Shown here: piece after piece, positions 1-64,000 of the stretch
How positions within the stretch are numbered: the first letter of the stretch is position 1
Layout: every line of letters begins with the position of its first letter
Virus record (IMG/VR): IMGVR_UViG_3300042013_000056
Location: 32,001-96,000 of that record
Length of the DNA: 64,000 nt
Source: a virus
Reading direction: 5' to 3' (one strand)
The notes under the pieces: generated by a model
Databases searched by the model: none
Told to the model about the DNA's origin: nothing
Seen by the model: only the letters and a program-made list of their open reading frames with translations
Made by a program: the position numbers and the translations under genes

Positions 1-83
1 AACACTCCAAAATACAAAGTATGCCAGAATTGCCAACCAGTAATAACCAGATTTCCAATCTGGTGTGACTCGCATCAATTTCA

Positions 84-749
84 TCATTTTGCAAATTTCT
101 CGTTCAAACGCAGCCATTCTGCGTAGTCTGGGTCTTTTTCTTGTTCAATCTTCTGTGCCAAAGACTTATAGACAGTGGTTTTGCCGGTTTGGGCGAATTC
201 AATACCATCGAGCCAATATTTCAACAGCTCAATACTACGCGAAGCCCCACCATCACCATGCGATCCACCATATGCCGCGTCGTCTCTCGCTTTACCAGCG
301 GATGTGACAACAACATTTTCAATTTCTTTTGCAAGCTTGATTGCATGGGATGAATCATACACAGGCTTTTGTTCTGTTGCAAGCGGTTTTTGTTCAGTTT
401 GTTGCACTGGTAATCGTGGGTATCGAGTCCACTCATGGTCATTCTTACACCACGATGTACCGGCGATGTCTCTAGCACCAATAACACCCGGTTCATCACA
501 TGTTGGGCAACGGCCATAGATACAGTTTTCAGCCGGGGCTTTACGTGGTCGGGCATTGCTTGGAATAGCCAACAGACTATGGGCATGCGGCCATTTATGA
601 CCGTTCCTGCAAAATCGGGTGCCTACCATGTCCTTAGCCATGTGAGTTGCCACTTCATAACAGAAGGGGCACATACCTAAATGTGTCGGCTGGTCACTGA
701 TAAAACGATTCGGCAGGTCTTCGCTGCCATCCATCGCAATACCCGGCAT
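84..749 (-). CDS. Hypothetical protein with two tandem Zn-ribbon-like repeats
   Basis: CPFC..(K)D..GT.FCRNGHKW and CPTC..RD..GTSWCKNDHEW repeats; overlaps macrodomain stop by 1 nt. Confidence 0.65.
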   Translation of the reverse strand: MPGIAMDGSEDLPNRFISDQPTHLGMCPFCYEVATHMAKDMVGTRFCRNGHKWPHAHSLLAIPSNARPRKAPAENCIYGRCPTCDEPGVIGARDIAGTSWCKNDHEWTRYPRLPVQQTEQKPLATEQKPVYDSSHAIKLAKEIENVVVTSAGKARDDAAYGGSHGDGGASRSIELLKYWLDGIEFAQTGKTTVYKSLAQKIEQEKDPDYAEWLRLNEKFAK

Positions 750-1225
750 TATTGTTTCACCAAAATCAACGGCAGATCAGAACCTTCGAAGGTCGAGCGG
801 ATGATTTCTTCAATCACCGACCATGTACCATTGCCTAACCCGGCACCGATCAACGGGAACAGAACGCGTTCAATATTGGTATTGAATGCCAAACGACGGA
901 TAACCTTGAACGAATCTTCGATTGCATCATATGACACATAACGAACATTCGGGTCACGACCGAAGTTCTCTTGGGTAATTGCGTTCAACACCCAGATTTT
1001 ATCTGGTGTATCAAAATAAGGAATCACTGTTCCCATGAACAGTTTGTTGCCTTGGTTGAAATACGCACTACGGTATGCTTCATATGCACCCGGATAGATT
1101 TCACGAACACCAGCGGCCACACCGGAACCCATTACACCTTGAGCATTACAGCCATGAACCATGGCGTCACCCGGTGACAACAGTTTGAAAATATCACCTT
1201 TAACGGTGGAAATAGTTTTAGACAC
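749..1225 (-). CDS. Macrodomain ADP-ribose-binding/hydrolase protein (T4 Tk.4-like)
   Basis: KGDIF, VHGCNAQGVMGSGVA, NAITQ, FPLIGAGLGNG macrodomain motifs. Confidence 0.88.
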   Translation of the reverse strand: MSKTISTVKGDIFKLLSPGDAMVHGCNAQGVMGSGVAAGVREIYPGAYEAYRSAYFNQGNKLFMGTVIPYFDTPDKIWVLNAITQENFGRDPNVRYVSYDAIEDSFKVIRRLAFNTNIERVLFPLIGAGLGNGTWSVIEEIIRSTFEGSDLPLILVKQ

Positions 1226-1382
1226 GTCTTACTCCTTCAAGTCTTAATAATCGCTCGGAATGTAACCAGCTTTGATAAGCTTCTAGTGGTGTATTGCCCA
1301 ATCCAGAATCAAGCACACTAAAACTACCGATGTAACATATCCACCAACCATCATTGATTAGTTTTATGTGTGGTTTCTGCAT
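1218..1382 (-). CDS. Small hypothetical protein (54 aa, below ORF-track cutoff)
   Basis: Hand-translated MQKPHIKL...GLGNTPLEAYQSW; AGGAG upstream; overlaps next start. Confidence 0.6.
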   Translation of the reverse strand: MQKPHIKLINDGWWICYIGSFSVLDSGLGNTPLEAYQSWLHSERLLRLEGVRRV

Positions 1383-1408
1383 TGATACAACTCCTTGTTT
1401 GATAAAAG

Positions 1409-1434
1409 AAAAGCCGGATATAAACCCGGCTTTT
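1409..1434 (-). terminator. Intrinsic terminator
   Basis: AAAAGCCGG-ATATAAAC-CCGGCTTTT hairpin after the 1455..2159 ORF. Confidence 0.75.
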
Positions 1435-1454
1435 GGTCGAACTAGTTTTGAGAC

Positions 1455-2159
1455 TTAGGCAATAACCCAAGTTTTTTCGGTTGGTGTACCGGCATCTTGT
1501 TTCAGAATCGAAATGCCGTGGGTGGACTTGATGGTCCAGTTCAGTTGGTTGAAGCTTGGAACTTGTGCTTTAACCGCAGCGGCCACGTCAAATGGTACGG
1601 TGATGGTAACCTTGGCGCTGGTTTTCAGGTCAACAACGGTTACGTCTGCGAACTTCGGTTTGTTTTCCGATTCAACCAATTGACGAATTTGTTTCGCCAA
1701 CGATTGGGACACATAGCCCAGACGGTCGTAGTTCAGGTACACCGCGACTTTCGGTTGTGGTGCCGGGGCTGTATCAGCCTTGACAGCGGTGGTCAGCTTG
1801 CTTGCGGCTGGCTTGACCTTCACCGGGGCAACAGCAGTTGTACCAACGGACTTGATCAGACTCAGCCCGGTAACGCGGTAGGTATTTTCTGTGTAGTTCG
1901 CGGTGACCAGCGACAGGGTAACGCTCAGGTTTTGGCGAGCGGCGGCATCAACCACACGTTCGATTGACTTGGCTTGACCGGTTGCACGAACGAACAGGTT
2001 CAGGTGATCGCGGCGGCTATCGTATTTGATACGAATATCAGTGAACTTGCCGGATTTGGTCAGAGCTTCTTTCAGCGCGTTGCGCAGGTTGAAATCCAGA
2101 GCCAGAGAAACGGTTGCTTGGGTGGACAGTTGAGCTTTCAGGCGTTGGGTAGCGGACAT
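1455..2159 (-). CDS. Hypothetical protein, Ala/Val/Thr/Lys-rich, probably highly expressed
   Basis: 234-aa ORF with its own TTTAGA-N17-TATGAT promoter (about 2220-2248) and terminator. Confidence 0.75.
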   Translation of the reverse strand: MSATQRLKAQLSTQATVSLALDFNLRNALKEALTKSGKFTDIRIKYDSRRDHLNLFVRATGQAKSIERVVDAAARQNLSVTLSLVTANYTENTYRVTGLSLIKSVGTTAVAPVKVKPAASKLTTAVKADTAPAPQPKVAVYLNYDRLGYVSQSLAKQIRQLVESENKPKFADVTVVDLKTSAKVTITVPFDVAAAVKAQVPSFNQLNWTIKSTHGISILKQDAGTPTEKTWVIA

Positions 2160-2267
2160 CTTTAGGTATTCCTCACATGGTTTGAGTTGAAACAGTGGTT
2201 GTTCTGTTTCGTTGGATGAATCATACGACGTTTGGTGGTCGATCTAAACATTGGAACAGATTTATTT

Positions 2268-2360
2268 GGTCGAAGGAGTTTCCAGAACATGACCAAATCG
2301 GTCGAACTAGTTTCCGGTGGAGACACTTTTGGTGGACATAGTTTTGGTCGAGATAGTTTT
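2268..2360. repeat. Tandem 15-16 bp iteron-like repeats GGT(C/G)GAnnnA(G/C)TTT(T/C)
   Basis: Units at 2268, 2300, 2316, 2331, 2346; partial copy at 2237; lone copy at 1435. Confidence 0.8.
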
Positions 2361-2631
2361 GAGCTGAATGTTTAATATCCCAAAAAAGTGTGATACCCTA
2401 GAATCTTATTCTGCCGAAAATTCCGATATACCAATCTTATTCAACCCTAATTCACCCCTTCCTGTACCGGTTTGCCTTCCTATATAGAAGCTTTCAAACC
2501 ACACCAACAAAACTCTATGCATATAGATAGCAGCCACAGGCTGCACAGCTTCACAGAAGCTGTTCTATTCCAATAAATTGCTTCCTTTCTTTATAGGTTC
2601 TGTTTCAAAACAGGCTCAGAAGGGCGGATTT

Positions 2632-2768
2632 GATCAAAAAATGAGCAGCGGGGCGGTCAAATGCGAAAAATTCCCAAAAACCGACCCTGAATGAGACATT
2701 TTCGCATTTGAACCCCAAAATCGATCAAAAAATGAGCAAAATCCCGGATTTTCCAGCCCAAATGCGAA
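2632..2768. repeat. Direct repeats GATCAAAAAATGAGCA x2 and CAAATGCGAA x2 plus an inverted copy
   Basis: 16-mers at 2632 and 2723; 10-mers at 2658 and 2759; inverted TTCGCATTTG at 2701. Confidence 0.8.
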
Positions 2769-2943
2769 TGGATCGCCCTAACCCCAGAAGGGGAGATGTC
2801 AAATAACAACCATTCGCATTACCGGACGAACGCCCACCCTCCCCGTTTGTCTCCGGGTTCGTACCACCCCGCTTTCTGTTTCATGTCCAAAGTATAACAC
2901 ACCCGGAACAGAACACAACCCCCAAACCAAAATAATTTCAAAC

Positions 2944-2967
2944 AAAAAAGGCCACCCGAAGGCAGCC
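2944..2967 (-). terminator. Intrinsic terminator with UUCG tetraloop
   Basis: Minus strand GGCUGCC-UUCG-GGUGGCC-UUUUUU just after the kinase gene. Confidence 0.85.
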
Positions 2968-2986
2968 CATTTGTCAATCATTTTGT

Positions 2987-4579
2987 TTATGCAGCGAGCT
3001 TTGCACCCATGGTATCCATTGAAAAGTTCCCACCACACAGCGGGTCTGTCAATACCAGAGTTCTGACATCATTGTCAACCCGCCACATAACATTACCCGG
3101 ATGGATGTCGTATGTACCGTTAATTTCGCTATGGGTGTCGCGTACAACTTCAAACAGGTTAATTGCATCATCCCCATTACAGCCAAATTCACGTTTGATA
3201 GTAGAAAGTTCACTATTTCGAAACGCTTGCATTTTACCGGCGTTTCGTTCTCTAAACTCGGTTTGTTCAACATCTGTCAGCGGTTCGAGTCGTTCAATCT
3301 TGGCGCAGTATGTTGTGCCCATTCGGGCGATTTTATCAATCTTCGGGAAGTTCTTAGAACTGCCGTTTAACTTGACGTTAACCGCATATGCAAACCAACC
3401 ATCCAGAGAATCGCTGTTACAGTTGACCTTATAAACCCAACCATCAGGCCCAAGGTATGCATTAGACCAGCAACCCTCACCCAGATAGGAAAACCCCTGT
3501 TCTTTTAAACGCTCTGTACAGAGTTGCACCGCCGTATGCATACGCCCATTGCCATAATATCGAACTTCTGAAAAAAACCAAGCAATTCGCTTCGCAACAT
3601 CAACACCCGGTTTATTCAGGTCACGCAAAATATCATTTGCAAGTTGTTCATAAATCTTTTTGAACTTTGCGGTTTTAAGTTTCCGCTTTCTATCGGATTC
3701 TTTCCTATTTGCTACCTGTTCGGCTTCCAGTCTGGCGTCTCGCTCTAACTGTTCAATCCGCTTTGCTTCGCGTTGTTCAGTATTAAGATGCGGGTCCGGT
3801 TTAAACATGTTTTGCCACGCACCAAACAAACCATCATCATCAATACGGAAACCGTCCAGAATGCCATGCAAGCCACCGACATGCACCGGATGTATCGGTT
3901 CAGCCTCACGCCATCCAAGTGTCAGCGGCGGCAAGGCTTCACGTTTGCGCCCATGGATCAAACCCTTTAAAGCCGGGTGACCATAGCCGATACCGGGTTT
4001 AACGCCTTGTGCGTCCTTCCAGAAGGCTTTAAGGGCTGCTACCGGGTTATGTTTGGCAGTTCTCGGTTTGATATGGTGAATCGGCAGCAAATCATCAGCC
4101 AAGATACGAACGTTTTTAAAATCGCCCATCTTGAACGCAAGTTGTGCATGGTCACGATCTTTACGATCTTTAGGAACTTTGAGCTTGAGAAATGGGTTCG
4201 CTACTTCCGGGAATTTATCAACCATATCATCCCGACACACAACGCCTTCAAATTCACGCGGGCGAGCGTCAAAAAATCCAGCCGGGTCAATAACAATATT
4301 TCGCGCAGGGCGGCCAAAACGGCCAAACTGTTGGTTAAGTTGCCATTTGTCCCAGATGTCACGCATGGGGCCAGCAATACCGGGAACACCGAATTTATCA
4401 AATGGATTTTGGACAACTTCCATATCAAACACAATATTTTTGATATCATGTTTTGCAAAATCGCCAGCTTTCGGCCAATCGAACTTGATATTATCATTTG
4501 CATTCATTGCAGCACCTAACAAACGGATTTGTTCTAGGGTAACTTTCGGACCAGTCAACAACTTCATACCATTAAGCAT
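2987..4579 (-). CDS. T7 gp0.7-like Ser/Thr protein kinase with long N-terminal extension
   Basis: C-terminal LGEGCWSNAY, VYKV, DIHPGNVM, LVLTDPL; start moved to ATG 4579 (GAGG upstream, coupled to upstream stop). Confidence 0.78.
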   Translation of the reverse strand: MLNGMKLLTGPKVTLEQIRLLGAAMNANDNIKFDWPKAGDFAKHDIKNIVFDMEVVQNPFDKFGVPGIAGPMRDIWDKWQLNQQFGRFGRPARNIVIDPAGFFDARPREFEGVVCRDDMVDKFPEVANPFLKLKVPKDRKDRDHAQLAFKMGDFKNVRILADDLLPIHHIKPRTAKHNPVAALKAFWKDAQGVKPGIGYGHPALKGLIHGRKREALPPLTLGWREAEPIHPVHVGGLHGILDGFRIDDDGLFGAWQNMFKPDPHLNTEQREAKRIEQLERDARLEAEQVANRKESDRKRKLKTAKFKKIYEQLANDILRDLNKPGVDVAKRIAWFFSEVRYYGNGRMHTAVQLCTERLKEQGFSYLGEGCWSNAYLGPDGWVYKVNCNSDSLDGWFAYAVNVKLNGSSKNFPKIDKIARMGTTYCAKIERLEPLTDVEQTEFRERNAGKMQAFRNSELSTIKREFGCNGDDAINLFEVVRDTHSEINGTYDIHPGNVMWRVDNDVRTLVLTDPLCGGNFSMDTMGAKLAA

Positions 4580-5210
4580 ATTCGGCAACCTCAAAAACCG
4601 GAATTTGATTCGCCAAATAGGCGATAGGGTCATTTAAAACAAGTTGGCCATTCAACCGCATTACATTAGCTGTGTGAATGTCTAGAAACGTCTTGATAAT
4701 CTTTGCATCAATCCTATCGGGGTCAAAATTATCAAACATACCCCGGCTTACTTCGCATTCATTGGCGCAAACTTGCACGGCCAATAGTATCGCATCACGC
4801 AAATAACGATTAGTGCGGCTGGCCCCGTACAGGCTTTCAGGGCCGTCTATTGTCCATTGTTTTTGCAGTGGTTGGACTTCGACACAAAACCGCTGACCAT
4901 GTTGCACAAGCTCGCCAAACTGAGGCAAACAAGGGTTACCCGGTTGTTTGATACAAGCCAACATCCAGTTATAGAAACCATCATACACGCCGTTTAGGTT
5001 TGAATTGATTTTGTATAGCTTGCCGTGCAAACGCCAGACAGAACTATACATCCCAACCCCAACCAAAATATAGCCGCGTTGGTTCATTTCAATTTCAAAC
5101 AATTTCTGTTTGTTTCGCCATGTTCCACCGTCCGACCGAAAGCGGTCTATTTCACGTTGATGGCGAGCTTCGGCATGGGCGAACCGTTCAAGGATGTCAT
5201 TCTGTATCAT
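4572..5210 (-). CDS. T7 gp0.7-like Ser/Thr protein kinase
   Basis: VGVGMYSSVW, LYKI, NPCLP, DIHTANVM, LVLNDPI. Confidence 0.78.
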   Translation of the reverse strand: MIQNDILERFAHAEARHQREIDRFRSDGGTWRNKQKLFEIEMNQRGYILVGVGMYSSVWRLHGKLYKINSNLNGVYDGFYNWMLACIKQPGNPCLPQFGELVQHGQRFCVEVQPLQKQWTIDGPESLYGASRTNRYLRDAILLAVQVCANECEVSRGMFDNFDPDRIDAKIIKTFLDIHTANVMRLNGQLVLNDPIAYLANQIPVFEVAEYA

Positions 5211-5282
5211 GATTCAATTCTGTTCTAATCCAGTGGCGTCCATAATAGAACAGAAAGAAATAGAACACAACCCCCAGACAAG

Positions 5283-5306
5283 AAAAACCCCTTACGGGGT
5301 TTTTTT
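5283..5306. terminator. Bidirectional-type terminator
   Basis: AAAAACCCC-TTAC-GGGGTTTTTTT. Confidence 0.75.
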
Positions 5307-6104
5307 AACCTTTGCGGCCTTCGGCAGCTTAGGTTTGTTGATAATGGTTTGCTTCTGTCCATTCCAGCCTTCCCGCTGTTCTTTCACGGTGCCGGTAATG
5401 GTAAAGGTTTGGCCGATTTCAATTTCCTTGAAGCCTTGAGCAACCGAGTAGAACACAACCTCATTGCCTTCTGGCGTCTGTGCGATGTGCATCAGTGTAG
5501 GATATTGGGATTGGGTCCAAGATACGCGTTTGAGGGTCAACACCAGTTCAATGGCCTTGTCTACCTCACCAATGTAGCCGGGGAGTTCCACACCGGTTTC
5601 TTTGATGTAGTTGGTGGCGATGGTTACACATACCGCCATTTTGCCGTGGGCGTCTGTTTGCTGTGCAACCCAGAACAGATACCCAAGATCAACCACAGCG
5701 ATTTCAGCGGCGGTCATACCAGTGTATTTGCCAACAATGAACACACCGGCTTGAATCTGTTCAACCTTTTCAGCTTCCCATGCCGCTACGCGTTCAGCGT
5801 AGGCACGTTCTGAGGCTTCACGTTTGGCCGTGGCTTCGGCATCACGCACCCGGCGAATTTCGTTCAGCTCAAAATCCGCGTTGCCTTTGAATGGCAGCCC
5901 CATCAGAGCCGACATTTCAACCGCTTTAGATTCGGCGGTGTCCTTATCATTCGACAGGTTCTGAATGTAGTAATCATTCATTTCCTTGAATGATGTATCA
6001 CCCCAAACCACGGTGTCTAGGCACATTACGCGTAGGGTGTACATTGCAACTTTGTCACCGGTCGATATGAAAGTGTATTTTGCTTCGGAATTTGCTACTG
6101 CCAT
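5292..6104 (-). CDS. Putative nucleic-acid-binding protein with C-terminal OB-fold-like region
   Basis: GKYTG...D.GYL.W small domain, then YIGEV...GQTFTITGTVKEQRE.NGQKQT..K pattern; own promoter. Confidence 0.5.
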   Translation of the reverse strand: MAVANSEAKYTFISTGDKVAMYTLRVMCLDTVVWGDTSFKEMNDYYIQNLSNDKDTAESKAVEMSALMGLPFKGNADFELNEIRRVRDAEATAKREASERAYAERVAAWEAEKVEQIQAGVFIVGKYTGMTAAEIAVVDLGYLFWVAQQTDAHGKMAVCVTIATNYIKETGVELPGYIGEVDKAIELVLTLKRVSWTQSQYPTLMHIAQTPEGNEVVFYSVAQGFKEIEIGQTFTITGTVKEQREGWNGQKQTIINKPKLPKAAKVKKTP

Positions 6105-6259
6105 GATCGTAACTCCCGGTAAGGTCCGGGGTAAGTCCCGGTTTGCCTTGCTTGTGGTTTATTCTACACCATGGTTTGATACAGTCAAGGGTTTGATACA
6201 AATATTTTTGAAAATAAAAAAGCCCCACCGACCGGCAGGGCTTGAGGTGTTGCGAAACG

Positions 6260-6529
6260 TTAGAGCGTCACAGTCTTGACTGTGGTTCGCTTCACGGTGC
6301 TGTCATAGTTGTCACACAACCATTGATGCCCCTTTGCAAACGTTTCATTGAAGTGTTCCAGCGTTGCGGCAACCACACCAGCGGGCAACCGTTCGCCTTT
6401 GTTGCCATAAAATTCGGCTTCGTCCTGTTTCAGATAGATCGCGTCTGCAATCACCACACCATTCAAGGTGATATCCGCGCAAGCCGGAATGCCACCGGCA
6501 ACAACTGTATAGACTTGAGGCATGTTCAT
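6260..6529 (-). CDS. Hypothetical protein
   Basis: Co-oriented ORF, AAGGAA upstream. Confidence 0.7.
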   Translation of the reverse strand: MNMPQVYTVVAGGIPACADITLNGVVIADAIYLKQDEAEFYGNKGERLPAGVVAATLEHFNETFAKGHQWLCDNYDSTVKRTTVKTVTL

Positions 6530-6535
6530 AATTCC

Positions 6536-7057
6536 TTATGCGGCCTGTTTCTGTTCAACAGCTACAGCTTTGAAAATCAGTTCACGTCGGCCCGGTCGTT
6601 TAACTTCGTCAACCTTGTAACCCATACGGACCACAAGCCCCGTCGATTCAGCCCAGCGCATTGCGTTGGATACGTGCATAAGTTTCATTTTCAACTTTTT
6701 GCGGGCTTGCTTAACGGTGAATTCTTGTCCGTTCTGTGCGTTGATGAATGTTACCAGACTACGGCGGGTTTTGGTCTGGTTTGCCGAGATTGGGCGACCA
6801 CCCAGAGACTTAGTATTACCGGTTTGAGTCAGTTCAACCACTTTAACCGGGGTTTCTACTGCATCCAGAGCTTTCAGACCGGCTGTAAGTTCTTCTACCA
6901 TTTTCAGGCGGGTAGCTTCACTGTCGTCGTGAATGCGCAGGGTTTCGACTGTGAAACCATCAACACCCGGCACAATGTTGCACATTTCGGCCCAGTTGTC
7001 GCCGTGTAGCTTCTTGGCGGCACGTACAGCGGATGATTTAGCTTTGTAAGTAGTCAT
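6536..7057 (-). CDS. Putative winged-helix DNA-binding protein (paralog of 26439..26900)
   Basis: C-terminal FTVKQARKKL...VSNAM...GLVV...PGRRELIFK; own promoter at about 7093-7125. Confidence 0.55.
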   Translation of the reverse strand: MTTYKAKSSAVRAAKKLHGDNWAEMCNIVPGVDGFTVETLRIHDDSEATRLKMVEELTAGLKALDAVETPVKVVELTQTGNTKSLGGRPISANQTKTRRSLVTFINAQNGQEFTVKQARKKLKMKLMHVSNAMRWAESTGLVVRMGYKVDEVKRPGRRELIFKAVAVEQKQAA

Positions 7058-7151
7058 GTTCGAATTCCTTTATCAAATTGGCTTTCAGTGGTTTGTATCT
7101 TAATCGTTGTTTCTGGTTACGTCAAGGGTTTAATCAAACTATTTTCTATTT

Positions 7152-7550
7152 CTATCCAAGCCCCAAATAAACACCAGACAACACCAACACCCAACACCAG
7201 AAAATTACATAGTGTTTCCGCCGTCGCTTGCGGGTGTGTGGGTCTTCCTGTTCGATAATGTCACACCTATCAGGGTACAGCTCAAAGTCGGCTGATACAG
7301 GCTCACAGACCGGTTTAAACATCGATTCAGGGTCACGGGTCAGTGGGTGATATTCAATCGGCCAACCCATCGCCCGACAATATGACGCCCAAGCCTTGTT
7401 CCGTTTCAGAATTAGAGCGTGCTTTGTATGGGCATAGGTTACCAAATCAATAGCCTTTGCCGATAATGCTTGATCTAATTCAATTTCCTGTTTGTCTATA
7501 TTGTCCAACCGTTTCGCGGCTGGTATTGCCTGAAAACTAAGTTTATCCAT
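7152..7550 (-). CDS. Hypothetical protein with C-terminal membrane anchor
   Basis: RRRRK followed by a hydrophobic tail. Confidence 0.65.
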   Translation of the reverse strand: MDKLSFQAIPAAKRLDNIDKQEIELDQALSAKAIDLVTYAHTKHALILKRNKAWASYCRAMGWPIEYHPLTRDPESMFKPVCEPVSADFELYPDRCDIIEQEDPHTRKRRRKHYVIFWCWVLVLSGVYLGLG

Positions 7551-7650
7551 ACATCACCAGAACCCCCAGAAACGGGGCATACAATAGGATTACAGTAACG
7601 ATACCATAGGTTTTGATACAATGCAACATCAGTTGTTGATAATATTTCAT
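7543..7650 (-). CDS. 35-aa hydrophobic micro-protein
   Basis: AAGGAGG RBS, MKYYQQLMLHCIKTYGIVTVILLYAPFLGVLVMYG, array promoter at about 7680. Confidence 0.65.
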   Translation of the reverse strand: MKYYQQLMLHCIKTYGIVTVILLYAPFLGVLVMYG

Positions 7651-7734
7651 TGATCAGCCTCCTTTTCGTTGATGTGAGTATGATAGAACTATTTCAGGTG
7701 ACTGTCTAGTGGTTTGATACAAATATTTTTAGAT

Positions 7735-7850
7735 AAAAAGAACCCGCCAGATCGGGGAATCATGGCGGGTCAAATGAGGTGTTTCAGGGTTGGTTGTGAT
7801 TAGCCAGTCAACGAACTAACCACAGGGAGCGCACATAGTCCGTATGTGAC
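7735..7850 (-). ncRNA. Candidate small RNA of about 115 nt
   Basis: TTGACA(7884-7879)-N16-TATTAT promoter, two hairpins, intrinsic terminator, no ORF with an RBS. Confidence 0.55.
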
Positions 7851-7932
7851 TGCCGAATAATAAACGATTTACATAAAGTGTCAAATAAACCCGATAAAAG
7901 GCTTGACAGATTGACAGATTGGATCACATCTT

Positions 7933-7959
7933 AAATCAGTGGCAATAAGCCACTGATTT
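7933..7959. terminator. Perfect 11-bp-stem terminator
   Basis: AAATCAGTGGC-AATAA-GCCACTGATTT. Confidence 0.8.
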
Positions 7960-7967
7960 TATAAGAC

Positions 7968-8285
7968 TTATTGGATGCCACCATAACGCCAGCTTTCGAC
8001 TTTCTTGGCGTCCAGCAAGTCGGCAACCGTTCCGCGTGGCTTGTTCTTAGCTGGGGCTTTCCACCCGGCAGACTTCCACAAATTGCCTTCTTGATCCATG
8101 AACCCCCAGCAATAACGGCGGTCGCTTACAGTTCCGTCCTGATTCACGTCCGTGCTAACAAGGCGTGTCCAGACCTTACCCGGTTCAGCAGATAGAAGCT
8201 TTTGACCATGCGGGCCACCGGTAGCGTTCAGAGTGGTGGTTGCGAATTCCAGACCTTCGGCTAGTTGTTTGATCAATTCCGACAT
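7968..8285 (-). CDS. Hypothetical phage protein (WKAPAK-motif family)
   Basis: GFMD..GNLWKSAGWKAPAK..RG; start moved to ATG 8285 below promoter. Confidence 0.7.
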   Translation of the reverse strand: MSELIKQLAEGLEFATTTLNATGGPHGQKLLSAEPGKVWTRLVSTDVNQDGTVSDRRYCWGFMDQEGNLWKSAGWKAPAKNKPRGTVADLLDAKKVESWRYGGIQ

Positions 8286-8361
8286 TTTGTAACCCTCAAT
8301 TCGTTTGGTGTGTTTGTATTCTATCAAACCCCCAGCCGATTGCAAGGGGTTTGATTCAATT

Positions 8362-8736
8362 TTACATATCTTTTTTGCGCTTCACGTCTTGAGCATATCC
8401 ACCGATGTGCAATGCTTCCCGTACTTGCCAGTTACCCAACGCGTAACCACTTTCAGCGGTCATGTAACCGTTTTGAATCAACCACTCGCCCCCGGTAACC
8501 AAATAATGGTTATCATGACCCGGACGCATATCGGCAAAGCCACCCAATTCTTGCCATTCGCCACCAACCAACGCCGACACATAAATTTTGTGGTAGCAGT
8601 TAGTCATAGAATCATACCACCGAACACCTTTGATCGATATTTCTTGAAAGTTGTCGCATTTCGCGGTCAATGCGGCGGTGACCATTTTAGGGCCGTCTTG
8701 AGTTTGAATGCGGTAGTCGATGGTTTTCATGATCAT
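8362..8736 (-). CDS. Hypothetical early protein
   Basis: Own array promoter and AGGAA. Confidence 0.72.
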   Translation of the reverse strand: MIMKTIDYRIQTQDGPKMVTAALTAKCDNFQEISIKGVRWYDSMTNCYHKIYVSALVGGEWQELGGFADMRPGHDNHYLVTGGEWLIQNGYMTAESGYALGNWQVREALHIGGYAQDVKRKKDM

Positions 8737-8807
8737 GTTCCTGTGGTTGGGTGTGGTTGTATTGTAGCGGGGTTGTCGGTTTGATACAACCCCTATTTCG
8801 ATTCTTT

Positions 8808-9251
8808 TTAGTAGCCCCAGCTTTCACGGGCGTAGCGGTCAAGGTCGCCCATCAATTCAGCTTTGGACTTGTACAGGGGGCCAACAGTGCGCGGCATGCC
8901 TTGCGGGTTCAATACGCTGTCATGAATGTCTACCACACGCCACAGGCCGTGGCCTTGATGCCAGTAGCCTAAACCAGCATAACGGGTTTTCATGATTTTA
9001 AACGTACTGGTGATATTTGCAGATGCTGGCACGGTTTCGGCCTTTTCAATTTCATACGTGAACAGGGTTTGCCCGTGGCTACCGCGAAACTCGGCACCGT
9101 CCTTTACATCAAACCAGCTATTAAAGTCGCTGACTTGCAACACGCCGTCATGAACACGAACATCATAATAACGCCCGTCGATATAGATACCGTTCCCGAT
9201 ATTCAAATGGGCGCGGATTTTGCGAGCTGCTGCGTTAGGTGTGAGTATCAT
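8808..9251 (-). CDS. Hypothetical early protein
   Basis: Own array promoter and AAGGAA. Confidence 0.72.
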   Translation of the reverse strand: MILTPNAAARKIRAHLNIGNGIYIDGRYYDVRVHDGVLQVSDFNSWFDVKDGAEFRGSHGQTLFTYEIEKAETVPASANITSTFKIMKTRYAGLGYWHQGHGLWRVVDIHDSVLNPQGMPRTVGPLYKSKAELMGDLDRYARESWGY

Positions 9252-9331
9252 TTTCTAATTCCTTATGTCGGTTGGTGTAGGGTTATTCTATCAAACCACC
9301 CGAAAGAGTCAAGCGGTTTGATGTAATTATT

Positions 9332-9538
9332 TTACTGTTCTTTGATACTGGTAGTGTTGCCGTTCAACATGGCTATAACAAACACCGTGTTTAGATGTTT
9401 GATGATATACCTACGGTGTGCGCCTTTCTCACTTTCCCAGTCCTGCAAGTCCAACACCACACCATAGCGGCAAAGTTCTTTTTTGACGGCTTCCAGTTCG
9501 TTAGCCTGTATCGCTATCAGGATTTGCAATAGTGTCAT
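9332..9538 (-). CDS. Hypothetical early protein
   Basis: Start moved to ATG 9538 after GGGAG; own promoter. Confidence 0.7.
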   Translation of the reverse strand: MTLLQILIAIQANELEAVKKELCRYGVVLDLQDWESEKGAHRRYIIKHLNTVFVIAMLNGNTTSIKEQ

Positions 9539-9609
9539 GTCGATAACTCCCGGTTGGTGTATGGGAATGATAGAACCCCCTGACAATGATGTCAAGGGGT
9601 TTGATAGAA

Positions 9610-9915
9610 TTATTTTGCGTTCAATTTGTCCAGCCGTTGCTGTTGACGGAACGCCGACAATTCTTTTTTCCAACGCTTGCAAAACCATTTGTTATATGTC
9701 TGCAATGCCTTGAACGCAATTTCAAAGTTTGCCGAATCACGCCGCCATTCCGGGCTTGCCTTGACGCTATCCGGGGTTAACCCCATTGGCCCTACCGGGT
9801 ACTTGTTCAAATCATTAGACGCAGCATCACAGGCCGCGTTTAGTTGATCTTGCTTAGCCTTTGCCTGTTCAAAAGACATAAGCGAATTACCGATTTCTTC
9901 TAGGGACATGAACAT
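9610..9915 (-). CDS. Hypothetical early protein (MGLTPD.VK.SPEW motif)
   Basis: Start moved to ATG 9915 after GGGAG; own promoter. Confidence 0.7.
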   Translation of the reverse strand: MFMSLEEIGNSLMSFEQAKAKQDQLNAACDAASNDLNKYPVGPMGLTPDSVKASPEWRRDSANFEIAFKALQTYNKWFCKRWKKELSAFRQQQRLDKLNAK

Positions 9916-9990
9916 TTTGATAACTCCCGGTTGGTGTGGTTGTATTCTATCAAACCCCACGCCGATTGCAAGGGGTTTGATAAATTCTTT

Positions 9991-10296
9991 TTACTTGACC
10001 AGACCCGCCGCCATGCAAGCCTTTGCCCAGTAGCGTTGGGAACGTGCATCCTTGCCGGGGTGAATCGCTTTAATGGTGTGGCTACCGTCCGTGTGTAGCT
10101 CGCCTTCGGTAGACAGCCAATCCGGTGTGCCGGGGTAGCAATTCGACTGTGTGAAGCCTTCGCGGTCGATATAGTCCACCAGTTCGCGGAAACCATAATC
10201 AACATCTTCAAATTCAAAACCGCGTTCATCAGTTTCGCCCGCTTCTATTGCTTCTTGCGACCATTCCTCATACGTTACGGAAATTTTGATACCCAT
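9991..10296 (-). CDS. Hypothetical acidic early protein
   Basis: Own promoter, AGGGG RBS. Confidence 0.72.
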   Translation of the reverse strand: MGIKISVTYEEWSQEAIEAGETDERGFEFEDVDYGFRELVDYIDREGFTQSNCYPGTPDWLSTEGELHTDGSHTIKAIHPGKDARSQRYWAKACMAAGLVK

Positions 10297-10376
10297 GATA
10301 CAAACCCCTGTTTTCGTTGGTGTGCCGGTATTCTATCAAACCGCCTGATAGTGTCAAGCGGTTTGATAAATTCTTT

Positions 10377-10703
10377 TTAGTCCGTCCGCTTGCCGATTGT
10401 TCGGGCGACGATAGCCACAAATTCCTCATACTCGGCCTTTGCAGCCTCATCACACGCCAGCCATTCACCGAAGTTCGGGGATTGGATCATTACGATATCT
10501 TCGCGGCTGTCAACCCCTTTCGGAATCAAATGCTGTTCATAGCTCGCCACACTGCCGACCGAATGAATCCGAAAGATAAACGCCCGGTAACCGAATATAA
10601 TCGATTGGTCAAGCGTATGCATGGTGAACTTGTATTTAAATTTCTTGCCGCCGTTCTTGACCAGTGCGGCAACAAACGCTTTTGTCATTGGATGTTGTTT
10701 CAT
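10377..10703 (-). CDS. Hypothetical early protein
   Basis: Start moved to ATG 10703; own promoter. Confidence 0.7.
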   Translation of the reverse strand: MKQHPMTKAFVAALVKNGGKKFKYKFTMHTLDQSIIFGYRAFIFRIHSVGSVASYEQHLIPKGVDSREDIVMIQSPNFGEWLACDEAAKAEYEEFVAIVARTIGKRTD

Positions 10704-10791
10704 GTTGTAGCCCCTTTCCGGTTGGTGTGTGGTCATTATGGGGCTATATCAAACCCCTGTCAACAGGTTTGATACAAATATTTTGAGCAAC

Positions 10792-10813
10792 AAAAAAGCC
10801 CCGAAGGGCTTTT
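10792..10813 (-). terminator. Intrinsic terminator (UUCG loop)
   Basis: Minus strand AGCCC-UUCG-GGGCU-UUUUU. Confidence 0.82.
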
Positions 10814-11015
10814 AGTTGATACCTTGCAACTCCCGCCAGATGTCGCCCAACCGCTGTTCAACATCTTGAATCGATATGTAACCCTGTAGCTCGCTTTCCC
10901 CTGTAAATTTAGGGCTTGCCAGATACGCCCGGAACGCTTGCAGGCTGTCATCTGCTAGGTTAATGCGGCTGGTAAGGTTGTCTATCTCGACTTGCTTGGC
11001 GTTGACTGTAGGCAT
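10812..11015 (-). CDS. Hypothetical early protein
   Basis: Own promoter, AGGGG RBS. Confidence 0.68.
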   Translation of the reverse strand: MPTVNAKQVEIDNLTSRINLADDSLQAFRAYLASPKFTGESELQGYISIQDVEQRLGDIWRELQGIN

Positions 11016-11094
11016 TTTCAAACCCCTGTTTTGGTTGGTGTGGGGTCATTATGATGCAACATCGAACGCACGTCAAGCGGTTTGATGCAATTAA

Positions 11095-11310
11095 TTAAGC
11101 AGCCATAGCCGCCGCTTCGGCTGCAAAACGCTTTAGACGGGCTTTGCAGTTACGCCACGACCTACGGTCACTAGGCGTTGAACTGGTAAACACTGGTTTA
11201 GTTCCCGGCATGAAAAATTTTAGGTGTTTGCCGTTTGTTTGTTCTATACCCCAACCCAAACCCTTTGCATAGTCCACTAGGTCGCGCATATCACCATTTT
11301 TAATGTTCAT
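11095..11310 (-). CDS. HicA-like (dsRBD-fold) protein, orphan
   Basis: LVDYAKGLGWGIEQTNGKHLKF...STPSD pattern with the conserved His. Confidence 0.65.
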   Translation of the reverse strand: MNIKNGDMRDLVDYAKGLGWGIEQTNGKHLKFFMPGTKPVFTSSTPSDRRSWRNCKARLKRFAAEAAAMAA

Positions 11311-11373
11311 ATCAAACCCTTATGTTTTATTGATAATAGATTGTTGCATTGAAACAAAATAAAGTCAAGCGGT

Positions 11374-11718
11374 TCAAGCGGTTTTGATTTCGTGTATCAG
11401 TTCCAGAACTTGCGGGCATTCTGACAGTTCATCACCTAACCGCAAGTGTTTAAAGTCCTTTGATGCAACCCGGTACAGGTGTCGGAATAATCCGCTGTTG
11501 ATGTAGTCCGGGTGTGAGTATGCAGCAACCACCCGACCCAATTTGCTGCTATGGCTAGCCACAAGCAACACAGCGACCGAACGCCCGTGAACCTGATAGA
11601 CATATCGGTTTGAGCCGTTGAACGTCTTAAACAGCGTTACAGACGGCCCAACCAAATAGCCGGTTTCCTTATCGGTGATGGTTGGGCATTGGTTACAGGG
11701 TGCAAGTAGACTATCCAT
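11374..11718 (-). CDS. Hypothetical protein, weak GNAT-like C-terminal pattern
   Basis: VVAAYSHPDYINSGLFRHLY. Confidence 0.4.
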   Translation of the reverse strand: MDSLLAPCNQCPTITDKETGYLVGPSVTLFKTFNGSNRYVYQVHGRSVAVLLVASHSSKLGRVVAAYSHPDYINSGLFRHLYRVASKDFKHLRLGDELSECPQVLELIHEIKTA

Positions 11719-11734
11719 AACCAACCCCTATCGA

Positions 11735-12148
11735 TTAGACCGATTTGATAATTTCTGCGTTCTTTTCATACCATGCCAACATTTTTTGCAGGGCTTCGGC
11801 TGGTGTCTTGCCTTTGATCTTGCGGAATTTCAAACCAGCGTTACGCAAGTGATGCGACCATGATAACAATTCAATGTCAAATGAATTTGCGACGTTGTGT
11901 TGACTGTTACCATTCAAGTGCATCATGAAACGCATTTGACCGGTTGCATTCAACAGGATACCGCTTGCGCATTCGGATTTGTCCGCGACGTTGTAAAAAT
12001 CAATTACCACATTGTCACCCAAACTTTTGTAAGGGCGGGCTTTTGCCAGAAAGGTCGGGAACAGTTGTTTTATGCCAGTGTTAAAGGCTTCGCAACCTTC
12101 GGCGGCGTTGGCTACTGCATCTTGAATCAATTGGATTTGAGTTTTCAT
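11735..12148 (-). CDS. Hypothetical early protein
   Basis: Own palindromic promoter. Confidence 0.72.
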   Translation of the reverse strand: MKTQIQLIQDAVANAAEGCEAFNTGIKQLFPTFLAKARPYKSLGDNVVIDFYNVADKSECASGILLNATGQMRFMMHLNGNSQHNVANSFDIELLSWSHHLRNAGLKFRKIKGKTPAEALQKMLAWYEKNAEIIKSV

Positions 12149-12225
12149 GTTCCGGCTTCCTGTGGTTGGTATGGGTTAGTGTAGCGGGGTTGTAGGTTTG
12201 ATACAACCCCCTTTAGCAATTTATT

Positions 12226-12546
12226 TTAGTACCGGGTTACTTTGTCCGGGTTGTCTTTAATCCATTGTTGCAACCGGGCCTGACCTTCGGCTTCTGATTC
12301 TTTAATCAGTTCCGACACCTTATGCGGGAACCAATACGCTTCGCAATCCATATAGATAAACCGGTCATACTTCGACAAATCGTTGGTTGTGTCAAACCCG
12401 ATAATTTCACGACCGGGGAAAATAACCCCGTAATCGTTGATGAATGTAACGATGTCACCGACCTTTAGGTCACACCCTACCGGGGCTTCTTGATCCAGTT
12501 TGGCGGCGAATGCTTCGATGTCGCCGTGGCCTGTACGATTTTTCAT
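12226..12546 (-). CDS. Hypothetical early protein (SH3/KOW-like start)
   Basis: LKVGDIVTFINDYG; own promoter. Confidence 0.7.
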   Translation of the reverse strand: MKNRTGHGDIEAFAAKLDQEAPVGCDLKVGDIVTFINDYGVIFPGREIIGFDTTNDLSKYDRFIYMDCEAYWFPHKVSELIKESEAEGQARLQQWIKDNPDKVTRY

Positions 12547-12616
12547 GATTTCGGTTCCTGTGGTTGATGTTGGGTAGTGTAGCGGGGTTGTAGGTTTGAT
12601 ACAACCCCTATTTTGA

Positions 12617-12991
12617 TTATTCGGTGAAATAATCCCGGCTCAAACTGTGCGACCCGAATTCAACGTGTGGAACCTTCAAATCAATGTCATAATCGAACAA
12701 CCCGACACCGTGGCCCATTGCTTGCATGGCTGCATAATGGCCCCATTCTTGCGCCTTGAGTTCGTTGGTAGCGTTGTTGCTTTCGTACAAGCTTGCAACC
12801 GGCATGCCGTGCATCAGTTCGAGCTGAAAAGTCAGGGTATCAGCCGCATGCAACGCCGCCGAATCGATCACAGCGGGCAATTGATCCATGATTTCGCCGT
12901 GCAATGATTGGCCGCAATCGTCTGCCATGTCAGCATAAGCCGAACCGAAAAACGCTAGTGCCATGCCTTTCTTGATTTGTTCTTGAGACAT
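12617..12991 (-). CDS. Hypothetical acidic early protein
   Basis: Start moved to ATG 12991 after AGGAG; own promoter. Confidence 0.72.
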   Translation of the reverse strand: MSQEQIKKGMALAFFGSAYADMADDCGQSLHGEIMDQLPAVIDSAALHAADTLTFQLELMHGMPVASLYESNNATNELKAQEWGHYAAMQAMGHGVGLFDYDIDLKVPHVEFGSHSLSRDYFTE

Positions 12992-13107
12992 TTTTGTAAC
13001 TCCTGATTTGGTTGGTGTGTAGAGATTATGGGCTTGATTGATATGGCTGTCAACAGGTTTGATACAAATATTTTTAGATATGAAAAAGCCCCGGTTAAGG
13101 GGCTTCT

Positions 13108-13305
13108 TTACTTGACAAGCTCTAAATCCGCTTGGTTCCAATACTTGCAGCCGCGCAAATCTTGATCTAACCAAACTTCGCCGTCTTTACCGTAACAGGC
13201 CCGGATATTCGCCTGATGGTTGTCTTCCCGACCATCCGGGCAACCGTCCCAACTTGCCAACACATCCGGCTTTAGTTGTACGGTGTCGCCTTTCTTGAGT
13301 GACAT
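13108..13305 (-). CDS. Small hypothetical protein (SH3-like)
   Basis: LKKGDTVQL. Confidence 0.65.
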   Translation of the reverse strand: MSLKKGDTVQLKPDVLASWDGCPDGREDNHQANIRACYGKDGEVWLDQDLRGCKYWNQADLELVK

Positions 13306-13315
13306 GATTAACCCC

Positions 13316-13567
13316 TTAAACGTCGTTGGTAACCCAATTATCTTTCATGTGGAAAGATTCGCCGTTATCGAAACGCACGCTCAATTCATAACCCGGTTTG
13401 AACGTGTGAGTTACTTCGCCTTTCATGCCAACCGAAAGCTTTTTCAGGAAGCTATCACTTGGATAGTTAGGGGTCACACACGACCGGTTTGAGCTGTGCA
13501 TTGTATCGATGTTGGTTTGGGTTAGAACTACACGATCACCAACTTCGCGATGTACTGGCATGACCAT
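13316..13567 (-). CDS. Small hypothetical protein (SH3-like)
   Basis: EVGDRVVL...GMKGEVT; own promoter. Confidence 0.65.
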   Translation of the reverse strand: MVMPVHREVGDRVVLTQTNIDTMHSSNRSCVTPNYPSDSFLKKLSVGMKGEVTHTFKPGYELSVRFDNGESFHMKDNWVTNDV

Positions 13568-13659
13568 TTTTGTATCTCCGGTTTAGAAGGCGTTTTGCCT
13601 TTCGATGTGGTTATTCTAACAGGTTGATTGAATGCGTCAAGCGGTTTGATAGAAATATT

Positions 13660-13959
13660 TCAAAATTTTTGAATCGGGCTTACCAGTTCGTCAACTAACC
13701 GGCGATCATTGGGTAACAGGTCGCCGGGGATAGCCCATTGGCCGTTGATGCGTTCCAGCTTGATAACCCGACCGGATGGCAGTCGAAACGTCGTCAAGGC
13801 GTCTGTAGGCTGTTCAGGACGGCATTTCGCACCGTCGTACAGTTCATCTGCCAGATACTGCGCACGTTTGACACATTGGGATTCTGTAAGGTGTAGGGCT
13901 TGTACTCTTTCCATCATACCGAAAGGCGTATCGGTCAAGGCAAACAGTGTATACAACAT
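13660..13959 (-). CDS. Hypothetical protein
   Basis: Coupled (TAATG) to the upstream ORF. Confidence 0.68.
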   Translation of the reverse strand: MLYTLFALTDTPFGMMERVQALHLTESQCVKRAQYLADELYDGAKCRPEQPTDALTTFRLPSGRVIKLERINGQWAIPGDLLPNDRRLVDELVSPIQKF

Positions 13960-14204
13960 TACAAACCCCCCAAATCAGCATTGATACCGAAAATATCAAC
14001 GTCTTTAACATCAGTAAAATCAAGGGCCATGCATTTAGCCATGTAATCATCAGGCCCGCGGCGACCAATATTAAAAACATTACCCATATAATAAGCGATA
14101 ATTTCGTCCTCAGTTCCATTGATTTCGGTGTTAGTGGTAAATTCTTTACCATCTTCACCTTTCCACGTTAATTTTATGGTACGGCGGCGGGCTACTTGTG
14201 ACAT
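13959..14204 (-). CDS. Hypothetical early protein
   Basis: Own promoter, AAGGAA. Confidence 0.7.
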   Translation of the reverse strand: MSQVARRRTIKLTWKGEDGKEFTTNTEINGTEDEIIAYYMGNVFNIGRRGPDDYMAKCMALDFTDVKDVDIFGINADLGGL

Positions 14205-14324
14205 GTTGGCGGTTCCTTGTGTTGTTTGGCTTTCTTGTGGTTATTCTAGCAGGTGGTTTGATATAGTCAAGGGTTTGATACAAATATTTTTAGGCGACAA
14301 AAAGCCCCATAACGGGGCTTCTTA

Positions 14325-14522
14325 TCAGTACATTGCTTGCTGGGTCAATTCGTTGACCACGGTTTTTGCAGTGTGTTCACTCAGACCGGCACGTTGGCAC
14401 ACATCATTGGCGTCTAGAACCATCCAGCGCCCCGACATGACGTTAAATTCAGCCCGGTAGGCCATGGGCTGGCTTGTGGTTGGTGTGGCTTGTACGGCGT
14501 TTAGCGGGATTACGTGGAACAT
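14325..14522 (-). CDS. Hypothetical protein
   Basis: GGGG RBS before ATG 14522; terminator downstream. Confidence 0.6.
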   Translation of the reverse strand: MFHVIPLNAVQATPTTSQPMAYRAEFNVMSGRWMVLDANDVCQRAGLSEHTAKTVVNELTQQAMY

Positions 14523-14588
14523 TGCATTACCCCCAATTAACACAAAAAGCGGCCTATGCTAGCATATCACAGGCCGTTGTCAAATCCT

Positions 14589-14894
14589 TTACAGATGGCA
14601 GTCCAACCCGGTCGCGGCTGTAAATTCAGATTGCAACATGTCGGCATAGTTGCCTTCTGACTTGTGAACCAATTTCAGGTTAACGCCGTGAAAGTTGTAA
14701 AATTCAATGTCGTACAGGTCAGCCGGTGTCAAGATAATTTTCACCAAATTGATTTTATCTTTCGCAAAATTGGACGGTAGTTTGAACTGTAGGAAATTTT
14801 CACCACCTACAAACTGTTTCGCGCCAGTCATTGCGATAAACTTGTTACCGCCGATTTGTTCTAGGATGGTATTTGCTACGGTCAGATTCGACAT
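14589..14894 (-). CDS. Hypothetical phage protein (ILEQIGG..F.AMTGAK motif)
   Basis: Own promoter; motif recurrent in phage hypotheticals as recalled. Confidence 0.72.
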   Translation of the reverse strand: MSNLTVANTILEQIGGNKFIAMTGAKQFVGGENFLQFKLPSNFAKDKINLVKIILTPADLYDIEFYNFHGVNLKLVHKSEGNYADMLQSEFTAATGLDCHL

Positions 14895-14968
14895 TTTGAA
14901 AACCCTTGTTTCGGTTGGTGTGGTTGCAGTTTAACACCTTTGTATCAAACTGCAACCCCTTTTCGAAA

Positions 14969-15430
14969 TTAAATATTCAGTTCCAACCCTTTGCGAATCA
15001 ATTCAATGGTAAGGGTTACCGCTTTTTCTTGTGCTTCTTTAAAACCCTTCGCGGTAAACTTTTGTTCTTTTACATCCTCACCATATTGACCACCTTTAAC
15101 GCACAATGTCCATGATTCACTTGACTTATAACGGGAAATTGCCAAATGGTTGTTATATGGGCTGGTGTCCTCATGCAAACCATTGATCAGGTAAACGATT
15201 TGTTTGGACTCACAAAACAAATCTTTCATCCAGTCAGCGGCTATCAAAAATTCGCATGCTTGTACAGCATCAAAAATTTTATACGAATAATCTGCATCAT
15301 CTGTAGATGTTGCATTTTCCACTGCATCATCTATTTCATCATCAAGTTTGGACAGGATAGCCAACGCCAACTGATTATCATCAGTTAGTGCCTTGTGTTC
15401 CAGTTGGGACAAACTTAGTTGATTAATCAT
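14969..15430 (-). CDS. Hypothetical acidic early protein
   Basis: Own palindromic promoter, AAGGAA. Confidence 0.72.
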   Translation of the reverse strand: MINQLSLSQLEHKALTDDNQLALAILSKLDDEIDDAVENATSTDDADYSYKIFDAVQACEFLIAADWMKDLFCESKQIVYLINGLHEDTSPYNNHLAISRYKSSESWTLCVKGGQYGEDVKEQKFTAKGFKEAQEKAVTLTIELIRKGLELNI

Positions 15431-15502
15431 GATTCAAATTCCTTTCAGTGGGTGTATGAGCATTGTATAGGGGTTGTATCAAACCTACAACCCCTATCGA
15501 AA

Positions 15503-15754
15503 TTAAATTTTACCGAACAGCCACAGGCTTTCCGGGGCTTGCGACGGTGTGAAGCGATACAGCCTCACATAACCATCAGCCATAACCACTATAAACACCA
15601 CGCTAGCCACGCGGGAATCTTCCAGAACGCGACGGGCTGCCATTCGGGCTTCGGCATACGTGGTTGTATATTCACCGTTGCCGACCTTTGCCAAATGGTC
15701 TAGTTCGAACAGTTCACGCAGTGGGGAAAGCTTGCTAGGAAGTTGGAAAGCCAT
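15503..15754 (-). CDS. Hypothetical early protein
   Basis: Start moved to ATG 15754; own promoter. Confidence 0.7.
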   Translation of the reverse strand: MAFQLPSKLSPLRELFELDHLAKVGNGEYTTTYAEARMAARRVLEDSRVASVVFIVVMADGYVRLYRFTPSQAPESLWLFGKI

Positions 15755-15831
15755 TTTAAAATTCCTTGTTTCGGTTGGTGTATGAGCATTGTATAGGGGT
15801 TGTATCAAACATACAACCCCTATTTTTAAAA

Positions 15832-16035
15832 TTATGCATTCAACCGGTCGGCATAGCCGCTTGCATAATAATATGCGCCTAGGTTGCTTGGTTGAACACC
15901 AATCGGATTATCCAAATTGAACTTAGCCACACACGCAGCATGGCTCATACCGTTTAGGTCGGCCTGTGCAGCTTCCCAACCTTTCATGTAGTCCGGTTGA
16001 TGTTGGGTGTGGGTAACTGTGCGGGGTGTGTTCAT
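15832..16035 (-). CDS. Hypothetical early protein
   Basis: Own promoter, AAGGAA. Confidence 0.7.
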   Translation of the reverse strand: MNTPRTVTHTQHQPDYMKGWEAAQADLNGMSHAACVAKFNLDNPIGVQPSNLGAYYYASGYADRLNA

Positions 16036-16112
16036 TTCAAAATTCCTTGTTTCGGTTGGTGTATGAGCATTGTATAGGGGTTGTATGTTTGATACAACCC
16101 CCCAATCGAAAA

Positions 16113-16349
16113 TTATTTTACTTTCAATTTCCCGGTCAATCCCATGGATTTTAGGTGGTTGATAATCTGTTCCACTACATTAGATTTCGTTTCACCGTAG
16201 AAAACAACCGGCTCACCAATTAGTTCAGCAACGTTTGTTTTAATTACGATCAAATCGCATTCACCTTCAAACCACACACGACCGGTCTGGATGTCGTTTT
16301 GTTCGAAAACATAAGCAGTAGCAGCCACAGCTAGTTTGGGGAAATTCAT
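16113..16349 (-). CDS. Hypothetical early protein
   Basis: Own promoter, GAGGA. Confidence 0.7.
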   Translation of the reverse strand: MNFPKLAVAATAYVFEQNDIQTGRVWFEGECDLIVIKTNVAELIGEPVVFYGETKSNVVEQIINHLKSMGLTGKLKVK

Positions 16350-16423
16350 TTTTGTATCCTCTTTCTGGTTGGTGTGACTGCATTATAAAGGGGTTGTAGG
16401 TTTGATACAACCCCTATTTTGAT

Positions 16424-16732
16424 TTAAATTTTGTCGAAAATTGCGCAGTTCGAGTAATTACCCAATACACGGGTTTTGTACTGTTCACCGTCAATCAACA
16501 CAATTTCACCATGTTGCAATGGGGTTTCAGAGTTCAGGCGGTCACGTTCGGCAACGTCGGCGGCTGTGTATTTGTCTTTCAGAACAGAACCGGTAGACAA
16601 GGCCCAATAGATGCCATCGCCAACTTTGTCATAGTCTTGTTTAAGGTGCGCAGTCATTACTCGACGGCCTGCATTCACGTTAAAGCTGTTGACTTGATCG
16701 AAAGAATCTGTAGCTAGGATCAGGGTTTTCAT
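16424..16732 (-). CDS. Hypothetical early protein
   Basis: Own promoter, AAGGAA. Confidence 0.72.
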   Translation of the reverse strand: MKTLILATDSFDQVNSFNVNAGRRVMTAHLKQDYDKVGDGIYWALSTGSVLKDKYTAADVAERDRLNSETPLQHGEIVLIDGEQYKTRVLGNYSNCAIFDKI

Positions 16733-16744
16733 TTTTCTATTCCT

Positions 16745-16811
16745 TGTTTCGGTTGGTGTGTAGAGATTATGGGACTATATCAAACCCCTGTCAACAGGTT
16801 TGATACAAATA
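16745..16811. repeat. 67-bp promoter/leader unit duplicated exactly at 22828..22894
   Basis: Identical TGTTTCGGTTGGTGTGTAGAGATTATGGGACTATATCAAACCCCTGTCAACAGGTTTGATACAAATA. Confidence 0.9.
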
Positions 16812-17015
16812 AATGAAAATAATTTCAGCCAGACATGGCATGGTGTATGCAGTGACAAAAATCATGCCAAGTCAAATCGCAGGCTCCTTCGGTGATTTCC
16901 TCCGAGCCGCCCCGGTAACACCAGTATAATTCTATCAAACCAACAATGCAACCTTTGATACAAATATTTTTAGGCAATAAAAAACCCCAGCGGTCCGGGG
17001 CTTTGTGTGGGGGTA

Positions 17016-17198
17016 TCACACCCCCAAACGATACCGATAGACGTAATAAAGAATTTGACCAGCAAACACAATACAGCATACCAACACAGCCGCAACAAAC
17101 CAGACATTAGCCGTCGTCTGGTTACGGCTGTAACGGTTGATAGCGAACCACAGACAGATTAGCAGTAGAACGCCAACCGTAACACCCAGAGTAATCAT
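17016..17198 (-). CDS. Small two-TM membrane protein
   Basis: Two hydrophobic stretches. Confidence 0.68.
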   Translation of the reverse strand: MITLGVTVGVLLLICLWFAINRYSRNQTTANVWFVAAVLVCCIVFAGQILYYVYRYRLGV

Positions 17199-17257
17199 AT
17201 GGCACCTGTTGATTAGTTAATAACCTATAGAACCATACAATCAATGGTGTGTCAAGG

Positions 17258-17464
17258 TTAAAGTTTATGCAGCTCTGTGCATTCGTATACGTGAACTGTG
17301 CAGCCGTTCGGCAACTGGTAATAGTTCATATTCCAGCGGATTGCATCAAACTCCTTTCCGTCATGTTCCAACAGATACGAGCGTTCATCATTTGAATAAT
17401 GACCATAGCGAAAGCCCGCTGTGGTCACCGTGTTGGATTTCAATTTGATTCGTACACGTTCCAC
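17258..17464 (-). CDS. Hypothetical protein
   Basis: Co-oriented ORF, GAGGG upstream. Confidence 0.62.
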   Translation of the reverse strand: MERVRIKLKSNTVTTAGFRYGHYSNDERSYLLEHDGKEFDAIRWNMNYYQLPNGCTVHVYECTELHKL

Positions 17465-17665
17465 AATACACCCTCAAACAAAACTGTAAATGATTGCGAC
17501 AACACCACACACCAGAATAGCCAGAAACATCCATGTAATAACCGCCGCACCGTCGCGGTCCAATTCTTTTTCCACTTGAAATTCGTTCAATTCGTTCATG
17601 TTGTCACCTTCTTGGTATGATTTGATATAGGGTCATTCTACAGGCTTTTGGGCATAATGCAAGGG

Positions 17666-17887
17666 TTAGATTTGGTCCGGGGTCATATGGCATTCATTCA
17701 AATGTTTAGCCATTTCACCGTGTGTATGACCATGGCGGGCCAGCATCCCATCCGCCAACGATACCAAATGAAGATTAGATACCCCGGTGTTTGCCGGGTC
17801 ATACCCGATAATGTATTGTTCAGAGCCATTTTCAGACCATACACGCCGACCGGGTTTGATATCTGTAGCTTCCCATTCAAATTTCAT
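17666..17887 (-). CDS. Hypothetical protein
   Basis: Start moved to ATG 17887 (MKFEW). Confidence 0.62.
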   Translation of the reverse strand: MKFEWEATDIKPGRRVWSENGSEQYIIGYDPANTGVSNLHLVSLADGMLARHGHTHGEMAKHLNECHMTPDQI

Positions 17888-18116
17888 TTTGAGCCTCGAC
17901 AGGTTTGATAGAGTTGATTGGTTTGATTGGGTTGCCCCAGTCGTCGTGCGTTTCACTGCCCCGATATGGGCTAGCCTTGATTGTGATAACCCGGCGAATT
18001 ACAACACCAGTACCACAACACAGGGCCACTACTGTTAAATGCCGGTCGGATTGTTCCACGTTCCATTCGGCGGCGGTATTCAACCGCAACTCACCTTTAC
18101 AGTTTGGACATTCCAT
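17877..18116 (-). CDS. Small Zn-finger protein
   Basis: CPNC ... CC. Confidence 0.6.
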   Translation of the reverse strand: MECPNCKGELRLNTAAEWNVEQSDRHLTVVALCCGTGVVIRRVITIKASPYRGSETHDDWGNPIKPINSIKPVEAQNEI

Positions 18117-18508
18117 TATTCATTACCCCAGACAGAACGCAAGCAACTAGCCAGCGACGGGAACTTATCACCGTCAAACTTTCCCTTTGTACCCTTGGGA
18201 CGGTAAAAGAATTGATTGTCAATCTGTTTCAGAACGTGGCCGATGGTCTTACCATCCAGCGTAATTGGCTCAACTACCACAAGCTTTGCATATGCCTTGA
18301 TATCAGCTTTCAGCTTACCCATGGTTGGGGCTTTCTTGCGGTCCCCATTGAACGCTACAGCCTGATATTCACGACGGGCGCGCAGGTATTGCACCTTGAA
18401 CACAACACCGCCACAAACGACTTCCACGACGTTCAGGCCGGTGCTAATGATACCCACAGTCAGTTCTGATAGTTCGAGTGGAGTATCCTGCTTTTCGTAA
18501 ATGATCAT
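18116..18508 (-). CDS. Hypothetical basic protein
   Basis: Coupled starts and stops on both sides. Confidence 0.7.
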   Translation of the reverse strand: MIIYEKQDTPLELSELTVGIISTGLNVVEVVCGGVVFKVQYLRARREYQAVAFNGDRKKAPTMGKLKADIKAYAKLVVVEPITLDGKTIGHVLKQIDNQFFYRPKGTKGKFDGDKFPSLASCLRSVWGNE

Positions 18509-18684
18509 TACACAGCCCCTGTATAGGTTGTTAGTTCAGATTCGCGGAATGTACCAGCATCACGGCCAGAATTTCCAAAGGTGCAAGAATAGAATCCAAA
18601 GTCATTAACGCTTTTGATGGTCATCCAAAAAACGCCACCCTTGGCTTGAACCGGGTCACCTTTGGAAAATTTGTTCGCTATCAT
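18508..18684 (-). CDS. DUF2158/YodC-like small SH3-barrel protein (58 aa)
   Basis: Hand-translated FSKGDPVQAKGGVFWMTI...C.F...GTFRESEL; own promoter. Confidence 0.55.
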   Translation of the reverse strand: MIANKFSKGDPVQAKGGVFWMTIKSVNDFGFYSCTFGNSGRDAGTFRESELTTYTGAV

Positions 18685-18759
18685 GATTCAGTTCCTTGTT
18701 TCGGTTGGTGTATGGTCATTCTAGCACGCACACACCAACCGTCAAGGGGTTTGATAGAA

Positions 18760-18939
18760 TTATTTTAGGTGGCGCTCCCAAATGTGAATAATGATACAGC
18801 CGTCCCGCATCTGCATCTTGTACCCGGCCCATTTATCCGACATGAAATTACCGGAAAAATCGTACACAACACCAACCCATTTAGACAGTCTCGCTAAATT
18901 CTTTTGTGCCTTACCAGCCGGGAGCGTGATGGTTCGCAT
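18760..18939 (-). CDS. Small hypothetical protein (59 aa)
   Basis: Hand-translated MRTITLPAGK...; AGGTGA upstream. Confidence 0.55.
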   Translation of the reverse strand: MRTITLPAGKAQKNLARLSKWVGVVYDFSGNFMSDKWAGYKMQMRDGCIIIHIWERHLK

Positions 18940-18950
18940 GGTGTCACCTG

Positions 18951-19214
18951 TTAGGCTTGAACGCCAAAGTCATAGAACAGTTGATAATCGTTCTTTTCAA
19001 CCGCTGCAATTGCTTCAAGAATATACGACTGCATTTGCGTATGATCTTCTTCGCATGTCACCGCTTTAGCCCGAACGCGTGCTACAGCCTTTTCGTCTTT
19101 GGTGTCAGCGGTTGCCAGTTGAAACGACATCATATGATGTTTAACACCTTGACTGTTGATATACGAGATATCTACAAACGCCTTGATAAAGCCGGGGGTA
19201 TGGATCATTGGCAT
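18951..19214 (-). CDS. Hypothetical protein
   Basis: AAGGAG upstream. Confidence 0.68.
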   Translation of the reverse strand: MPMIHTPGFIKAFVDISYINSQGVKHHMMSFQLATADTKDEKAVARVRAKAVTCEEDHTQMQSYILEAIAAVEKNDYQLFYDFGVQA

Positions 19215-19226
19215 AGCGGTAACTCC

Positions 19227-19469
19227 TTATAGATAGTCATTGATGTAGCGGGCAAGCTCAGCCAATATAACGGTTTTTTCAGTGTTGTAGCACTGCATAA
19301 AGTCATTGGCAGAAAAAACGTATACAGCATGATTCAGTGGGTCTGATGGGATTTTGTACACATCCAACCGGATTTTCCGCCCACTTGGCGCAATCATTAC
19401 AGATTCTATAACCTTTTCAGCTTCGCGACCTTCAAGGCATGCGATCTTTTTGATTTCACCGATAGCCAT
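19227..19469 (-). CDS. Hypothetical protein
   Basis: Duplicated leader with AAGGAA. Confidence 0.7.
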   Translation of the reverse strand: MAIGEIKKIACLEGREAEKVIESVMIAPSGRKIRLDVYKIPSDPLNHAVYVFSANDFMQCYNTEKTVILAELARYINDYL

Positions 19470-19527
19470 GATGTTAATTCCTTTTCGGTTGGTTTCTACT
19501 GACTCAGCCCCATTTAAGGGGCTTTGT
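19466..19527. repeat. Duplicated hairpin+leader+RBS unit (second copy 20557..20624)
   Basis: Near-identical about 62 bp, including AGCCCC-ATTTAA-GGGGCT. Confidence 0.85.
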
Positions 19528-19535
19528 CGTTTGGG

Positions 19536-19811
19536 TTATTCCGGGTTGCGGAATCCGTCCGAGTTTTCAGCTTCCAGTTCGGCAAGCGTTTTCAGCTTCG
19601 GTGCCGGGGCGTTGAAATCAATTTTCGTACCACCACAGCGATAATGGGTTACGGTCACTTCAAACCCGCCAGCATCGGGGAACCGTTCTTTAATGATGTT
19701 GAACAGGGCTTGTGCCTCATGTTCGCTAACCGCCGAGCGTGCATCTGTAGCGAACAAGTGACGGCCTTTATAGCTAACGTTGATTTCGTAATGCGATTGG
19801 ATGCCAGCCAT
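19536..19811 (-). CDS. Hypothetical early protein
   Basis: Own promoter, AAGGAA. Confidence 0.72.
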   Translation of the reverse strand: MAGIQSHYEINVSYKGRHLFATDARSAVSEHEAQALFNIIKERFPDAGGFEVTVTHYRCGGTKIDFNAPAPKLKTLAELEAENSDGFRNPE

Positions 19812-19888
19812 GATATCGATTCCTTATTTCAGTTGGTGTAGGGATATTGTAGCGGGGTTGTATGTTTGATACAACCCCTTTGATGAAA

Positions 19889-20143
19889 TTAATTTGGGAA
19901 CATGTAATAGCATGTATCTATGTAATATTCAATCCCATTCGTATCATCATGCACAAGGAAAACTTTGTTGGTGACTAGGCCGTGTTTGATTGCTTCTTGC
20001 TGGCATTCAGTCACCAGCGAATCAACGTAGTGTGTTGCAACCGAATCAGAGCATTCATTGACGGCGCGAATTAGGGTTATTGCATCTTGACGGCAAAGCG
20101 AGTTAACAGCGAATTTGCGGTCGGGGCTGGTCCAGTTCGACAT
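19889..20143 (-). CDS. Hypothetical early protein
   Basis: Own promoter, AAGGAA. Confidence 0.7.
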   Translation of the reverse strand: MSNWTSPDRKFAVNSLCRQDAITLIRAVNECSDSVATHYVDSLVTECQQEAIKHGLVTNKVFLVHDDTNGIEYYIDTCYYMFPN

Positions 20144-20227
20144 TTTGAAATTCCTTGTTTGCGTGTTTCGGTTGGTGTGATTGAATGATAAAACCCCCTG
20201 ACAACCATGTCAAGGGGTTTGATAAAA

Positions 20228-20560
20228 TTATTCGTATCTGTCGTGGATTTTTGCCGCACCGTGCCACGATTCACAACCTGTCATTTTCCGCATCGCATCA
20301 GAGAACCGCGAATCACTGGTTGCCCCGAAGTTCCCGCCGAACATGTGCCAATTCTTGGACGTTGCCGGGTCTTCACACACGATATAGACCACGCCTTTAA
20401 CGGTTGGGTGATTGACCAGCCATGCCGCTGGGGCGTCCTCAGAAGGCTCTAGCGGGCCTTCAACGTTAACCAGCGTTAGACGGCTATACCGTGAAGATAC
20501 ACCGCCGTTAGTGCAATCGTAACCATCAGCGGAACGGTATACAGAGATTAGCAAGCCCAT
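20228..20560 (-). CDS. Conserved phage hypothetical (DCTNGG...MFGGNF..TSDSRF...HDR.E)
   Basis: Recognisable widespread motif set; duplicated leader. Confidence 0.75.
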   Translation of the reverse strand: MGLLISVYRSADGYDCTNGGVSSRYSRLTLVNVEGPLEPSEDAPAAWLVNHPTVKGVVYIVCEDPATSKNWHMFGGNFGATSDSRFSDAMRKMTGCESWHGAAKIHDRYE

Positions 20561-20624
20561 GATGTTAATTCCTTTTCGGTTGGTTGGTGTTTCTACTGAC
20601 TCAGCCCCATTTAAGGGGCTTTGT

Positions 20625-20894
20625 TTAATTCTTACTCAATTTATGCGTGCCTATCTGCACCTTGCCATCTTCAAGGATTTTTACGTCCTTGAGATAATCC
20701 CCGTCGATCTTGACCCATTCATTACCAGCACCGAAACTCATTTGCTTTTCAAGCCGTACCGATATGGGTTGAAATTTAATGCGGTAGACGGTCCCACTAG
20801 GCGCAACCACTTGCATATGCCCCCAGCGATCCGTAGCCCAGCCCAAACCCTCTAAGGCTAATTGCACCACTTCCAAATGAGATTTCTTTTTCAT
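20625..20894 (-). CDS. Hypothetical early protein
   Basis: Own promoter. Confidence 0.7.
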   Translation of the reverse strand: MKKKSHLEVVQLALEGLGWATDRWGHMQVVAPSGTVYRIKFQPISVRLEKQMSFGAGNEWVKIDGDYLKDVKILEDGKVQIGTHKLSKN

Positions 20895-20968
20895 GGTTGT
20901 CTACCTGTTTCGGTTGGTGTATGAGCATTGTATAGGGGTTGTATCAAACCTACAACCCCTATTTCGAT

Positions 20969-21292
20969 TTATTTTTGCTTGCGGTGTGCGTGTGCGACCT
21001 CATTAAAGAACCGCTTAGGGACTTTCTTATATTCTCGCCCATCAGCATCACAGAACCATTCCGGCAGTGTGCCGTTTTCACCGTCGCTCATGTATGCCCA
21101 TGCTCGGCGGTCGTCGTCATCGCGTACCAGAACGATATCCCACCGGCTGCCCTCGGTTGGTTCAGTCTTGGACATTGCCAACGCTTCTTTATACGTCCGT
21201 GAGTGCCAATGCTCTATAACATCATCTTTCGCGAATTCCGGTTGATCGATATCCGATACTTCTTCACAGTCCCACTCATATGCAACAGCCAT
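20969..21292 (-). CDS. Hypothetical acidic protein
   Basis: Co-oriented, AGGGG upstream. Confidence 0.7.
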   Translation of the reverse strand: MAVAYEWDCEEVSDIDQPEFAKDDVIEHWHSRTYKEALAMSKTEPTEGSRWDIVLVRDDDDRRAWAYMSDGENGTLPEWFCDADGREYKKVPKRFFNEVAHAHRKQK

Positions 21293-21295
21293 GAT

Positions 21296-21679
21296 TTAAA
21301 CCCCTTTGATTGCTTGGATTTTGCCATCGGCAAAGTAAACCACGATATTGGACAACAGTTCGCCAATATCATCTTTTGTATTTGGTTCACGTACATAAAA
21401 ATCAATGATAGCCCGCCCATCGTCTGAGAGTTCCACACCTTTAGTGAATTCAGACCATTCAACCGGTGACCACAAATCGGTATCAGACCAGTCGTCAAGG
21501 TCTGCCAACCGAGTGACGCGGGCAATGTTGATATTGTTTTCCACACCTTGAACTTTGATGTTGACACGCTCGCCAACTTCGACTGTTACACGTTTTAGGC
21601 CAACTTCTTTGCGAGCCGCTTCACGTATTTGCTGGCATTCTTTGGTGCTAGGCTTCCAAACATTACCGATGATCGACAT
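21296..21679 (-). CDS. Hypothetical early protein
   Basis: Own promoter, AAGGAA. Confidence 0.72.
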   Translation of the reverse strand: MSIIGNVWKPSTKECQQIREAARKEVGLKRVTVEVGERVNIKVQGVENNINIARVTRLADLDDWSDTDLWSPVEWSEFTKGVELSDDGRAIIDFYVREPNTKDDIGELLSNIVVYFADGKIQAIKGV

Positions 21680-21757
21680 TTCAAAATTCCTTGTTTCGGT
21701 TGGTGTGATAGCAGTATAGCAAAGGGGTTGGTTTGATACAACCCCTATTTGATTAAA

Positions 21758-21976
21758 TTATTCAGCCAGAAACTTAGCATATGCGGCTTCACGTTTCGCC
21801 GTGCATATGTCGCGGGAATCGGTCAATTGAACTTTTTCAGCACAACCAGCGGAATAGCCAGCCTGAAACGCTTTAAAGCCATTCGGTTGGGCTTCTGGAT
21901 TGAATGGGTTTTCTTTATAGAACCCAAGCGAGCCAGCCCTATAAGCGTATTCAAAGATTTCCTTTTTGCTAGCCAT
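21758..21976 (-). CDS. Hypothetical early protein (AY..G...G...NPF...G..AG pattern)
   Basis: Own promoter. Confidence 0.68.
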   Translation of the reverse strand: MASKKEIFEYAYRAGSLGFYKENPFNPEAQPNGFKAFQAGYSAGCAEKVQLTDSRDICTAKREAAYAKFLAE

Positions 21977-22050
21977 TTCGTGAACCCCTGATTTGGTTGG
22001 TGTAGGGATATTGTAGCGGGGTTGTAGGTTTGATACAACCCCTATTTGAT

Positions 22051-22269
22051 TTAAATTTTGTGTGGTGCGAACGTGATACCTTGGGCCTGACCTTCAAATC
22101 CCCGGCAAACCGCTTGGGCCTTGATTGCAGCAGCTTCAGCCAGTTCCAAAGTATCGAACTGCATAGCCAGCTTGACAGAGCCCATGCAAGCGGTTCCCCA
22201 AGTCGGGCACCATGCGTGCAAGTAATCAGAACCAAACTTGCCATACGTGCGTTTTATTACATAAGCCAT
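22051..22269 (-). CDS. Hypothetical early protein
   Basis: Start moved to ATG 22269; own promoter. Confidence 0.68.
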   Translation of the reverse strand: MAYVIKRTYGKFGSDYLHAWCPTWGTACMGSVKLAMQFDTLELAEAAAIKAQAVCRGFEGQAQGITFAPHKI

Positions 22270-22341
22270 GATCAAATCCTTTTCCGTTGGTGTATGAGCA
22301 TTGTATAGGGGTTGTAGGTTTGATACAACCCCTATTTTCAA

Positions 22342-22815
22342 TTATTTGTGTTTGGTCATGGCTTCGGTAAGGTCTGCAATCAGCTTGCGTTGTTGGCCAA
22401 TTTCCCATTCGATTTGGTCAACCACGTACACCGCTACGCCTTGTTCTTTGTTACCGTTGGTGACTTTGCGACCCATTGCCTTGGCTCTATGCAAATCATT
22501 GTAACGGGTGGCGTTTTCGATATTACCAATAACCGCTGTATCGGCCACGTTGTCAAACACAATCGGCATACGACCCGAACCGGTGACAATGATGTAACCT
22601 TTAGGGGCTGTTGCGTTGAACGCTTCCAGTCTAGCTATGTAAGCCTCAGAGTCAGTGATAGCGGTTTTAATGAATTGCAGGGCTTCTGGTTTGATTTGCA
22701 TGGTCTTGGCCTTCTGGTTGATGTGCTTGAGGCACAGGGCGAACGTGGCTGCATAGTTGTCACCGGCTTGAATGATTTCTTTCGTCATCTTGTGGGCTTG
22801 GGCAAATGCGTTCAT
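22342..22815 (-). CDS. Hypothetical early protein
   Basis: Own promoter (67-bp repeat). Confidence 0.72.
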   Translation of the reverse strand: MNAFAQAHKMTKEIIQAGDNYAATFALCLKHINQKAKTMQIKPEALQFIKTAITDSEAYIARLEAFNATAPKGYIIVTGSGRMPIVFDNVADTAVIGNIENATRYNDLHRAKAMGRKVTNGNKEQGVAVYVVDQIEWEIGQQRKLIADLTEAMTKHK

Positions 22816-23039
22816 GTTCGTGTTCCCTGTTTCGGTTGGTGTGTAGAGATTATGGGACTATATCAAACCCCTGTCAACAGGTTTGATACAAATATTTTAA
22901 ATTATTTTCATAGGCAATTGCCATGCCAACACTGATTTGCGGTCGTCAATCCATTTTCTCATATTTTTCGTGGTGCTGTCAACTACAACAAACAAAATAA
23001 AACCCGGCTGATTAGACCGGGTTTGGCATGGTGTTTGAT

Positions 23040-23264
23040 TCAATAGGCAGTGTGGGTTTTCAGTCGTACAAAATGTTTGCCGTTTGGCAGGTCAATAACA
23101 ACTTCGACGCCACCAACGCACAATTGATAGTCACCGTTGATTGTCAGCCAATGCAACGTGCCTTCAAAGTGGCTATCAGTGATAGTCCCGAGGGTTTCGG
23201 TGTCATTGTTAATCATGGCTTTCAGATTCAACAACGCATGATGATTGTAAGAAGTATTAGACAT
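23040..23264 (-). CDS. Hypothetical protein
   Basis: Coupled to upstream ORF; terminator at about 22996-23023. Confidence 0.62.
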   Translation of the reverse strand: MSNTSYNHHALLNLKAMINNDTETLGTITDSHFEGTLHWLTINGDYQLCVGGVEVVIDLPNGKHFVRLKTHTAY

Positions 23265-23650
23265 TACCCACGCCCCCAGATTTCATTATCAGCAATCCCG
23301 AACGCTTGCATAACATCAGCCATCGATGCATCAGGCATGCCCGCCAGTTCCAGAACCGTCGCTCGGATCATATCCCGGCTTTCAGTCATTAACGCGATGT
23401 CTTTATCAGACAGTTTGATATAGCCAATCATGCCCAGCTTTGTATGTGCTTTGATCAGGTCAACCAAACGCGGCTTGAGTTCGTCAGCGGTTTGACGGAT
23501 ATCAACCCGGCTAAACATATGGGATTTGTGGTTAGCCAGTTCATGAGCGGCTTGATCCATATTATCGAACGGTTCGGAAATGAACTTGAGTTCTTCGATG
23601 ATTTCCGAATCGGTTTGGGTAAAGCTACCAGCTATTACGGTGAAAGACAT
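23264..23650 (-). CDS. Hypothetical early protein
   Basis: Own promoter, AGGAG. Confidence 0.72.
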   Translation of the reverse strand: MSFTVIAGSFTQTDSEIIEELKFISEPFDNMDQAAHELANHKSHMFSRVDIRQTADELKPRLVDLIKAHTKLGMIGYIKLSDKDIALMTESRDMIRATVLELAGMPDASMADVMQAFGIADNEIWGRG

Positions 23651-23725
23651 GGTGTAACTCCTGTTTGCGTTTGTGTGATTGAATGATACAACCCCCTGAC
23701 AACATCGTCAAGGAGTTTGATAGAA

Positions 23726-23998
23726 CTATTTCATCCAGTTGTTCATGGTACGAATTGAGATACCACGCGGGCGACTCTGATACTTAAACGAGTATTCCAG
23801 CCATTCCCACGCCTTACCAGCACGAACCATGCCCATTAGGCGTTCAAGCTTACCGATACGGCGGAACACCTTGAGGCTAACAAACTGTGGGCTTTCCCAC
23901 TGATAGCCATCCTCAGAACCCACACGAACAAACCCATGGATAGACAATAGGTGGTCGCGTTCGGCTTCAAGTGCTTTGTAATATGCGGTTTTGGTCAT
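23726..23998 (-). CDS. Hypothetical early protein
   Basis: Own promoter, GGGAG. Confidence 0.7.
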   Translation of the reverse strand: MTKTAYYKALEAERDHLLSIHGFVRVGSEDGYQWESPQFVSLKVFRRIGKLERLMGMVRAGKAWEWLEYSFKYQSRPRGISIRTMNNWMK

Positions 23999-24067
23999 GT
24001 CGATAACTCCCGGTTGGTGATTGAATGATAAAACCCCTTAACCGAGTAGTCAAGGGGTTTGATAGAA

Positions 24068-24445
24068 TTATTCTGCTTTGCGTTCGATATCCCGGAAATA
24101 CCCTTGGGCATCCATCACAGCATATTGATCGCTACCATACCTAGGATCAGTTTCCAGCCACATAGCCGGGTCAAGCTTCCCACCGGCCTTGATATGAGCT
24201 GTAACGCGGTCACAGAGTATCTGAATGGCTTCCTGCGCTTGTTCACGTTCATCAGGAAAGAAAACCATCCCGTCACAATCTTCGCCACCGTCTACGGCTT
24301 TAGTAGAATCGAACTTGACCGAATGCACCCAGCGTTGACCGTTCGGGGCTTCAACCATCACATAGAAGCGTTCGCCTATGTAATCTTCGCCGTCCTCAGT
24401 CACGCCAGCCTTGAAAGCATCCGATCCGATAAAAGCTTCTAACAT
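24068..24445 (-). CDS. Hypothetical acidic early protein
   Basis: Own promoter, GGAGGA. Confidence 0.72.
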   Translation of the reverse strand: MLEAFIGSDAFKAGVTEDGEDYIGERFYVMVEAPNGQRWVHSVKFDSTKAVDGGEDCDGMVFFPDEREQAQEAIQILCDRVTAHIKAGGKLDPAMWLETDPRYGSDQYAVMDAQGYFRDIERKAE

Positions 24446-24520
24446 GGTAAATCCTCCGATTGGTTGAATGCTAGATTAGCACAGCACCAATCGAAGTCAA
24501 GAGGTTTGATACAAATATTT

Positions 24521-24646
24521 TTATTGAATCACCAATATAACCGTAGAAAGAAGAAAAGCTATTAACCACACAACCGCAAATAAATTGCTTCTAACATCCA
24601 AATTCCACGCAATCAACCCGACGATTAGAACCACTATAAGAGCCAT
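24521..24646 (-). CDS. 41-aa membrane micro-protein
   Basis: Hand-translated MALIVVLIVGLIAW...; AGGGG upstream. Confidence 0.55.
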   Translation of the reverse strand: MALIVVLIVGLIAWNLDVRSNLFAVVWLIAFLLSTVILVIQ

Positions 24647-24648
24647 GC

Positions 24649-24828
24649 TTAAACCCCTTTGATATAATCCGACAATTCAACCGCAAATGAAACCACGGTT
24701 ACAACCCCAGATGATACCACAGACATTTTAAGCTGTGCAATGGTCATGGGTTCAGCAGCCCGCCACAACCCCAGCAACGATAAGACAAGGCAGCACAACG
24801 CAAAGATACCTAGAACCACGGGAACCAT
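24649..24828 (-). CDS. 59-aa two-TM micro-protein
   Basis: MVPVVLGIFALCCLVLSLLG... Confidence 0.55.
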   Translation of the reverse strand: MVPVVLGIFALCCLVLSLLGLWRAAEPMTIAQLKMSVVSSGVVTVVSFAVELSDYIKGV

Positions 24829-24965
24829 CCAGAAAGAACTACAGTTAAACCACCATGGACAATCAACCAACCCGCTAACCATTTACCAACAAACAAACCA
24901 CCACAAACCCCAGCAGTACCAGACAATAAGCAATACAACATCAATAAGAATTGCTTATGGGTCAT
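24810..24965 (-). CDS. 51-aa membrane micro-protein
   Basis: MTHKQFLLMLYCLLSG... Confidence 0.5.
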   Translation of the reverse strand: MTHKQFLLMLYCLLSGTAGVCGGLFVGKWLAGWLIVHGGLTVVLSGWFPWF

Positions 24966-24984
24966 TTGATTTGATTGGTTGTAT

Positions 24985-25122
24985 TCATACCCCCAGCACC
25001 TTAGCCAATGGTGTGAAGAACCCAATAGCCAGCATTGACCCAATAGCAAAATATCCACCACAGACCAGCACAACCGAAAACGCCCACAGAACACAATCTT
25101 CAACAAAACTTAAAAAACCCAT
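24985..25122 (-). CDS. 45-aa membrane micro-protein
   Basis: Hand-translated MGFLSFVEDCVLWAFSVVLV... Confidence 0.5.
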   Translation of the reverse strand: MGFLSFVEDCVLWAFSVVLVCGGYFAIGSMLAIGFFTPLAKVLGV

Positions 25123-25316
25123 TTGATCACCCAAACAATAATATCCAACAATTCAAGGATGGCAATGACCAAGCAAATAACCATTACCCCAATAGAACAA
25201 TCCAGAACCCGCCCACGCCAGCCGGAAATCGAATCACCCTCATCATTGGCAATCAACCAGAATGATACACCAACCCCAATAACCAAAGCCACAAACCAAA
25301 TCAAATATCCAACCAT
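25110..25316 (-). CDS. 68-aa two-TM membrane protein
   Basis: Two hydrophobic helices. Confidence 0.6.
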   Translation of the reverse strand: MVGYLIWFVALVIGVGVSFWLIANDEGDSISGWRGRVLDCSIGVMVICLVIAILELLDIIVWVIKWVF

Positions 25317-25332
25317 ACCCGCCCCCAGAATA

Positions 25333-25458
25333 TCAAAATGATCTACGGATCAAGTCAACCATTAACCATAGAAAGAATACCAATACACAACCAAGGCCAG
25401 AACACCCAACCCCTAGAAGTAATCCATACAACAACTGTTCAAGCTTCTTAATCAACAT
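25333..25458 (-). CDS. 41-aa membrane micro-protein
   Basis: Hand-translated MLIKKLEQLLYGLLLGVGC... Confidence 0.5.
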   Translation of the reverse strand: MLIKKLEQLLYGLLLGVGCSGLGCVLVFFLWLMVDLIRRSF

Positions 25459-25937
25459 AACACTTTCACCGCGCCGGGGGTACAAACATCCTATAAGGAG
25501 GAACCCAATATTAGAACAATTAGAAAATCACAATCGCATCACAATAATTTTATATGAATATGATGATATTGCTGGATTCAATGGTTTTGTGGTGATTTAT
25601 TGCTGAGATTTGGAATACACCACAACATCAACCAAATTGATTAAACCATTGATTTGTATGGGTTGGATCGATAATAGATAGGAGAATTTGGTTGATGATC
25701 AATAGAAAGTAATAAAAAGACAATATGATGATTTGGATGATATTTTGTGGTTAAAAATTGAACAATAAATAAGCTCAATTTTGGGTGGTCATTTTGTTGG
25801 TCCTACTCGACTCGTCATCATCCTATTTGTATCAATCATATTGAATTGCATCAAACCACCAACAATTTATCAAACCACGCGATAAAATCCTGTCAGCCTC
25901 GGAGGTCAACAGCAGATTATCGCGTCATTTGTATCAT

Positions 25938-26297
25938 TCAAGCAATAACAGAATGTTCAGCATCAGACAGGAACGCAAACAGTTCCCCATAGGTTGGGAT
26001 GATTTGACGTGCTACCGCTGGAACGTTGATAACCCCAGAAATATAACGACCATCAGTCTCATATGCATGACTGATGATATCGTTAGCGAGGTCGCAAAGT
26101 TCGATATCATCGTACACGCCAACGGTTTTACCGTATGCACCGATAGCACACGCCTTGTAACCGTTCACATGGTCGATGCGTTGATCAGGGTCTTGCTTAG
26201 CTACGAACGCCTTGAACGCTTCCAGATGGTTAACAGCTTGAGCTGTATCAGCACCACTAGGAATGGTTTGAGTGGTTGTATCATTGTTTGGTGTCAT
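25938..26297 (-). CDS. Hypothetical protein
   Basis: Start moved to ATG 26297 after AGGAA; promoter at about 26338-26365. Confidence 0.68.
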   Translation of the reverse strand: MTPNNDTTTQTIPSGADTAQAVNHLEAFKAFVAKQDPDQRIDHVNGYKACAIGAYGKTVGVYDDIELCDLANDIISHAYETDGRYISGVINVPAVARQIIPTYGELFAFLSDAEHSVIA

Positions 26298-26371
26298 GGT
26301 TCGAATGTTCCTATATGGTTTAGTTACTCTAGACCGCAATAATACACCAACAGAACAGAATTGCAAGCAAT

Positions 26372-26394
26372 AAAAAAGCCCCCGAAGGGGCTTT
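26372..26394 (-). terminator. Intrinsic terminator (UUCG loop)
   Basis: Minus strand GCCCC-UUCG-GGGGC-UUUUUU. Confidence 0.82.
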
Positions 26395-26438
26395 ACATCT
26401 TAGATCAATCGGCTATAGTTACAGCCGGATCAGGTGTT

Positions 26439-26900
26439 TCAGATACCAACGTCGAACGCGACTGGTTTGTAAACGATTTCACGCGCACCGGGGGATGTTT
26501 GGAACTTTTCAGCCCAGCGAACCAGAGTCACGTCAGTCAAGGCATTGATTGCGTTTCGGACTTGGATTTTGTCCTTGCCCAGAAACTTGGTCATGGTGTT
26601 GACCGTGAACAGTCCAGCATCATCAGAAGTTGCCCATTGGTTGATCTGTTCCCGGATAGCCAACTGTTCAGGGCTAGCAGTACGACCGCCAGAAGACGTG
26701 GTAGACCGTTTGGCCGCTGGTGATGCATTAACCGGGGCATTGGCTGCATTCACAGCGTTAGCCAGATTAACACTGGTCAGGTCAACACCAGCACCGGACA
26801 ACATCGCTTTGGCCTTTTCCAATGCATCTTGGGCGAGATTCAAAGCAGTCAGAGCGTTAGTAGCAAGGTCTTTGGTTTGTGCAGCGTTCAGAGTAGTCAT
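26439..26900 (-). CDS. Putative winged-helix DNA-binding protein (paralog of 6536..7057)
   Basis: N-terminal coiled coil, S/T-rich linker, FTVNTM...VRNAI...LV...PGAREIVYK. Confidence 0.55.
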   Translation of the reverse strand: MTTLNAAQTKDLATNALTALNLAQDALEKAKAMLSGAGVDLTSVNLANAVNAANAPVNASPAAKRSTTSSGGRTASPEQLAIREQINQWATSDDAGLFTVNTMTKFLGKDKIQVRNAINALTDVTLVRWAEKFQTSPGAREIVYKPVAFDVGI

Positions 26901-27124
26901 GATGCTTTCCTTTCGATTAGTTTGGTTTTAAGCGTTTTCGTTCGCTTGAGCCCATTATAGGTATTGACAAACAGAACACAAGCATTCCAATCGAAGTTTT
27001 TTCACATCCCCTATTGACCATTGCAAATCAATAGGTTAGGCATTACCGTTCGTCGCTTTGGGTCTAGAATCAATTCAACACCCAATAAAAAACCCCGGTT
27101 TCCCGAGGCTTTCTAACCACTATG

Positions 27125-27496
27125 TCACTTGTCAAAGGTCACTATACAAACCAACCTGTCATAGCTGTAACCATCTACCCTAGCCCGATTGATTGCGTCA
27201 ACCTCCGCAACCGCATCCGTCATCGTCTCAACCTCATACGTTAGTTCTACAGGTTCGCCCCACTTCCTATGATGTATCGGCCTGCATTCGATTGTGACCC
27301 GCTTAAACGTGCGTCTGGGGCGTTCTAGCTTCGGGGCTGGACTCTTAGGTATTAATGGACCTTTAACGTGTTTACGCATCCGCTTATCACGTTTGGCTTT
27401 GCGTCTAGCCTCCTGTGCATCTTCCTTTTGAGCTTTCGCGTGTGCCTCTAAGTTGGCCCATGCTTTTATCTCAGCTTCCAAATCCTTATAAGACAT
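27125..27496 (-). CDS. Hypothetical basic protein
   Basis: GGGGG before ATG 27496; terminator at about 27086-27112. Confidence 0.65.
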   Translation of the reverse strand: MSYKDLEAEIKAWANLEAHAKAQKEDAQEARRKAKRDKRMRKHVKGPLIPKSPAPKLERPRRTFKRVTIECRPIHHRKWGEPVELTYEVETMTDAVAEVDAINRARVDGYSYDRLVCIVTFDK

Positions 27497-27583
27497 GCTA
27501 ACCCCCATCAGGGCCGAACCATTCAGCCCTTCCGCGCATCCTATATACCAATCAATATGCTGTCAACCATTTGTATCATTCCG

Positions 27584-27817
27584 CTATATAGGAATACCGT
27601 CCTCATCAACACTAACCCACGGTTCACCATACATAGCTATCACATCAGCTTGAGCAAGGGTCGCACACTGTACATAGTCATTCCCTAACGCTCTGTAATG
27701 GTCCATACGACGTGCGCGGTATGATGCAACCTCTATGCCTAGGCTAATAGAACCATAACCCTTCGGCGGGTTGCGTGGTGATGCTGCATAGGTGTTGACT
27801 AGTGTTTGAATGTTCAT
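27584..27817 (-). CDS. Hypothetical protein, first gene of the early array
   Basis: AAGGAA RBS, CACCAACC leader. Confidence 0.68.
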   Translation of the reverse strand: MNIQTLVNTYAASPRNPPKGYGSISLGIEVASYRARRMDHYRALGNDYVQCATLAQADVIAMYGEPWVSVDEDGIPI

Positions 27818-28030
27818 GTGTTCTATTCCTTATGCATTGGTGTAGTGGGTTGGTGTGAGTGATCATTCTATATGATACAAATGGTTTGATGCAAATAGAA
27901 TGATACAAATACTAGTGATGGTTTGTATCATTGCTATAAGAGGTTGTATCAATCGATATGGTGTGCTAGTCATCGTCGATAGCATGGGTGCATGATCTAG
28001 TGTTGGGTGATTGATACAAATGATTGGACA

Positions 28031-28057
28031 GGGGTGGCGGGGGGTAGGGGGAGGGGG
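28031..28057 (+). other. Putative G-quadruplex motif
   Basis: GGGGtGGcGGGGGGtaGGGGGaGGGGG. Confidence 0.7.
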
Positions 28058-28362
28058 AAAAACCGGGACTCCGGGCGGGGGTGAGCCGGTTTAGTGGATT
28101 TTGATTTGTTATAGTCATATCAAAAAAATTTTCCGACCATATTTTTCGATCACCAAAATTTTCCTACTACATTTGAAAAATTGCCCGCCCAAAAAAATTC
28201 GCCGCCCAAAATTTTCAACTACAAACTTTTCTACTACCACCCACTACCATCTGACGATTCTACACCACAACCAATAATTGATCCCAGTATTTTCCATTTT
28301 CTGAATCACCACATCAAGGTTATAGCTCGGCGGGTGGGAACGGGATGGTTCGATCACTTCCA

Positions 28363-28560
28363 TTATTCAGAATCCACGTATTTTTGCCATAGCTCGGCTG
28401 CCACTTGTTTAGGGATTTTCTTCTGGTCCATATATGCATGAACCTTTTCATCGGTGTCATGACCATAAATGTCAGGATGATAGAACCGATAATAGGTACA
28501 TCCCTGTGACATCCAGTTTTTAGACGCTTCGGCTTCTTTCCGCATTTCATCCCGAATCAT
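28363..28560 (-). CDS. Hypothetical protein
   Basis: 65-aa co-oriented ORF. Confidence 0.55.
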   Translation of the reverse strand: MIRDEMRKEAEASKNWMSQGCTYYRFYHPDIYGHDTDEKVHAYMDQKKIPKQVAAELWQKYVDSE

Positions 28561-28563
28561 ATC

Positions 28564-28593
28564 ATTCAGGAATTCAGGAATTCAGGAATTCAG
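28564..28593. repeat. 8-bp tandem repeat (ATTCAGGA) x3.75
   Basis: Read directly. Confidence 0.9.
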
Positions 28594-28620
28594 CCCGTTC
28601 GGCGGCTGTTAGGATATGAG

Positions 28621-28845
28621 TCATGCCCCTGCCCCTATTTCCCAACCCATAATAGCTTTCTGAAATCCCGGCTTGGCATCATCAAACTTCATTGTGAACT
28701 TTGGACCCCTTGCCCCACAATCATGACATTCCACCCAACATCTACCCAAATGGTAATTAGGGGATGATTTACCTTTACAGAATGGGCATTTGGGTAATAC
28801 AGGATATAATACTTCGATATCCGCTAAATCATCACCTGCACTCAT
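28621..28845 (-). CDS. Lar-family (restriction alleviation) Zn-finger protein
   Basis: KCPFCKG...VECHDCGARGP...AI.GW. Confidence 0.62.
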   Translation of the reverse strand: MSAGDDLADIEVLYPVLPKCPFCKGKSSPNYHLGRCWVECHDCGARGPKFTMKFDDAKPGFQKAIMGWEIGAGA

Positions 28846-29017
28846 TTAATCAATTTTCCTTCACTATCCAGATATTGTGGGCCGGTGATGGTCTTGGTCC
28901 GACCACATTTGATGCATTGGATATCTTTGTAAGTCCACAAAGGAATCCCGAAGAAACATGCATTCCATGTCTGAATCTGCTTATACCGATGGTCGCAGGT
29001 AAACCGGGAGAAGAATT

Positions 29018-29218
29018 TCATTCACCCACCAATGCATCAGGGTCTTTCAGCTTATGGATTTCATCAAGGTAATCCAGTGGTTTACTAGATGGAAACCACT
29101 CATGCCTACCCATCATAAAGTTTTCAAGGGTTTCATCACCACGACGATAAAACAACTTATCATGGGAATCATCGGTATAGACACAATGAGTAGCACCCTT
29201 TGGATATTTTCTGATCAT
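29018..29218 (-). CDS. Hypothetical protein
   Basis: P.GATH motif, co-oriented. Confidence 0.6.
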   Translation of the reverse strand: MIRKYPKGATHCVYTDDSHDKLFYRRGDETLENFMMGRHEWFPSSKPLDYLDEIHKLKDPDALVGE

Positions 29219-29360
29219 TTCTTTAGCCTCTTGTTGCCCATACGGGATTTACACACCGGACATTTACTACCAATACCAACCAGAGCTTTGTCACACGCAA
29301 GACAATACCCTTTACCCAATTTTGGCTTTCTAGCCCGAATTCGATTGACCCCCATATCAT

Positions 29361-29834
29361 TTACCAATTCTTGTAAGGATGTTGTATCAAATTGGAGTTG
29401 TAGTATTTGGGGTCGCCGGTGACTTCTTTGGTGACCCAGCGTGGCAGGGTAATCAATTCTGTTTCGGAAGTCAATTCGATTTCAGCTACAACCAAACCTT
29501 CATTGTCACCATGGAATGCATCAATCTCCCAAACCTTGCCATCAACCAAAACCGTACACCGGGTCTTGCTGATTACCCCTACGCACAGCTTGAGCATTTG
29601 TTGTGCGTCGTACTGGGTGATTTCTCTTTCCCATTCGAACCGGGACAACCCATTCTCAGACGATTTACCCTTGACGGTCATGAAGCCTTTCAAACCAGCC
29701 AACCGAATACGAACGGTTCTTTCTGGGTCAAGGTTCAAATAGCCTTGGGTGATTTCCTCTGATACTTTATTCCAATACAAAGTATCGAGGAATAAGGTTG
29801 TATCAATCAAAAATTTACGTTCGATTTCCATCAT
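29361..29834 (-). CDS. CYTH / triphosphate tunnel metalloenzyme
   Basis: EIERKFL, ITQGYL, TVRIR, TVKG, R.EWE, KTR, WEIDAF, VAEIEL, EVT.DPKYYN. Confidence 0.9.
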   Translation of the reverse strand: MMEIERKFLIDTTLFLDTLYWNKVSEEITQGYLNLDPERTVRIRLAGLKGFMTVKGKSSENGLSRFEWEREITQYDAQQMLKLCVGVISKTRCTVLVDGKVWEIDAFHGDNEGLVVAEIELTSETELITLPRWVTKEVTGDPKYYNSNLIQHPYKNW

Positions 29835-30118
29835 TTGGCCTGAGCCTCCATGAGTTTGTCACACAACAAAATAGCTTCGGCAACCATTTGATCGCGTAAT
29901 GCCACAGGATCGATTTTCCGGCAATAGGAAGCATCACACGATTTCTTGCCCTTCTTATCAATCCGGGTGTAATAGATCAGAGGCGTACTACCAGCACGCG
30001 GCATGACCAAATCGACTTTCCAATAACCTTTGTGGTAACCAGTAACGATATCCCCGGCTTTGATCGTGGGGTCGTATTTGAGGGTTATGCCGTTGGAACA
30101 AATAATCTCAGCAATCAT
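29831..30118 (-). CDS. Hypothetical protein
   Basis: ATGA-coupled; IKAGDIVTG. Confidence 0.65.
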   Translation of the reverse strand: MIAEIICSNGITLKYDPTIKAGDIVTGYHKGYWKVDLVMPRAGSTPLIYYTRIDKKGKKSCDASYCRKIDPVALRDQMVAEAILLCDKLMEAQAK

Positions 30119-30486
30119 TGGAATTCCACCCACTCGGCATTTTTCCGTAATTCTTTCAGTTCTGTTTTAAGGGTTTCGATTTGCTTGGATTGGTCTGCGA
30201 TAACCGTACCGTGGTAATGTTCGTCTTTAGCAAGGTTTTCATTCAAAGCCCCGATGGTCAAATTCATATCATTGAGATTTTTACGCATTTCAGCGGTTTC
30301 TTTGATATGTTCCAAAGTCATTTGCTTACGGACTTCGGAAACCTGATCATCCACAAACACATCAACTGCATCAGCCTTGACCCATTTACCTTCTTCGGAT
30401 TCTTTAATTGATAGAACCCCTACATAACAAGGCTCGCCCCAACTGGTGGTATAGTCAGCGTAAGCCGAAATGTCGTATTTAATCAT
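30115..30486 (-). CDS. Hypothetical coiled-coil protein
   Basis: ATGA-coupled. Confidence 0.68.
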   Translation of the reverse strand: MIKYDISAYADYTTSWGEPCYVGVLSIKESEEGKWVKADAVDVFVDDQVSEVRKQMTLEHIKETAEMRKNLNDMNLTIGALNENLAKDEHYHGTVIADQSKQIETLKTELKELRKNAEWVEFQ

Positions 30487-30728
30487 TTGCAGGTCTTTAC
30501 CGTTGAATCTGTATTGAATGCCGGGACTACAATCGCAGAACGATCATATGTCGAGAAGTAATACACCACACCATTCTTACAGACTTCACCCGCCTGATCC
30601 ATGTAGGCTTGCCCACGATGTGTAAAATACGACGCTACTTCGCCATTGGAACGCTGTTCACATCCAGACATCAATGCCGCACATACAGCCGACATACACA
30701 GCAAGAAACAGATTTGCCAAGTTTTCAT
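30483..30728 (-). CDS. Putative lipoprotein
   Basis: Hydrophobic leader + lipobox-like MSGC; C..GV.YY motif. Confidence 0.65.
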   Translation of the reverse strand: MKTWQICFLLCMSAVCAALMSGCEQRSNGEVASYFTHRGQAYMDQAGEVCKNGVVYYFSTYDRSAIVVPAFNTDSTVKTCK

Positions 30729-30767
30729 TTTAAAATCTTCCCGATATTGAGCGATTATTGATTTGGT

Positions 30768-31067
30768 TCATGGAGACTCGATGAACCGATTAATCATGTC
30801 ATTTGCACGACCCAACGATTCCCGAAGCTTTTTGATTTGATTATGCATCGTGATAGATTGTTCTTGCAGCATTTTGATGGTAAGCCGATCCAATACTGCT
30901 TGATTACGCAGGTCAAGGATCGATTGATTTGGATCAAATTCACTAAGCTGAAAACCATCTGGGAAGTTTTCAATATCCCAGTCACCAACCGAAACCACTT
31001 TGACGGTTTCAGGTAAGCCATCGGAACCTAAAGGCCCATGTTTGATTTCAAATAATGGGTAGTTCAT
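30768..31067 (-). CDS. Hypothetical protein
   Basis: Start moved to ATG 31067. Confidence 0.6.
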   Translation of the reverse strand: MNYPLFEIKHGPLGSDGLPETVKVVSVGDWDIENFPDGFQLSEFDPNQSILDLRNQAVLDRLTIKMLQEQSITMHNQIKKLRESLGRANDMINRFIESP

Positions 31068-31164
31068 TTGAACGCCTTGAACTTGTTGATGAACGAAATG
31101 ACCTTGTAACCGATCCAACCAATAGCCGCTAACAGAACCAGAATAATACCGCAAAGGATATAGG

Positions 31165-31347
31165 TCATTTTTCAGTGCAACTCGTCATGACCGCAACTGG
31201 TAAGGTGTTCCAGTCAGCGGCAACGGTGAACTTTTGATGCAAAACCATTTCTGCTTTATTACATGCATCTTGACTTTCGTATTCCTTGGATTCCAAGGTA
31301 ACGCCGTGGGGTGTTGATAACGCCACCCACAAGATAAAGATTTTCAT
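31165..31347 (-). CDS. Small secreted/periplasmic protein
   Basis: Signal-like N-terminus, two Cys. Confidence 0.6.
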   Translation of the reverse strand: MKIFILWVALSTPHGVTLESKEYESQDACNKAEMVLHQKFTVAADWNTLPVAVMTSCTEK

Positions 31348-31544
31348 TGAACCACCAATTGAAGTTGCCATGGGAACTTAACCCATACCAAATAAGAGAA
31401 CCAACAAGCCATTGCCAATGGAATTACCCAGAAAGGTGATACCTTCCCGGTGAAGGCAAACATGCAATATACACCACCGATAGTTGCGAACCAGAGATAC
31501 CCGGCGATCACTACCAGAACCAGCCAACCAAGTACGATCAACAT
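31344..31544 (-). CDS. Small two-TM protein
   Basis: Hydrophobic. Confidence 0.62.
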   Translation of the reverse strand: MLIVLGWLVLVVIAGYLWFATIGGVYCMFAFTGKVSPFWVIPLAMACWFSYLVWVKFPWQLQLVVQ

Positions 31545-31774
31545 TCTTCCACCACTTCGATTTGATAATTGCGAGGTTGGCCTGAAATTGCTTCGTACAG
31601 GTATTCGATTACCTTTTGGGCATCTTCCATGGTAGGTGTTGACCCGGCAGCACTTGGAATCGTCCCGTCCTTATTACCTTGGAACCCAATACCAGCCAAT
31701 GGGTTTTCATTCCCAATGCTGGTCAGGTACATTTTGTTTCCGTCTTTGTTGACGTAATAGATGTAATATGCCAT
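31538..31774 (-). CDS. Hypothetical protein
   Basis: Packed operon ORF. Confidence 0.65.
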   Translation of the reverse strand: MAYYIYYVNKDGNKMYLTSIGNENPLAGIGFQGNKDGTIPSAAGSTPTMEDAQKVIEYLYEAISGQPRNYQIEVVEEC

Positions 31775-31969
31775 TTACACCACAACCTGTTTGATTTCGA
31801 TTAAAATGATTTCGAATTTATCATCCATGAACCAATCTTCACCGTAAGCATGTTCAAGTTCTTTTGCACATGCGTCACGATTCTTGTTCATGCTGAATAC
31901 CATGATGTCATCATTTTCTTTGTGATGACCAACCCAGTATTTCGGGGAAAAATTTTGATTTGGTGTCAT
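31775..31969 (-). CDS. Hypothetical protein
   Basis: Packed operon ORF. Confidence 0.65.
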   Translation of the reverse strand: MTPNQNFSPKYWVGHHKENDDIMVFSMNKNRDACAKELEHAYGEDWFMDDKFEIILIEIKQVVV

Positions 31970-32169
31970 TACAGGACTTCTTCCCGCTGGGTGTCGTAGT
32001 CGTCTTTGTAGTCGCGAAAGATCACCGCCATTTCGTCGTCAGACAATTCGTACTTGTCGATAGCCCACTGCGCAGCACCACGATATTCATCATGGGAGTA
32101 AACCTTTGTATCATTGACAATCACTTCAACATGACCGTTAGCAAAGTTCTCACGGAATTTGATGTTCAT
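31969..32169 (-). CDS. Hypothetical acidic protein
   Basis: Packed operon ORF. Confidence 0.65.
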   Translation of the reverse strand: MNIKFRENFANGHVEVIVNDTKVYSHDEYRGAAQWAIDKYELSDDEMAVIFRDYKDDYDTQREEVL

Positions 32170-32234
32170 TTATATCATACCAGTTGGGTTAAGTGGAAAT
32201 ATTCTAGCAGTATTAAAACAGAACTGCCAGAATA

Positions 32235-32627
32235 TTAGGCGATGTAGACCAAGCCGTGGTTGATCGCGAAGTTTTTCAGTTCAAGTTCCCAATCATCCGG
32301 TGCGCAACTGTCATGAATGTTTTGCAAATTGATAATGAGATTTTCATGACGATGTTCGGGGATCAACCCACGTTTGACAAGACTGCTCCAATTAGAGCCG
32401 TAGGAAATATTGTTGATATACCCGGCCCGATCCATTTCCTGCTTGTATTCGTCGTCACCAATCAGACAACCAGCCGCACATTTCAACTTGCCGTCTTCAC
32501 CACCACGATAGGCGCATTGGGAAGTGGCCAGTGTTTTGCATTGTTGATTCTGTTTCAACAGGTGAGCCGTAACCTGATCGAAGATTTGTTGTGGGGTTGC
32601 GTCGTTCAAGGTAGCCAAAGTAATCAT
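32235..32627 (-). CDS. Conserved phage hypothetical (C.Y...G.KCA.GCLI), paralog of 50025..50432
   Basis: HLLKQ...CAYRGG..KCAAGCLI. Confidence 0.72.
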   Translation of the reverse strand: MITLATLNDATPQQIFDQVTAHLLKQNQQCKTLATSQCAYRGGEDGKLKCAAGCLIGDDEYKQEMDRAGYINNISYGSNWSSLVKRGLIPEHRHENLIINLQNIHDSCAPDDWELELKNFAINHGLVYIA

Positions 32628-32632
32628 TTATA

Positions 32633-32836
32633 TCAATCCCATGGAAGGTCTGGTTGAATTTTCGCATCTTCGGCCTTTTGTTTTTGCCGATAAATTGCAC
32701 GTTGAATATATTTGTTGTGTTCTATTAGCTTGTTGACCAACCGAACGCGGTAGGCACTATACGGTAAAACCTCATCGTATGTATAGAACTGATTGATAGC
32801 TGCTACGATATCTTCACTGAGTTGTTCGAGGTTCAT
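32633..32836 (-). CDS. Hypothetical protein
   Basis: Co-oriented ORF. Confidence 0.58.
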   Translation of the reverse strand: MNLEQLSEDIVAAINQFYTYDEVLPYSAYRVRLVNKLIEHNKYIQRAIYRQKQKAEDAKIQPDLPWD

Positions 32837-33032
32837 TAATCGTGGTCGCTATCCCAATCTTCTTGGTTGCGGCGACGTTCTGCTAATTCTTCGGCTTCGC
32901 GCCATTCTTGTTCGGTCATTTAATCAAGACTCTTGGTCGGACTGCCACATTTAGGGCAGGTATAGTTCGGCCCCATGAACCGATAGTGTGCCCACCAACC
33001 ACACGCTGTACTGACGCACGCAACGTAATCCA

Positions 33033-33344
33033 TCAATCCCCCAATGGTTTGCAATATTGACCCCAATCGCTTTCTTCTGTTAGAAGCACTGGGTCAATGA
33101 CTTTGAATGGCTCCCCGCGTTCTTGCAGGAATTTAATACCACCAACACAAGGTTTGGTGGGTTCTGCATGGCATGCCCACGTTTTACCGTGGTGTACCCG
33201 CATGTTACGGATGTCCCATGGTTCTGGGAGACACCCGTAGTTCTGTACACGTTCAGATGCTTCTGTCCACGCACACGGGCAGCAGCATTCTGGGTCGTTG
33301 AGGTCACACGTCATCGGTTTGCAACCATTCGGCAAGTCGTTCAA
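33033..33344 (-). CDS. Cys-rich hypothetical protein
   Basis: CCCPC, GCLP, WACH..C. Confidence 0.65.
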   Translation of the reverse strand: MNDLPNGCKPMTCDLNDPECCCPCAWTEASERVQNYGCLPEPWDIRNMRVHHGKTWACHAEPTKPCVGGIKFLQERGEPFKVIDPVLLTEESDWGQYCKPLGD

Positions 33345-33564
33345 ACACTCTGGCTTCCAACATACCGTATACGCCGTAGCACAGTGTCGCCATCAACAGC
33401 ATGAATGAACAGATTGCCAGTGGGAATCCCCAAGCCAATTCCAATTGTGGGGACATGACCATCCCAACCCAACTCAAGATGAATACCAGACCAACGCCAA
33501 TCCATTTATGTTTCGATTTCAGCTTCACAACACAATCTCCGGGGTTTGCGGCAGGTAAGCCCAC
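33304..33564 (-). CDS. Small membrane protein
   Basis: Two hydrophobic segments; true start may be downstream. Confidence 0.55.
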   Translation of the reverse strand: MGLPAANPGDCVVKLKSKHKWIGVGLVFILSWVGMVMSPQLELAWGFPLAICSFMLLMATLCYGVYGMLEARVFERLAEWLQTDDV

Positions 33565-33908
33565 CGAGGGTAACAGACTTTGTACAAGTCCCAGTGAGTC
33601 AATGATACAATCGACCAGCGTTTCTTGCCGACTTCCCAGACGATGATATTACCCCAAGCGTCACACAGCTCGATTTCGGGTTGATATGCACCGTCCGATG
33701 GGTACGTTCCTTGAAGTTTTTCAGATCGGGTTTTATCCAAGCTCATTTGTTTCAGTTTCAACGTTCGAACCATCGCCAACGCATTTTCGAATCGCATAAC
33801 ACGATCAACCAGCTCTTCATTAACCGGTTTGTCGCATTCCGGACATTCTTCCAGATGGCGGAGCGGGTATTGACACCACATGCAAGGCCGAACTTGATTG
33901 GCTGACAT
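33525..33908 (-). CDS. Zn-finger-containing hypothetical protein
   Basis: CMWC ... CPEC. Confidence 0.65.
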   Translation of the reverse strand: MSANQVRPCMWCQYPLRHLEECPECDKPVNEELVDRVMRFENALAMVRTLKLKQMSLDKTRSEKLQGTYPSDGAYQPEIELCDAWGNIIVWEVGKKRWSIVSLTHWDLYKVCYPRWAYLPQTPEIVL

Positions 33909-34091
33909 TCAAACAATCTCATATTTCAATGGAAGGTCGCTGACAGTTGCATCACGCCAAAGGGTGTAATGCGAGAAGTCCATACCTTCACAGTGGTTGT
34001 GTTGGTAGGTGACTTCGATTTGAAGAATCAACTTACCACGCCAATTGGATCGATAACGAAACTTCCCAGTTACGCCGATTTCGTTGCTCAT
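33909..34091 (-). CDS. Small hypothetical protein
   Basis: R.R.NW.GKLILQ...WRDA..D pattern. Confidence 0.62.
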   Translation of the reverse strand: MSNEIGVTGKFRYRSNWRGKLILQIEVTYQHNHCEGMDFSHYTLWRDATVSDLPLKYEIV

Positions 34092-34576
34092 ACGATGGTC
34101 CCAGCAATGTTCATTTTGATATCACCCGGAACTAAATGTTCAGCATTTGGATAATTCGGAAGGATGTTCAAGCGATCATTCCAACTGCTACCGGTGCAAC
34201 GCCCACGGTCATGTTCGCGGTTGTAACGCCAAGCCCCATCATCAAACCGGGCACATTCATAACCTTTCAGGAAGGTCAGTTCAATACAAACGACCTTGTT
34301 ACCACTGATGGTCATGAGTTCATCACCGATTTTGAATGGGATAGAACCTTTCATGCCTTTTTCGTGGGTGGTCTTAGCCAAGGCCAGAATCCCACAAATA
34401 GGGCCGGGGAAATCATCACCGGTACGCGGCTTCGACATTGTGCGCAATTTATCAATCGTCACATAACCCAACCCACGGCAGTCTGCACACTCAACAGGGT
34501 TCTTGTTGATGTACTTGTAAATGATTTCACCTTCACCGTGGCAGCAGTCACATTCAAACAGAACTGGATCGGACAT
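34088..34576 (-). CDS. Hypothetical protein with DnaJ-type Zn finger
   Basis: CDCCHGEG ... CADCRGLG. Confidence 0.65.
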   Translation of the reverse strand: MSDPVLFECDCCHGEGEIIYKYINKNPVECADCRGLGYVTIDKLRTMSKPRTGDDFPGPICGILALAKTTHEKGMKGSIPFKIGDELMTISGNKVVCIELTFLKGYECARFDDGAWRYNREHDRGRCTGSSWNDRLNILPNYPNAEHLVPGDIKMNIAGTIV

Positions 34577-34782
34577 TACAATTCTCTTTCTGTCAGAACC
34601 TGATAACCAGATTCATTAATCAATAGTGTTCGCATACAAGGAAGGTCGGGTAATCCGTAAACCCTTATCTGCGCCCGTTTTTCAGATGATAAAGGATGTC
34701 TATCTGTAAAGCAACAGAACCAACCAATTTTGTTCGTGTATTTTCCGCGAAGAATCTTGACCTGATTAGGTACTATCAACAA
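34576..34782 (-). CDS. Small KOW-like protein
   Basis: VKILRGKYTNKIG. Confidence 0.5.
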   Translation of the reverse strand: MLIVPNQVKILRGKYTNKIGWFCCFTDRHPLSSEKRAQIRVYGLPDLPCMRTLLINESGYQVLTEREL

Positions 34783-35474
34783 AATTGATTCTCGGTTGGA
34801 TTTGTATCAATTTTGTTGATACGGTCTTCATCAGCTTTTTTGATCCGTACAACCAGTTGTTCCATTTCAAGGATGTGGTTGTAATCCGAAATCGACAGGA
34901 ACACTTCACCCTGCAAATTAATCAAACTACGCAACGACCCGGTGTAAATCCCATAGAACCGCATCGGACGTGGATACCGTGGTTGATCGTAACCCGGACG
35001 CAGTTCGTGGATCGCCTTGATAGTGATATGTCGCAACAAGACTTCGGTGTCCTGTTCCAACCACCATTCTTTCGGCAGATGCTTCCAGTAGTCTGGGTAC
35101 AATGCTTTCAAATTGGCGGCAATGGCCTTATGGGACTGGTTCAATGCACTATGGTGACGTTTGATGTAAGTGTACGACCGTTTCCACCAGAACATACCGA
35201 TATGACCGATTTCTTCGGTGATATATGGAGACATGATTTTGTTAAAATCAATCTTGTCTTGACCAGAATTGGCATATTCTTGCAGGTTTGCAAAGCGTTT
35301 ACGATCAGCTTCCTTGCGATCAACCACCGCTTGCCTACGTTTTTCATTTTCAATTTCAAGGAGAGAACCAAGCCTGATGTTTTCAACATCGATCACTTTC
35401 AAACACCGCGTAGCTCGACCCGCAATAGTCGAACCAATGACTTTGATAAAACCTTCGGAATGATTCAATTCCAC
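34776..35474 (-). CDS. Hypothetical protein
   Basis: 232-aa co-oriented ORF. Confidence 0.7.
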   Translation of the reverse strand: MELNHSEGFIKVIGSTIAGRATRCLKVIDVENIRLGSLLEIENEKRRQAVVDRKEADRKRFANLQEYANSGQDKIDFNKIMSPYITEEIGHIGMFWWKRSYTYIKRHHSALNQSHKAIAANLKALYPDYWKHLPKEWWLEQDTEVLLRHITIKAIHELRPGYDQPRYPRPMRFYGIYTGSLRSLINLQGEVFLSISDYNHILEMEQLVVRIKKADEDRINKIDTNPTENQFC

Positions 35475-35650
35475 GTTTCCTTCATTTTGGATGGATCAAC
35501 CTGTTTCCAATACGCGTTGTACGCTTTGAAGTAGTCGCTATAGAACAGATCGGCATCATCAGAACCGCAATTGTCCATATAATCGGCCCTTGCCAATGCC
35601 AATTCACTGAACATTTTTTCGACAGTCTTTGGTTCAGGCGTAATGCTCAT
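35465..35650 (-). CDS. Hypothetical protein
   Basis: Start moved to ATG 35650. Confidence 0.58.
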   Translation of the reverse strand: MSITPEPKTVEKMFSELALARADYMDNCGSDDADLFYSDYFKAYNAYWKQVDPSKMKETWN

Positions 35651-35654
35651 TTTG

Positions 35655-35918
35655 TTACCCCAAAGTGATTGTGTAATAGGGAGACGAGCATGGTCGATCT
35701 TCACACTCCCATTTGACGCCAAACCCACGCGTGATCATTGCAGGTTCGAAGTTGGCTCTTGACCAAACAACCCGACTCGAATCAACTCTAATTGGCTTCC
35801 CATCAGATCGTATAAATGATGGTCGAATGTCATCGGTAATCCAAAGATCGATACCCTCACATTTTTGCAGGGATTTCAGTTCATCCTTAATGTGGTTGGC
35901 TGTTACTAATTGCATCAT
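35655..35918 (-). CDS. Hypothetical protein
   Basis: Start moved to ATG 35918. Confidence 0.55.
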   Translation of the reverse strand: MMQLVTANHIKDELKSLQKCEGIDLWITDDIRPSFIRSDGKPIRVDSSRVVWSRANFEPAMITRGFGVKWECEDRPCSSPYYTITLG

Positions 35919-36147
35919 TTGTACTCTTTGTATCGTGGATTGCCACGATGTCTTCGTAAATTTTCTGGCGAGCTTCCAACGATTTGACGTACTCAGTGAT
36001 ATCACCCAATACCATCAAAAGCTGTGGGCCGGATAGTGGCATATTTGGATTAATCAAACCAAGATCAACCCCAGTTTGTGCAATGGATTCCATCAATACA
36101 TTACGTTGATGGATCACATCTTCCAATTTTTCTTGCGTAACGATCAT
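35887..36147 (-). CDS. Hypothetical protein
   Basis: Packed ORF. Confidence 0.6.
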   Translation of the reverse strand: MIVTQEKLEDVIHQRNVLMESIAQTGVDLGLINPNMPLSGPQLLMVLGDITEYVKSLEARQKIYEDIVAIHDTKSTNDAISNSQPH

Positions 36148-36493
36148 TTAACAGGTCCGGTCGTTTGAGTTTGGTTAAATAACGCTCAATCCAACCGAGT
36201 ACATGTAATTGAAGATCGGTCATGTTGTCGCGTGCCATTAAAACTGGAAAGATTGCGAAAATCGCTTCCTTCATGTAGTTCATTGTGTAGTAATTGTCGA
36301 AATCATAACGAACATAATCATGCGTTGCTGCATCATCGGGCATCGTATGATTCCAAATCATCACAAACACATTGTACAGATGATCGGTTGTCATATCTTT
36401 TGGATACAACATTTTCAATGACGAATTACGCCATTGAAAACTGTGGGCCGGAAGCCCACGACCAAAGCCCTTTACCAGTTCTGTTGGCTTCAT
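36101..36493 (-). CDS. Hypothetical protein (F.W...M.T.HL.N motif)
   Basis: Packed ORF. Confidence 0.68.
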   Translation of the reverse strand: MKPTELVKGFGRGLPAHSFQWRNSSLKMLYPKDMTTDHLYNVFVMIWNHTMPDDAATHDYVRYDFDNYYTMNYMKEAIFAIFPVLMARDNMTDLQLHVLGWIERYLTKLKRPDLLNDRYARKIGRCDPST

Positions 36494-36741
36494 CGAATGT
36501 CACTATCTGGGAAACAGGTTTGAGTTGGACTGCTACCTTTTTCACCGCTTTCCGTGATGTAGCAGGTAACTTTATTACGGGTGTCATGCACAACCGCAAA
36601 TACGGTTGAATCATAGGTCACACCTGCATATTGCCGAACTTCTATATCCGCTTCATCGGTTGACTGTTCGGTGTACTTGGTAGTTTCGGCAAAAACGCTA
36701 CCAGACACCGCCAACAGAATCAAAAGAACCCAATATTTCAT
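36490..36741 (-). CDS. Secreted small protein
   Basis: Signal peptide; HD.RNKVTCY...C. Confidence 0.68.
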   Translation of the reverse strand: MKYWVLLILLAVSGSVFAETTKYTEQSTDEADIEVRQYAGVTYDSTVFAVVHDTRNKVTCYITESGEKGSSPTQTCFPDSDIR

Positions 36742-36753
36742 TGTATCAAATCC

Positions 36754-36954
36754 TCAGTTACGTTCGAAGAATGCTTGACTTTCAAGGCGAGCTTGGCTGA
36801 ACCAGACTGCACCGTACTGAGTCACCCAGTAAAATTCGGTGGTTGCATCGATCTTGACGCGTTCACCAGCTTGAAACTGATGGACCACTTCATTACGAGC
36901 GTTCTTAATTTCCAGCGATGTGTTGAGAATGATAAAACTGTAATTCACAGACAC
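36754..36954 (-). CDS. Hypothetical protein
   Basis: Packed ORF. Confidence 0.6.
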   Translation of the reverse strand: MSVNYSFIILNTSLEIKNARNEVVHQFQAGERVKIDATTEFYWVTQYGAVWFSQARLESQAFFERN

Positions 36955-37202
36955 CCCATTTCTTTAGGATTTGTTTTTGGAACCCCAGCTTCGATTTGAG
37001 CCGCGACACACTGATTCTGTTCTGTTACAATAGTATTGACCATTTTGATACCACATGTCAACAACAGAATCACAGCAATTGTGCAAATTGTTGGTGCCGA
37101 ACTGATCAAAACTTGACCAGTTGTCGAGTCGCGGAAGCTTTCCCATGATTGGACCACGGATTTCATGCTTTCACATGGGGATTGATCGACCTTCTGTTCC
37201 AT
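36945..37202 (-). CDS. Membrane-anchored hypothetical protein
   Basis: One hydrophobic helix. Confidence 0.58.
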   Translation of the reverse strand: MEQKVDQSPCESMKSVVQSWESFRDSTTGQVLISSAPTICTIAVILLLTCGIKMVNTIVTEQNQCVAAQIEAGVPKTNPKEMGCL

Positions 37203-37446
37203 TAGTTACACGCCTTTGCTGCTTCGATGGCTGGGGAGCCGTTTTTGACCAGCGACTGAACACAATCTGTTCGAATTCTGGTGGTGTTGAAATTGTACAC
37301 CAGACTCAGAACCAAAATAAACAGTACCGCGTAGATTCCTGCGACCAAATTTGCGTTAGCTTTCATTTCGATCTTCCAATTTTGTTTGAGAACAGAAGCT
37401 TATCACATCAACCACCAGAAATAAACAGTTCTATCAAAATACATCG

Positions 37447-37453
37447 CTAAATA
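37447..37453 (+). promoter_or_regulatory. T4-late-like promoter motif CTAAATA
   Basis: Upstream of the first tailspike; CATAAATA at 40347 and 44952, GATAAATA at 42292 precede the other units. Confidence 0.55.
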
Positions 37454-37487
37454 TAAGATACAATTACCACATCCATTTGGAGTCATA

Positions 37488-40319
37488 ATGGAACTCAAGA
37501 ATTTTTTTGCACAAGATAGCCAAGGTAATGCACAACCAAATGCAACCTGCTATCTATATGCAGTTGGAACAGAAACCATTGTAACTGGCTTGGTTGATGT
37601 GACTGATACACCATTAGCTAACCCATTCAACAGTGACCCATACGGGCTTATTCAGTTTAAAGCTCCGAATGGAATTTATGATCTAAGAGTTGTATCTGGT
37701 GTTAGAGATTACCGCATTAGAGTTCAATGTAACGATCTTAATGAGTCCATTGCCGCTGCTAAGGCAGAGGCTGACCGCGCGCAAGCGATTGTTGACGGGT
37801 TTGATAATGACACTGCATATATTTCATACCCATTTTCATATGTTACAGGTACATCCACATATGATGTAAGAACGATTAGTGGCGAACAAACAACTACAAC
37901 CAATAACATGGGACTTTGGGTTGAAGGTGCAATCGAATTTGATTATGTGATAAATGATGATTTCACATTTACACTGGGTTCGGTATATCCAAATGGTATT
38001 AGCATGCGAATCCTTAGAGGTACTCGCAAATTCTCTGATATCAGTACCCAATTTGCAACCAGAAGTCAACTTGCTGCATCTGATGGTGCTAGTTTGGTAG
38101 GTACACCAATCGGTTTGGACCTTTCAACTACAACAATTTCAGTATCTAATTTGGCTGCATTACGAGCCGCAACTAAACCTGTCATTGCCGCTGGTAGAAC
38201 ACTATCTGTATGGGTATCCAGTCACACCATTGATAATGATGGTGGTGAAGGTATGTGGTATTGGCAAGGGGATAGCAACGAAGTTGATGATAACGCTTTG
38301 GTTGTGGTTCCAAATGGTGCAACTGTTGGTCGCTGGAAACGTGTATTCTCAGATTTCATTAAACCAGAGTGGTTTGGTGCAACTGGATTAGGATTGGTTG
38401 ATGATTCTACCGCAATTGGTAAGTTTTTTGATGCATGTTTGACCTACAGTGTTAAAGGCCGTGGTAAGCCGGGTGCGAAATACAAAATTTCAACTCAAAT
38501 CAGTAAAACACTGGTACAAAATCAAGTCTTGGATATTGATTGGAATGGTTCTACATTGATCCAAGGTGGAAATAACCTTGTACTCAGTTTACTAAACTCA
38601 GCTAATGGGTTGGTGAAGCCAACAACATCAATTACCGAAACATCGGTCAATCTTGGTGACGGTTCGACAAACACTATTGTCATGCAGATTGTAGCTACTG
38701 CACACCCGTTTACTACGGCTGGTGAAATCGGTAAGATTTTTAGCGATGATATCGTGCCAGATTCGGATGGGTCAAATCAGTTTCGTGGAGAATTCTTCAC
38801 GGTTGGTTCAATCATTGATGCAAATACATTTACCACAACTGGTGTGTTCGATGAAACTTATCTAACTAACCCAAAAGTTGTGAAACCATCAAATGCCAAA
38901 GTAGACTTCTCGAATCTATCTGGTGAATCTGTTTGGGTAGATACTACCACATCCAGCTTTATGAACATCCAAGGGTTTTTGTCGCCAAGACTTCAAAAGT
39001 TGTCTGCGAAAAATATTAACGCAGCTTTCTTGAACCTAACAAGTAACTACAAACCATCCGTACAAGGGATCATTGGTAGAAGCTTGAAGAACCGCCCGGA
39101 CTTAGGTGCCTACGGGTATCTGGTTAATGACAGTGCCGGTTTCTATGGTGATATCTCAAGAATCGATTGTGTATTAGCAAGACACGCATATACAACCACA
39201 ACACCAACCAGCACGATTGCAAATGATGACAAATGGTGGCTTCGTGGTAGAACCATTGGTTCTGTAGTAAGCGACAGTACCGCACAGGGATGCGCAAACG
39301 CATTTGATACACACTCACCAGCTTTGCGTATCACATTCGATAACTGCGTGTCTATAGACGACTTCCGTGGGAATGCTACTGGTGGTGCTGGTATTCAAAT
39401 CAGAGCGAATGATTGTCGAGTGATTGACTGTGATGTGACCAACTCTAAAATTGGTGTTGCGCAGAGCGGTGCAAATAAAACCAGTAATGCGACACTAACA
39501 ATTTCCGGTCTTAGATACAGAGGACCGAACGGTCATATACCAGTTGTGGTAAATGGTAGTGCTACATACGAAACCGTTGTTAACTTTGATGATGGGAACA
39601 TTACCACCATCAACGGTGTTGCATTTGATGTTACCAACGCATACTTGAACGTAACAAACACCAAAGTGTCTATGTCACCAGCAATAAATGGTGCATCGGT
39701 AGTTAAACTAAACGCTGGTGGTCGTCTGGATTGGGACAGTGGTAGTGTTTCAATACTCGCAGGTGTTTCACATAAACTAGTAGAACATGCCGAGACTGAT
39801 ACTATCTGTTACATGGACAATGTTAGAGTTCGTGGTGTTACTGGTAGATTGTCATATCTTTCATCATCAGCAGCACAATATGCAATCCAATCTAGATTCC
39901 GTGGAATGCAACTGGACGCTGCTCTACCGGGTGTGCCATTCCTAGGTGTTGAAGCTACGTTGCCTAAAGTATCGGCTGATTATGTTGTTGGGTTTAACTC
40001 AAGACCTATCGGATATCGCGTGTTCACGTTTGGTACGGCTGGTAACCAAACACTGGATTTGCAATTCACTGGTCATGAAAGTGTGTTTGTTCGCATTGAA
40101 GCCACAATTGCTGGTGTTGTTATTAACTCAATCACACAAGGTGCATTCCCCGGCCAGCGATTGATCATAAACAACCGAAATTCATCCACAAGCAGTTTTG
40201 TAATTGCAAACAACTCTAGTGGACTTCTGTTTATGGGCACATCTGCAACACTTACTGCGGGTAGAGGTATCACACTTGTGTGGGACGGTTCGAACTGGCG
40301 TTCTGCTGACATGCATTAA
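37488..40319 (+). CDS. Tailspike/depolymerase with virion-anchor N-terminus (943 aa)
   Basis: MELKNFFAQD anchor, DGGEG..YW head module, PEWFGA.G.G..DD.TAI beta-helix entry, long beta-rich body. Confidence 0.85.
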   Translation: MELKNFFAQDSQGNAQPNATCYLYAVGTETIVTGLVDVTDTPLANPFNSDPYGLIQFKAPNGIYDLRVVSGVRDYRIRVQCNDLNESIAAAKAEADRAQAIVDGFDNDTAYISYPFSYVTGTSTYDVRTISGEQTTTTNNMGLWVEGAIEFDYVINDDFTFTLGSVYPNGISMRILRGTRKFSDISTQFATRSQLAASDGASLVGTPIGLDLSTTTISVSNLAALRAATKPVIAAGRTLSVWVSSHTIDNDGGEGMWYWQGDSNEVDDNALVVVPNGATVGRWKRVFSDFIKPEWFGATGLGLVDDSTAIGKFFDACLTYSVKGRGKPGAKYKISTQISKTLVQNQVLDIDWNGSTLIQGGNNLVLSLLNSANGLVKPTTSITETSVNLGDGSTNTIVMQIVATAHPFTTAGEIGKIFSDDIVPDSDGSNQFRGEFFTVGSIIDANTFTTTGVFDETYLTNPKVVKPSNAKVDFSNLSGESVWVDTTTSSFMNIQGFLSPRLQKLSAKNINAAFLNLTSNYKPSVQGIIGRSLKNRPDLGAYGYLVNDSAGFYGDISRIDCVLARHAYTTTTPTSTIANDDKWWLRGRTIGSVVSDSTAQGCANAFDTHSPALRITFDNCVSIDDFRGNATGGAGIQIRANDCRVIDCDVTNSKIGVAQSGANKTSNATLTISGLRYRGPNGHIPVVVNGSATYETVVNFDDGNITTINGVAFDVTNAYLNVTNTKVSMSPAINGASVVKLNAGGRLDWDSGSVSILAGVSHKLVEHAETDTICYMDNVRVRGVTGRLSYLSSSAAQYAIQSRFRGMQLDAALPGVPFLGVEATLPKVSADYVVGFNSRPIGYRVFTFGTAGNQTLDLQFTGHESVFVRIEATIAGVVINSITQGAFPGQRLIINNRNSSTSSFVIANNSSGLLFMGTSATLTAGRGITLVWDGSNWRSADMH

Positions 40320-40322
40320 TAG

Positions 40323-40346
40323 AAAACCCGGCACATGTGCCGGGTT
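40323..40346. terminator. Terminator hairpin
   Basis: AACCCGGCAC-AT-GTGCCGGGTT. Confidence 0.75.
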
Positions 40347-40380
40347 CATAAATAAAGATTATATGATTGGTAGACAATAA

Positions 40381-42258
40381 ATGACAATAGGTAAAATTAC
40401 ACAGCTAGTTAATTTGGCCAACACAACTGACCCAACACAAGGTGCTGGGATGGTTTCAAACACAACCGGATTGGATTTATCTACCGCCACCATTTCAATA
40501 TCTAACTTGGCGGCGTTGCGAAGCACAACAAAACCAACCGTCAAATCTGGTAGAACACTAACTGCTTGGGTTGCTGGGCATACCACAGATAATGATGGTG
40601 GTGAGGGTATGTGGTGTTGGCATGGTAACAGTAACGAAGTTGATGACAATGCGATGGTTGTTGCTCCGTCTGGTGCTACTGTGGGTCGTTGGAAACGCGT
40701 TGCTGCTGATAGCATTAGACCAGAGTATTTTGGTGCGTTTGGTGACTTTAACTGGACTACACAGACTGGTACAATTTGTACTGTAAATCTACAGAAAATG
40801 TTTAACTGGGCAAATAAGACCGGTGCGGAAATCCACCCAATGGCTGGTAAGAAGTATCTGACCGATACAATTTACTTGTTCTATGACGTGGTATTAAATC
40901 CGGCATGGCCCGGTAGAGGTGGGCGTACCAAGATTGTAGGTCAGGGTAATGGACATGCTACTGGTGCGTTGGAAGACCCCGGCTGTGCGTTTGTTCATGT
41001 CAACGGATCAACCGGACCACTACTGTATGTCAAGGGTATATTCTCAATTGAAAACCCAACTGGTATGGCTGGTTATTTCAGTTTAGAGGACTTCAACCTT
41101 GTTGGTGGTAATCTGAGTTCTGATGTTTTGAAAATTCAGGGTAGTCAAGGTAGCATTTTCCTTAAAAACTATACTGTAAAAGTTCAAAACCCAGCGGGTA
41201 ATGGTATTACAGAATCTACCACTTGGGAAACTATTCATCAGAATGGATTGATTCGTGGTGGTGCAACTGGTTTGGGTAACTGGACTGGTACTCTACTTGA
41301 TATTAAAACCGATGGTACGGCTGGTCAAACCAACATGAAGGTATATATCAACGTAGACTGCTATCGTGGTGGTAACGGTATTCGTATCGGTAGACGTGGA
41401 TCGGTAGAAGGTACATTTGGTCCATTGGTGTTCATTGGTGGGCAAACTTCTAACTCTGATCAGCATGGACTTTGGTTGGACGGTGGTGTTATTGCATTCT
41501 CGTCAATTGGTCAGCAGTTTGAGGGTGGTCAGAAAAACGCAATTAAGATTGATCGTGAATATGCACCGGGACTTCTATCAACTGACCTTGTTCGAAACAT
41601 TAAATTTGAACGCCCATATATTACTGGATGTGGGTTGATTGAGGATGGTACACCAGATAGTTATGCAATTCACGTTGCTAATGGTGATGGTATCTATTTC
41701 GAGGGAATTACATACAACAATATGGGTAACGGCATGGCTGTTAACCAAGAGTTTGTAACAAACTTCAAGAATATTAGTCCGTTGGTTCGTACTGTTCGTA
41801 CATATGGAGCTACTAGTGGTATCGGCAACTATTTCTACGGTGCAGCACAAGCAATTCAGAAATTTGAATGTCGTGACCCTATCTTTAACCAGAACCCAAG
41901 TGTTCAATTTAATGATGCGGCAATCGAGGCATTCAGTCGATATGATGCTGGTGGTTTTATTAGTAATGCTGGGAATACTGTACCAAGCATTTCTTTGGGT
42001 GGGACATATGGTTCTATGCCAGTGCATCAGCTTAACTTTAACAACCCAACACCACTAACAGTTACTAACATTACTGGTGGTCGATCTAGACAACATCTGT
42101 TGATCACATTCTCAAACACCGTTACAACTATTGCAAGTAACTCGAATATCAGATTGGTTGGTGGGGCTGCATTTACACCTACATCACAATATTCGACACT
42201 AACATTGCATTATGATGGTGTTGTATGGCGAGAAGTTACCAGATCACAAAACGCATAA
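40381..42258 (+). CDS. Tailspike/depolymerase without anchor domain (625 aa)
   Basis: Shares an about 90-aa head module with 37488 ORF; PEYFGA then beta-helix. Confidence 0.85.
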   Translation: MTIGKITQLVNLANTTDPTQGAGMVSNTTGLDLSTATISISNLAALRSTTKPTVKSGRTLTAWVAGHTTDNDGGEGMWCWHGNSNEVDDNAMVVAPSGATVGRWKRVAADSIRPEYFGAFGDFNWTTQTGTICTVNLQKMFNWANKTGAEIHPMAGKKYLTDTIYLFYDVVLNPAWPGRGGRTKIVGQGNGHATGALEDPGCAFVHVNGSTGPLLYVKGIFSIENPTGMAGYFSLEDFNLVGGNLSSDVLKIQGSQGSIFLKNYTVKVQNPAGNGITESTTWETIHQNGLIRGGATGLGNWTGTLLDIKTDGTAGQTNMKVYINVDCYRGGNGIRIGRRGSVEGTFGPLVFIGGQTSNSDQHGLWLDGGVIAFSSIGQQFEGGQKNAIKIDREYAPGLLSTDLVRNIKFERPYITGCGLIEDGTPDSYAIHVANGDGIYFEGITYNNMGNGMAVNQEFVTNFKNISPLVRTVRTYGATSGIGNYFYGAAQAIQKFECRDPIFNQNPSVQFNDAAIEAFSRYDAGGFISNAGNTVPSISLGGTYGSMPVHQLNFNNPTPLTVTNITGGRSRQHLLITFSNTVTTIASNSNIRLVGGAAFTPTSQYSTLTLHYDGVVWREVTRSQNA

Positions 42259-42261
42259 ATT

Positions 42262-42286
42262 AAACCCGGCCATGTGCCGGGTTTTT
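42262..42286 (+). terminator. Terminator, near-copy of 40323
   Basis: AAACCCGGC-CATGT-GCCGGGTTTTT. Confidence 0.8.
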
Positions 42287-42332
42287 ACGTTGATAAATAA
42301 AGAATATAACTAATAATCCATTTGGAGTCATA

Positions 42333-42899
42333 ATGGAACTCAAAAATTATTTTGCTCAAGATGCGGAAGGTAATGCGCAACCAAATGCAACTTGCTACCT
42401 GTATAACGCGGATACAACAAATCTTGCAAATGGATTGGTAGACGCGGATAACCAACCACTTACCAACCCATTTATCAGTAACGATTATGGTCTTATCCAA
42501 TTCAAAGCACCAAATGGTTTGTATGATCTTCGTGTAATTTCCGGGGTTCGAGATTACAAGATTCGTGTGCAGGCTGCTGATGCTTCCGAGTTAATTGGTG
42601 GTATTGCCGATGCGGTAGCGGCTGCCGAAGTCGCAACTGATGCCGCTAACAACGCAACAGCCAAATCTCAAATCGCAACAGATTCCGCTGATAATGCCGT
42701 TAATGCGCGGGATGCGGCTGAATCATATGCAGTTAGCGTATTAACATCAGTTAGTGAAGTTCAGCTTCTTACAATTCAGGCTCAACAAGCCGCTCTGGAC
42801 GCTGGTAACGCTGCGCAAATCAAAGTGGATGCACTAGCAAATACACCATTCAATTTCACCGCTCTAACAGCGATTGAACGCAAAGGAATTCGCCAATGA
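42333..42899 (+). CDS. Stand-alone tailspike anchor/adaptor with Ala-rich coiled coil
   Basis: First 80 aa 58/80 identical to 37488 ORF; ATGA overlap with next gene. Confidence 0.8.
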   Translation: MELKNYFAQDAEGNAQPNATCYLYNADTTNLANGLVDADNQPLTNPFISNDYGLIQFKAPNGLYDLRVISGVRDYKIRVQAADASELIGGIADAVAAAEVATDAANNATAKSQIATDSADNAVNARDAAESYAVSVLTSVSEVQLLTIQAQQAALDAGNAAQIKVDALANTPFNFTALTAIERKGIRQ

Positions 42900-44947
42900 A
42901 ATATTATGTAAGTGCCCTTGGAAGTGATACCAACACTGGTACTCGACCAAGCACACCATGGAAAACACTCGATAAAGTAAACGCACAACGTTTTCAACCG
43001 GGTGACCAAATTGTGTTTCGTCGTGGTGACACATTCTACGGAAAGATCATTCCATTCGGCAACCGTTCTCAGAACGTGCGACCAATTTCATATGGTAACT
43101 ATGGTACTGGTGAACTTCCTATCATCAGTCGTTACAAAGTCATCCCAGCATCTTCATGGGTACTTCATAGTGCCGGTGTGTGGAAAGTTGATCTAACCAA
43201 CCTTGCTAACTTTACCGGTGATCAAGAAGTAACAACACAAGGTGTTAACGTAGGTTTCTTGAAATATGGGACTACGATTTACCCTAACAAGAAATGGAGT
43301 GTGGCGACCCTAGCAAACCAATGGGATTTCTACAGTGACAATACTCAGTACCTGTACGTTAAACTTGACACAATTCCGGGTGTGATTTCAGCACCAGTTG
43401 GTCAACGCATTATCGACTCAGTAACTTATAGTGCCACAGGATATCGCGTATCTGGTCTGCACCTAAAAGGTTGTGGTGGGCATGCCATTAACGGTACGCT
43501 CCAAGATACAGTCATTACAGGCTGTATGATGGGTGAACTTGGCGGTGGTGAACTAATTGGATTTCCAACGCCTAATACTCGTTATGGTAACGGCGTGGAA
43601 ATGTGGAACGGTTCATTCCGTACACTAGCGACCGGCAACGTCATCTATGATGTATATGATGTGGGTTGTACAATGCAAGGTAATCTGGTCACACCAGCAT
43701 CCGGTTGGTCCGATTGCTGGTTCACTAAAAACTTGATTATGCGTTGTAACCAGTCATTTGAAGTATGGGCTACCGGTGTAGATAATGTCACACCACCCGC
43801 CGCTGGTTCTGGGTTTCATCGCACAGGTTTTGTGGATAACATTTGTATTGATGCTGGTAAGTCGTGGGGTAGTTCCGCTCGCCCAGATCAAACAACCAAA
43901 GCACATTTGCTGTTGTATACCATCACAGTACCGGATGTAGATATTCTTGTAGCGGGTAATAAGTTTTATAAACCTGTTGGTGCATTAATCTCAAGGGGTG
44001 GTAACACTAGTCTACCTACAGGTTATGTACTTAAAAATAACCAAGTCTTCTTGGAAGCTGATGTACCAATTCTTTACGGATTGTCTTATAAGTGGTCTGA
44101 TTGGGAAGCTTTTGCTACTTATATCGGCACTGGGTCTGACACAGTATCGACGTTGGTAACTTCGGCAGATACAAACCTTACATTGGTACAAGCAGTAAAC
44201 AAATTGGGTGAGGCGGTTACTTCAAGTTCGTCTTCACAATCCTTCATGGAAAAAGTTACATGTGATTTGTTTGCAACAGCCGCCGCTGCACTTGATGATG
44301 TTACAAGCCTTCGTTCAGATTCATTGTTCACTGGGTTTGAATCGCAGTCGTCATCGGTAGTTGGTGATTACTACGCAAAATTGCTGGTTATCACTGGATT
44401 GGATTCACAAGCTCGTATTGATGGTTCATTCCTGTACCACATTGGTGGTGACTCAACAACCAACCGTCAAGGATTGGGTTTGGTATCGTTCCAGTTCAAC
44501 CCAATCTCGGGTGGTTCATACTTCAACATGGATGTGGTTGAACTACTACCATTCAGAACTGGACCAGATTATACGGACTTTAAAGCTGTATTTGTCGAAG
44601 ATGCGTTGGCTACAGGTGGTAAAGTACAACTAGAGGTTTACTTCAACATTGGTAAAGACAACTTCCAACGACTAAAAGTCATGCCTACAAGTATGATGAT
44701 TTCTGGTAGTTTGAATGGTGCATACCAATACAGAGGTGGTGATGCTCTAATTACTTCCCTACCAGCAGGTACACAAGTAACAGCTACAGGTAACTCAGCC
44801 GCGTGGCAAAAGAAACCGTTGACTGGTACAACTGCACCATCAAGCGTACCTTTGTTTGTTGGACAATCGTATTTGGATACTACCAACAAGAAATCGTACA
44901 CTGCGTTTGGTACAACCAGTTCTGCTGACTGGGTGGCATTGAACTAA
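42896..44947 (+). CDS. Right-handed beta-helix polysaccharide lyase/depolymerase (683 aa)
   Basis: YYVSALGSDTNTGT.PSTPWKTL..VN....PGD.I.FRRG; C-terminal P.FVGQ.YLDT.NK..Y.AFGT....W tail module. Confidence 0.8.
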   Translation: MKYYVSALGSDTNTGTRPSTPWKTLDKVNAQRFQPGDQIVFRRGDTFYGKIIPFGNRSQNVRPISYGNYGTGELPIISRYKVIPASSWVLHSAGVWKVDLTNLANFTGDQEVTTQGVNVGFLKYGTTIYPNKKWSVATLANQWDFYSDNTQYLYVKLDTIPGVISAPVGQRIIDSVTYSATGYRVSGLHLKGCGGHAINGTLQDTVITGCMMGELGGGELIGFPTPNTRYGNGVEMWNGSFRTLATGNVIYDVYDVGCTMQGNLVTPASGWSDCWFTKNLIMRCNQSFEVWATGVDNVTPPAAGSGFHRTGFVDNICIDAGKSWGSSARPDQTTKAHLLLYTITVPDVDILVAGNKFYKPVGALISRGGNTSLPTGYVLKNNQVFLEADVPILYGLSYKWSDWEAFATYIGTGSDTVSTLVTSADTNLTLVQAVNKLGEAVTSSSSSQSFMEKVTCDLFATAAAALDDVTSLRSDSLFTGFESQSSSVVGDYYAKLLVITGLDSQARIDGSFLYHIGGDSTTNRQGLGLVSFQFNPISGGSYFNMDVVELLPFRTGPDYTDFKAVFVEDALATGGKVQLEVYFNIGKDNFQRLKVMPTSMMISGSLNGAYQYRGGDALITSLPAGTQVTATGNSAAWQKKPLTGTTAPSSVPLFVGQSYLDTTNKKSYTAFGTTSSADWVALN

Positions 44948-44999
44948 TAATCATAAATAATTAGCCGTGTAGTGCGGCTAATTTAATAAGGTAACTTAA

Positions 45000-46901
45000 A
45001 TGTCCTACGAAACACTCGCCGCTTCGGTCGATGCACTTGCGGCAATTAATAATCAATTGGCAACCGAAGTCATTGAGACTCAAGTTGCCAGTAATGCTGC
45101 GAAATTAATCGCACAAACTAGTGCGGCATCTGCTGCCGCATCCGCTGCGGTTGCAGCTACAGAATCGCAGGCGAATGTAGATGCTGCTATGACAGCATTG
45201 GCAAGTCCAACTGGGGGTGGTTTAGTTGGTATGACTAGATCGTCACTATCCAAAGCCATTGCTGATGTGAACTCTGTAATATCGGGTCTGATTGTTAATA
45301 TCTGGGAATATGCTGGATTAGCAATTGGTTACGATCCCACGGGTGTGGTTCCACCATCCCAATGGGATTGGACTCCAGCGTCAACCGCCGCGTCGGCATA
45401 TGTCAAGTCTAAAGGTGGTGGCTGGATTCGTTATCCTGCTGGTAGCTACCCTCACACCAAGATGGTAAAACAACATGGTGTGAGTTGGGTTGGTGATGGT
45501 TCAAGTGTCACTTATATCACCACAAAAGCTTCATCTTCATCCGTACCTTATGGTCTTATCGAGGTTGAGCCGGGTGCTGTAAGTTCATCGCATATGATTG
45601 GTATGCATGTAATGGGTAGTGCGGTAGCTGGCTTTGCACAAGCTACAGTTAACCCAACTCAATGGGGTATGTACGCTAAAGCACAATGGGATGCAACTTA
45701 TCAACATGGTGGGTTGTGGTACTCTGAATTCCGCGATGTTCGATTCTCTAACTTCAACTACGGTGTTTGGACTCGTGGTGGATATACAATCAACAACTAC
45801 CAGCGACCAATTCAGTTCCTGACTTTCGACAAAGTGTTCATTCAAGTTCCTACAGGCGGTGAAGCACTTCGTATGACTGGTCAACATGGTCAGATTGAAT
45901 TCCGTGGTGGTTCTGCGGAAGGTCGTGACAGCGTTGTTGCAGCGCTCTGTATCAATATCGGTATGGACCCTGACCCATCGACTATGGCTGATAACGCAAG
46001 TGGTCATGGGGAGAGTACATCTGATACCGCTGGTACAGGTAATGCGGTACAGGCTCCATACAACGTAAACTTTGGTAATGGATTCTCCATTCAGAAGTCT
46101 CGCAAAGGTATTGCTGCTAGGAACTGCCGTCAAATCTCGGTACAAGGTGCTTGGGTCGAAGACATTGCAGAGCTGATTGACTTGTCGGCTAACGCTCACT
46201 TGACGTTTGAGTCAAACCACTTGGCTAACGCGGCTGACGGCTCTGTTGGTGGCACAGCAGGTACAGGTTATTTTATCAAGATGGCCACAAGTTCCGCATT
46301 AGAGTTCAAATCGACTTCTGATGTTATTGGTATAGTCGATAACTACCTTGAGCCTACTACTAACCTGAATAACCTTCGCAGTTTGAAAGTAGAAGGTCTT
46401 GCTTTCGGTGATACTTATCAGAAGTTTGCGGCTGCGGGTTACAAGACTATGGTTCTCACAGGTTCGGCTATCGACATCGGCGCGCACAAGTTTGTTATTA
46501 TCAACCCGGCACCTGCTGATCCTAGTTTGAAGTTGGATATCCTGAAAGCTACTATTGCTCCGGGTGAACGAGTAACCATCCGGGCATTGACTGGGCCTAT
46601 CACAGTAGTCAATACGGGCAACATTTCGTTGAACGGTGAACCTGCAATCTGTGTTCCTCTGTCTGGCGCGATGGTCCTTGAACGGCTCTATCAAGTCATT
46701 GGCAACGTTGAATGGGTACTGCTATCAGTAACCGAACAACGCGCTACTGCCGCACCTACAGACGGGTTCTATTACCCACAGGATCATCGGGTCTGGCGTC
46801 GTGGTGCAGCAGCTTCCGGGCCGATGGGGTGGATTTGCACAACAGCAGGTCTTGCCGGTACAACTGCTATATTCAAAGCTATGCCTAACCTAGCTGCATA
46901 A
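45000..46901 (+). CDS. Tailspike/depolymerase (633 aa)
   Basis: MSYETLAASVDAL helical N-terminus, GGGLVG...NIWEYA..., GGWIRYPAG.Y, beta-helix body. Confidence 0.82.
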   Translation: MSYETLAASVDALAAINNQLATEVIETQVASNAAKLIAQTSAASAAASAAVAATESQANVDAAMTALASPTGGGLVGMTRSSLSKAIADVNSVISGLIVNIWEYAGLAIGYDPTGVVPPSQWDWTPASTAASAYVKSKGGGWIRYPAGSYPHTKMVKQHGVSWVGDGSSVTYITTKASSSSVPYGLIEVEPGAVSSSHMIGMHVMGSAVAGFAQATVNPTQWGMYAKAQWDATYQHGGLWYSEFRDVRFSNFNYGVWTRGGYTINNYQRPIQFLTFDKVFIQVPTGGEALRMTGQHGQIEFRGGSAEGRDSVVAALCINIGMDPDPSTMADNASGHGESTSDTAGTGNAVQAPYNVNFGNGFSIQKSRKGIAARNCRQISVQGAWVEDIAELIDLSANAHLTFESNHLANAADGSVGGTAGTGYFIKMATSSALEFKSTSDVIGIVDNYLEPTTNLNNLRSLKVEGLAFGDTYQKFAAAGYKTMVLTGSAIDIGAHKFVIINPAPADPSLKLDILKATIAPGERVTIRALTGPITVVNTGNISLNGEPAICVPLSGAMVLERLYQVIGNVEWVLLSVTEQRATAAPTDGFYYPQDHRVWRRGAAASGPMGWICTTAGLAGTTAIFKAMPNLAA

Positions 46902-46904
46902 AAC

Positions 46905-46932
46905 AAAAAAACCCGCTTATGCGGGTTTTTTT
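46905..46932. terminator. Bidirectional terminator between convergent genes
   Basis: AAAAAAACCCGC-TTAT-GCGGGTTTTTTT. Confidence 0.85.
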
Positions 46933-47135
46933 GTTTTTGATTCTATCAAATCTTGTTTTGTAATTGTCCCACCGAAGCCACCCGGCATTCTATCATTCGC
47001 CTGAGTTTGTAATTGATACAATTCCTCATCTGAACGGCGTTGGGCTACTCTGGCAGCATGTTCGGATTCGTACACACCCGGTCGCCAACACCCATAAGCA
47101 GATATCACGAACCCAGTACCAGTATCTCTTATCAT
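46917..47135 (-). CDS. Hypothetical protein
   Basis: Packed ORF ending in the terminator. Confidence 0.58.
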   Translation of the reverse strand: MIRDTGTGFVISAYGCWRPGVYESEHAARVAQRRSDEELYQLQTQANDRMPGGFGGTITKQDLIESKTKKPA

Positions 47136-47450
47136 TTAATCATACCACCCAGAACGATCTAACAACCTAAATGATGAATTTTCTTCCCAGCCCAAAACCT
47201 CAGTTCCATTCCAGTTGCCTGATACCACCCGAAACGCAAACTCACGCTCTCCATGAATGATATAACCAACAATCTCATGGTTGCCACCTTCACGATCAAG
47301 CGAACAGCGATCAGTTACGATAACATCTTTACCGTTGCCGAATTCAGCGATTGATTCAAGTATGTCGGTTACAACAGACGATTCGAGGATGTTTTCTGCA
47401 AACTCAATGAATTCTTCGCAATACTGATCGCAGAATTTGAGCCATTTCAA
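47136..47450 (-). CDS. Hypothetical acidic protein
   Basis: Coupled ORF. Confidence 0.68.
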   Translation of the reverse strand: MKWLKFCDQYCEEFIEFAENILESSVVTDILESIAEFGNGKDVIVTDRCSLDREGGNHEIVGYIIHGEREFAFRVVSGNWNGTEVLGWEENSSFRLLDRSGWYD

Positions 47451-47701
47451 AGCCCAATACCATTGTCTTGATTGATAGTATCGACCCCGAGTTGAGCAAC
47501 CCGGTTGACTGCAAGGAAGGTAACCAAGTCTTGAAACGAGTTGCCGACTTCACGAATCATCCGATTCTTATCGACAAACAACAGCTTGGTCTTATCGAGG
47601 GTCAGACCTTTGTAGACTGACACACCATGCTTGCGGGTGTGATATGACTCGCCGGGGATCATTGTAGGGAGAACATAAGCTCCCCGCATCCCCCGAATCA
47701 T
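47447..47701 (-). CDS. Hypothetical protein
   Basis: ATGA-coupled. Confidence 0.62.
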   Translation of the reverse strand: MIRGMRGAYVLPTMIPGESYHTRKHGVSVYKGLTLDKTKLLFVDKNRMIREVGNSFQDLVTFLAVNRVAQLGVDTINQDNGIGL

Positions 47702-47901
47702 GTGTATTGATCCGTTCGTTTCTGATTGGAATTTTCTTCCGGTGTACGGACAAACTTCAACATGCCACGCATTGCGGTTTCGGCTTGTTTCAAATCACCA
47801 TCAAATTCCTTGATTTGGAATTGGGTGACGTAACGCAGTTCTTGCAATGCTGCAAATGCTCGTTCGAGCTTTCCTTTAAATTCAGGTTCTTGAAATGCCA
47901 T
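47698..47901 (-). CDS. Hypothetical protein
   Basis: GAGG upstream. Confidence 0.62.
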   Translation of the reverse strand: MAFQEPEFKGKLERAFAALQELRYVTQFQIKEFDGDLKQAETAMRGMLKFVRTPEENSNQKRTDQYT

Positions 47902-47908
47902 TAATCCC

Positions 47909-48256
47909 TCACATGACTTTGATACACGCAGCCAGTTGCATCGCCGGGGTCAGTGACCAACCGTGGATGTCCGGGCCGATGAGTGCATTATAAGTTGCTC
48001 TGATATCTGGGTCTTTGTTCCATTCATTAATCTGATTGGTATAAGCCCAACGTTGTTCATCGTTGAAGTTCTCAACCATGTATTTGTTGAAATCAGCCTG
48101 ATCGCGTGGATCGGCAGAATTGTGTGCGATGGATGCAAACTGGTGCATTTCCATGCACTTAGCAACGACTGGAATGTCTTTCAGTTTCGCGGCGGGTGTT
48201 GCGTTAGCTACGCCTACCAAACTGATCAGTGCTAATGCGATGATTGTACGTTTCAT
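47909..48256 (-). CDS. Secreted protein
   Basis: Signal peptide MKRTIIALALISLVGVANA; two Cys. Confidence 0.72.
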   Translation of the reverse strand: MKRTIIALALISLVGVANATPAAKLKDIPVVAKCMEMHQFASIAHNSADPRDQADFNKYMVENFNDEQRWAYTNQINEWNKDPDIRATYNALIGPDIHGWSLTPAMQLAACIKVM

Positions 48257-48313
48257 GATTTAATCCATTTAAATGTATTGGGTACTTGCAATATACAAGT
48301 ACCCAATAATTTG

Positions 48314-48793
48314 TCAAGCGGTTGGCTTGGAATATTTGTTCTTCCACTTCATGGTCTTGTTATAGACTGTCTGTTTGACTTGAATATTGTCCAAAGAACC
48401 AAGTTCTGTGTAAATCACATCCAATGCACACAGAATGGTATCAATCGCTTCTCCAATAACGCCGTCTTTACCGGCAGGGCCAGATTTCAAGCCTTTTGCG
48501 ATTTTAATTTCTGTAGCAGTTTCACCAGCTTCTTCAAAAAGAGAAAGCATGATGTCTGGCTGATCAGCCTTGGTGTGACCAATGATTTCACAAGTTTCTT
48601 GAACGAATGCAAGAAGATTGAATTTTTCAAAGAATTCCACCCGTTCAGCATGCATTTTTTCAGCACATGTACGACATGAAACAGCTCGTTTATCAACATC
48701 GTTCGTAATTTGCTTACAATGCATGCAACTGAAAACGGTATAGTTACCGGGTGCGTATCCGAAGACCTTCAAGTGTTCCCATGTATTATTCAT
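48314..48793 (-). CDS. MazG-like NTP pyrophosphatase with N-terminal Zn ribbon
   Basis: CMHC...CRTC then LFEEAGETA...GEAIDTILCALD. Confidence 0.72.
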   Translation of the reverse strand: MNNTWEHLKVFGYAPGNYTVFSCMHCKQITNDVDKRAVSCRTCAEKMHAERVEFFEKFNLLAFVQETCEIIGHTKADQPDIMLSLFEEAGETATEIKIAKGLKSGPAGKDGVIGEAIDTILCALDVIYTELGSLDNIQVKQTVYNKTMKWKNKYSKPTA

Positions 48794-49205
48794 GTTCCAC
48801 CGGAACCGGGATGTAGATATTGCGTTTTTCTTTGTTGTTGTAACGCTGTGCCCAATAGAACGCCTGATCCTTGGTCAATTCTGTAGACGCAAACCGATTC
48901 CGGGTGGTATCCCAGATATTCCAGTGCTTGATTTTCAATGCATCAGCATCGGTGGGTTCTGGCAAGATCGGTCGTTTTGGTGGAGCCACAACCGTTGCTG
49001 GTGCGCCAAACCCAGCCAACCGGGCGTTACCATTCACTGGCTTAGGAACCGCCTGAGAAAGCTGTGCAGCTTCCCACGCTTTCTGTGCATATTCCTTGAC
49101 GTTGGCACGGATTGCATCTTGAAACCCAAAGTTCGGGTAAATCTGGTCAAACCAGACTTCGAATCGATTAGTATCCATACAACTCCATGTAAACTTTTTC
49201 ACCAT
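48786..49205 (-). CDS. Hypothetical protein
   Basis: Packed ORF. Confidence 0.62.
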   Translation of the reverse strand: MVKKFTWSCMDTNRFEVWFDQIYPNFGFQDAIRANVKEYAQKAWEAAQLSQAVPKPVNGNARLAGFGAPATVVAPPKRPILPEPTDADALKIKHWNIWDTTRNRFASTELTKDQAFYWAQRYNNKEKRNIYIPVPVEHE

Positions 49206-49689
49206 GCTTGGAGAACATCACGTCGAATTGGTAGAATCCGTCGTTGTCCATCAGGATTTTCCCTTTACCAACCAATTCAAAGAACCGATTGGTTGAACTT
49301 CCACGCAACATCATTTCAAAACCAGCCGGACATTCAAGAATCAACCCAATGTCACTGTTACCGTGGTAGATGCGTTTGAACTTACCAGTTAAGCGAACAA
49401 CTGGGATGTGGTCGAACAACACTACATCATGCAGGCCGGGTCCGGTGTATGGTGGGTAGATGTAGGATCGGGTAGCTGAATCGTAAACCCCACCGAGGGC
49501 AACGCTCCCATCCGGTGTAACCGTACCATCAAGAGCATATGCATCTTTAGCTTTGTCGATTCTCGCTTGTTGTTGGGTTGGTTTGCCGCAATATACGGTT
49601 GGACAATGCCCGGTAAAGAAATGACCAGTTACTTTGTTCTGAGCTAAAAGCCAAGATTTACTTGGTGCGAGTTTATGAATTACCTGCAC
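49168..49689 (-). CDS. Hypothetical protein
   Basis: Packed ORF. Confidence 0.65.
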   Translation of the reverse strand: MQVIHKLAPSKSWLLAQNKVTGHFFTGHCPTVYCGKPTQQQARIDKAKDAYALDGTVTPDGSVALGGVYDSATRSYIYPPYTGPGLHDVVLFDHIPVVRLTGKFKRIYHGNSDIGLILECPAGFEMMLRGSSTNRFFELVGKGKILMDNDGFYQFDVMFSKHGEKVYMELYGY

Positions 49690-50025
49690 TTATTTTCCTT
49701 TCAGTGTGAAACCAAGGCTGAGAACGTAACGAGTCCCACTTTCAACCTTGGAAACAGAATGTGTTGAGATATCCGGGCGAAAGAACGCCAGAAATCGATT
49801 TTGATAAATCACAGACCCGGCTCTGAACTCCCCACCAACCTTTGCAGGTTTGATGAAAATGTTCAGGCGGTAATGCCGACGATTGGTTACTTGATCTACA
49901 TGGGGTGCGATGTATGCACCTTCTTTGAATCTGAGTAACCATAGATCGAACGGCAACCAGCTTGCAGAAATGATCGGCAGTTTGTCGTAACCAGACTGTT
50001 GCCGACCGAGTGTCCATTTAAACAT
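49690..50025 (-). CDS. 2OG-Fe(II) oxygenase superfamily protein
   Basis: WTLGRQ.SGY, HVD, GGEF, HSVS.V..G.RYVLSLG. Confidence 0.8.
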   Translation of the reverse strand: MFKWTLGRQQSGYDKLPIISASWLPFDLWLLRFKEGAYIAPHVDQVTNRRHYRLNIFIKPAKVGGEFRAGSVIYQNRFLAFFRPDISTHSVSKVESGTRYVLSLGFTLKGK

Positions 50026-50432
50026 CAGAGCTTCCAATCGAAATTAACGCCGACCATGTAATCATGGTATACAGCCGGGGAACGGGCGTCATTGGCCCCA
50101 CCAACAAACGAATCGTATTCTTCATCGTGGTAAGCCTGCCAGCCGCTCAACATACCGTATGCAAGATCATCGTTGGCGTTACGATCAACAACCAATCCAA
50201 CAGAATTCGTCACCGCTTCGATAATATCAGCATCTGAAACGCCACGACCTTCGAACTTTTCGTTGTAGTATTCTGGTTTTATCAAACACCCGACAGCACA
50301 CATCTTACCATCATGCGATTTGTACAGGCAGTCACCGTTTGCAAATGCTTGTGCGTTCTGTTTGGTTAGATGGTCGCGGATAGTTTCCGAAACTTCGATC
50401 AATTTGGTTGTCTGAGTCACGTCTTGCTCCAA
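50025..50432 (-). CDS. Conserved phage hypothetical, paralog of 32235..32627
   Basis: HLTKQ...CLYK..G.MCAVGCLI. Confidence 0.7.
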   Translation of the reverse strand: MEQDVTQTTKLIEVSETIRDHLTKQNAQAFANGDCLYKSHDGKMCAVGCLIKPEYYNEKFEGRGVSDADIIEAVTNSVGLVVDRNANDDLAYGMLSGWQAYHDEEYDSFVGGANDARSPAVYHDYMVGVNFDWKL

Positions 50433-50468
50433 TTCGTTAAGATATGCTTATTAAACCATATCAATGGT

Positions 50469-50918
50469 TCAGGCTAAACATTCAAGCATTTTATTTCGAT
50501 CTTCAAGGTATAGAATGTATTCACATAGCCGCTCAACACTACTCGCCACCCGAAACCCATTGGAGTCTCGATTTGCACGATAATCTTCCAACATCGGATG
50601 GTTGTTCAAGGTTTGATTCAATGTGATTTCATCACGCCACTTGTTACGGGCTGGTACAACCAGTTGTGGATAGTGTTTGATGCAAAATTTACCATCCTTG
50701 AAATGGATTGTATCAAACTCCTGCTCGATATCCGACCATCGAATCAAACCCTGTGCTGGACTGCAATAGTGGATGGTCAAATATTTGGCATCAGCGAACT
50801 GAGCTTTTTGACCAAACTGACCATCATCCCAGCGGTAACCAAGTTTGAATAGTTTTAACTGCGCCGAAATACTGTTGGCCGGACTGGTCACTTCAATTTG
50901 ATAATCGTCTTTAATCAT
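50469..50918 (-). CDS. Hypothetical protein
   Basis: Q..LFKLGY.W pattern. Confidence 0.65.
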   Translation of the reverse strand: MIKDDYQIEVTSPANSISAQLKLFKLGYRWDDGQFGQKAQFADAKYLTIHYCSPAQGLIRWSDIEQEFDTIHFKDGKFCIKHYPQLVVPARNKWRDEITLNQTLNNHPMLEDYRANRDSNGFRVASSVERLCEYILYLEDRNKMLECLA

Positions 50919-51028
50919 ACAAGGCTCTGTAAGGCTATCTGAGAGGGTTTGATAGAATCCCTATACCATCGCATAGGTCATACAATGTAAAACGCCCCTG
51001 CAAGCTGCTAGGGGCGTTCTGGGTGGGG

Positions 51029-51223
51029 TTAGATCAGATTCATGTGGTTGCCGATCAACAAACACAACCCAAACACCGCAATGATCATATTGAAGATCAT
51101 TTCAACCATGTCGGCTTTGTGGTTGTAATATTGAATCATTTTCGGTTGCTTACCCAATCGCCGGAGCCCAAAGTAAAACCGTACAAAGAAAATGAGTGTA
51201 ACCACAGCCGCATAATAGATCAT
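51029..51223 (-). CDS. Small two-TM protein
   Basis: Hydrophobic. Confidence 0.62.
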   Translation of the reverse strand: MIYYAAVVTLIFFVRFYFGLRRLGKQPKMIQYYNHKADMVEMIFNMIIAVFGLCLLIGNHMNLI

Positions 51224-51224
51224 T

Positions 51225-51425
51225 TTATTCCTTACTGATTTTGTTCTGTTTCGTATTGTAATTGATTACGCAGCCAACAAGCAACCCAAAAAACAACAAA
51301 AAGCACGTCGAACCAATAATGGTATGGTTTTCATGCTCAACCCAGCCCAACACGTAGAAACTCGCCACAATACCGAACGTGCTTAAAATTACATTGATAT
51401 AATACAACACCTTTTCCATTTCCAT
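51225..51425 (-). CDS. Small two-TM protein
   Basis: Hydrophobic. Confidence 0.62.
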   Translation of the reverse strand: MEMEKVLYYINVILSTFGIVASFYVLGWVEHENHTIIGSTCFLLFFGLLVGCVINYNTKQNKISKE

Positions 51426-51530
51426 AGCTCCAAAGTTTTTATTATTCCTTACTATGGAGTCGATTATATGGCAATGGTTGCATTGAAATAAACATTGGCG
51501 ATGAAAAAAGGGCCAATTGGCCCTTTTCTT

Positions 51531-51791
51531 TTAACGTTTTGGTGATGTGTAATCGAATCTATCTTTGTTCTTTTCGGTTAATTCATACCGCAGGTTCTCG
51601 CCAGCGGGTGTGGTTGTCAACTGTTCGTTTACAATCATTGAACATTGGGTATAAACCAAATCACCAGAATCAACCCGAACAGTTTTCGGGAGAATCTTGA
51701 CAACCACGTTTACACTGATACCGCTGTAAGTGCTGCTCCATGCAAGGATGTCACCAACCTTGACTTCACGGCCAATAATATCTTTTAACAT
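51531..51791 (-). CDS. Hypothetical protein (KD..GRE...GD family)
   Basis: MLKDIIGREVKVGD. Confidence 0.68.
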   Translation of the reverse strand: MLKDIIGREVKVGDILAWSSTYSGISVNVVVKILPKTVRVDSGDLVYTQCSMIVNEQLTTTPAGENLRYELTEKNKDRFDYTSPKR

Positions 51792-51792
51792 T

Positions 51793-52008
51793 TTACGCTC
51801 GTTTGTTTAAATTGATTTCCGCAATACGTTTGAAGTGTTGGACCGCTTTAACTTTGTCACGCATTTCTGGTTTGGCACCGAAGAAGCATGGGTCTTTGAG
51901 TTCTGTTTTGATCTTCGAATCCGACCACCCAGAAAGAGTCTTACGACCGTGTGGGGTTTTTTGCAGTTCTTCTTTAATCAGACCAACAATAGTGTCGTAG
52001 ATAGACAT
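51793..52008 (-). CDS. Hypothetical protein
   Basis: Start moved to ATG 52008. Confidence 0.6.
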   Translation of the reverse strand: MSIYDTIVGLIKEELQKTPHGRKTLSGWSDSKIKTELKDPCFFGAKPEMRDKVKAVQHFKRIAEINLNKRA

Positions 52009-52058
52009 CAGACTTACCTTTCGAAATAAAATGGAATTCAATCAAACTGTTGCGGCAT

Positions 52059-52388
52059 TCACTTATGGGTGCCAGCTAAGTGACCTTGACTGGTTGCATG
52101 CCATTGGTTGCATTTTGGGCACTGGTAAACTTCGTTGCACTTGTAACCACGCTTGAACTTTGAAAGCCCAAGGATCAACAAGGCATCTGCTTCGGATTTG
52201 AAAGACCGTTTGAAACAGACGAAACTGTTATTGACTTTCCAGCCAATGATTTTTCCATCAAACCGAACTTCTTCGGCTCCAAACTTTTGATACAAAGCGT
52301 TAACCTTGTCACGACGTACACGTTTATCACGGTACTTGATACGGGTTTCTTGAACCAACTCCCTGCTAAAGCGATTATCTTGAATCAT
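52059..52388 (-). CDS. Basic Zn-finger protein
   Basis: C.KRSF.SE..A...YQCPKC.QWH.TS. Confidence 0.65.
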   Translation of the reverse strand: MIQDNRFSRELVQETRIKYRDKRVRRDKVNALYQKFGAEEVRFDGKIIGWKVNNSFVCFKRSFKSEADALLILGLSKFKRGYKCNEVYQCPKCNQWHATSQGHLAGTHK

Positions 52389-52470
52389 TCTACAAACTCC
52401 GATTCTGTTCTGTTGTTTCCGGTAACAGAATCATACCACTCAAGTGTCTCTTTCTAAACAGTTTTTTGAA

Positions 52471-52662
52471 TTATTTGTAGCAAGCTGGTTTATCAGGCAT
52501 ACGTTGCCAATGGGTAACGGTTGGGTCAGATGTCAATAGAACAATTGCTCGTTCTAGGCGACTGGTGACCCAATACCCCATGGAGTTGTTCCACAGCATA
52601 ACCTGACCCAACTTGTCACAATCAAACGATGTCGGAAGGACACGCGCTGCGATTGCAATCAT
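52471..52662 (-). CDS. Small hypothetical protein (..THWQ.MP.KP end)
   Basis: ATGA-coupled. Confidence 0.6.
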   Translation of the reverse strand: MIAIAARVLPTSFDCDKLGQVMLWNNSMGYWVTSRLERAIVLLTSDPTVTHWQRMPDKPACYK

Positions 52663-52964
52663 TCAATATCATCCATGTGATGGGCGTATTGGAGGAATCT
52701 GATACGCTTCTTGAGCTTGAGTGCATCCCATTCAGTTGCATCAATCACACCATTTTCGATCAACAGATCGGTCATGGCTGCAATATCGGCAAGTTCGGCG
52801 GTCAGGTTGTCCCGATTAGGCAACGAGTCCGGGTTTGTTGGCTTTCGTGAGTCCAACCCATGGCGAAGAATCTTGCCGATGACTTGAACGACTTCGCCGC
52901 ATTCCTCTGAGGTTCCACCTAACAATTCAAGTTGCTTCGGTGTTAATTTGTTGAAGTGGTTCAT
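52659..52964 (-). CDS. MazG-like NTP pyrophosphatase
   Basis: SEECGEVVQVIGKILRHG...L..ELADI; start moved to ATG 52964. Confidence 0.75.
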   Translation of the reverse strand: MNHFNKLTPKQLELLGGTSEECGEVVQVIGKILRHGLDSRKPTNPDSLPNRDNLTAELADIAAMTDLLIENGVIDATEWDALKLKKRIRFLQYAHHMDDIE

Positions 52965-53403
52965 TTGATACAAATCCTGCTTTCTTTCGATGGAAATCGA
53001 CGAAATTGGGAATTGCCAACCATTCAGTTGGACAGAACCCGGCCTTATCATCGACGATGATTGACATGTAGAACTTTTCAGCGACGTTACAGGTAACATT
53101 GCCGGGTTCCATTGGATTGGAATTGAAACCGGAAATCCGAATGCCTTGATCTTCAAAGAACTTGATGATATGGGGCTTTTCTTCTTCCTGCACCGAACTC
53201 CACAGAATCAGATGGGTTTCCGGGAACTCAACCAAACGTTGGATTGCACGTTTGATGTAATAGTCGTCAATCCACTCATAGGTGAATTGCTTGTACGTGG
53301 ATTTGATACAAGTGCCGTGAAGATCGAGTGCCCAATACACCCGATCCCATTTACGTTCAGCAGTTTTTTGGTATGCGGCTTCAATTGCTCGGAAGATCGA
53401 CAT
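52927..53403 (-). CDS. HAD-superfamily phosphatase-like protein
   Basis: WALDLHGT, LILWS, IIVDDKAGF. Confidence 0.7.
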   Translation of the reverse strand: MSIFRAIEAAYQKTAERKWDRVYWALDLHGTCIKSTYKQFTYEWIDDYYIKRAIQRLVEFPETHLILWSSVQEEEKPHIIKFFEDQGIRISGFNSNPMEPGNVTCNVAEKFYMSIIVDDKAGFCPTEWLAIPNFVDFHRKKAGFVSNEPLQQINTEAT

Positions 53404-53617
53404 TTGTTTTAACCAGCTCCATAATTTTCAACAGACCAATCGCACGCTGACCAGATTCAGAAATCAAGGTCGGCAAAGAACGAATGTTGTTTTCAACGGC
53501 GAGTTCATGTTGCTCATCGATGTTGATGTATTCGTAATCCACACCAAGTGCATCGAGTTGAGTTTTTGTTTGATTACAGTTGCCGCACCAAGGGGCACCA
53601 AAGATTTTGTATTTCAA
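53381..53617 (-). CDS. Glutaredoxin/thioredoxin-like protein
   Basis: GAPWCGNC, IRSLPTL; TTG start coupled to upstream stop. Confidence 0.82.
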   Translation of the reverse strand: MKYKIFGAPWCGNCNQTKTQLDALGVDYEYINIDEQHELAVENNIRSLPTLISESGQRAIGLLKIMELVKTNVDLPSN

Positions 53618-53868
53618 CGAATTTTTACCTTGTTTTCGATATATGGTTTCAGCCAGAAGTTGTACAGGCCGCGAAACCACAAGAGGGTGATTGCTGTAGT
53701 TGTTACCAGCACACCGACTTCACCCGAACGAATGGCGATCACGTACCAGAACGGTTGGGAGACAATACCAAACAAACATCCATACTTGACAAGTGTTGGT
53801 GAATTTACACACCACATGCCAGCCAATGTCAGGAACATTTGGAGTGCCCCAATAAAATCAAGATGCAT
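53614..53868 (-). CDS. Small 3-TM protein, PnuC/SemiSWEET-like
   Basis: G.LFGIVSQPFWY..A...G..GVL......L.W.RG.Y.FW. Confidence 0.45.
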   Translation of the reverse strand: MHLDFIGALQMFLTLAGMWCVNSPTLVKYGCLFGIVSQPFWYVIAIRSGEVGVLVTTTAITLLWFRGLYNFWLKPYIENKVKIR

Positions 53869-54118
53869 GATTACCATCCAGTCGGCTTTGCAGCCGGTTG
53901 CTAAAGAATTTGCCGGGAAACGGCTTGTTTACATGAGAGTCGTTGAAGTCGGTAGGAACCAGCTTACGACCAAGACGGGATTCGACATGCCCAATACAGA
54001 GCATGCCTTTGTTGGAGTCATGAATTGCGTTCCATGTTGTATCAATCAACATGTAGTGTTCACCGATCTTGCCAGTATCCACACCACAATCCATACACAA
54101 GAATTTCTTACGAGACAT
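53858..54118 (-). CDS. Zn-binding hypothetical protein
   Basis: C.DCG....E.YM...W...GMLCIG..E.RLGR.L...DF. Confidence 0.65.
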   Translation of the reverse strand: MSRKKFLCMDCGVDTGKIGEHYMLIDTTWNAIHDSNKGMLCIGHVESRLGRKLVPTDFNDSHVNKPFPGKFFSNRLQSRLDGNHAS

Positions 54119-54180
54119 TCTAACCAAGCCCATTCTGTTTTGAAACTGAATCATATCAGATTAAAACAGAATAGCAAACA

Positions 54181-54429
54181 TTAGGTTGGTGTATTTTCGT
54201 AGATTGGTAAAAGCTCTTTCGGGATGATCATCAAGCTTTCGCGGACGGTCAGTGAAATTTTACCACCACTACGGTAACCATCAGTTTCATTCTTATCCAG
54301 ATACAGACGCTGAACCTGAACGTTCTTTTCGCGGGCCAATGTGACCTTGTAGAATGCCAAACCGGAACGATTTACCGAATATACAAGGTAATCATTGTTG
54401 GAAATTTCGTTACCAATTACATCTTTCAC
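54181..54429 (-). CDS. Hypothetical protein (KD..G.E family)
   Basis: GTG start coupled to upstream stop; KDVIGNEIS. Confidence 0.6.
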   Translation of the reverse strand: MKDVIGNEISNNDYLVYSVNRSGLAFYKVTLAREKNVQVQRLYLDKNETDGYRSGGKISLTVRESLMIIPKELLPIYENTPT

Positions 54430-54725
54430 GGTAAAAAGTCCTTGAGCAATTCGAATGGATAGATCAAAAGCGAATTTGGGCATTTAATGGTTTGTGGTTT
54501 TCTAACCGGCACCAATGTAAGTGGGCGATCAACACGTTCAGCCACTGGCAACGACCAGTCAGGGCCACTAACAATGTTATATTCATGGACATTCAATCGC
54601 CCATCGTCCGCATAACCTTTGATGTAGTAGTATCGAGCGTATGCCTGACCACAGTTACCGAAAATCGAAACAATCCACGAATCTGCGTGAATCTCACGAC
54701 CAAAATTATCTTTATGCAGTTCCAT
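54426..54725 (-). CDS. Hypothetical protein (KD..GRE family)
   Basis: MELHKDNFGREIHAD. Confidence 0.6.
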   Translation of the reverse strand: MELHKDNFGREIHADSWIVSIFGNCGQAYARYYYIKGYADDGRLNVHEYNIVSGPDWSLPVAERVDRPLTLVPVRKPQTIKCPNSLLIYPFELLKDFLP

Positions 54726-54743
54726 CAATAAATTCCGGGCAAT

Positions 54744-54768
54744 AAAAAAGGCCGCTAACGGCCTTTTT
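54744..54768. terminator. Bidirectional-type terminator
   Basis: AAAAAAGGCCG-CTAA-CGGCCTTTTT. Confidence 0.78.
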
Positions 54769-54783
54769 AAAGGGGTTGTAAAA

Positions 54784-55047
54784 TCAGCCTTTGTCGTCCA
54801 ACAGACGATCACACGCAAGGCTACGGGCGGTTTCTTCGCATTCCTGCCGATTGGCCTTGGTCTTCGGTGCCATCATGTAGCAACCGTTGAACTGTTGGAT
54901 TGCCAACTGTTTTTGAGCCAGTGTCGAACAGGTATACATCACACGGGACGAATCAACTCGACCTTCAACGTGCATCTGTTCTTCTTTCGAGGCACAGCCG
55001 GTCATTGCGAGTGCAGCCAGTGCCAGTGCAGCAAATTTCGTTTTCAT
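54784..55047 (-). CDS. Putative lipoprotein
   Basis: MKTK..ALAALAMTGC lipobox. Confidence 0.72.
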   Translation of the reverse strand: MKTKFAALALAALAMTGCASKEEQMHVEGRVDSSRVMYTCSTLAQKQLAIQQFNGCYMMAPKTKANRQECEETARSLACDRLLDDKG

Positions 55048-55057
55048 GGTTTAATCC

Positions 55058-55714
55058 TTAATGAATTGGGTCAGTGAGAACCAGTTGCGAGTTTCTACGC
55101 ATCCAGTTAGCACCATGACAGTCAATCGTTACCTTAGTACCCTTACCGGCTAACCAAAGAACAATGTCGGCCAGATGTGTATGACTATAGCCACCCATCC
55201 AACGCAAGTCAAACCAAGAATTCAAATAATAACTAATCCGTTGACGCTTCCGCTTCCGGGTCATATTCATCACCCCGAACATCGGTGAACGAACTGCTTT
55301 AACCACGTTCCACATACCAACACTATGGTCGATTTGGGCGTCTTCAAGCAGTTCCATGCGGGAAACACACCACCCACCAAGCTCGTACAGTTCGAACACC
55401 TTTGGCAGCATCGGATTCGATTCGTGGTGATCCAACGCAAATTTTGCGTATTCGACCCACTTATCCCGCCGATTATAAACCAGTTTGATCGCACCATCAC
55501 GGTTCGGGTGTGAGATAACAATCGAGTACATCCCGGCCCCGAGAATTTTACACCCGTAAAATTTCAACTGTTCGATGAAATATGTACGATCCAAACTCTC
55601 ATCGTCTTTGAACAGATTAGTCATACGTTCAGGGATTTTACTGAGGTCGCCCCACACAACCATATCGGAAATGATAGAATACCGATCCAATAACCGCGAC
55701 ATTACATCGTCCAT
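55058..55714 (-). CDS. T7 gp0.7-like Ser/Thr protein kinase
   Basis: GCKILGAGMYSIVISHP, AIKL, NPMLPKV, DCHGANWM, LVLTDPI. Confidence 0.8.
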   Translation of the reverse strand: MDDVMSRLLDRYSIISDMVVWGDLSKIPERMTNLFKDDESLDRTYFIEQLKFYGCKILGAGMYSIVISHPNRDGAIKLVYNRRDKWVEYAKFALDHHESNPMLPKVFELYELGGWCVSRMELLEDAQIDHSVGMWNVVKAVRSPMFGVMNMTRKRKRQRISYYLNSWFDLRWMGGYSHTHLADIVLWLAGKGTKVTIDCHGANWMRRNSQLVLTDPIH

Positions 55715-56607
55715 TCGAAAACATTACCTTCAACAAGCTCTTTGGAATTTGATGTGCCGAACGGATCGTTCACCACCGGGATTTTACCACGAAGCATCAT
55801 ATTGAAATCTGACAGGTCATCGCCATTGTTATTATTGACTTTGACCGCAGTTGCATCAAACACCATGGACATCTGAATCAGGTCGTCGCGGTTGATAGCA
55901 GCCATGAAAACAAACGTCTCATGTTCCATCATGTCGCTGATGTATTCGCCAAAGTTCAAGTCTGGGTGATACGACTCTGCCAAATCACGGAAGCAGCCAC
56001 CATCCGGGGCTTCCACGTCATGATTTTCATGCAGGCTTTCAACAACCATCGCATAGACACCACCCTTTTGATACAAAGCGGCGATCTTCGGTGCAAAGAT
56101 GTTGCCTTGAATCTCAGTGCATGCCTTAGCCCAATCGAAACCGCCGTCTTCACCCCACTCATAGGCGACATCAGCGATGTTCATTTTGATGATCCATTGT
56201 TCACTCAGACGGTATGCAACGCTGAACGAACCAGACCCAAGGTGGCTGAATACCGATTCCATTGCAGATGTTGCAAATTCACGATCAATCCCAACACCAG
56301 ATTCATGACCGGCATAGTCAGCACCCAGACTTTCTTCACTGGCATATTCAGTGAACAGTTCGACCAAAGCTTTGGGAATTTGGGTAATGTCCATGGATTT
56401 GATGATCTTCAACTGACTATCAACATGATTCCGAGCGATATCCCATTGAGTCTTTTCATCTGGAATGAAATCAACCGGTGATTCAATTGTATCAATCACC
56501 CGTGGCGTTTGAACATCCAGTTGATTGATCTGATGCAAGTACATGTGGCACACGTCCATATCAACAAACGGACGTACTTCGGCCAAGAGTTGTTGTTCCA
56601 GCTCCAT
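55702..56607 (-). CDS. T7 gp0.7-like kinase with divergent catalytic loop
   Basis: HLGSGSFSVAY, IIKM, FAPKI, DLSDFNMM, VVNDPF. Confidence 0.7.
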   Translation of the reverse strand: MELEQQLLAEVRPFVDMDVCHMYLHQINQLDVQTPRVIDTIESPVDFIPDEKTQWDIARNHVDSQLKIIKSMDITQIPKALVELFTEYASEESLGADYAGHESGVGIDREFATSAMESVFSHLGSGSFSVAYRLSEQWIIKMNIADVAYEWGEDGGFDWAKACTEIQGNIFAPKIAALYQKGGVYAMVVESLHENHDVEAPDGGCFRDLAESYHPDLNFGEYISDMMEHETFVFMAAINRDDLIQMSMVFDATAVKVNNNNGDDLSDFNMMLRGKIPVVNDPFGTSNSKELVEGNVFEWTM

Positions 56608-56671
56608 TCCCCAAATCCCCAATACTAAAATTGTCTGTCATCGCCTCGTTTTGTTCCAAGGCGTATGCGAT

Positions 56672-57151
56672 TCAGTTATTTTCCAGAAGTTTCTGTGCCC
56701 GGTCAAGCTCCAAATACGAAATTTGGTACTTTTTCATTCTGTTGATGTCATTTTCTGTAACACCTTTCAGACGCGTCAGACTGGAATTGTGTTTGATGTC
56801 GCCTTTTTTGATCTTGATCAGACGAACATTTTGTGATTTCACGATCCGATCAATGAACACCCGATACGATTCATCAGGGCGACGGGTCAGCGCATCAACC
56901 AAACTTAACAATGCAATACGGTTATATTTCATTGCGATGTTGACAAGCCGATCCATGTAATCAGGTTTATCTTCTTTCAGGTCATGGGCGAAGGCAGCGG
57001 CCAGATAAACGTCACTGTCAACACCCATGTGACGGGCATTCTCCATGACGGCGAAGCAATGCAGCACGTAAGGACGACCGCCCTTATCAACATCGTTCGC
57101 AAACGCTTCCGACACCAACGCAATTACTTCACCTAGGAGAGTTCCCATCAC
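56672..57151 (-). CDS. HD-domain (p)ppGpp hydrolase-like protein (RelA/SpoT HD, Mesh1-type)
   Basis: DKGG.PY..H...V...AA..HD..ED, LTRR..ESY..FI.RI, IK..DI.HN. Confidence 0.8.
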   Translation of the reverse strand: MMGTLLGEVIALVSEAFANDVDKGGRPYVLHCFAVMENARHMGVDSDVYLAAAFAHDLKEDKPDYMDRLVNIAMKYNRIALLSLVDALTRRPDESYRVFIDRIVKSQNVRLIKIKKGDIKHNSSLTRLKGVTENDINRMKKYQISYLELDRAQKLLENN

Positions 57152-57501
57152 TTAACCTCTTTGTATTCGACTACGTTCGGGAACCAGCTCAAGACTGGTG
57201 CAATACGATAACCACTGACACGGAAGTCGTAGGTTTTACCGACCTTGATGTCATTGTAGAAATCGGCAGAATCCCATTTCCAGTTGATGATGGAATCGGT
57301 GTTCTGGAACACACCCTTGTCGGTATAGAACATATACTTGCAGGAATCACGCGATTTGCAGCGCTCACCCTTTTCGGTAACCGTTACCGACATCACATCT
57401 TCTTTGATGAACGGTTTGGTGGCAGCAGCAAGAATCACACCAGCAATTGCCAATGCTGCGATTCCGTACAGAACAGTACCGAGTGTCAAATTTTTACTCA
57501 C
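57148..57501 (-). CDS. Membrane-anchored conserved phage protein (YTDKGVF.NTDS...K.DS.D)
   Basis: N-terminal TM plus a recognisable beta-domain motif. Confidence 0.72.
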   Translation of the reverse strand: MSKNLTLGTVLYGIAALAIAGVILAAATKPFIKEDVMSVTVTEKGERCKSRDSCKYMFYTDKGVFQNTDSIINWKWDSADFYNDIKVGKTYDFRVSGYRIAPVLSWFPNVVEYKEVK

Positions 57502-57504
57502 GAA

Positions 57505-57822
57505 TTACCCCACATTTTCAGTGTAATAGCCGACAATCTGGGTCAAAGACTTGACCGCTTCGTTGATCGACTCAGTATCGCCACGATTGGCTTGTTGCAT
57601 TGCATCAATCACAAACTCAATGTGTTTGCGTTCTTCGATAGGCATTGGAGTCTTGTCGGCCAGATATGCCAGAATCGAAACGCCAGCCAATGCGGCTGAA
57701 CGATTCAACATGTCACTTTGGGCCAGCTCACGAACAGCAACAACCTCGACCTTGATTTTTCCATTGCCGGGAATCTTTGCGATGTCACCCAGCAGCTTTG
57801 TTACCTTTGCGTTTGTAGTCAT
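57505..57822 (-). CDS. Hypothetical protein
   Basis: AAGGAAG upstream; own promoter at about 57843-57872. Confidence 0.68.
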   Translation of the reverse strand: MTTNAKVTKLLGDIAKIPGNGKIKVEVVAVRELAQSDMLNRSAALAGVSILAYLADKTPMPIEERKHIEFVIDAMQQANRGDTESINEAVKSLTQIVGYYTENVG

Positions 57823-58018
57823 TTTTGCTTCCTTTGAGTTCAATTCTATACCAACACACGAACAGAATAAACATTTGGGCGAAATAAAGCCATGTGAGCT
57901 TCTGTAAGGCGCAGAAATGCTAACCGCGTATGTTGGGGTGCAGTTTGATACAAACCACCTCAGAACGGATTCTGGGTGGTTCTGTGGCTATGCAGGAGAG
58001 GTATGGATAGAGACTGAG

Positions 58019-58624
58019 TTAAACAAACTCAAAAAACTCTGACAGGACGCCAGAATTTGAAGATGCTTCCATGTGCTGCAATTCATCCTTTATCCCCATG
58101 CGCTCTAATACGAACGCAAAAAATAGTCGTTGACCTTCTTTTGTCCATAGGTTAAAGGCTGGAATTCCTTTGGCCCGCGCTAAATTGAACGCAGACGCAG
58201 TTCCACCCTTAACACTAATCCCGGCTGGTGGTGCATAGGCAGCAACAACATCGGTTTTGCTTTTTAAGTCCAACCCTAGGACTTGAAATACATTGCGTGT
58301 ATGCATCGCTTGGGCGTACTCACTGAGGTTATCCCACCTCGGGTGGAGCTTGCTTGCGATGTCTTCCGCTTCGAACCATATATCACCATAGTCAGATATA
58401 TGGCCGCAAGTAGAGTTTTTTGCGATAACCTCGGAAGTTCCCTTGACAACATAAATTTCTTTTCTATCAAAGCCCAACCAGCCTTGTTCCCATGCAGTGT
58501 CCGCGCCGATAGCCCCACCAGACCTGAGTTCCCAGCCTTGACGTGCCATTCGTCGGGCAATCTGATACAGCATATCGAACGCTTGTTTATTGACCTTCCG
58601 GGTGCCGATTCCAGTAACGATCAT
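58019..58624 (-). CDS. SLOG-superfamily (DprA/Smf-like) nucleotide-binding protein
   Basis: TGIGTR, LRSGGAIGAD.A.E.G, H.RN..QVLG.DL, GGT..A...A...IP.FNL. Confidence 0.8.
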   Translation of the reverse strand: MIVTGIGTRKVNKQAFDMLYQIARRMARQGWELRSGGAIGADTAWEQGWLGFDRKEIYVVKGTSEVIAKNSTCGHISDYGDIWFEAEDIASKLHPRWDNLSEYAQAMHTRNVFQVLGLDLKSKTDVVAAYAPPAGISVKGGTASAFNLARAKGIPAFNLWTKEGQRLFFAFVLERMGIKDELQHMEASSNSGVLSEFFEFV

Positions 58625-58639
58625 AAATCACCGCCACTG

Positions 58640-59089
58640 TCAACCATTGTCTCTAAGCCGGGTAAGGATGCCGCAAAACTCACGCTCGGTCAGTACCGTA
58701 TAACTAGGATCACTAGACCCAATTGTGTGAGTCAGGTGCATCCCCTTAGTTGCCTTTAGGGCCGACTGAAACCCGTCACTCTGTCTGTACATAGAGCAAT
58801 AAGCTTGCCAGAGAAGGTGTTTGTACTCTGGTGAATGCCGACCAATTGGGCAACCCTTCCACCAGAGTGTTTGTGCTTGACGCCAAGCCTTGTTACGTGC
58901 TTTGCCTCTGAACTTCGCTGCCTTACCGATCAACTTGCAGACTTCAACTTGAATATGGGGCTTGTCAAACTTGAGTGATTGTAGTAGCCCCTCCATTGAG
59001 GCGCAATCAATTCCATCAAATATAAACCCATGTCCAGCGAAGTTGGAGAGAGCCGAACTAGGCCAGCCATTTCCACCTTGGATATTCAT
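58640..59089 (-). CDS. NADAR-family ADP-ribosylhydrolase (T4 gp30.3-like)
   Basis: WPSSALSNFA..F.FDG...SMEG.LQ.LK...TL.WKG....S...L...TVLTE.EF..L.RLR. Confidence 0.85.
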   Translation of the reverse strand: MNIQGGNGWPSSALSNFAGHGFIFDGIDCASMEGLLQSLKFDKPHIQVEVCKLIGKAAKFRGKARNKAWRQAQTLWWKGCPIGRHSPEYKHLLWQAYCSMYRQSDGFQSALKATKGMHLTHTIGSSDPSYTVLTEREFCGILTRLRDNG

Positions 59090-59367
59090 TCTACTTCAAT
59101 CTGTTCTTTGAGGATTTGTATCAAATCTTCTGCGTTGGTGCATGACCCTTTCAAGTCGTCCAACAGTTGAATCAACTTGATTGGATTAATCAATTGAATC
59201 ACAACGTCGTCTGTTTGGTCTGGGAACTTTCGACCTTTATCACGACAGTATGAGTATCTGGTTTTTGCATTCCGTGCAGTATCAACCACAGAACACCAGT
59301 CTGCTAATTTACCGGTGGTTTTGTTGGCAACTATGTACGCTTGTTCTTTCAGTATGTTTTGTGTCAT
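59086..59367 (-). CDS. Hypothetical protein
   Basis: ATGA-coupled to NADAR. Confidence 0.65.
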   Translation of the reverse strand: MTQNILKEQAYIVANKTTGKLADWCSVVDTARNAKTRYSYCRDKGRKFPDQTDDVVIQLINPIKLIQLLDDLKGSCTNAEDLIQILKEQIEVE

Positions 59368-59385
59368 TACTTTATCCTTGGCAAT

Positions 59386-59413
59386 AAAAAACCCGACCTA
59401 TGGCCGGGTTTTT
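59386..59413. terminator. Terminator
   Basis: AAAAAACCCG-ACCTATGGC-CGGGTTTTT. Confidence 0.72.
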
Positions 59414-59426
59414 AACTTCTGTTTGA

Positions 59427-60779
59427 TTACTGGGCGACTTTCATGTCCAGCATCAGGTCTTTGGCGTACTTGACCGAAGCCAGTTGTGCCAAGTTGCTGA
59501 TTTCACCTTGACGGCTGGACCCTTCACCAGTACCACCCATGACCATTTGTGGTACAGGGGCTTTAGCAGCGGCAGCGGCCCAAGCTTTGTTAGCTTCGAC
59601 GTATGCAGCCAGTTTCTGGGTCAAAGCACCATCCGCAACCATTACCACTTTCTTGGCGTAAGCTTCTGCTTCGGCCTTTTCTTTGGTGGTCTTTGCATCA
59701 ATCTGCGCACGGTCAAAAACCAGTTGTGCAGTTTGTTTCTCGATGGCAGCACGTTCTTTTTCACGTTCTGCTACGGTGATTGCCAGTTTTTTATCGGTTT
59801 CAGCGTTAGTGGTACGTTCTACCTGATCACGCATTGTAATCTGGCGTTTTTCTTCCACTTCCTTTTCACCGTTAGCGGTAACCAGTTTCTTCTGTTCGTC
59901 CGCAGTCTGACGACCTTGGCGAGCCAGCATCAGGTCAGCTTGCGACTTCTGGATGTTGACCATACGATCTTTGAACTGTTTCGACGGATCGATGTTCAGG
60001 ATGTTCGCATCGGCAACGGTTACACCGAGTTTCGAGAACTGACGTTCCAGACGAATCGGTTGACCAGCTTTGTTCAGAACCTTTTGGGTAATAATAACGG
60101 TAGATGTATCACCGCCGAATTCACCTTGTTCAGTACCGTTCTGTGCGATGGCAGTACCAGCCGCTACACGGGTGTTCTGAACTTGTTTTTCTACACGCTC
60201 AACCACATAAGCGCCTTCCGAGATTTGGTCTTGGAAGCTTTGACGGAAGCCAGTAGCACCACCGCTGTAGTAGTCATCCGCAGTCATCAACTGTGCAGTC
60301 GATTGCAGCGTGGATTTCATTACCGGAACGATACTTTGCAGAACAAAGTTATCAGGGGTACGGTAGGTACGAGCAAGTTGCAGGAACTGTTCACCGTCTG
60401 GCAGAGCCACACGAACGTTCGCATCCACATTCGCAGTCACACCACCCAGAAAGGTGATAGGGAATGCGGAAATCAGTGACGATCCCAGTCCATCTTGATC
60501 AGCACCCTTCGGCAGAGACGCTACGTCAGAAACAGATTGCACCGACATTTGACGCGGCCATGGGGTGTAGTTACCGAAACCGATGTAGGTGTAACCAGTA
60601 GTGCTTACGACCTTTTCAGTTTGAAGCGGGAACTTGGTTGTCACTTGCGTGATGTAACCTGCGTTGTTGTAATAGAACATGCTGCTGAACATGATCCAAA
60701 CAAACAGCAAAGCTGCAATCGCACCACCGACAATGTACGTCAGTTTTTGGTTTTGTTTCAAAGTCTCAATAAAAGACAT
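59427..60779 (-). CDS. SPFH/band-7 (prohibitin/flotillin-like) membrane protein
   Basis: N-terminal TM, ITFLGG.TA...R..LP, long C-terminal coiled coil; start moved to ATG 60779 (AGGAAA). Confidence 0.8.
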   Translation of the reverse strand: MSFIETLKQNQKLTYIVGGAIAALLFVWIMFSSMFYYNNAGYITQVTTKFPLQTEKVVSTTGYTYIGFGNYTPWPRQMSVQSVSDVASLPKGADQDGLGSSLISAFPITFLGGVTANVDANVRVALPDGEQFLQLARTYRTPDNFVLQSIVPVMKSTLQSTAQLMTADDYYSGGATGFRQSFQDQISEGAYVVERVEKQVQNTRVAAGTAIAQNGTEQGEFGGDTSTVIITQKVLNKAGQPIRLERQFSKLGVTVADANILNIDPSKQFKDRMVNIQKSQADLMLARQGRQTADEQKKLVTANGEKEVEEKRQITMRDQVERTTNAETDKKLAITVAEREKERAAIEKQTAQLVFDRAQIDAKTTKEKAEAEAYAKKVVMVADGALTQKLAAYVEANKAWAAAAAKAPVPQMVMGGTGEGSSRQGEISNLAQLASVKYAKDLMLDMKVAQ

Positions 60780-60965
60780 CAATTTTCCTTTCCGTAATAT
60801 GGGGCGTTTCCGCCGTCGCTTTGTTACTGAACACACTATACCGCACATTCAGTTCCATTTAAACATTCTCAAGCATTTTGTTTCGTTTGATTCTGTTTGT
60901 TGCCGCTTGATGTGATGAATTCTACGGAATGAAACAGAACCCGTCAACACCTTTTTCAAATCTTT

Positions 60966-61199
60966 TTACGAAACCCACTGCAACGAACCATATTGCTGTG
61001 CAACCGCGATATCTCTCACGTAGTCGCAGACACCACCAGCCAACGCACGATCAACAAACAATGTGCGAATGCAGATGTTCAGGACATTATTCATATCAAT
61101 CCCACCGGCATATACACCAGTTTCCCATGCGTTATAGATGGTAGGTTCAATCTCAGCGACTGCAAACCGCATGAATTCGGCTTCTGATACCTCACGCAT
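60966..61199 (-). CDS. Hypothetical protein
   Basis: Start moved to ATG 61199, overlapping upstream stop. Confidence 0.55.
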   Translation of the reverse strand: MREVSEAEFMRFAVAEIEPTIYNAWETGVYAGGIDMNNVLNICIRTLFVDRALAGGVCDYVRDIAVAQQYGSLQWVS

Positions 61200-61989
61200 C
61201 GTAATAACTCCTGTCCAGAAAGGCGACATCTTCCCCGGCGTAACCGTATGGGTTACAGATAACGTTCGTACAACCAATGATATAATCGCTTGGTGAGTGA
61301 ATATGACCATGCAACCAATGGGTAATCTGTGGGTGACAGTGAATGAACTGATCCAAGTCACTGTGGTAGCCGTGGTTTCCGTCGATATCCCAAGCAAAAT
61401 TTGGATCAATGCTTTGATAGCTAGGTGCGTGGTGCGTAACCACAATACACGGTTCATCAGAGGCTTCGACGGTTTCTGCGATGTAAGATAAATCGGCTTT
61501 GTGTTCCATTAACCAGTGATGTGGTTTGTATCTTTGATAGTTCTGTCTGATCGGATGGAAATATGTGATGGCTTTGAAATCGTTCATTTTTTGACCAAGG
61601 TGAAATTCCACCAATGGGCATTGACGATTCATGTTCGTCCATAGCGTAGCACCGACGAATCGGACACCATCAATCACAACAGAATCACGAATCAGGAAAT
61701 GAATGTTGGATAACCCTTCCGGGTTCATGTCTTGGAACTTCTTTCTTGCGGCAACTGGATCAATCCGGTAACCGTAATACTCATGGTTCCCCGGAACATA
61801 CACAACAGCTTTGAATCGTTTTGCCATGGATGTCAACGCATCAGCCGTTTTAGCAGCACGCTTGAGCATAGTGAAATCACCGGCAATGACCAGAACGCGT
61901 TCACTATCGCCACCCAGATACGGCAAGGTATATTGGGCGGCTTCGTGATAAAACTCATTGTGTACATCGGATATTAACCGAAATTCCAT
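61192..61989 (-). CDS. Calcineurin-like metallophosphoesterase
   Basis: SDVH, AGDF, PGNHEYY, GATLWT, THHAPS, HGHIH, NP.GY. Confidence 0.9.
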   Translation of the reverse strand: MEFRLISDVHNEFYHEAAQYTLPYLGGDSERVLVIAGDFTMLKRAAKTADALTSMAKRFKAVVYVPGNHEYYGYRIDPVAARKKFQDMNPEGLSNIHFLIRDSVVIDGVRFVGATLWTNMNRQCPLVEFHLGQKMNDFKAITYFHPIRQNYQRYKPHHWLMEHKADLSYIAETVEASDEPCIVVTHHAPSYQSIDPNFAWDIDGNHGYHSDLDQFIHCHPQITHWLHGHIHSPSDYIIGCTNVICNPYGYAGEDVAFLDRSYYDA

Positions 61990-62243
61990 TACTCTTTCAG
62001 CTTTTTGGACATTTTTACCGCTCGCTCATACAGATCACTTGCAGCATCTGCCAGTTTATCACGGTCCATTGGAGTTACATCAATCGAACGATTGTGTTTG
62101 GCTGCAATGAAATACGACAACATGAACTGACGCTTTTCAAGATTTGCAGTTGCAGTTGCAGTTGCAGTTGCAGTTGCAGTTTCAACCGGAAGTTCACCCA
62201 AGTTAGTTTGTGGCGGCTTATAAGGATGTGGGTTATGCGACAT
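61989..62243 (-). CDS. Hypothetical protein with Thr-Ala repeat
   Basis: GAGGA RBS; own promoter TTTAAT-N17-TATGAT. Confidence 0.62.
   Translation of the reverse strand: MSHNPHPYKPPQTNLGELPVETATATATATATANLEKRQFMLSYFIAAKHNRSIDVTPMDRDKLADAASDLYERAVKMSKKLKE
62144..62179. repeat. Hexanucleotide microsatellite (TTGCAG) x6
   Basis: Read directly; in-frame TA repeat. Confidence 0.92.
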
Positions 62244-62299
62244 TTGAAAATCCTCTTAGATAGATCAATATCATATCACGTTTGATATGTATATTAAAC

Positions 62300-62325
62300 A
62301 AAAAAGGACGCCGAAGCGTCCTTTT
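62300..62325. terminator. Terminator (UUCG loop on minus strand)
   Basis: Minus strand AAAAGGACGC-UUCG-GCGUCC-UUUUUUU. Confidence 0.85.
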
Positions 62326-62337
62326 CATTTGTATCAA

Positions 62338-63786
62338 TTACGCAACTTTGATGTCGTCGAAAGTCCATTCAGTCTGGAAATCGCCGTCTTCCCAGACGGT
62401 GTACATCTGGTCAACGATCTTGTGATTGGTCAGTTGCAGTTCTTCACGGTCAGAGAAGAATTTACCTTCTGCGTCCTTGTAGGTAACCACACGACCTTTC
62501 TTGGAACGTTTCACCGAGTCGGTGTCCGGGTCTTTGAACAGATCACGCCAGATGCCGTCTACACACAGTGCAGAAGCTTTCATTGCGAACTTGAACCAGT
62601 CACGGTCGCAGTGTTGCAGCAAAGCACCACCCATACCGAACACGATGTTATCGGCAGAGTACATCAGTGCGAACATATTGGCGTAGATACCACGAATACT
62701 TGCTTCGTTGATACCGTCGCCTTGCAGAACGCGGATGCAGCTTGGCAGAACCTTGTAACCTTTGCTGTTGACGGTGTAACCGAAACCTTCCATCAAAATA
62801 CCGATGATCTTGACCGGAATATCCAGAGGATTGCCTGAGTCTGGACGCACTACGAAAGTGCCACCAGAATTCATCACACGGGTTTTGATAGGATCGCTGG
62901 CAACCCAGCGGGCGAAACGTTCGATGCTGTAGGTATCACCCACACATGCAACGATACCGCCGTGTTTTTCCAGCAACTGAACGGCCATTTCCAGAGCGTC
63001 AGAGTCGTCGCGGTTGTCTGCATCGGAGTTTGCGCAAACAACAGAGTGTTCAGTCGCACGCACCGAGAACGCAGGCATTTGCCCTTTCTTCAAGCCGTAG
63101 TATTCTTTCAGTTCCACGATACCTTGAATGGTATCTGTGCCCATCCAACCGGCTGCAAGGTGGGCAGCACCGCCGATACGGGCGGATTCAACACTGGACA
63201 CGCCACGGAAGCCGAAATCATGCAGTTTGAAGCGACTTTCAGTTCCATCATCAACAGTCAAATCGAAAGCTTGTTGAACGACTTTACGGATGCTGTACGA
63301 AACAGAAGCCACGGTTGTTGGATACCAGACTTGCAGGAACAGCGGCTCGAAGTACGAAACCAGCCATGCGAAATCCGGGTGGGTGTTTTCTACGGTCATC
63401 ATGACGTTACCGGTTGGAACAATAGTTCCTTCCTTCAACGCACGGATACGCAGTGGCAGACGACCTTTGAACTTGGTAACGATTTGTTCCCAACCTTTAC
63501 GGTTGAAGATACCCGGCCCCATGTGCAGTTCAACCATTTCTTCGGCTTCGTCCACATCTTTCATGGTCAGACGACCGGAGAAGTGACGTTTCAGAATGGC
63601 TTGCAGGCCGATGAAAACTGTTTCGGTGTAGCCTTGATTTACACCACGAACCGCCCATTGATCAGAACCACGCGATTCCACGTAGGAATACAGGTAGTTC
63701 GCACCAGCCGGGAGCATTTCCCAGTGTGGAATCTTGTAGGAATCGGTTTTCAGAATCATGTTGTTTGGATTAAATGCAGCGCCCAT
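62338..63786 (-). CDS. nadV: Nicotinamide phosphoribosyltransferase (NAMPT)
   Basis: LKTDSYK..H, Y.ESRG, HDFGFRG, GTDT..G, ATEHS, V.DTY, VVRPDSG, QGDG, FGMGGALLQ, K.SKKG; start moved to ATG 63786. Confidence 0.95.
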   Translation of the reverse strand: MGAAFNPNNMILKTDSYKIPHWEMLPAGANYLYSYVESRGSDQWAVRGVNQGYTETVFIGLQAILKRHFSGRLTMKDVDEAEEMVELHMGPGIFNRKGWEQIVTKFKGRLPLRIRALKEGTIVPTGNVMMTVENTHPDFAWLVSYFEPLFLQVWYPTTVASVSYSIRKVVQQAFDLTVDDGTESRFKLHDFGFRGVSSVESARIGGAAHLAAGWMGTDTIQGIVELKEYYGLKKGQMPAFSVRATEHSVVCANSDADNRDDSDALEMAVQLLEKHGGIVACVGDTYSIERFARWVASDPIKTRVMNSGGTFVVRPDSGNPLDIPVKIIGILMEGFGYTVNSKGYKVLPSCIRVLQGDGINEASIRGIYANMFALMYSADNIVFGMGGALLQHCDRDWFKFAMKASALCVDGIWRDLFKDPDTDSVKRSKKGRVVTYKDAEGKFFSDREELQLTNHKIVDQMYTVWEDGDFQTEWTFDDIKVA

Positions 63787-63811
63787 CTTTTTGAACCCCT
63801 CAAAAATTGAA

Positions 63812-64000
63812 TTATTTGTCTTGTTTCGCAGCACGACCGATCATGGTCATGATGATATTGTGATGATCTTCGAAGAAATCAGTTGCCTTTTCAGGGGCCA
63901 TGATATCCGCGATAGGAACCCAGAACGCCTTGTCTGCATCATCGGAACCGTAAACCCGTGGCAAACTACCGTCATGATTTGTATCAATCTTGAAGGTGTG
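63812..64000 (-). CDS. C-terminal end of a Nudix hydrolase, likely a bifunctional NMNAT/ADP-ribose pyrophosphatase (partial)
   Basis: Hand-translated ...LPRVYGSDDADKAFWVPI...FFEDHHNII; abuts NAMPT; N-terminus outside window. Confidence 0.75.
   Translation of the reverse strand, partial: HTFKIDTNHDGSLPRVYGSDDADKAFWVPIADIMAPEKATDFFEDHHNIIMTMIGRAAKQDK

Follow-up and report, generated by a model that had tools for sequence, protein, structure and literature searches.

T7K (gp0.7) has mainly been described from T7-like phages, as a single gene (PMC13645617), and an anti-defence role is reported for its family (PMC13645617, PMC12345140). The kinase phosphorylates almost all of the host proteome and thereby disarms many defences of bacteria (2026, PMC13645617), and the family members tested are protein kinases (PMC13645617). 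A depletion of Ser, Thr and Tyr in early proteins is tied to the hyperpromiscuity of T7K, and homologues are found in jumbophages and prophages, such as those of Salmonella phage Munch and of Escherichia phage G17, which are large myoviruses (Bartolec et al. 2026, PMC13645617). The Val of the DPV motif of T7K is less conserved outside Autographiviridae (PMC13645617).

The window analysed here is a stretch of 64,000 nucleotides (positions 32,001 to 96,000 of IMG/VR record IMGVR_UViG_3300042013_000056) from a T4-like phage of 182,859 bp, found in plant and soil samples. While T7K is one copy in a 40-kb podovirus, this 183-kb genome as a whole has exactly four diverged T7K-type kinases, named K1 to K4, which form two tandem gene pairs, K2→K1 (pair A) and K4→K3 (pair B). 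They share the family (PHROG 2828/15752, PF27024, which includes JSS1_004 of Salmonella phage JSS1) and its motifs with T7K, as well as a kinase core that stops right after the DP motif and an almost exclusive presence in phages. The explanation that probably accounts for them, from sequence, models and analogy, is that K1-K4 are active minimal T7K-family protein kinases, an old set with separate roles in host takeover or anti-defence. What is new is the occurrence of multi-kinase sets in a recently described anti-defence kinase family. The features of both loci are listed in Table 1.

Table 1. Kinase genes, K1 regions and neighbouring elements in the window (positions of the 64,000-nt stretch).
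Feature	Position	Strand	Description	Basis or remark
Terminator	2949..2968	minus	directly after K1	found by terminator scan
K1	2987..4579	minus	530-aa kinase, gene 2 of pair A	longest ORF extends to 4633
K1 kinase domain	2990..3499	minus	aa 361-530	alignments and AF2 model
K1 N-terminal extension	3812..4579	minus	aa 1-256	nearly without phospho-acceptor residues
K1 motif	3947..4033	minus	LKAFWKDAQ..KPGIGYGHPALKGLIHGR	within Ser/Thr/Tyr-poor region
K2	4572..5210	minus	212-aa minimal T7K-type kinase, gene 1 of pair A	ORF
Candidate sigma-70-like promoter of K2-K1	5242..5270	minus	TTGTGT, 17 nt, TATTAT	read from sequence
Terminator hairpin of upstream gene	5283..5306	minus	ACCCC-GTAA-GGGGT and T-run	just before K2-K1 promoter
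Predicted lipoprotein	54784..55047	minus	87 aa, directly downstream of pair B	signal-plus-Cys start
K3	55058..55702	minus	214-aa minimal kinase, gene 2 of pair B	
K4	55702..56607	minus	301-aa acidic kinase, pI 4.3, gene 1 of pair B	
HD phosphohydrolase	56672..57151	minus	directly upstream of pair B	phrog_990, E 1.3e-33

The four ORFs lie on the minus strand where a sequence-only reading of this DNA had placed them, the motifs that it quoted are found in the alignment, and the stop/start overlap that it described for both pairs of kinase genes is present. K1 has its probable start at ATG 4579, which has GAGG 9 nt upstream and makes an 8-nt overlap with the stop of K2 (ATGCTTAA) that is found again in relatives; its longest ORF, from ATG 4633, would overlap K2 by 62 nt. 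The start of K3 at ATG 55702 makes a TAATG with a 1-nt overlap with K4 and gives the same protein length as in the relatives P0001/P0002, the alternative being a start at 55714 with a 13-nt overlap. The longest ORF of K4 starts at TTG 56622. Short stop/start overlaps make up about one third of the adjacent gene pairs in the related genome L009, so the overlap of the kinase pairs is not special in itself. The ESM Atlas contains an identical copy of the 530-aa form of K1. No match was found in a nucleotide search of the phage collection, the IMG/VR single-sequence scans with K3 and K1 gave no confirmed relatives, and the window has no tRNA genes.

All four proteins match phrog_15752, which is annotated as T7-type protein kinase, with E-values of 5e-13 (K3), 2.8e-12 (K1), 1.3e-7 (K2) and 8.7e-4 (K4); K4, which is the weakest PHROG match among the four, also matches phrog_2828 (E 6.4e-5). 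The profile of the four aligns with T7 gp0.7 in hhalign with a probability of 97.5% (E 5e-12), and T7 gp0.7 matches a family profile built without it at 8e-28. Pfam PF27024 (Phage_T7_kinase) is present in the K1 orthologs P0008-P0013, while a Pfam search with a set that lacks this model gives no kinase match, Pkinase included, at E up to 1. The family comprises 3,685 clusters and includes single polypeptides with two to five intact kinase domains in many metagenomic phages.

When T7K and K1-K4 are aligned, Gly74, Gly76, Ser79 and Lys93 (T7 numbering) are invariant, so that each protein keeps the two glycines of the glycine loop and the ATP-binding Lys. The catalytic loop D-x-H-x-x-N is DIHPGN in K1, DIHTAN in K2 and DCHGAN in K3, while K4 has DLSDFN, with the Asp and the Mg-binding Asn kept and a Ser in place of the His. 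An Asp-Pro, invariant in K1-K4, takes the place of DFG and is followed by Leu in K1, Ile in K2 and K3, Phe in K4 and Val in T7; K2, for example, keeps the complete G-G-K-D-H-N-D-P set. Across the family, 212-215 of 215 domains retain the Lys, Asp, Asn and Asp, and 172 have the loop His. The motifs that the sequence-only reading gave for T7 gp0.7 (LGNGHFSAAY, VIKV, DMHSGN and ITDPV) are those of the real T7 gene. The K3 chain ends 2 residues past the DP motif and the K1, K2 and K4 chains end 14-19 residues past it. As the chains stop there, they lack both an activation loop and a substrate-binding lower lobe, and a eukaryote-type two-lobe Pkinase domain with an activation segment and helices F to I is not seen in proteins that end at the DFG equivalent.

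T7K has a C-terminal shut-off/DNA-binding domain and a Ser after its DPV, and K1-K4 are without both. None of the four has a domain after the kinase core, and the position of T7 Ser216 (DPVS) is occupied by other residues (DPLC in K1, DPIA in K2, DPIH and then the stop in K3, and DPFG in K4). Since the shut-off domain and the inhibitory Ser are missing, regulation and targeting of K1-K4 must differ from those of T7K. The additions of T7K are C-terminal, while those of K1 and K4 are N-terminal. The Munch and G17 homologues resemble K1-K4 as diverged T7K-like kinases in which the shut-off domain is lost, as is the conserved Val, but they are described as single genes, whereas the present clade has four to six kinases, which form a conserved set with fixed pairs.

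Predicted structures point to the same family. The AF2 model of K4 (pLDDT 87.6, pTM 0.81) matches T7-like kinases in BFVD (E 7e-10, probability 1.00), and the kinase domain of K1 (residues 364-530), which is modelled with pLDDT above 95, has Autographiviridae protein kinases as top BFVD matches (E 1.6e-9, probability 1.00). Profile, T7 gp0.7 alignment and predicted fold thus bear out the claim of four gp0.7-family proteins with a kinase fold and intact catalytic residues. A full-alignment search of the PDB with the K4 model gives rows that consist almost entirely of protein kinases (Z 5.6-7.7), with matches to the eukaryote type that span only the N-lobe to the DFG, as in residues 7-159 of PknB. 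The PDB sequence-profile search has weak matches, all of them protein kinases, and the PDB sequence search with K1 gave nothing relevant.

K1, which is the copy most like T7K, has a long region before its kinase domain that is nearly free of phospho-acceptor residues. Residues 1-256 contain no Ser, four Thr and one Tyr, which corresponds to 2.0% against a mean of 16.5% in the phage proteome (binomial P 2.6e-14), so the proteome overall has no such depletion. The lowest 250-aa window of the whole phage lies in K1 (1.6%), the lowest of the next gene is 6.8%, and the corresponding region of K1 orthologs has 0.9-5.3%. This extension is modelled by AF2 with pLDDT below 50, and the ESM Atlas look-up gave no usable match for the region and a poor Atlas model. 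Within it, a motif is conserved, in which the W, K, G, HPA, KG and R are invariant across eight orthologs with 30-72% identity; the 344-aa K1 ortholog of Pseudomonas phage Astolliot has a related HPARKG...GR motif. The composition of the K1 tether echoes the depletion of early proteins (PMC13645617) and is counted here for protein substrates and promiscuity. It fits a promiscuous protein kinase, although the cause could also be compositional and unrelated to phosphorylation.

The identity among K1-K4 is 17-25%, and they are equally far from T7K. In the tree they fall into four supported clades, each formed by one kinase of the window and at least one of Astolliot (two in the K1 clade). K2 groups with a 194-aa Astolliot gene (support 0.95) and K3 with a 217-aa one (support 1.0), K3 orthologs being P0001-P0007. 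The pairings K2→K1 and K4→K3 are kept in every relative examined (L009-L013, L022-L024, Astolliot and Milchi), so the two overlapping tandem pairs of the earlier claim are both real and conserved. Low identity, four supported clades and kept pair order indicate that the four copies would be an old, non-redundant set and not recent duplicates, in which each copy most likely has a separate role.

The nearest isolated phages are the Pseudomonas phages Astolliot (OM982621) and Milchi (PQ464597), which have both loci in common with the present phage and the same gene order (HD, K4-type, K3-type and small lipoprotein genes at one locus, a run of K2-type and K1-type genes at the other), while protein identity is just 25-38%. 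Both have an extra K1-type copy, which makes three in a row, and reach five strong matches and a weak sixth one each. All but one of these kinases are labelled hypothetical in GenBank, and the Milchi paper does not mention protein kinases (PMC11780129). The expectation of usually one such kinase per phage therefore holds for T7-like phages and for the G17-like jumbophage UE-S1, which has one copy against four to six in the present clade, but fails for Astolliot, Milchi and the many metagenomic phages with two to five fused domains. Hallingskeid has one strong and one weak match.

Pair A probably forms an operon of its own. The candidate sigma-70-like promoter before K2 is conserved in L012, L013, L022 and L023 as TTGCAT, about 17 nt and TATGAT. 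The hairpin of the upstream gene has compensatory changes in relatives (GCCC-TTCG-GGGC), and the terminator after K1 is kept in four relatives with changes in loop and stem; Rfam finds nothing in the ORF-free stretch adjoining K1. An own operon behind a sigma-70-like promoter points to probable early transcription by the host polymerase, and in this respect pair A would resemble gp0.7, which is read from a host-type promoter. The further proposal of two temporal classes of kinases is not supported, as a recognisable conserved sigma-70-like promoter occurs at pair A only; the T4-type late promoter TATAAATA has just six copies in the genome and so cannot assign a temporal class.

K4→K3 appear to follow the HD hydrolase in a longer transcription unit. 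The HD gene, which has weak likeness to HD_4 and to the SpoT/RelA hydrolase, is linked to pair B in all relatives, holding its place in L009-L011, L024, Astolliot and Milchi, and in L017 an HD_4 gene adjoins a four-domain kinase. The 87-aa gene on the other side is at the same site in L009-L011 and L024, and its Astolliot counterpart has 82 aa and is weakly Cor-like. Two enzymes had been suggested as erasers of the phosphorylation, and neither is retained: the metallophosphoesterase (61192-61989) is a generic member of phrog_1649 located 4.5 kb away, and a search of the genome with the HAD_2 (PF13419) profile found nothing. The gene that is really linked to pair B, the HD hydrolase, does not belong to a protein phosphatase family.

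Substrates might be small molecules (antibiotic-, sugar- or nucleotide-like), as in aminoglycoside and choline kinases, and the linked nucleotide-type HD hydrolase and the best Foldseek PDB matches of the K4 model, which come from APH(2'') enzymes (probability 0.94-1.00, E between 2e-4 and 3e-3), point that way. This is nevertheless very improbable. Those matches have a TM of about 0.25 and an rmsd of about 16 Å, aminoglycoside phosphotransferases are absent from the top rows of the full-alignment PDB search, sequence profiles reach only protein kinases, and the family members with tested activity are of this type (PMC13645617). As the chains end at the DP motif, K1-K4 also lack the helical substrate pocket of aminoglycoside kinases, and the Ser/Thr/Tyr-free tether of K1 would be hard to explain. 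Hardly more probable is that at least one copy, K4 in the first place, is non-catalytic and serves as a pseudokinase scaffold, draws off host anti-kinase factors as a decoy or binds ATP as a regulator. The replaced loop His, the strongly acidic composition and the weak PHROG match of K4 agree with it, but K4 has its glycine loop and Lys as well as the catalytic Asp, the Asn and the DP motif, the His varies in about 20% of family domains, those of fused proteins included, and the K4 clade keeps its catalytic residues in Astolliot. A role of K4 as a pseudokinase partner is contradicted, since its Lys, Asp, Asn and Asp are retained and just the variable His is changed.

The two genes of a pair could also be obligate partners, each pair being one functional unit in the form of a hetero-oligomer or a short cascade, which is considered unlikely. 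Adjacency, order and overlap are strictly kept down to 30-37% protein identity, an off-switch other than the missing self-inhibitory Ser is needed, and chains with two to five domains exist in nature. In L017 a fused four-domain kinase gene is followed by a separate fifth one, which shows both fusion and splitting of adjacent kinase genes. However, the fused domains are 35-55% identical to each other, as recent internal duplicates, and are not orthologs of K1-K4, so no true fusion of these partners is seen; overlapping neighbours are common in these genomes, and tandem duplication alone explains the adjacency. A complex prediction of K4 and K3 gave a score of 0.00, which, made without controls, counts neither for nor against binding. 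About as doubtful is an extended form, in which gene pairs and fused poly-kinases would be coupled assemblies whose active cores share targeting parts and cross-phosphorylate each other off, so that a self-timed, proteome-wide burst replaces the auto-inhibition of T7K, with the K1 tether and its motif with one conserved Tyr as a docking or timing element. Plant tandem kinase proteins of the wheat WTK/Yr15 type usually have one pseudokinase domain, which is a decoy or sensor. They offer an analogy only, with at least two kinase domains per protein and a role in host-parasite conflict, since they belong to an unrelated family, whereas the phage arrays keep the catalytic residues in nearly every domain.

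In the preferred explanation, that of active minimal protein kinases with separate roles, K1-K4 would be constitutively active and weakly selective Ser/Thr/Tyr kinases, by analogy with T7K. Their action would be to phosphorylate proteins of the host in the course of takeover and to weaken its defences, an anti-defence role that is transferred here from T7-like phages. Specificity would come from appended parts and timing and not from the catalytic core. The appended parts would be the basic N-terminal region of K1, with about 360 residues and the HPAxKG motif, and the acidic helical N-terminus of K4, while K2 and K3 have none. The four would form an old set with separate roles, in which K2→K1 are probably expressed early via the host polymerase.

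In this T4-like lineage, the T7K catalytic core comes in four to six ancient paralogs, which form a fixed set and differ in their appended parts, and more widely it occurs in proteins that chain up to five intact kinase domains. The Ser/Thr/Tyr-free tether of K1 is a simple sequence signature by which promiscuous kinases of further phages could be predicted. Should every copy have a target range to itself, the phages of this lineage would possess a small "kinome" that serves host takeover, an idea that the culturable Pseudomonas phages Astolliot and Milchi make directly testable.

Four T7 gp0.7-like kinase ORFs, claimed by the sequence-only reading, are all present on the minus strand of the window, as K2 followed by K1 (pair A) and K4 followed by K3 (pair B), and all four match phrog_15752, annotated as T7-type protein kinase. 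The whole 182,859-bp genome contains no fifth copy. The T7 gp0.7 motifs given in that reading are correct in the real T7 gene 0.7 (NC_001604), and G74, G76, S79, K93, D195, N200, D213, and P214 are invariant in the alignment of T7 gp0.7 with K1–K4. The HHpred-type comparison that it proposed bears out the relationship: a profile built from the window kinases finds T7 gp0.7 with an hhalign probability of 97.5% (E 5e-12), and an 84-sequence family profile built with T7 gp0.7 left out scores it at 8e-28. PF27024 (Phage_T7_kinase), a new Pfam family absent from the Pfam copy used for the window scan, is found on K1 orthologs. K1–K4 are genuine members of the T7 gp0.7 protein kinase (T7K) family in a new arrangement.

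Window coordinates of the kinase genes and neighbouring features
Feature	Position	Strand	Remarks
K1	2987-4633 (longest ORF)	minus	likely start ATG 4579
K2	4572-5210	minus	ORF, 212 aa
K3	55058-55714 (longest ORF)	minus	214-aa relatives fit ATG 55702
K4	55702-56622 (longest ORF)	minus	ORF
Terminator after K1	2949-2968	minus	compensatory changes in relatives
Terminator before K2-K1	about 5283-5306	minus	compensatory changes in relatives
HD phosphohydrolase	56672-57151	minus	phrog_990; weak SpoT/RelA-hydrolase likeness
Metallophosphoesterase	61192-61989	minus	phrog_1649
Nicotinamide phosphoribosyltransferase	62338-63834	minus	phrog_448, E 7e-146

K4 is the most divergent of the four, and its AF2 model is confident (pLDDT 87.6, pTM 0.81); the predicted viral structures (BFVD) that match this model best are T7-like phage protein kinases (E from 7e-10, probability 1.00), the same outcome as for the K1 model, so the predicted structures agree with the kinase fold proposed earlier. 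Against 48,161 PDB representatives, the matches listed for K4 were almost all protein kinases (Mps1, BRAF, PknE, PknB, Rad53, RIO2), with Z of 5.6-7.7 over 120-150 aligned residues; in the Foldseek search of PDB, aminoglycoside phosphotransferases rank first, but at a TM of about 0.25. No structure is solved for any family member, and sequence-profile matches in PDB are weak and to protein kinases only. Since solved kinases align with K4 from the N-lobe up to the DFG motif only, the T7K-type core comprises the N-lobe and helices D-E together with the catalytic loop and Mg-binding motif, and lacks both an activation segment and a lower-lobe substrate platform. In an hmmalign alignment of 215 family domains, the Lys, Asn, and Mg-binding Asp are each kept in 214, and the catalytic Asp and the Pro in 212. 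K1–K4 keep all five residues, and by sequence a pseudokinase among them is unlikely. The sole departure is in K4, where Ser replaces the loop His, a residue found in just 172 of the domains.

The source record (IMG/VR), of which the window spans bases 32001-96000, is complete according to CheckV. Its major capsid protein is of T4 gp23 type and its neighbourhoods contain T4-like small genes (Phage_30_3, glutaredoxin), which makes it a T4-like myovirus. Several studies have metagenomes of rhizosphere, plant, and food origin that contain its DNA, and the closest isolates are Pseudomonas phages Astolliot (OM982621) and Milchi (PQ464597), with kinase protein identity of only 25-38%.

K1–K4 share 17-25% identity over profile match columns and lie as far from one another as from T7K. 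In a FastTree phylogeny of the 215 domains, every window kinase falls in a supported clade of its own that also contains one or more Astolliot kinases, four clades in all; deeper branching among clades lacks resolution. K1 groups with the 344- and 247-aa Astolliot genes (support 0.88); the Astolliot partner is the 194-aa gene for K2 (0.95), the 217-aa gene for K3 (1.0), and the 258-aa gene for K4 (0.996). The K2-type to K1-type adjacency is kept in relative contigs L012, L013/L014, L022, and L023 (K1 identity down to 30-33%), the K4-type to K3-type adjacency in L009-L011 and L024 (K3 identity 37%), and both in Astolliot and Milchi. Phylogeny and gene order indicate that K1–K4 are an old, fixed set. 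Astolliot and Milchi have five strong and one weak kinase match per genome, Hallingskeid one strong and one weak, and the G17-like jumbophage UE-S1 one; all but one of these genes are labelled hypothetical in GenBank, and protein kinases are not mentioned in the Milchi description paper (PMC11780129). Acinetobacter phage Acibel007 apparently has two T7K-like proteins (A0A075DX47 and A0A075DXA5, BFVD matches). As two such proteins are apparent in some small podoviruses, genomes with more than one T7K-like copy may be commoner than assumed.

K1 is predicted to have a low-confidence region of 250 residues, a long helix (267-318), and the kinase domain (361-530). Residues 1-256 lack Ser altogether and have four Thr and one Tyr (2.0% Ser/Thr/Tyr), the first Ser being residue 295, while phage proteins average 16.5% and the lowest 250-residue segment of any other gene has 6.8%; for the K1 region, P is 2.6e-14 against proteome frequency. 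All long K1 orthologs are likewise depleted, with 0.9-5.3% against 12-19% in their own kinase domains. Within this region the LKAFWKDAQ..KPGIGYGHPALKGLIHGR motif is nearly invariant, and the Astolliot ortholog has a related HPARKG motif. Depletion of these residues in T7 early proteins was tied to selection by a promiscuous kinase (Bartolec et al., PMC13645617), and we infer that a chain tethered beside a promiscuous active site was purged of acceptor residues, which favours a promiscuous protein kinase over one that acts on small molecules. No such depletion is seen across the entire phage proteome. The second-lowest content (6.8% over 250 aa) belongs to a 586-aa ORF outside the window, at positions 144987-146747 (minus) of the genome.

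K2-K1 is preceded by a conserved sigma-70-like promoter candidate (TTGTGT, 17 nt, TATTAT), with TTGCAT, about 17 nt, and TATGAT in relatives, which would fit early reading by the host polymerase, like T7 gene 0.7. A promoter-like word, TTGTGTTCT..TTC, is found at 2905-2918, 5257-5270, and 26968-26981, all minus; it has four matches at up to one mismatch against 0.6 expected, and two flank this operon. Directly downstream of K1, about 830 nt (2160-2986, minus) are ORF-free and share 72-74% identity over about 700 nt with the corresponding stretch of L022 and L023, where K1 proteins share 30-33%, so this non-coding DNA is far better conserved than the adjacent gene. Within it lie a promoter-like block (TTGTGTTCTGTTCC...TATACT), what may be a 21-codon ORF (MKQKAGWYEPGDKRGGWAFVR), and 3-7 copies of CTTCGACCAAAACT-like 15-nt direct repeats, perfect in L013. 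Rfam gave no match on this stretch, which could be an origin/iteron region or a new RNA.

When 1.84 billion cluster representatives were searched with a family profile, 3,685 clusters passed E <= 1e-3, and 444 passed the stricter E <= 1e-10; most representatives have 170-220 aa. Among the best 150 of the 3,685 clusters, 23 have 2-5 family domains per polypeptide. P0014 (1,021 aa, L015:193-3258) carries five intact T7K-type domains, is open in table 11, and occurs on two independent contigs. On L017 (6001-9025), a four-domain kinase gene (P0015) is followed 2 nt downstream by a separate fifth kinase gene, so adjacent kinase genes fuse and split. These sequences show that the family in general tends to form arrays of predicted active domains. 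The 2026 Nature paper on T7K counts 46 clusters, with no discussion of paralog sets or fusions (PMC13645617), and no publication on phage tandem kinases turned up in a literature search; by this census, the family greatly exceeds its reported size and tandem forms are frequent. A Gad2-family (anti-Gabija) gene lies a few kb from the kinase array on both L015 and L017.

Pair B is flanked by the HD phosphohydrolase upstream and an 87-aa lipoprotein downstream, both conserved in position. An HD_4 gene (L017:5476-5925) is divergent from the four-domain kinase, with the Gad2-family gene nearby. The presence of HD hydrolases by T7K-type kinases in two unrelated contexts suggests a functional tie with alarmone or nucleotide hydrolysis. 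The erasers put forward earlier found no support: the metallophosphoesterase, at a distance of 4.5 kb, is a generic one, and HAD_2 (PF13419) has no match in the genome. Together with the nearby metallophosphoesterase, the nicotinamide phosphoribosyltransferase likely represents NAD salvage, which phages use against NAD-depleting defences.

The most likely K1 start has a GAGG 9 nt upstream and an 8-nt overlap with the K2 stop, as in gene calls of relatives, and the ESM Atlas entry is the 530-aa form; a K3 start at ATG 55702 would give a TAATG overlap with K4. Conserved pairs of this kind could be read as obligate partners or as cascades, a reading we consider improbable. Short overlaps are frequent between neighbouring genes in these phage genomes, and overlap alone is thus a weak sign of coupling. 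Domains of the fused arrays share 35-55% identity among themselves and are not K1–K4 orthologs, so the arrays are rejected as proof of K4-K3 or K2-K1 interaction.

T7K has a C-terminal shut-off/DNA-binding domain, which K1–K4 lack, and Ser216 after the DP motif, an inhibitory autophosphorylation site (PMC13645617), where K1–K4 have no Ser. The K1 N-terminus is basic (pI 9.4-9.7) and K4 is acidic (pI 4.3), and both are candidate aiming parts. Taken together, K1–K4 are probably four active kinases, each of which would have its own role in taking over the host and countering its defences.

Follow-up and report, generated by a model that had tools for sequence, protein, structure and literature searches.

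The stretch of viral DNA considered here, a window of 64,000 nucleotides, carries a promoter about once per 500 bp over part of its length, and the question that this locus raises is what the inverted repeats built into these promoters do: whether they serve as operator sites, as structures formed in RNA or as handles for recombination. The genome is that of a 183-kb T4-type phage (gp23 match, 386 bits) whose relatives are the Pseudomonas phages Milchi and Astolliot, the annotations of which include rIIA/B, gp32 and gp59, and our comparisons cover six genomes, namely this phage and five relatives (including G001-G003, Milchi and Astolliot). The segment 6160-24520 is the variable (hyperplastic) early-gene region of a T4-like phage of the Pseudomonas type, its early timing being predicted. 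The array is a new example of the known promoter-early stem-loop (PeSL) cassettes and not a new regulatory system. We consider it probable that this is the main hyperplastic early region with PeSL-type cassettes, in which the hairpins act as terminators or attenuators of read-through RNA and the shared sequence provides patches for recombination.

Organisation of the array

Repeated scans place 32 to 38 promoter cassettes in the array (Table 1), which bears out a first-pass annotation of the window that had counted about 35 in 18 kb, or one per 500 bp. Both of the examples quoted there are present, that at 10.33 kb as a minus-strand reading and that at 20.19 kb as a plus-strand reading, and the 67-bp identity that it reported between 16745-16811 and 22828-22894 is exact. 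Every sigma-70 match scoring at least 10/12 in 6100-24600 lies on the minus strand (23/23), as does every cassette with both box and leader counted over the whole genome (25/25), these being found at 40-60 kb of the genome only. The box itself, TATCAAAC, is present in 56 copies in the window, where shuffled sequence gives 3.3 +/- 1.8, most of the copies being within 6-25 kb, and the arrangement ATCAAAC-N(4-30)-GTTTGAT was found 7 times with 0 expected.

Read on the minus strand, a cassette starts with an AT-rich, UP-like block whose A-tract at about -42 to -40 is supplied by the box, (T)ATCAAA(C); the AAA at this position is kept in 6/6 genomes. There follow a sigma-70-type core (a TTGACA-like or TTGTAT -35, a spacer of 16-17 bp and a -10), the conserved, C/A-rich leader ACACCAACC beginning at the predicted +1, with ACACCAAC starting 7 nt past the -10, and then a Shine-Dalgarno sequence and the ATG of one to three small genes with no assigned function. 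All statements on the strength and timing of promoters, and on where transcription starts and terminates, are predictions. A G/C-cored inverted repeat overlies the promoter core in roughly two of every three cassettes. The first-pass annotation had set the -35 inside a palindrome of TATCAAAC and GTTTGATA, which is true of about 8 of the roughly 35 promoters (A1 and A3) and not of the remainder. Class B (n=13) has a different palindrome, GGGGTTGTA...TACAACCCC, whose 5' arm is the -35 (TTGTAT/G) and whose hairpin loop is TCAAACC in either orientation, the A2 palindrome (n=4) reads AAACCCC-TTGACA...TGTCA-GGGGGTTT, and A4 (n=2) has two direct boxes and no hairpin. About six promoters have a box without a hairpin, about eight have no hairpin and about five have no box.

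Table 1. Promoter cassettes and associated features, in window coordinates
Feature	Position	Strand	Remarks
Hyperplastic early-gene array	6160..24520	-	~50 small genes, ~35 promoter cassettes, all minus strand
A4 promoter TTGACT-16-TAGAAT	6161..6188	-	two direct TATCAAACC boxes, no hairpin; canonical terminator just upstream, 6220-6243
173-aa protein	6536..7057	-	C-terminal winged-helix domain after GRP motif; candidate DNA-binding protein, array 3' end
A0 promoter TAGACA-17-TATCAT	7680..7708	-	box upstream, no hairpin, terminator upstream
A3 promoter	8318..8345	-	ATCAAACCCC-TTGCAA-...-GGGGTTTGA-TAGAAT
Class B promoter-hairpin, TACAAT -10	8761..8789	-	GGGGTTGT-atcaaaccg-ACAACCCC
A3 promoter	9285..9312	-	stem G·U pair forms on sense strand only; dG -18.5 sense, -10.2 antisense
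A2 promoter	9567..9595	-	AAACCCCTTGACA-tcat-TGTCAGGGGGTT then CTATCAT; terminator-like hairpin over -35 and -10
A3 promoter TTGCAA-16-TAGAAT	9944..9971	-	within ATCAAACCCC...GGGGTTTGAT palindrome
A3 promoter	10330..10357	-	quoted in first-pass annotation; sense RNA hairpin -19.0 kcal/mol, z -8.7
A1 promoter TTGACA-17-CATAAT	10735..10763	-	ATCAAACC-tgttgaca-GGGGTTTGAT; canonical terminator upstream, 10794-10813
A0 promoter TTGACG-17-CATAAT	11048..11076	-	GCATCAAAC box, weak structure
Class B promoter-hairpin, TACACT -10	12178..12206	-	
Class B promoter-hairpin, TACACT -10	12576..12604	-	
A0 promoter	13025..13053	-	degenerate A1, second box decayed; terminator upstream
A0 promoter TTGACG-16-TAGAAT	13613..13640	-	box, no hairpin
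A4 promoter	14243..14270	-	two direct boxes, terminator upstream
Degenerate class B promoter	14928..14955	-	loop in GTTTGAT orientation
Class B	15462..15490	-	loop flipped (GGTTTGA)
Class B	15788..15816	-	loop flipped (GTTTG)
Class B	16069..16097	-	loop CAAAC
Class B, TATAAT -10	16382..16410	-	loop TCAAACC
A1 cassette	16745..16811	-	67 bp identical to 22828-22894; flanking genes unrelated
A3-like variant, TATACT -10	16923..16951	-	TATCAAAGG-TTGCAT-...-GGTTTGATA; directly after terminator 16980-17012; drives ~95 nt whose sole ORF has 24 codons
A0 promoter TTGACG-16-TAGAAT	18718..18745	-	
Class B promoter-hairpin	19846..19874	-	
A2 promoter	20185..20213	-	quoted in first-pass annotation; sense hairpin -20.8 kcal/mol (z -5.6), then UUUUAUCAUU
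Class B	20927..20955	-	loop flipped (GGTTTGA)
Class B variant	21713..21741	-	3' arm shortened
Class B promoter-hairpin	22010..22038	-	-14.3 kcal/mol, z -4.9
Class B promoter-hairpin	22300..22328	-	
A1 cassette	22828..22894	-	twin of 16745-16811
A2 promoter	23683..23711	-	sense -17.5, antisense -8.8 kcal/mol
A2 promoter	24025..24053	-	
A0 promoter TTGACT-16-TAATCT	24473..24500	-	box; most upstream TATCAAAC cassette of array
153-aa paralogue of winged-helix domain	26439..26900	-	just upstream of array

Relation to PeSL cassettes

PeSLs have been described in the T4-type phages RB49/phi1, T4/PST and KVP40/nt-1 (Arbiol et al. 2010, PMC2839356; Comeau et al. 2014, PMC4122927). Their unit combines a sigma-70 promoter with an AT-rich block and a GGGG...CCCC stem-loop, and also includes a Shine-Dalgarno sequence with its ATG; the stem-loops lie between or over the -35 and -10 and admit G-T pairs in their stems, and the units occupy hyperplastic regions in front of ORFans, with crossovers between the -10 and the ATG (PMC2839356, PMC4122927). 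That the array is of this type had been proposed from the first pass, and the match to the published units supports it. Here too, a composite unit precedes small ORFans in a hyperplastic region, the stem-loop lies between or over the two promoter elements and has G-T stem pairs, and TTGTAT as a -35 agrees with the nt-1/KVP40 consensus TTGYVH. Relatives likewise differ by insertions, deletions, replacements and displacements beside the units, with switch points located between -10 and ATG, and degraded or slipped copies are present. There are also differences, in that the clade is that of Pseudomonas-type T4-like phages (the Milchi/Astolliot group and uncultured relatives), the units are packed very densely (about 35 within 18 kb, all on one strand) and many units have the -35 itself as hairpin loop or 5' arm. 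Further, a box specific to the lineage (TATCAAAC in this phage, GCATCAAAT in close relatives) recurs in the spacer, in the loop or upstream, the C/A-rich leader is fixed from +1, and the promoter and terminator activity of the units here is predicted.

The hairpins as probable sense-strand RNA structures

Since the 5' arm of each hairpin lies upstream of its own promoter's start, the hairpin can form only in read-through RNA from the upstream unit. In such RNA it may act as a terminator, an attenuator or a 3'-end hairpin, and would insulate neighbouring units from one another. Representative sense folds reach -14 to -21 kcal/mol (z -3.6 to -8.7), and in 71 of 100 unique hairpins the sense fold was the more stable, in 15 the antisense fold (mean ddG -2.8 kcal/mol, Wilcoxon p = 6e-11). 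Class B stems of the six genomes contain 57 G·U against 7 A·C non-Watson-Crick pairs, or 31 against 4 when only unique hairpin sequences are counted, a bias that is partly confounded by a 5' arm that is G/T-rich, carries the -35 and is hence more constrained. As the six genomes are related, none of the counts taken over them are independent. Covariation is seen at stem positions 4, 7 and 8, where alternative Watson-Crick pairs occur.

The cassettes had been described as often standing right after a terminator, yet a canonical terminator lies directly upstream in only about 6 of 32. Over 171 cassettes from the six genomes, the median core dG is -6.4 where there is a canonical upstream terminator (n=31) compared with -15.05 where there is none (n=140), an exclusivity (Mann-Whitney p = 1e-7, Fisher p = 9e-8) that has the same direction in 6/6 genomes. 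These data fit hairpins that are sense-strand RNA structures with a terminator or attenuator role, rather than a dimeric operator or a cruciform. Like intrinsic (Rho-independent) terminators, among them the bidirectional kind whose A- and U-tracts are complementary, A2 hairpins combine a G/C-rich stem with UUUUAUCAUU, those of A1 and A3 have a G/C core followed by UUUGAUA with complementary UAUCAAA upstream, and the hairpins stand in at junctions without a canonical terminator. In A1 to A3, GTTTGATA would be the U-rich tail and TATCAAAC the complementary A-tract, and in A3 GTTTGATA may also give the TG of an extended -10. Unlike ordinary terminators, the loops bear the -35 hexamer, the tail is at the same time the spacer or -10 of the promoter that follows, and class B has no sense-strand U-rich tail, so that class B hairpins would be at most weak attenuators or 3'-end stabilisers on the sense strand.

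Operators, regulators and the opposite strand

The first-pass annotation had favoured a dimeric-repressor operator or a cruciform switch, a view that the data do not support. More broadly, the boxes and palindromes could be duplex-DNA operator or activator sites through which a phage regulator switches the whole array off or on together, a reading that we regard as unlikely. The candidate regulator would be a winged-helix family encoded at both ends of the array, whose two paralogues share a C-terminal domain, preceded by a GRP motif and modelled as a winged helix (pLDDT 85-92), with top fold matches that are all winged-helix regulators of the MarR, ArsR or ROK type; the 173-aa protein has homologues in 5/5 relatives. 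These fold matches are, however, weak (E 3e-3 to 2e-2), and no observation connects the protein with the sites. The stem GGGGTTGYA/TRCAACCCC is kept across genomes whose proteins are just 40-60% identical, and the box differs from one genome to the next, as expected of a site that co-evolves with a factor, but there are at least four unrelated palindrome designs, their total length varies from 22 to 26 bp between copies inside one genome, and the box-to-box distance ranges over 16-26 bp (about 16, 19 or 26 bp by subtype). The loop or box also stands in both orientations, even at orthologous cassettes, and no motif is common to the Milchi and Astolliot loops. Stems that accept G·U and not A·C, fold better as sense RNA and exclude ordinary terminators would be unexpected for a duplex operator.

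The phage encodes an AsiA homologue (57 bits), and no MotA gene was found in its genome with a search in which the T4 positive control worked, so class B, with its weak -35 and a box centred near -28, could on the regulator reading be a MotA-independent middle class. The resemblance to T4 MotA/AsiA middle promoters, which have a MotA box at -30, extends to the weak -35, the conserved motif near -28 and the encoded AsiA; unlike in T4, the TGCTT box is absent, and the motif occurs in both orientations and is missing from Milchi and Astolliot. An AsiA anti-sigma homologue would itself disable -35-dependent promoters, so that, as the phage encodes one, collective early shut-off would need no operator.

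It is more doubtful still that the hairpins act mainly on the opposite strand, as intrinsic terminators against antisense (plus-strand) transcription entering the early array, with a U-tail supplied by the AT-rich UP block. A consensus scan does call class B hairpins terminator-like on the plus strand only (7 of its plus-strand calls are class B units, e.g. 12584-12608, 16389-15, 20932-62, 22018-42), and class B stems in this phage are perfectly Watson-Crick, hence of equal stability on either strand. In relatives and in class A, however, the G·U pairs become A·C mismatches on the plus strand, the average antisense fold is weaker by the margin given above, and no plus-strand genes or promoter matches of at least 10/12 are aimed into the array.

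Proposed exchange of cassettes among relatives

The repeats had also been read as recombination handles, and comparison of the six genomes supports this: relatives differ at the repeats and have their genes in shuffled order, and the ends of homology blocks lie inside cassettes. Block ends fall within 60 nt of a -10 in 10 of 22 cases against 3.5 at random, and in a second set in 18 of 28 against 6.6, a clustering to be weighed against the fact that intergenic breakpoints are expected anyway and nearly all intergenic DNA here is cassette. In front of the same leader, orthologous genes have promoters of different subtypes, the switch lying between the -10 and the conserved leader; orthologs of the cassette at 8318..8345, for instance, have a direct-box promoter in G001 and a class B promoter in G002. 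Internal repeats reach at most 81 nt and are found in cassettes only, and cassettes in front of unrelated genes are 98-100% identical over 47-72 nt. The near-identical 30-80 bp common to cassettes would act as homology patches at which genes and promoter halves are exchanged, and through which the cassettes within each genome may be homogenised (concerted evolution).

Least probable is that the inverted repeats act as DNA, as extruded hairpins, cruciforms or targets of a recombination protein specific for a structure or a sequence that drives the exchange, with regulation secondary, an idea raised as speculation for GGGG...CCCC stems in the PeSL paper (PMC2839356) and in keeping with the breakpoint clustering, the identical cassettes between unrelated genes and the flipping of entire hairpins at orthologous sites, but at odds with loops of 7-13 nt and G·T mismatches, which are unfavourable to extrusion, with a strand asymmetry that points to a single-stranded sense molecule, with best-resolved switch points that lie between -10 and leader and not in stems, and with the sufficiency of short homology for T4-type general recombination (PMC2839356); no recombinase was identified. 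On the preferred reading, in which exchange would proceed through shared homology patches, conservation of the loop or box within a genome has as its only explanation a putative recent amplification or gene conversion. The variant of the box depends on the genome, being TATCAAAC in this phage and GCATCAAAT in G001-G003, with variable loops in Milchi and Astolliot.

A PeSL array in a T4-type phage

From the comparisons made here, we identify the stretch of small early genes and promoter cassettes (units) on the minus strand at 6160-24520 as a dense, well-preserved array of promoter-early stem-loop cassettes (PeSLs) in a new T4-like clade. Each PeSL combines a strong sigma-70-like promoter, preceded by an AT-rich block, with a stem-loop "generally involving GGGG...CCCC", and ends in a Shine-Dalgarno sequence and an ATG (Arbiol et al. 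2010, PMC2839356; Comeau et al. 2014, PMC4122927). They sit in the hyperplastic regions of T4-type phages and have been divided into five subclasses by the position of the stem-loop, which most often overlaps the -10 or lies between it and the -35. The published stems include marked G-T pairs, -35 variants such as TTGYVH occur, and indels, replacements and displacements adjoin the units. Reporters showed both terminator and promoter activity, and mini-circles arise by crossing-over within the stretch from the -10 to the ATG (PMC2839356, PMC4122927). Every sequence-level feature of this definition is found in our array, which is known from sequence alone; it likewise lies in a hyperplastic region before small genes of unknown function, and the differences between its relatives are likewise indels, replacements and displacements at the units. 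The array opens no new mechanism, and extends the PeSL architecture to little-studied T4-like phages from Pseudomonas and from plant or soil samples.

The source genome is a single contig of 182,859 bp with a G+C content of 45%, of which the window covers bases 32001-96000. It matches the T4 gp23 capsid family at 386 bits, and its NAMPT protein is 85% identical to NAMPT of the Pseudomonas phages Milchi and Astolliot, whose records are annotated with rIIA/B, gp32, the gp59 loader and a late-promoter regulator. On the basis of gp23, an AsiA homologue (see the table) and these annotated relatives, the genome can be assigned to the T4-type myoviruses. The only match to near-identical DNA in the GenBank phage set was of 160 bp, to Milchi; relatives were found by protein search, and three closer uncultured genomes (G001, G002 and G003) were taken from IMG/VR to give the six genomes compared below. 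Promoters were not analysed in the Milchi paper, which does not mention them, and the nick-associated motif it describes, which we considered and set aside, concerns a different phage.

Array layout and promoter classes

Between 6 and 25 kb the ATG-started ORFs lie almost all on the minus strand, which is therefore the one to use in reading the cassettes. On it lie all 23 sigma-70 consensus matches in 6100-24600 that score 10/12 or more, and all 25 units with box and conserved leader detected genome-wide, which fall at 40-60 kb of the genome. The box, an ATCAAA-type repeat near the -35, occurs as TATCAAAC in 56 copies compared with 3.3 +/- 1.8 in shuffles, and ATCAAAC-N(4-30)-GTTTGAT is present seven times where none is expected. 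Pattern scans of 6.0-24.6 kb returned 32 units with promoter, AT-rich block, Shine-Dalgarno sequence and ATG, and a further few with a weak -10 or without a gene bring the total to about 35, or one per 500 bp, as the first-pass annotation had estimated. The example cassettes it quoted are correct and the 67-bp identity it reported is confirmed (16745-16811 and 22828-22894). Its observation was thus largely right, if partly read on the wrong strand and over-generalised: a -35 inside a TATCAAAC-based palindrome, which it took as the general design, is found in about a quarter of units, and a hairpin over the promoter core in about two-thirds. Pfam searches with ten array proteins gave nothing above cut-off and one sub-threshold match, PHROGs matches were to families of unknown function only, and an Rfam search of 5-29 kb gave no family match. 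The map of about 35 early promoters, with predicted starts and unit borders, should aid the annotation of such genomes and help in picking out small early genes, which are likely host-takeover or anti-defence factors.

The promoters were sorted by box and palindrome design into subtypes A0-A4 and B, which are listed below with the other features of interest.

Promoter classes of the array and further features, in window positions unless prefixed
Feature	Position	Strand	Units	Description
Class A (general)			about 20	AT-rich block, TATCAAAC, 2-3 nt, TTGACA-like -35, 16-17 nt, TAnAAT-like -10
A0			about 6	Box only
A1/A3			about 8	Inverted GTTTGATA in spacer, which places the -35 in the inner stem or the loop; the extended -10 of A3 takes its TG from the box
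A2			4	Palindrome AAACCCC-TTGACA / TGTCA-GGGGGTTT, then TATCAT
A4			2	Two direct boxes, without hairpin
Class B			13	GGGGTTGTA-(TCAAACC or GGTTTGA)-TACAACCCC, 2-3 nt before TACAAT
Promoter TTGCAT-17-TATACT	16820-16951	minus		Directly after strong terminator 16980-17012
Promoter-like site TTGACA...TATAGG	17224-17255	minus		Inside array, without TATCAAAC box or hairpin
Promoter-like site TTGCAT-16-TAGAAT with TG	17635-17662	minus		Inside array, without TATCAAAC box or hairpin
Second repeated intergenic unit	19466-19527 and 20557-20624			Without sigma-70 promoter
173-aa protein	6536-7057	minus		C-terminal winged-helix domain (model), array end
153-aa paralogue	26439-26900	minus		C-terminal winged-helix domain (model), other array end
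AsiA anti-sigma homologue (locus L011)	G000:C1:102868-103089	minus		Outside window; 57 bits

Class B promoters have their -35 (TTGTAT/G) in the 5' arm of the hairpin, followed by a 17-nt spacer, and the 7-nt centre is found in both orientations, which is equivalent to flipping the whole hairpin. Across the classes the leader ACACCAACC starts 7 nt after the -10, and the A of ACACCAAC at this point is the predicted start of transcription. The exact box is specific to the genome, being TATCAAAC in the source phage and GCATCAAAT in G001-G003; Milchi and Astolliot retain the stems but have unrelated loops such as ttacgg and ttctgg. An AAA at about -42 to -40 is common to all classes, and an A-tract at this position, behind the AT-rich block, is present in all six genomes; in E. 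coli promoters this is the position of the proximal UP-element subsite. The leader of Milchi and Astolliot (loci L001 and L002) is CACATCAAA rather than ACACCAACC, which places an ATCAAA motif at the predicted start and not in front of the -35.

The TTGCAT-17-TATACT promoter would drive about 95 nt holding only a 24-codon ORF, which runs into the next cassette, and could belong to a micro-ORF unit or make a small RNA. ATCAAAC is some 4- to 5-fold commoner than base composition predicts in 28000-64000, outside the array and also within genes (16 matches on the minus and 12 on the plus strand, with about 3 expected on each), an excess that codon or dipeptide usage may explain.

Promoter hairpins as proposed RNA-level insulators

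Strand-biased pairing, covariation and exclusivity with terminators provide arguments, at the level of sequence, that the palindromes overlapping these promoters are RNA-level insulators rather than operators. Hairpins are widespread in the array, with 22 of 32 units folding at -11 kcal/mol or lower and representative sense RNAs at -14.3 to -20.8 kcal/mol (z -3.6 to -8.7). Non-Watson-Crick pairs in the class B stems of the six genomes, counted with symmetric search criteria, are G·U in 57 cases versus A·C in 7 (31 versus 4 among unique class B hairpin sequences). Of 100 unique promoter hairpins, 71 are stabler in the sense fold and 15 in the antisense one (mean ddG -2.8 kcal/mol, Wilcoxon p = 6e-11), a bias that needs careful interpretation given that the 5' arm is G/T-rich, bears the -35 and is hence the more constrained arm. 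Class A units of the source genome share this bias (for example -15.1 versus -8.8). Stem positions 4, 7 and 8 carry alternative Watson-Crick pairs (G-C/T-A; T-A/C-G/A-T/G-C) with T·G intermediates. Among 171 cassettes from the six genomes, the 31 with a canonical terminator just upstream have a weak core (median -6.4), whereas hairpins are strong (median -15.05) in the 140 that lack such a terminator; this exclusivity (Mann-Whitney p = 1e-7, Fisher p = 9e-8) runs in the same direction in every genome.

Transcripts begun at a unit's own start site lack the 5' arm of its hairpin, which lies further upstream, and so the hairpin can form only in RNA from the unit upstream. The simplest reading, which is also the PeSL one, is that it would end or attenuate the transcripts of that upstream unit and would insulate neighbouring units from each other. 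The A2 hairpin is followed by UUUUAUCAUU and has the U-tail of an intrinsic terminator; A1/A3 have it in part, GTTTGATA giving a UUUGAUA tail and TATCAAAC its complementary A-tract. Since class B is without a U-tail on the sense strand, its effect there may be weak attenuation or 3'-end protection. The scan calls class B terminator-like on the plus strand only, as the AT-rich block becomes a T-tail on that strand, and this points to a minor alternative in which class B hairpins would act as antisense (plus-strand) terminators. Translational gating, in which promoter sequence would hide the Shine-Dalgarno sequence in read-through RNA, is not general here, the Shine-Dalgarno sequence being unpaired with a mean probability of 0.42 behind the real upstream sequence and 0.40 behind a shuffled one (p = 0.24).

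Operators and candidate regulators

The first-pass annotation had proposed that the repeats form an operator set for a dimeric repressor, or a cruciform switch, and we consider it unlikely that the boxes and palindromes are duplex operators for a DNA-binding regulator. The phage does encode candidates for such a regulator, in the form of two proteins modelled with winged-helix domains. However, a repressor set would be expected to have inverted half-sites at fixed spacing and position, and we find at least four palindrome architectures, with total lengths of 22-26 bp that vary among copies within single genomes. An operator or cruciform would also be symmetric, which is at odds with the excess of G·U over A·C pairs and the sense-biased stability, and together with the variable geometry these observations argue against the proposal. 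The copies of the box in spacers and loops are separated from the upstream box by about 16, 19 or 26 bp and can face either way, even in cassettes that are orthologous, and such variable distance and orientation argue against a directional or fixed-geometry protein site; the copies would fit slippage, flipping and homogenisation among cassettes. AsiA, moreover, is a known route to the collective shut-off of -35-dependent promoters.

The two candidates have a C-terminal domain in common (31% identity), which models as a winged helix with a pLDDT of 85-92. Its best fold matches are all MarR, ArsR or ROK-type regulators, with weak E-values of 3e-3 to 2e-2; Pfam and PDB sequence searches of the candidates returned nothing usable, and an Atlas search gave weak HTH leads only. 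A G-R-P motif is conserved just before the domain, and the N-terminus of the homologues in relatives is an Ala/Pro/Lys-rich tail. It is very unlikely that these proteins bind the ATCAAA boxes and GGGGTTGYA/TRCAACCCC palindromes as duplex to provide a MotA-independent early-to-middle switch. If this were the case, AsiA would shut off class A, the winged-helix factor would either keep class B on or repress it, and box sequence and factor would evolve together in each phage.

MotA-type middle promoters (motA with a TGCTT box at -30) were rejected, no MotA having been found: the domains PF09114 and PF09158 were not found in the source genome, with a T4 positive control at 207 bits, and PF09114 was also not found in Milchi, G001 and G002. 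An AsiA homologue is present here in a genome with no detectable MotA. An IHF site (WATCAANNNNTTR) fits, on sequence inspection only, just the two units with a 2-nt gap between box and -35; the gap is 3 nt in most units, and class B does not fit.

Recombination and gene shuffling

The proposal that the region is a gene-cassette array subject to recombination finds support in subtype switches, shuffled gene order and homology-block ends at cassettes. Within the source genome, cassettes between unrelated genes are 98-100% identical over 47-72 nt. Orthologous genes bear different promoter subtypes among relatives, as with the gene at 8285 (95% and 90% aa identity): its promoter is of subtype A3 in the source phage, with a direct-box promoter in its place in G001 and one of class B in G002. 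From ACACCAAACGAAT on, all three cassettes have their leader in common. A similar pattern is seen for the genes at 22815 and 10703. The block 7650-6260 lies upstream of a 270-aa gene in the source phage and downstream of it in G001-G003. This block comprises three to four genes (35, 132, 173 and 89 aa) and is split in Milchi and Astolliot; the 270-aa gene is conserved (compared with loci L003, L004 and L006).

Between Milchi and Astolliot, 10 of 22 homology-block ends fall no more than 60 nt from a -10 (random 3.5 +/- 1.7, P = 0.0005), and between G001 and G002 18 of 28 do so (random 6.6 +/- 2.2, P < 0.0005), figures to be weighed against the fact that intergenic DNA in the array is almost all cassette. 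Junctions in G001 are adjacent in 4 and broken in 11 cases at cassettes, compared with 4 adjacent and 1 broken at tight junctions, a comparison that is suggestive but small and is confounded in that tight junctions cannot break without gene damage. The evidence for shuffling is of the same kind as that in the PeSL papers, and may reflect active recombination at the cassettes or selection for intact genes.

The second repeated intergenic unit of the table carries the hairpin GCCCCTTAAATGGGGC (36 nt identical), which is terminator-like on the plus strand only, and has the same Shine-Dalgarno region (aaggaattaacatcATG) before two different genes.

Follow-up and report, generated by a model that had tools for sequence, protein, structure and literature searches.

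A conserved, structured, ORF-less unit predicted to specify an early RNA upstream of a membrane-peptide gene in a T4-like phage

Comparison of one stretch of phage DNA with its relatives supports a selected, structured transcription unit that holds no open reading frame (ORF) and whose transcript is predicted from a promoter and a terminator. Judged by sequence, the unit is a previously undescribed phage RNA family. Our preferred reading, to which we give somewhat less than even credence, is that it produces an early RNA acting as the terminated leader of a small peptide gene, with the GGA loop of the 5′ hairpin as a ligand site.

The stretch analyzed (hereafter, the window; 64,000 nucleotides) corresponds to bases 32001–96000 of a 182,859-bp IMG/VR virus record. 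The record encodes a Gp23-type major capsid protein (386 bits), and the phage is therefore T4-like. Small minus-strand genes form an array at window coordinates 5,000–25,000, and the ORF-less unit lies inside it. Most array genes carry their own copy of a stereotyped cassette, which runs from a terminator through an A/T-rich ATCAAAC box, a −35 and a −10 element, a fixed, CA-rich leader, and a Shine–Dalgarno (SD) sequence to the ATG. The seven minus-strand gaps that measure 130 nt or more and lie below window coordinate 30000 yielded no second ORF-less unit of this type. The features of the unit and of the two genes that follow it are as follows:

7911..7929, minus strand: upstream box of 19 nt, about 27–45 nt upstream of the P1 −35 element; identical in the homologous contig L006
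7857..7884, minus strand: promoter P1, with TTGACA (7884–7879), a 16-nt spacer, and TATTAT (7862–7857); 11/12 match to sigma-70
7733..7851, minus strand: predicted non-coding transcript of about 115–119 nt, its start placed from the −10 element and its end from the U-run
7832..7848, minus strand: hairpin 1, near the 5′ end, with a 6-bp stem and a 5-nt apical loop containing ACGGA
7831–7824, minus strand: linker between hairpins 1 and 2
7796..7823, minus strand: hairpin 2, with a 10-bp stem, three G·U pairs, and an 8-nt loop
7771..7795, minus strand: C-rich, G-poor tract of 25 nt, unpaired in all folds; includes an invariant CCCU
7733..7770, minus strand: intrinsic terminator, with a hairpin at 7770–7742 (8-bp GC-rich stem, 13-nt loop) and a U-run to 7733
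7680..7729, minus strand: ATCAAAC-type A/T-rich box and promoter P2 (TAGACA, 17 nt, TATCAT at 7708–7680), of the array's standard cassette type
7543..7650, minus strand: gene for a hydrophobic peptide of 35 aa, which follows the RNA in every variant; overlaps the start of the next gene
7152..7550, minus strand: gene for a 132-aa protein whose C-terminal tail is hydrophobic; ATG overlapping the 35-aa ORF at its end

The promoter, hairpins, G·U-containing stem, and terminator described in the first-pass annotation are all present at these positions on the minus strand. P1 is more than a chance match: the first 16 kb of the window holds five sites matching at 11 or more of 12 positions, all on the minus strand, which is the gene strand, compared with a mean of 0.39 and a maximum of 2 in 100 shuffles (about 13-fold over expectation). 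The terminator hairpin has a predicted energy of −17.1 kcal/mol (RNAfold) and is unlisted by our terminator scan because its 13-nt loop exceeds the limit of 8 nt that the scan allows. The predicted transcript folds with z-scores of −4.1 and −3.1 in two computations. As the complementary strand folds about equally well (z = −3.1), folding energy cannot assign the strand; the assignment rests instead on P1, the U-run, and the G·U pairs of hairpin 2, which exist on the transcribed strand only, as had been claimed. The further claim that the unit lacks a credible ORF also stands, as none is conserved across the RNA. The sole ORF of at least 25 aa across the unit (39 aa, 7808–7927) starts upstream of P1 and is kept in L006 over its first five codons only. 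A coding role was rejected for this promoter-spanning frame, for tiny ORFs beginning at the AUG of hairpin 1, and for ORFs across the terminator in the relatives L002 and L003, none of them being conserved. Since P2 sits behind the terminator, the RNA can stand alone in the window.

Nucleotide searches (megablast, blastn) found no homologue of the RNA in GenBank phages, and three exact DNA patterns had no match in IMG/VR. A pattern scan of bacterial and archaeal genomes returned 12 matches, all by chance, with the 5′ hairpin arm in none. Rfam gave no match at the gathering threshold over the whole window and, at E-values up to 10, only terminator-type chance matches far below threshold. With no nucleotide homologue in GenBank phages or IMG/VR, we therefore used the neighboring 132-aa protein as a handle, and this search led to L006, a 182.6-kb phage contig from a compost metagenome. 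There, the same unit precedes the same gene pair as in the window, and covariance model R1, built from the window sequence alone, finds it at L006:2206–2315 (56.9 bits, E ~5e-16).

Comparison of the window with L006 gives 76% identity for the RNA, 69–81% for the ORFs, and agreement at 5–6 of 6 positions for the promoter hexamers, against only 31–44% identity across three adjacent spacers. These spacer values are near random, indicating that neutral positions have diverged and that the RNA has not. In P1 of L006, the −35 element is identical, the −10 element agrees at 5/6 positions, and the spacing is the same, with a spacer only 44% identical; for P2, the box and −35 element are 93% identical and the spacer 41%. 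The helices changed in ways that largely preserve pairing. Hairpin 2 differs by one G–C pair replaced by A–U and one G·U pair replaced by A–U, with no pair broken. The outermost (closing) pair of the terminator is A–U in the window and G–C in L006, and its innermost pair is unpaired in L006, for a total over the helices of two pairs changed on both sides and one G·U changed to A–U. Hairpin 1 is shortened to 4 bp in L006 from 6 in the window and keeps its ACGGA loop.

Two elements upstream of P1 deserve separate mention. The 19-nt box is 19/19 identical between the window and L006, compared with 31% identity over the adjoining 16 nt, and could serve as a site for a regulator. The window has a single copy, the more diverged relatives described below have none, and an exact-pattern search of IMG/VR gave no match. 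A partial duplicate of the box extends to 7901, and its opposite strand reads as TTGACA-like hexamers; in L006, the box supplies both the loop and the 3′ arm of a hairpin with 11 bp. Farther upstream, at 7933–7959 (minus strand), an 11-bp hairpin directly follows the stop codon of the 125-aa gene. Compared with the gene strand, the plus strand gives this hairpin the better T-run, and a weak or bidirectional terminator is one possibility.

The two closest genomes, G001 and G002, in which the neighbor gene is 92–95% identical, lack the unit at the window's position. Neither a pattern allowing two mismatches nor model R1 found anything in them or in the Pseudomonas phages Astolliot and Milchi. 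A tblastn search with the small proteins of the window showed that G001 and G002 carry the 35-aa and 132-aa genes at other positions, as diverged copies, and directly 5′ of the small gene lies a TTGACA promoter followed by about 90 ORF-less nt. These comprise, in order, a 5′ hairpin with a GGA loop, a second hairpin, a CCCU tract, and a strong terminator. Two IMG/VR contigs (L025, the same as L026) supply one more variant. Covariance model R2, built from L025 alone, finds L002 at 63.7 bits and L003 at 31 bits, and L002, L003, and L025 are treated here as the diverged group.

In an alignment of this group, 93.7% of cells are paired, compared with 80.8% in shuffles (0/500), and eight pairs are changed on both sides (1/500 shuffles), six of them in the helix of hairpin 2; these counts come from three sequences in an alignment fitted to the model structure, which favors structure. 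Slid controls of the same alignment were 31–46% paired. The −10 element of the group is TAGGGT or TAAGGT (3/6 matches, below the threshold of the promoter scan), and the −35 hexamer marks the joint to the upstream gene. P2 is absent, and about 20–40 nt separate the U-run from the ATG. The terminator loop measures 6 nt, compared with 13–14 nt in the window and L006, and the terminator hairpin is predicted at −16 to −23 kcal/mol, compared with about −17 kcal/mol in the latter two.

Several local observations concern the same loci. At L003:5158–5173, a perfect 16-bp palindrome of the array's ATCAAA box lies between the leader terminator and the SD sequence of the peptide gene; it could be an operator bound by the protein presumed to recognize that box. 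At L002:5456–5698, an 80-codon open frame runs from the AUG of hairpin 1 through the terminator and in frame into the 41-aa gene; it is probably due to chance, because L003 and L025 have stops in frame. In the two closest genomes, the gene that lies upstream of the unit in the window is followed at L002:3357–3443 and L003:~3342–3430 by a 29-aa Cys-rich ORF that the window lacks, with a weak DUF6011 match and a start that overlaps the stop of that gene.

Taken over the five distinct sequences compared (window, L006, L002, L003, and L025), a common three-hairpin design is evident, with z-scores from −3.1 to −4.9. GGA occurs in the apical loop of the 5′ hairpin in 5/5 variants, though the stem differs in sequence and length, and the fuller ANGGA in 4/5. 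CCCU, a few bases upstream of the terminator, is likewise present in all five and is the only invariant unpaired motif. The loop of hairpin 2 is similar in four variants and has lost its sequence in L002. Models R1 and R2 each miss the other group at a significant E-value, so that the proposed link between the two groups rests only on synteny, on architecture, on a weak global similarity (z 3.8–4.7), and on short strings common to both, namely CCCU, the first bases of the terminator, and the loop of hairpin 2 with a 7-mer on its 3′ side. Within each group, the covariance models bear out the structural conservation on which the first-pass annotation had staked its proposal: R1 recovers L006, R2 recovers L002 and L003, and the helices are kept through compensatory changes in the homologues.

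This conservation bears directly on whether the unit is functional. The first-pass annotation had offered, as its alternative, a cassette that has lost its gene, and one might also imagine a feature acting at the DNA level, such as a palindromic operator or a recombination joint. The unit does lie in a cassette array that is shuffled at promoter and terminator joints (PMC2839356, PMC4122927), and the two arms of hairpin 2 make up an inverted repeat, to which a dimer could bind. A relic would not be expected to stay 76% identical beside spacers at 31–44%, to show pair-preserving changes in all helices, or to keep its design in five variants at three different genomic contexts, and neither a relic nor a DNA feature fits the restriction of G·U pairs to the transcribed strand. 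We consider both very unlikely.

The constant neighbor of the unit is the gene that follows it. A gene for a 35–41-aa membrane peptide lies directly downstream in 5/5 variants, its products in L006, L002, L003, and L025 being 57–77% identical to that of the window. The upstream neighbors vary: the window has the 125-aa gene and L025 a 270-aa gene, L006 has a different one, and G001 and G002 have yet another. Conservation of the 35-aa and 132-aa gene pair reaches out to Otagovirus phages. The diverged group has the two genes apart from each other, with a separate promoter for the second. The 132-aa protein has nine clusters of homologues, with at least five lineages besides those compared here. 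It has no Pfam match and matches a single PHROG, a family without an assigned function; searches of Pfam, PHROGs, and a protein atlas assigned no function to the neighboring proteins.

A small RNA gene that always adjoins a small hydrophobic peptide gene recalls type I toxin–antitoxin loci, in which the RNA would be the antitoxin-like partner of the 35-aa peptide. In the present case, RNA and gene share a strand, one behind the other, and have no antisense overlap, whereas type I pairs are antisense or divergent. No conserved complementarity between the two was found, duplex predictions being uninformative, and the peptide gene also occurs on its own, as the Otagovirus phages Astolliot and Milchi keep the gene pair without the RNA. 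A type I-like pair is on this evidence quite improbable. In Astolliot and Milchi, the slot of the RNA is occupied by a 68-aa, weakly HicA-toxin-like gene (L008:1108–1311 and L009; Pfam 19.8 bits, below cut-off), which is unannotated in Astolliot.

The arrangement of promoter, terminator, and peptide gene points to a different relationship. In L002, L003, and L025, no promoter-like site was found between the terminator and the ATG of the peptide gene, so the gene appears reachable only by read-through and the RNA would be its leader. In the window and L006, P2 intervenes. We propose that host RNA polymerase would start at P1, transcribe about 115 nt, and mostly halt at the intrinsic terminator, the transcript folding into two hairpins and a C-rich tail. 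The terminator would pass only a fraction of the transcripts from a strong early promoter to the peptide, which is possibly harmful in excess, and the terminated product would accumulate as a small RNA. For the three relatives, read-through would be the only visible route to the peptide gene; in the window and L006, a standard cassette promoter would have been added behind the terminator, leaving the RNA largely free-standing and, to judge from its conservation, still under selection. From the elements, conservation, covariation, and synteny that we observe, we infer transcription, partial read-through, and a ligand.

A terminated leader is the best-supported account of the fixed linkage to the peptide gene and of the arrangement without P2. 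It does not explain the conservation of the hairpins and the GGA loop or the persistence of the unit beside P2, and the RNA therefore probably binds something. Because the peptide gene of the window has its own conserved P2, a leader role is not required there. The Otagovirus phages, in which the gene pair occurs with no such RNA, also count against this reading. No alternative pairing with the 5′ arm of the terminator that could serve as an antiterminator appeared in minimum free energy or centroid folds or by inspection; regulated attenuation is thus unsupported, and read-through would be passive.

A related idea is that the RNA works on the polymerase as lambda nut or HK022 put do, its two promoter-proximal hairpins, with or without a phage protein, rendering the polymerase resistant to the terminator behind them and so timing the downstream genes. 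A pair of conserved hairpins set immediately between a promoter and a strong terminator would suit such a signal, as would the need to pass that terminator to reach the next gene in three genomes and the similarity of the hairpin 2 loop in 4/5 variants. The RNA has no Rfam or sequence likeness to known nut or put RNAs, L002 lacks the loop sequence, and no antiterminator protein was identified, leaving arrangement as the sole basis of what we regard as an improbable role. Likenesses to CRISPR repeats, the tRNA T-loop or anticodon loop, and lambda boxA/boxB were sought by eye and dropped, there being no likeness or only a partial one that is not conserved.

The main rival to the terminated leader is a trans-acting base-pairing RNA, whose C-rich tract or hairpin loop would pair with the SD regions of host or phage mRNAs, probably with Hfq on the terminator and U-tail. 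Under this reading, the linkage to the peptide gene would reflect modular co-inheritance only. The unit is free-standing in the window and L006, where P1 and P2 are both conserved, and it has the intrinsic terminator and U-tail expected of an Hfq-type RNA, a G-poor unpaired tract, and a CCCU that is invariant in 5/5 variants. However, the anti-SD seeds that the first-pass annotation placed in the linker and the single-stranded tract are conserved in neither location, even in L006, and the invariant unpaired sequence amounts to the 4 nt of CCCU. Target prediction in the phage genome yielded no target, the longest perfect complementarity being 12 nt, which is at chance level, and in three relatives the RNA physically leads the next gene. 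We accordingly consider a trans-acting role unlikely, while giving it a real chance. Two narrower variants were discarded. Anti-SD pairing with the adjacent gene gave matches of 6–7 bp in 3/4 genomes and was dropped as non-specific, and mimicry of the array's standard mRNA leader was rejected because the likeness of the window's unpaired tract to that leader is lost in L006.

For the terminated leader, the GGA/ANGGA loop of the 5′ hairpin would be the most likely ligand site, and a CsrA/RsmA-type protein the best candidate ligand. The suggestion that this loop contacts RsmA was borne out in part: the apical loop carries GGA or ANGGA throughout at the frequencies given above, making it a predicted CsrA/RsmA site, and a single GGA in the window RNA excludes a Csr/Rsm sponge. 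CsrA dimers usually need two sites. A further GGA is found in the SD region of the downstream gene in 4/5 variants, and a hairpin-to-SD distance of more than 100 nt is long for bridging by one CsrA dimer. ANGGA in apical loops is the CsrA recognition motif, and CsrA-type proteins can also stabilize RNAs or alter termination (PMC5207318). The present 5′ hairpin resembles CsrA/RsmA leader hairpins (PMC5207318) in its ANGGA apical loop and differs in that the window RNA has one predicted site, lying more than 100 nt from the SD sequence. With the sponges CsrB, RsmY, and RsmZ, the RNA shares a GGA in a hairpin loop and a Rho-independent terminator, whereas the sponges carry many GGA motifs rather than one, and no Rfam match was obtained up to E 10. 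We put forward only as a long shot that the ANGGA hairpin of a dedicated early RNA recruits a host CsrA/RsmA-type regulator, either coupling peptide synthesis to the state of the host or diverting the regulator.

By analogy, the closest known counterparts of the unit would be candidate terminated leader RNAs of virulent Pseudomonas phages (PMC10914365, PMC8545117) and the PeSL cassettes of T4-type phages (PMC2839356, PMC4122927). In virulent Pseudomonas phages, an ONT-cappable-seq survey reported candidate non-coding RNAs derived from 5′ untranslated regions (5′UTRs) by premature termination (PMC10914365), and non-coding RNAs of phiKZ are known from Grad-seq (PMC8545117). The 5′UTR-derived RNAs likewise combine a promoter and an intrinsic terminator upstream of a same-strand gene; their short product is abundant, and they are conserved among relatives upstream of the equivalent gene, as here. 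The present unit differs in belonging to a T4-like phage, in having no sequence relation to them, and in the P2 that stands behind the terminator in the window; they were mapped experimentally, whereas the present RNA is predicted from sequence.

In PeSL cassettes, the second counterpart, the terminator and P2 junction (7770–7680) finds a match as a PeSL-type composite, and the module is placed differently in related genomes, with joints at the −35 element in the diverged group. PeSLs flank protein-coding ORFs, whereas the interval from P1 to the terminator holds none, and P1 lacks the ATCAAAC box of the array. Window positions 5292–9688 and L002, L003, L006, and L025 contain the same small genes in differing order, with joints at promoters; these differences in gene order fit PeSL-type cassette shuffling.

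Non-coding RNAs of virulent phages have been little studied, and most candidates come from transcript maps without comparative support. Here the reverse holds, as a prediction made from sequence draws support from five variants that show conservation, compensatory changes, and a fixed synteny. This comparative support is unusually good for a phage RNA, and the result is a well-defined family to test. If the proposed recruitment of a CsrA/RsmA-type regulator is true, the phage would encode a Csr-type ligand distinct from both sponges and ordinary mRNA leaders; the synthesis of a membrane peptide, with a role for example in exclusion or lysis timing, would then be tied to host physiology, or the regulator would be diverted locally during takeover. 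More broadly, the unit suggests that RNA-only modules can be among the cargo of shuffled early-gene cassettes in T4-like phages.
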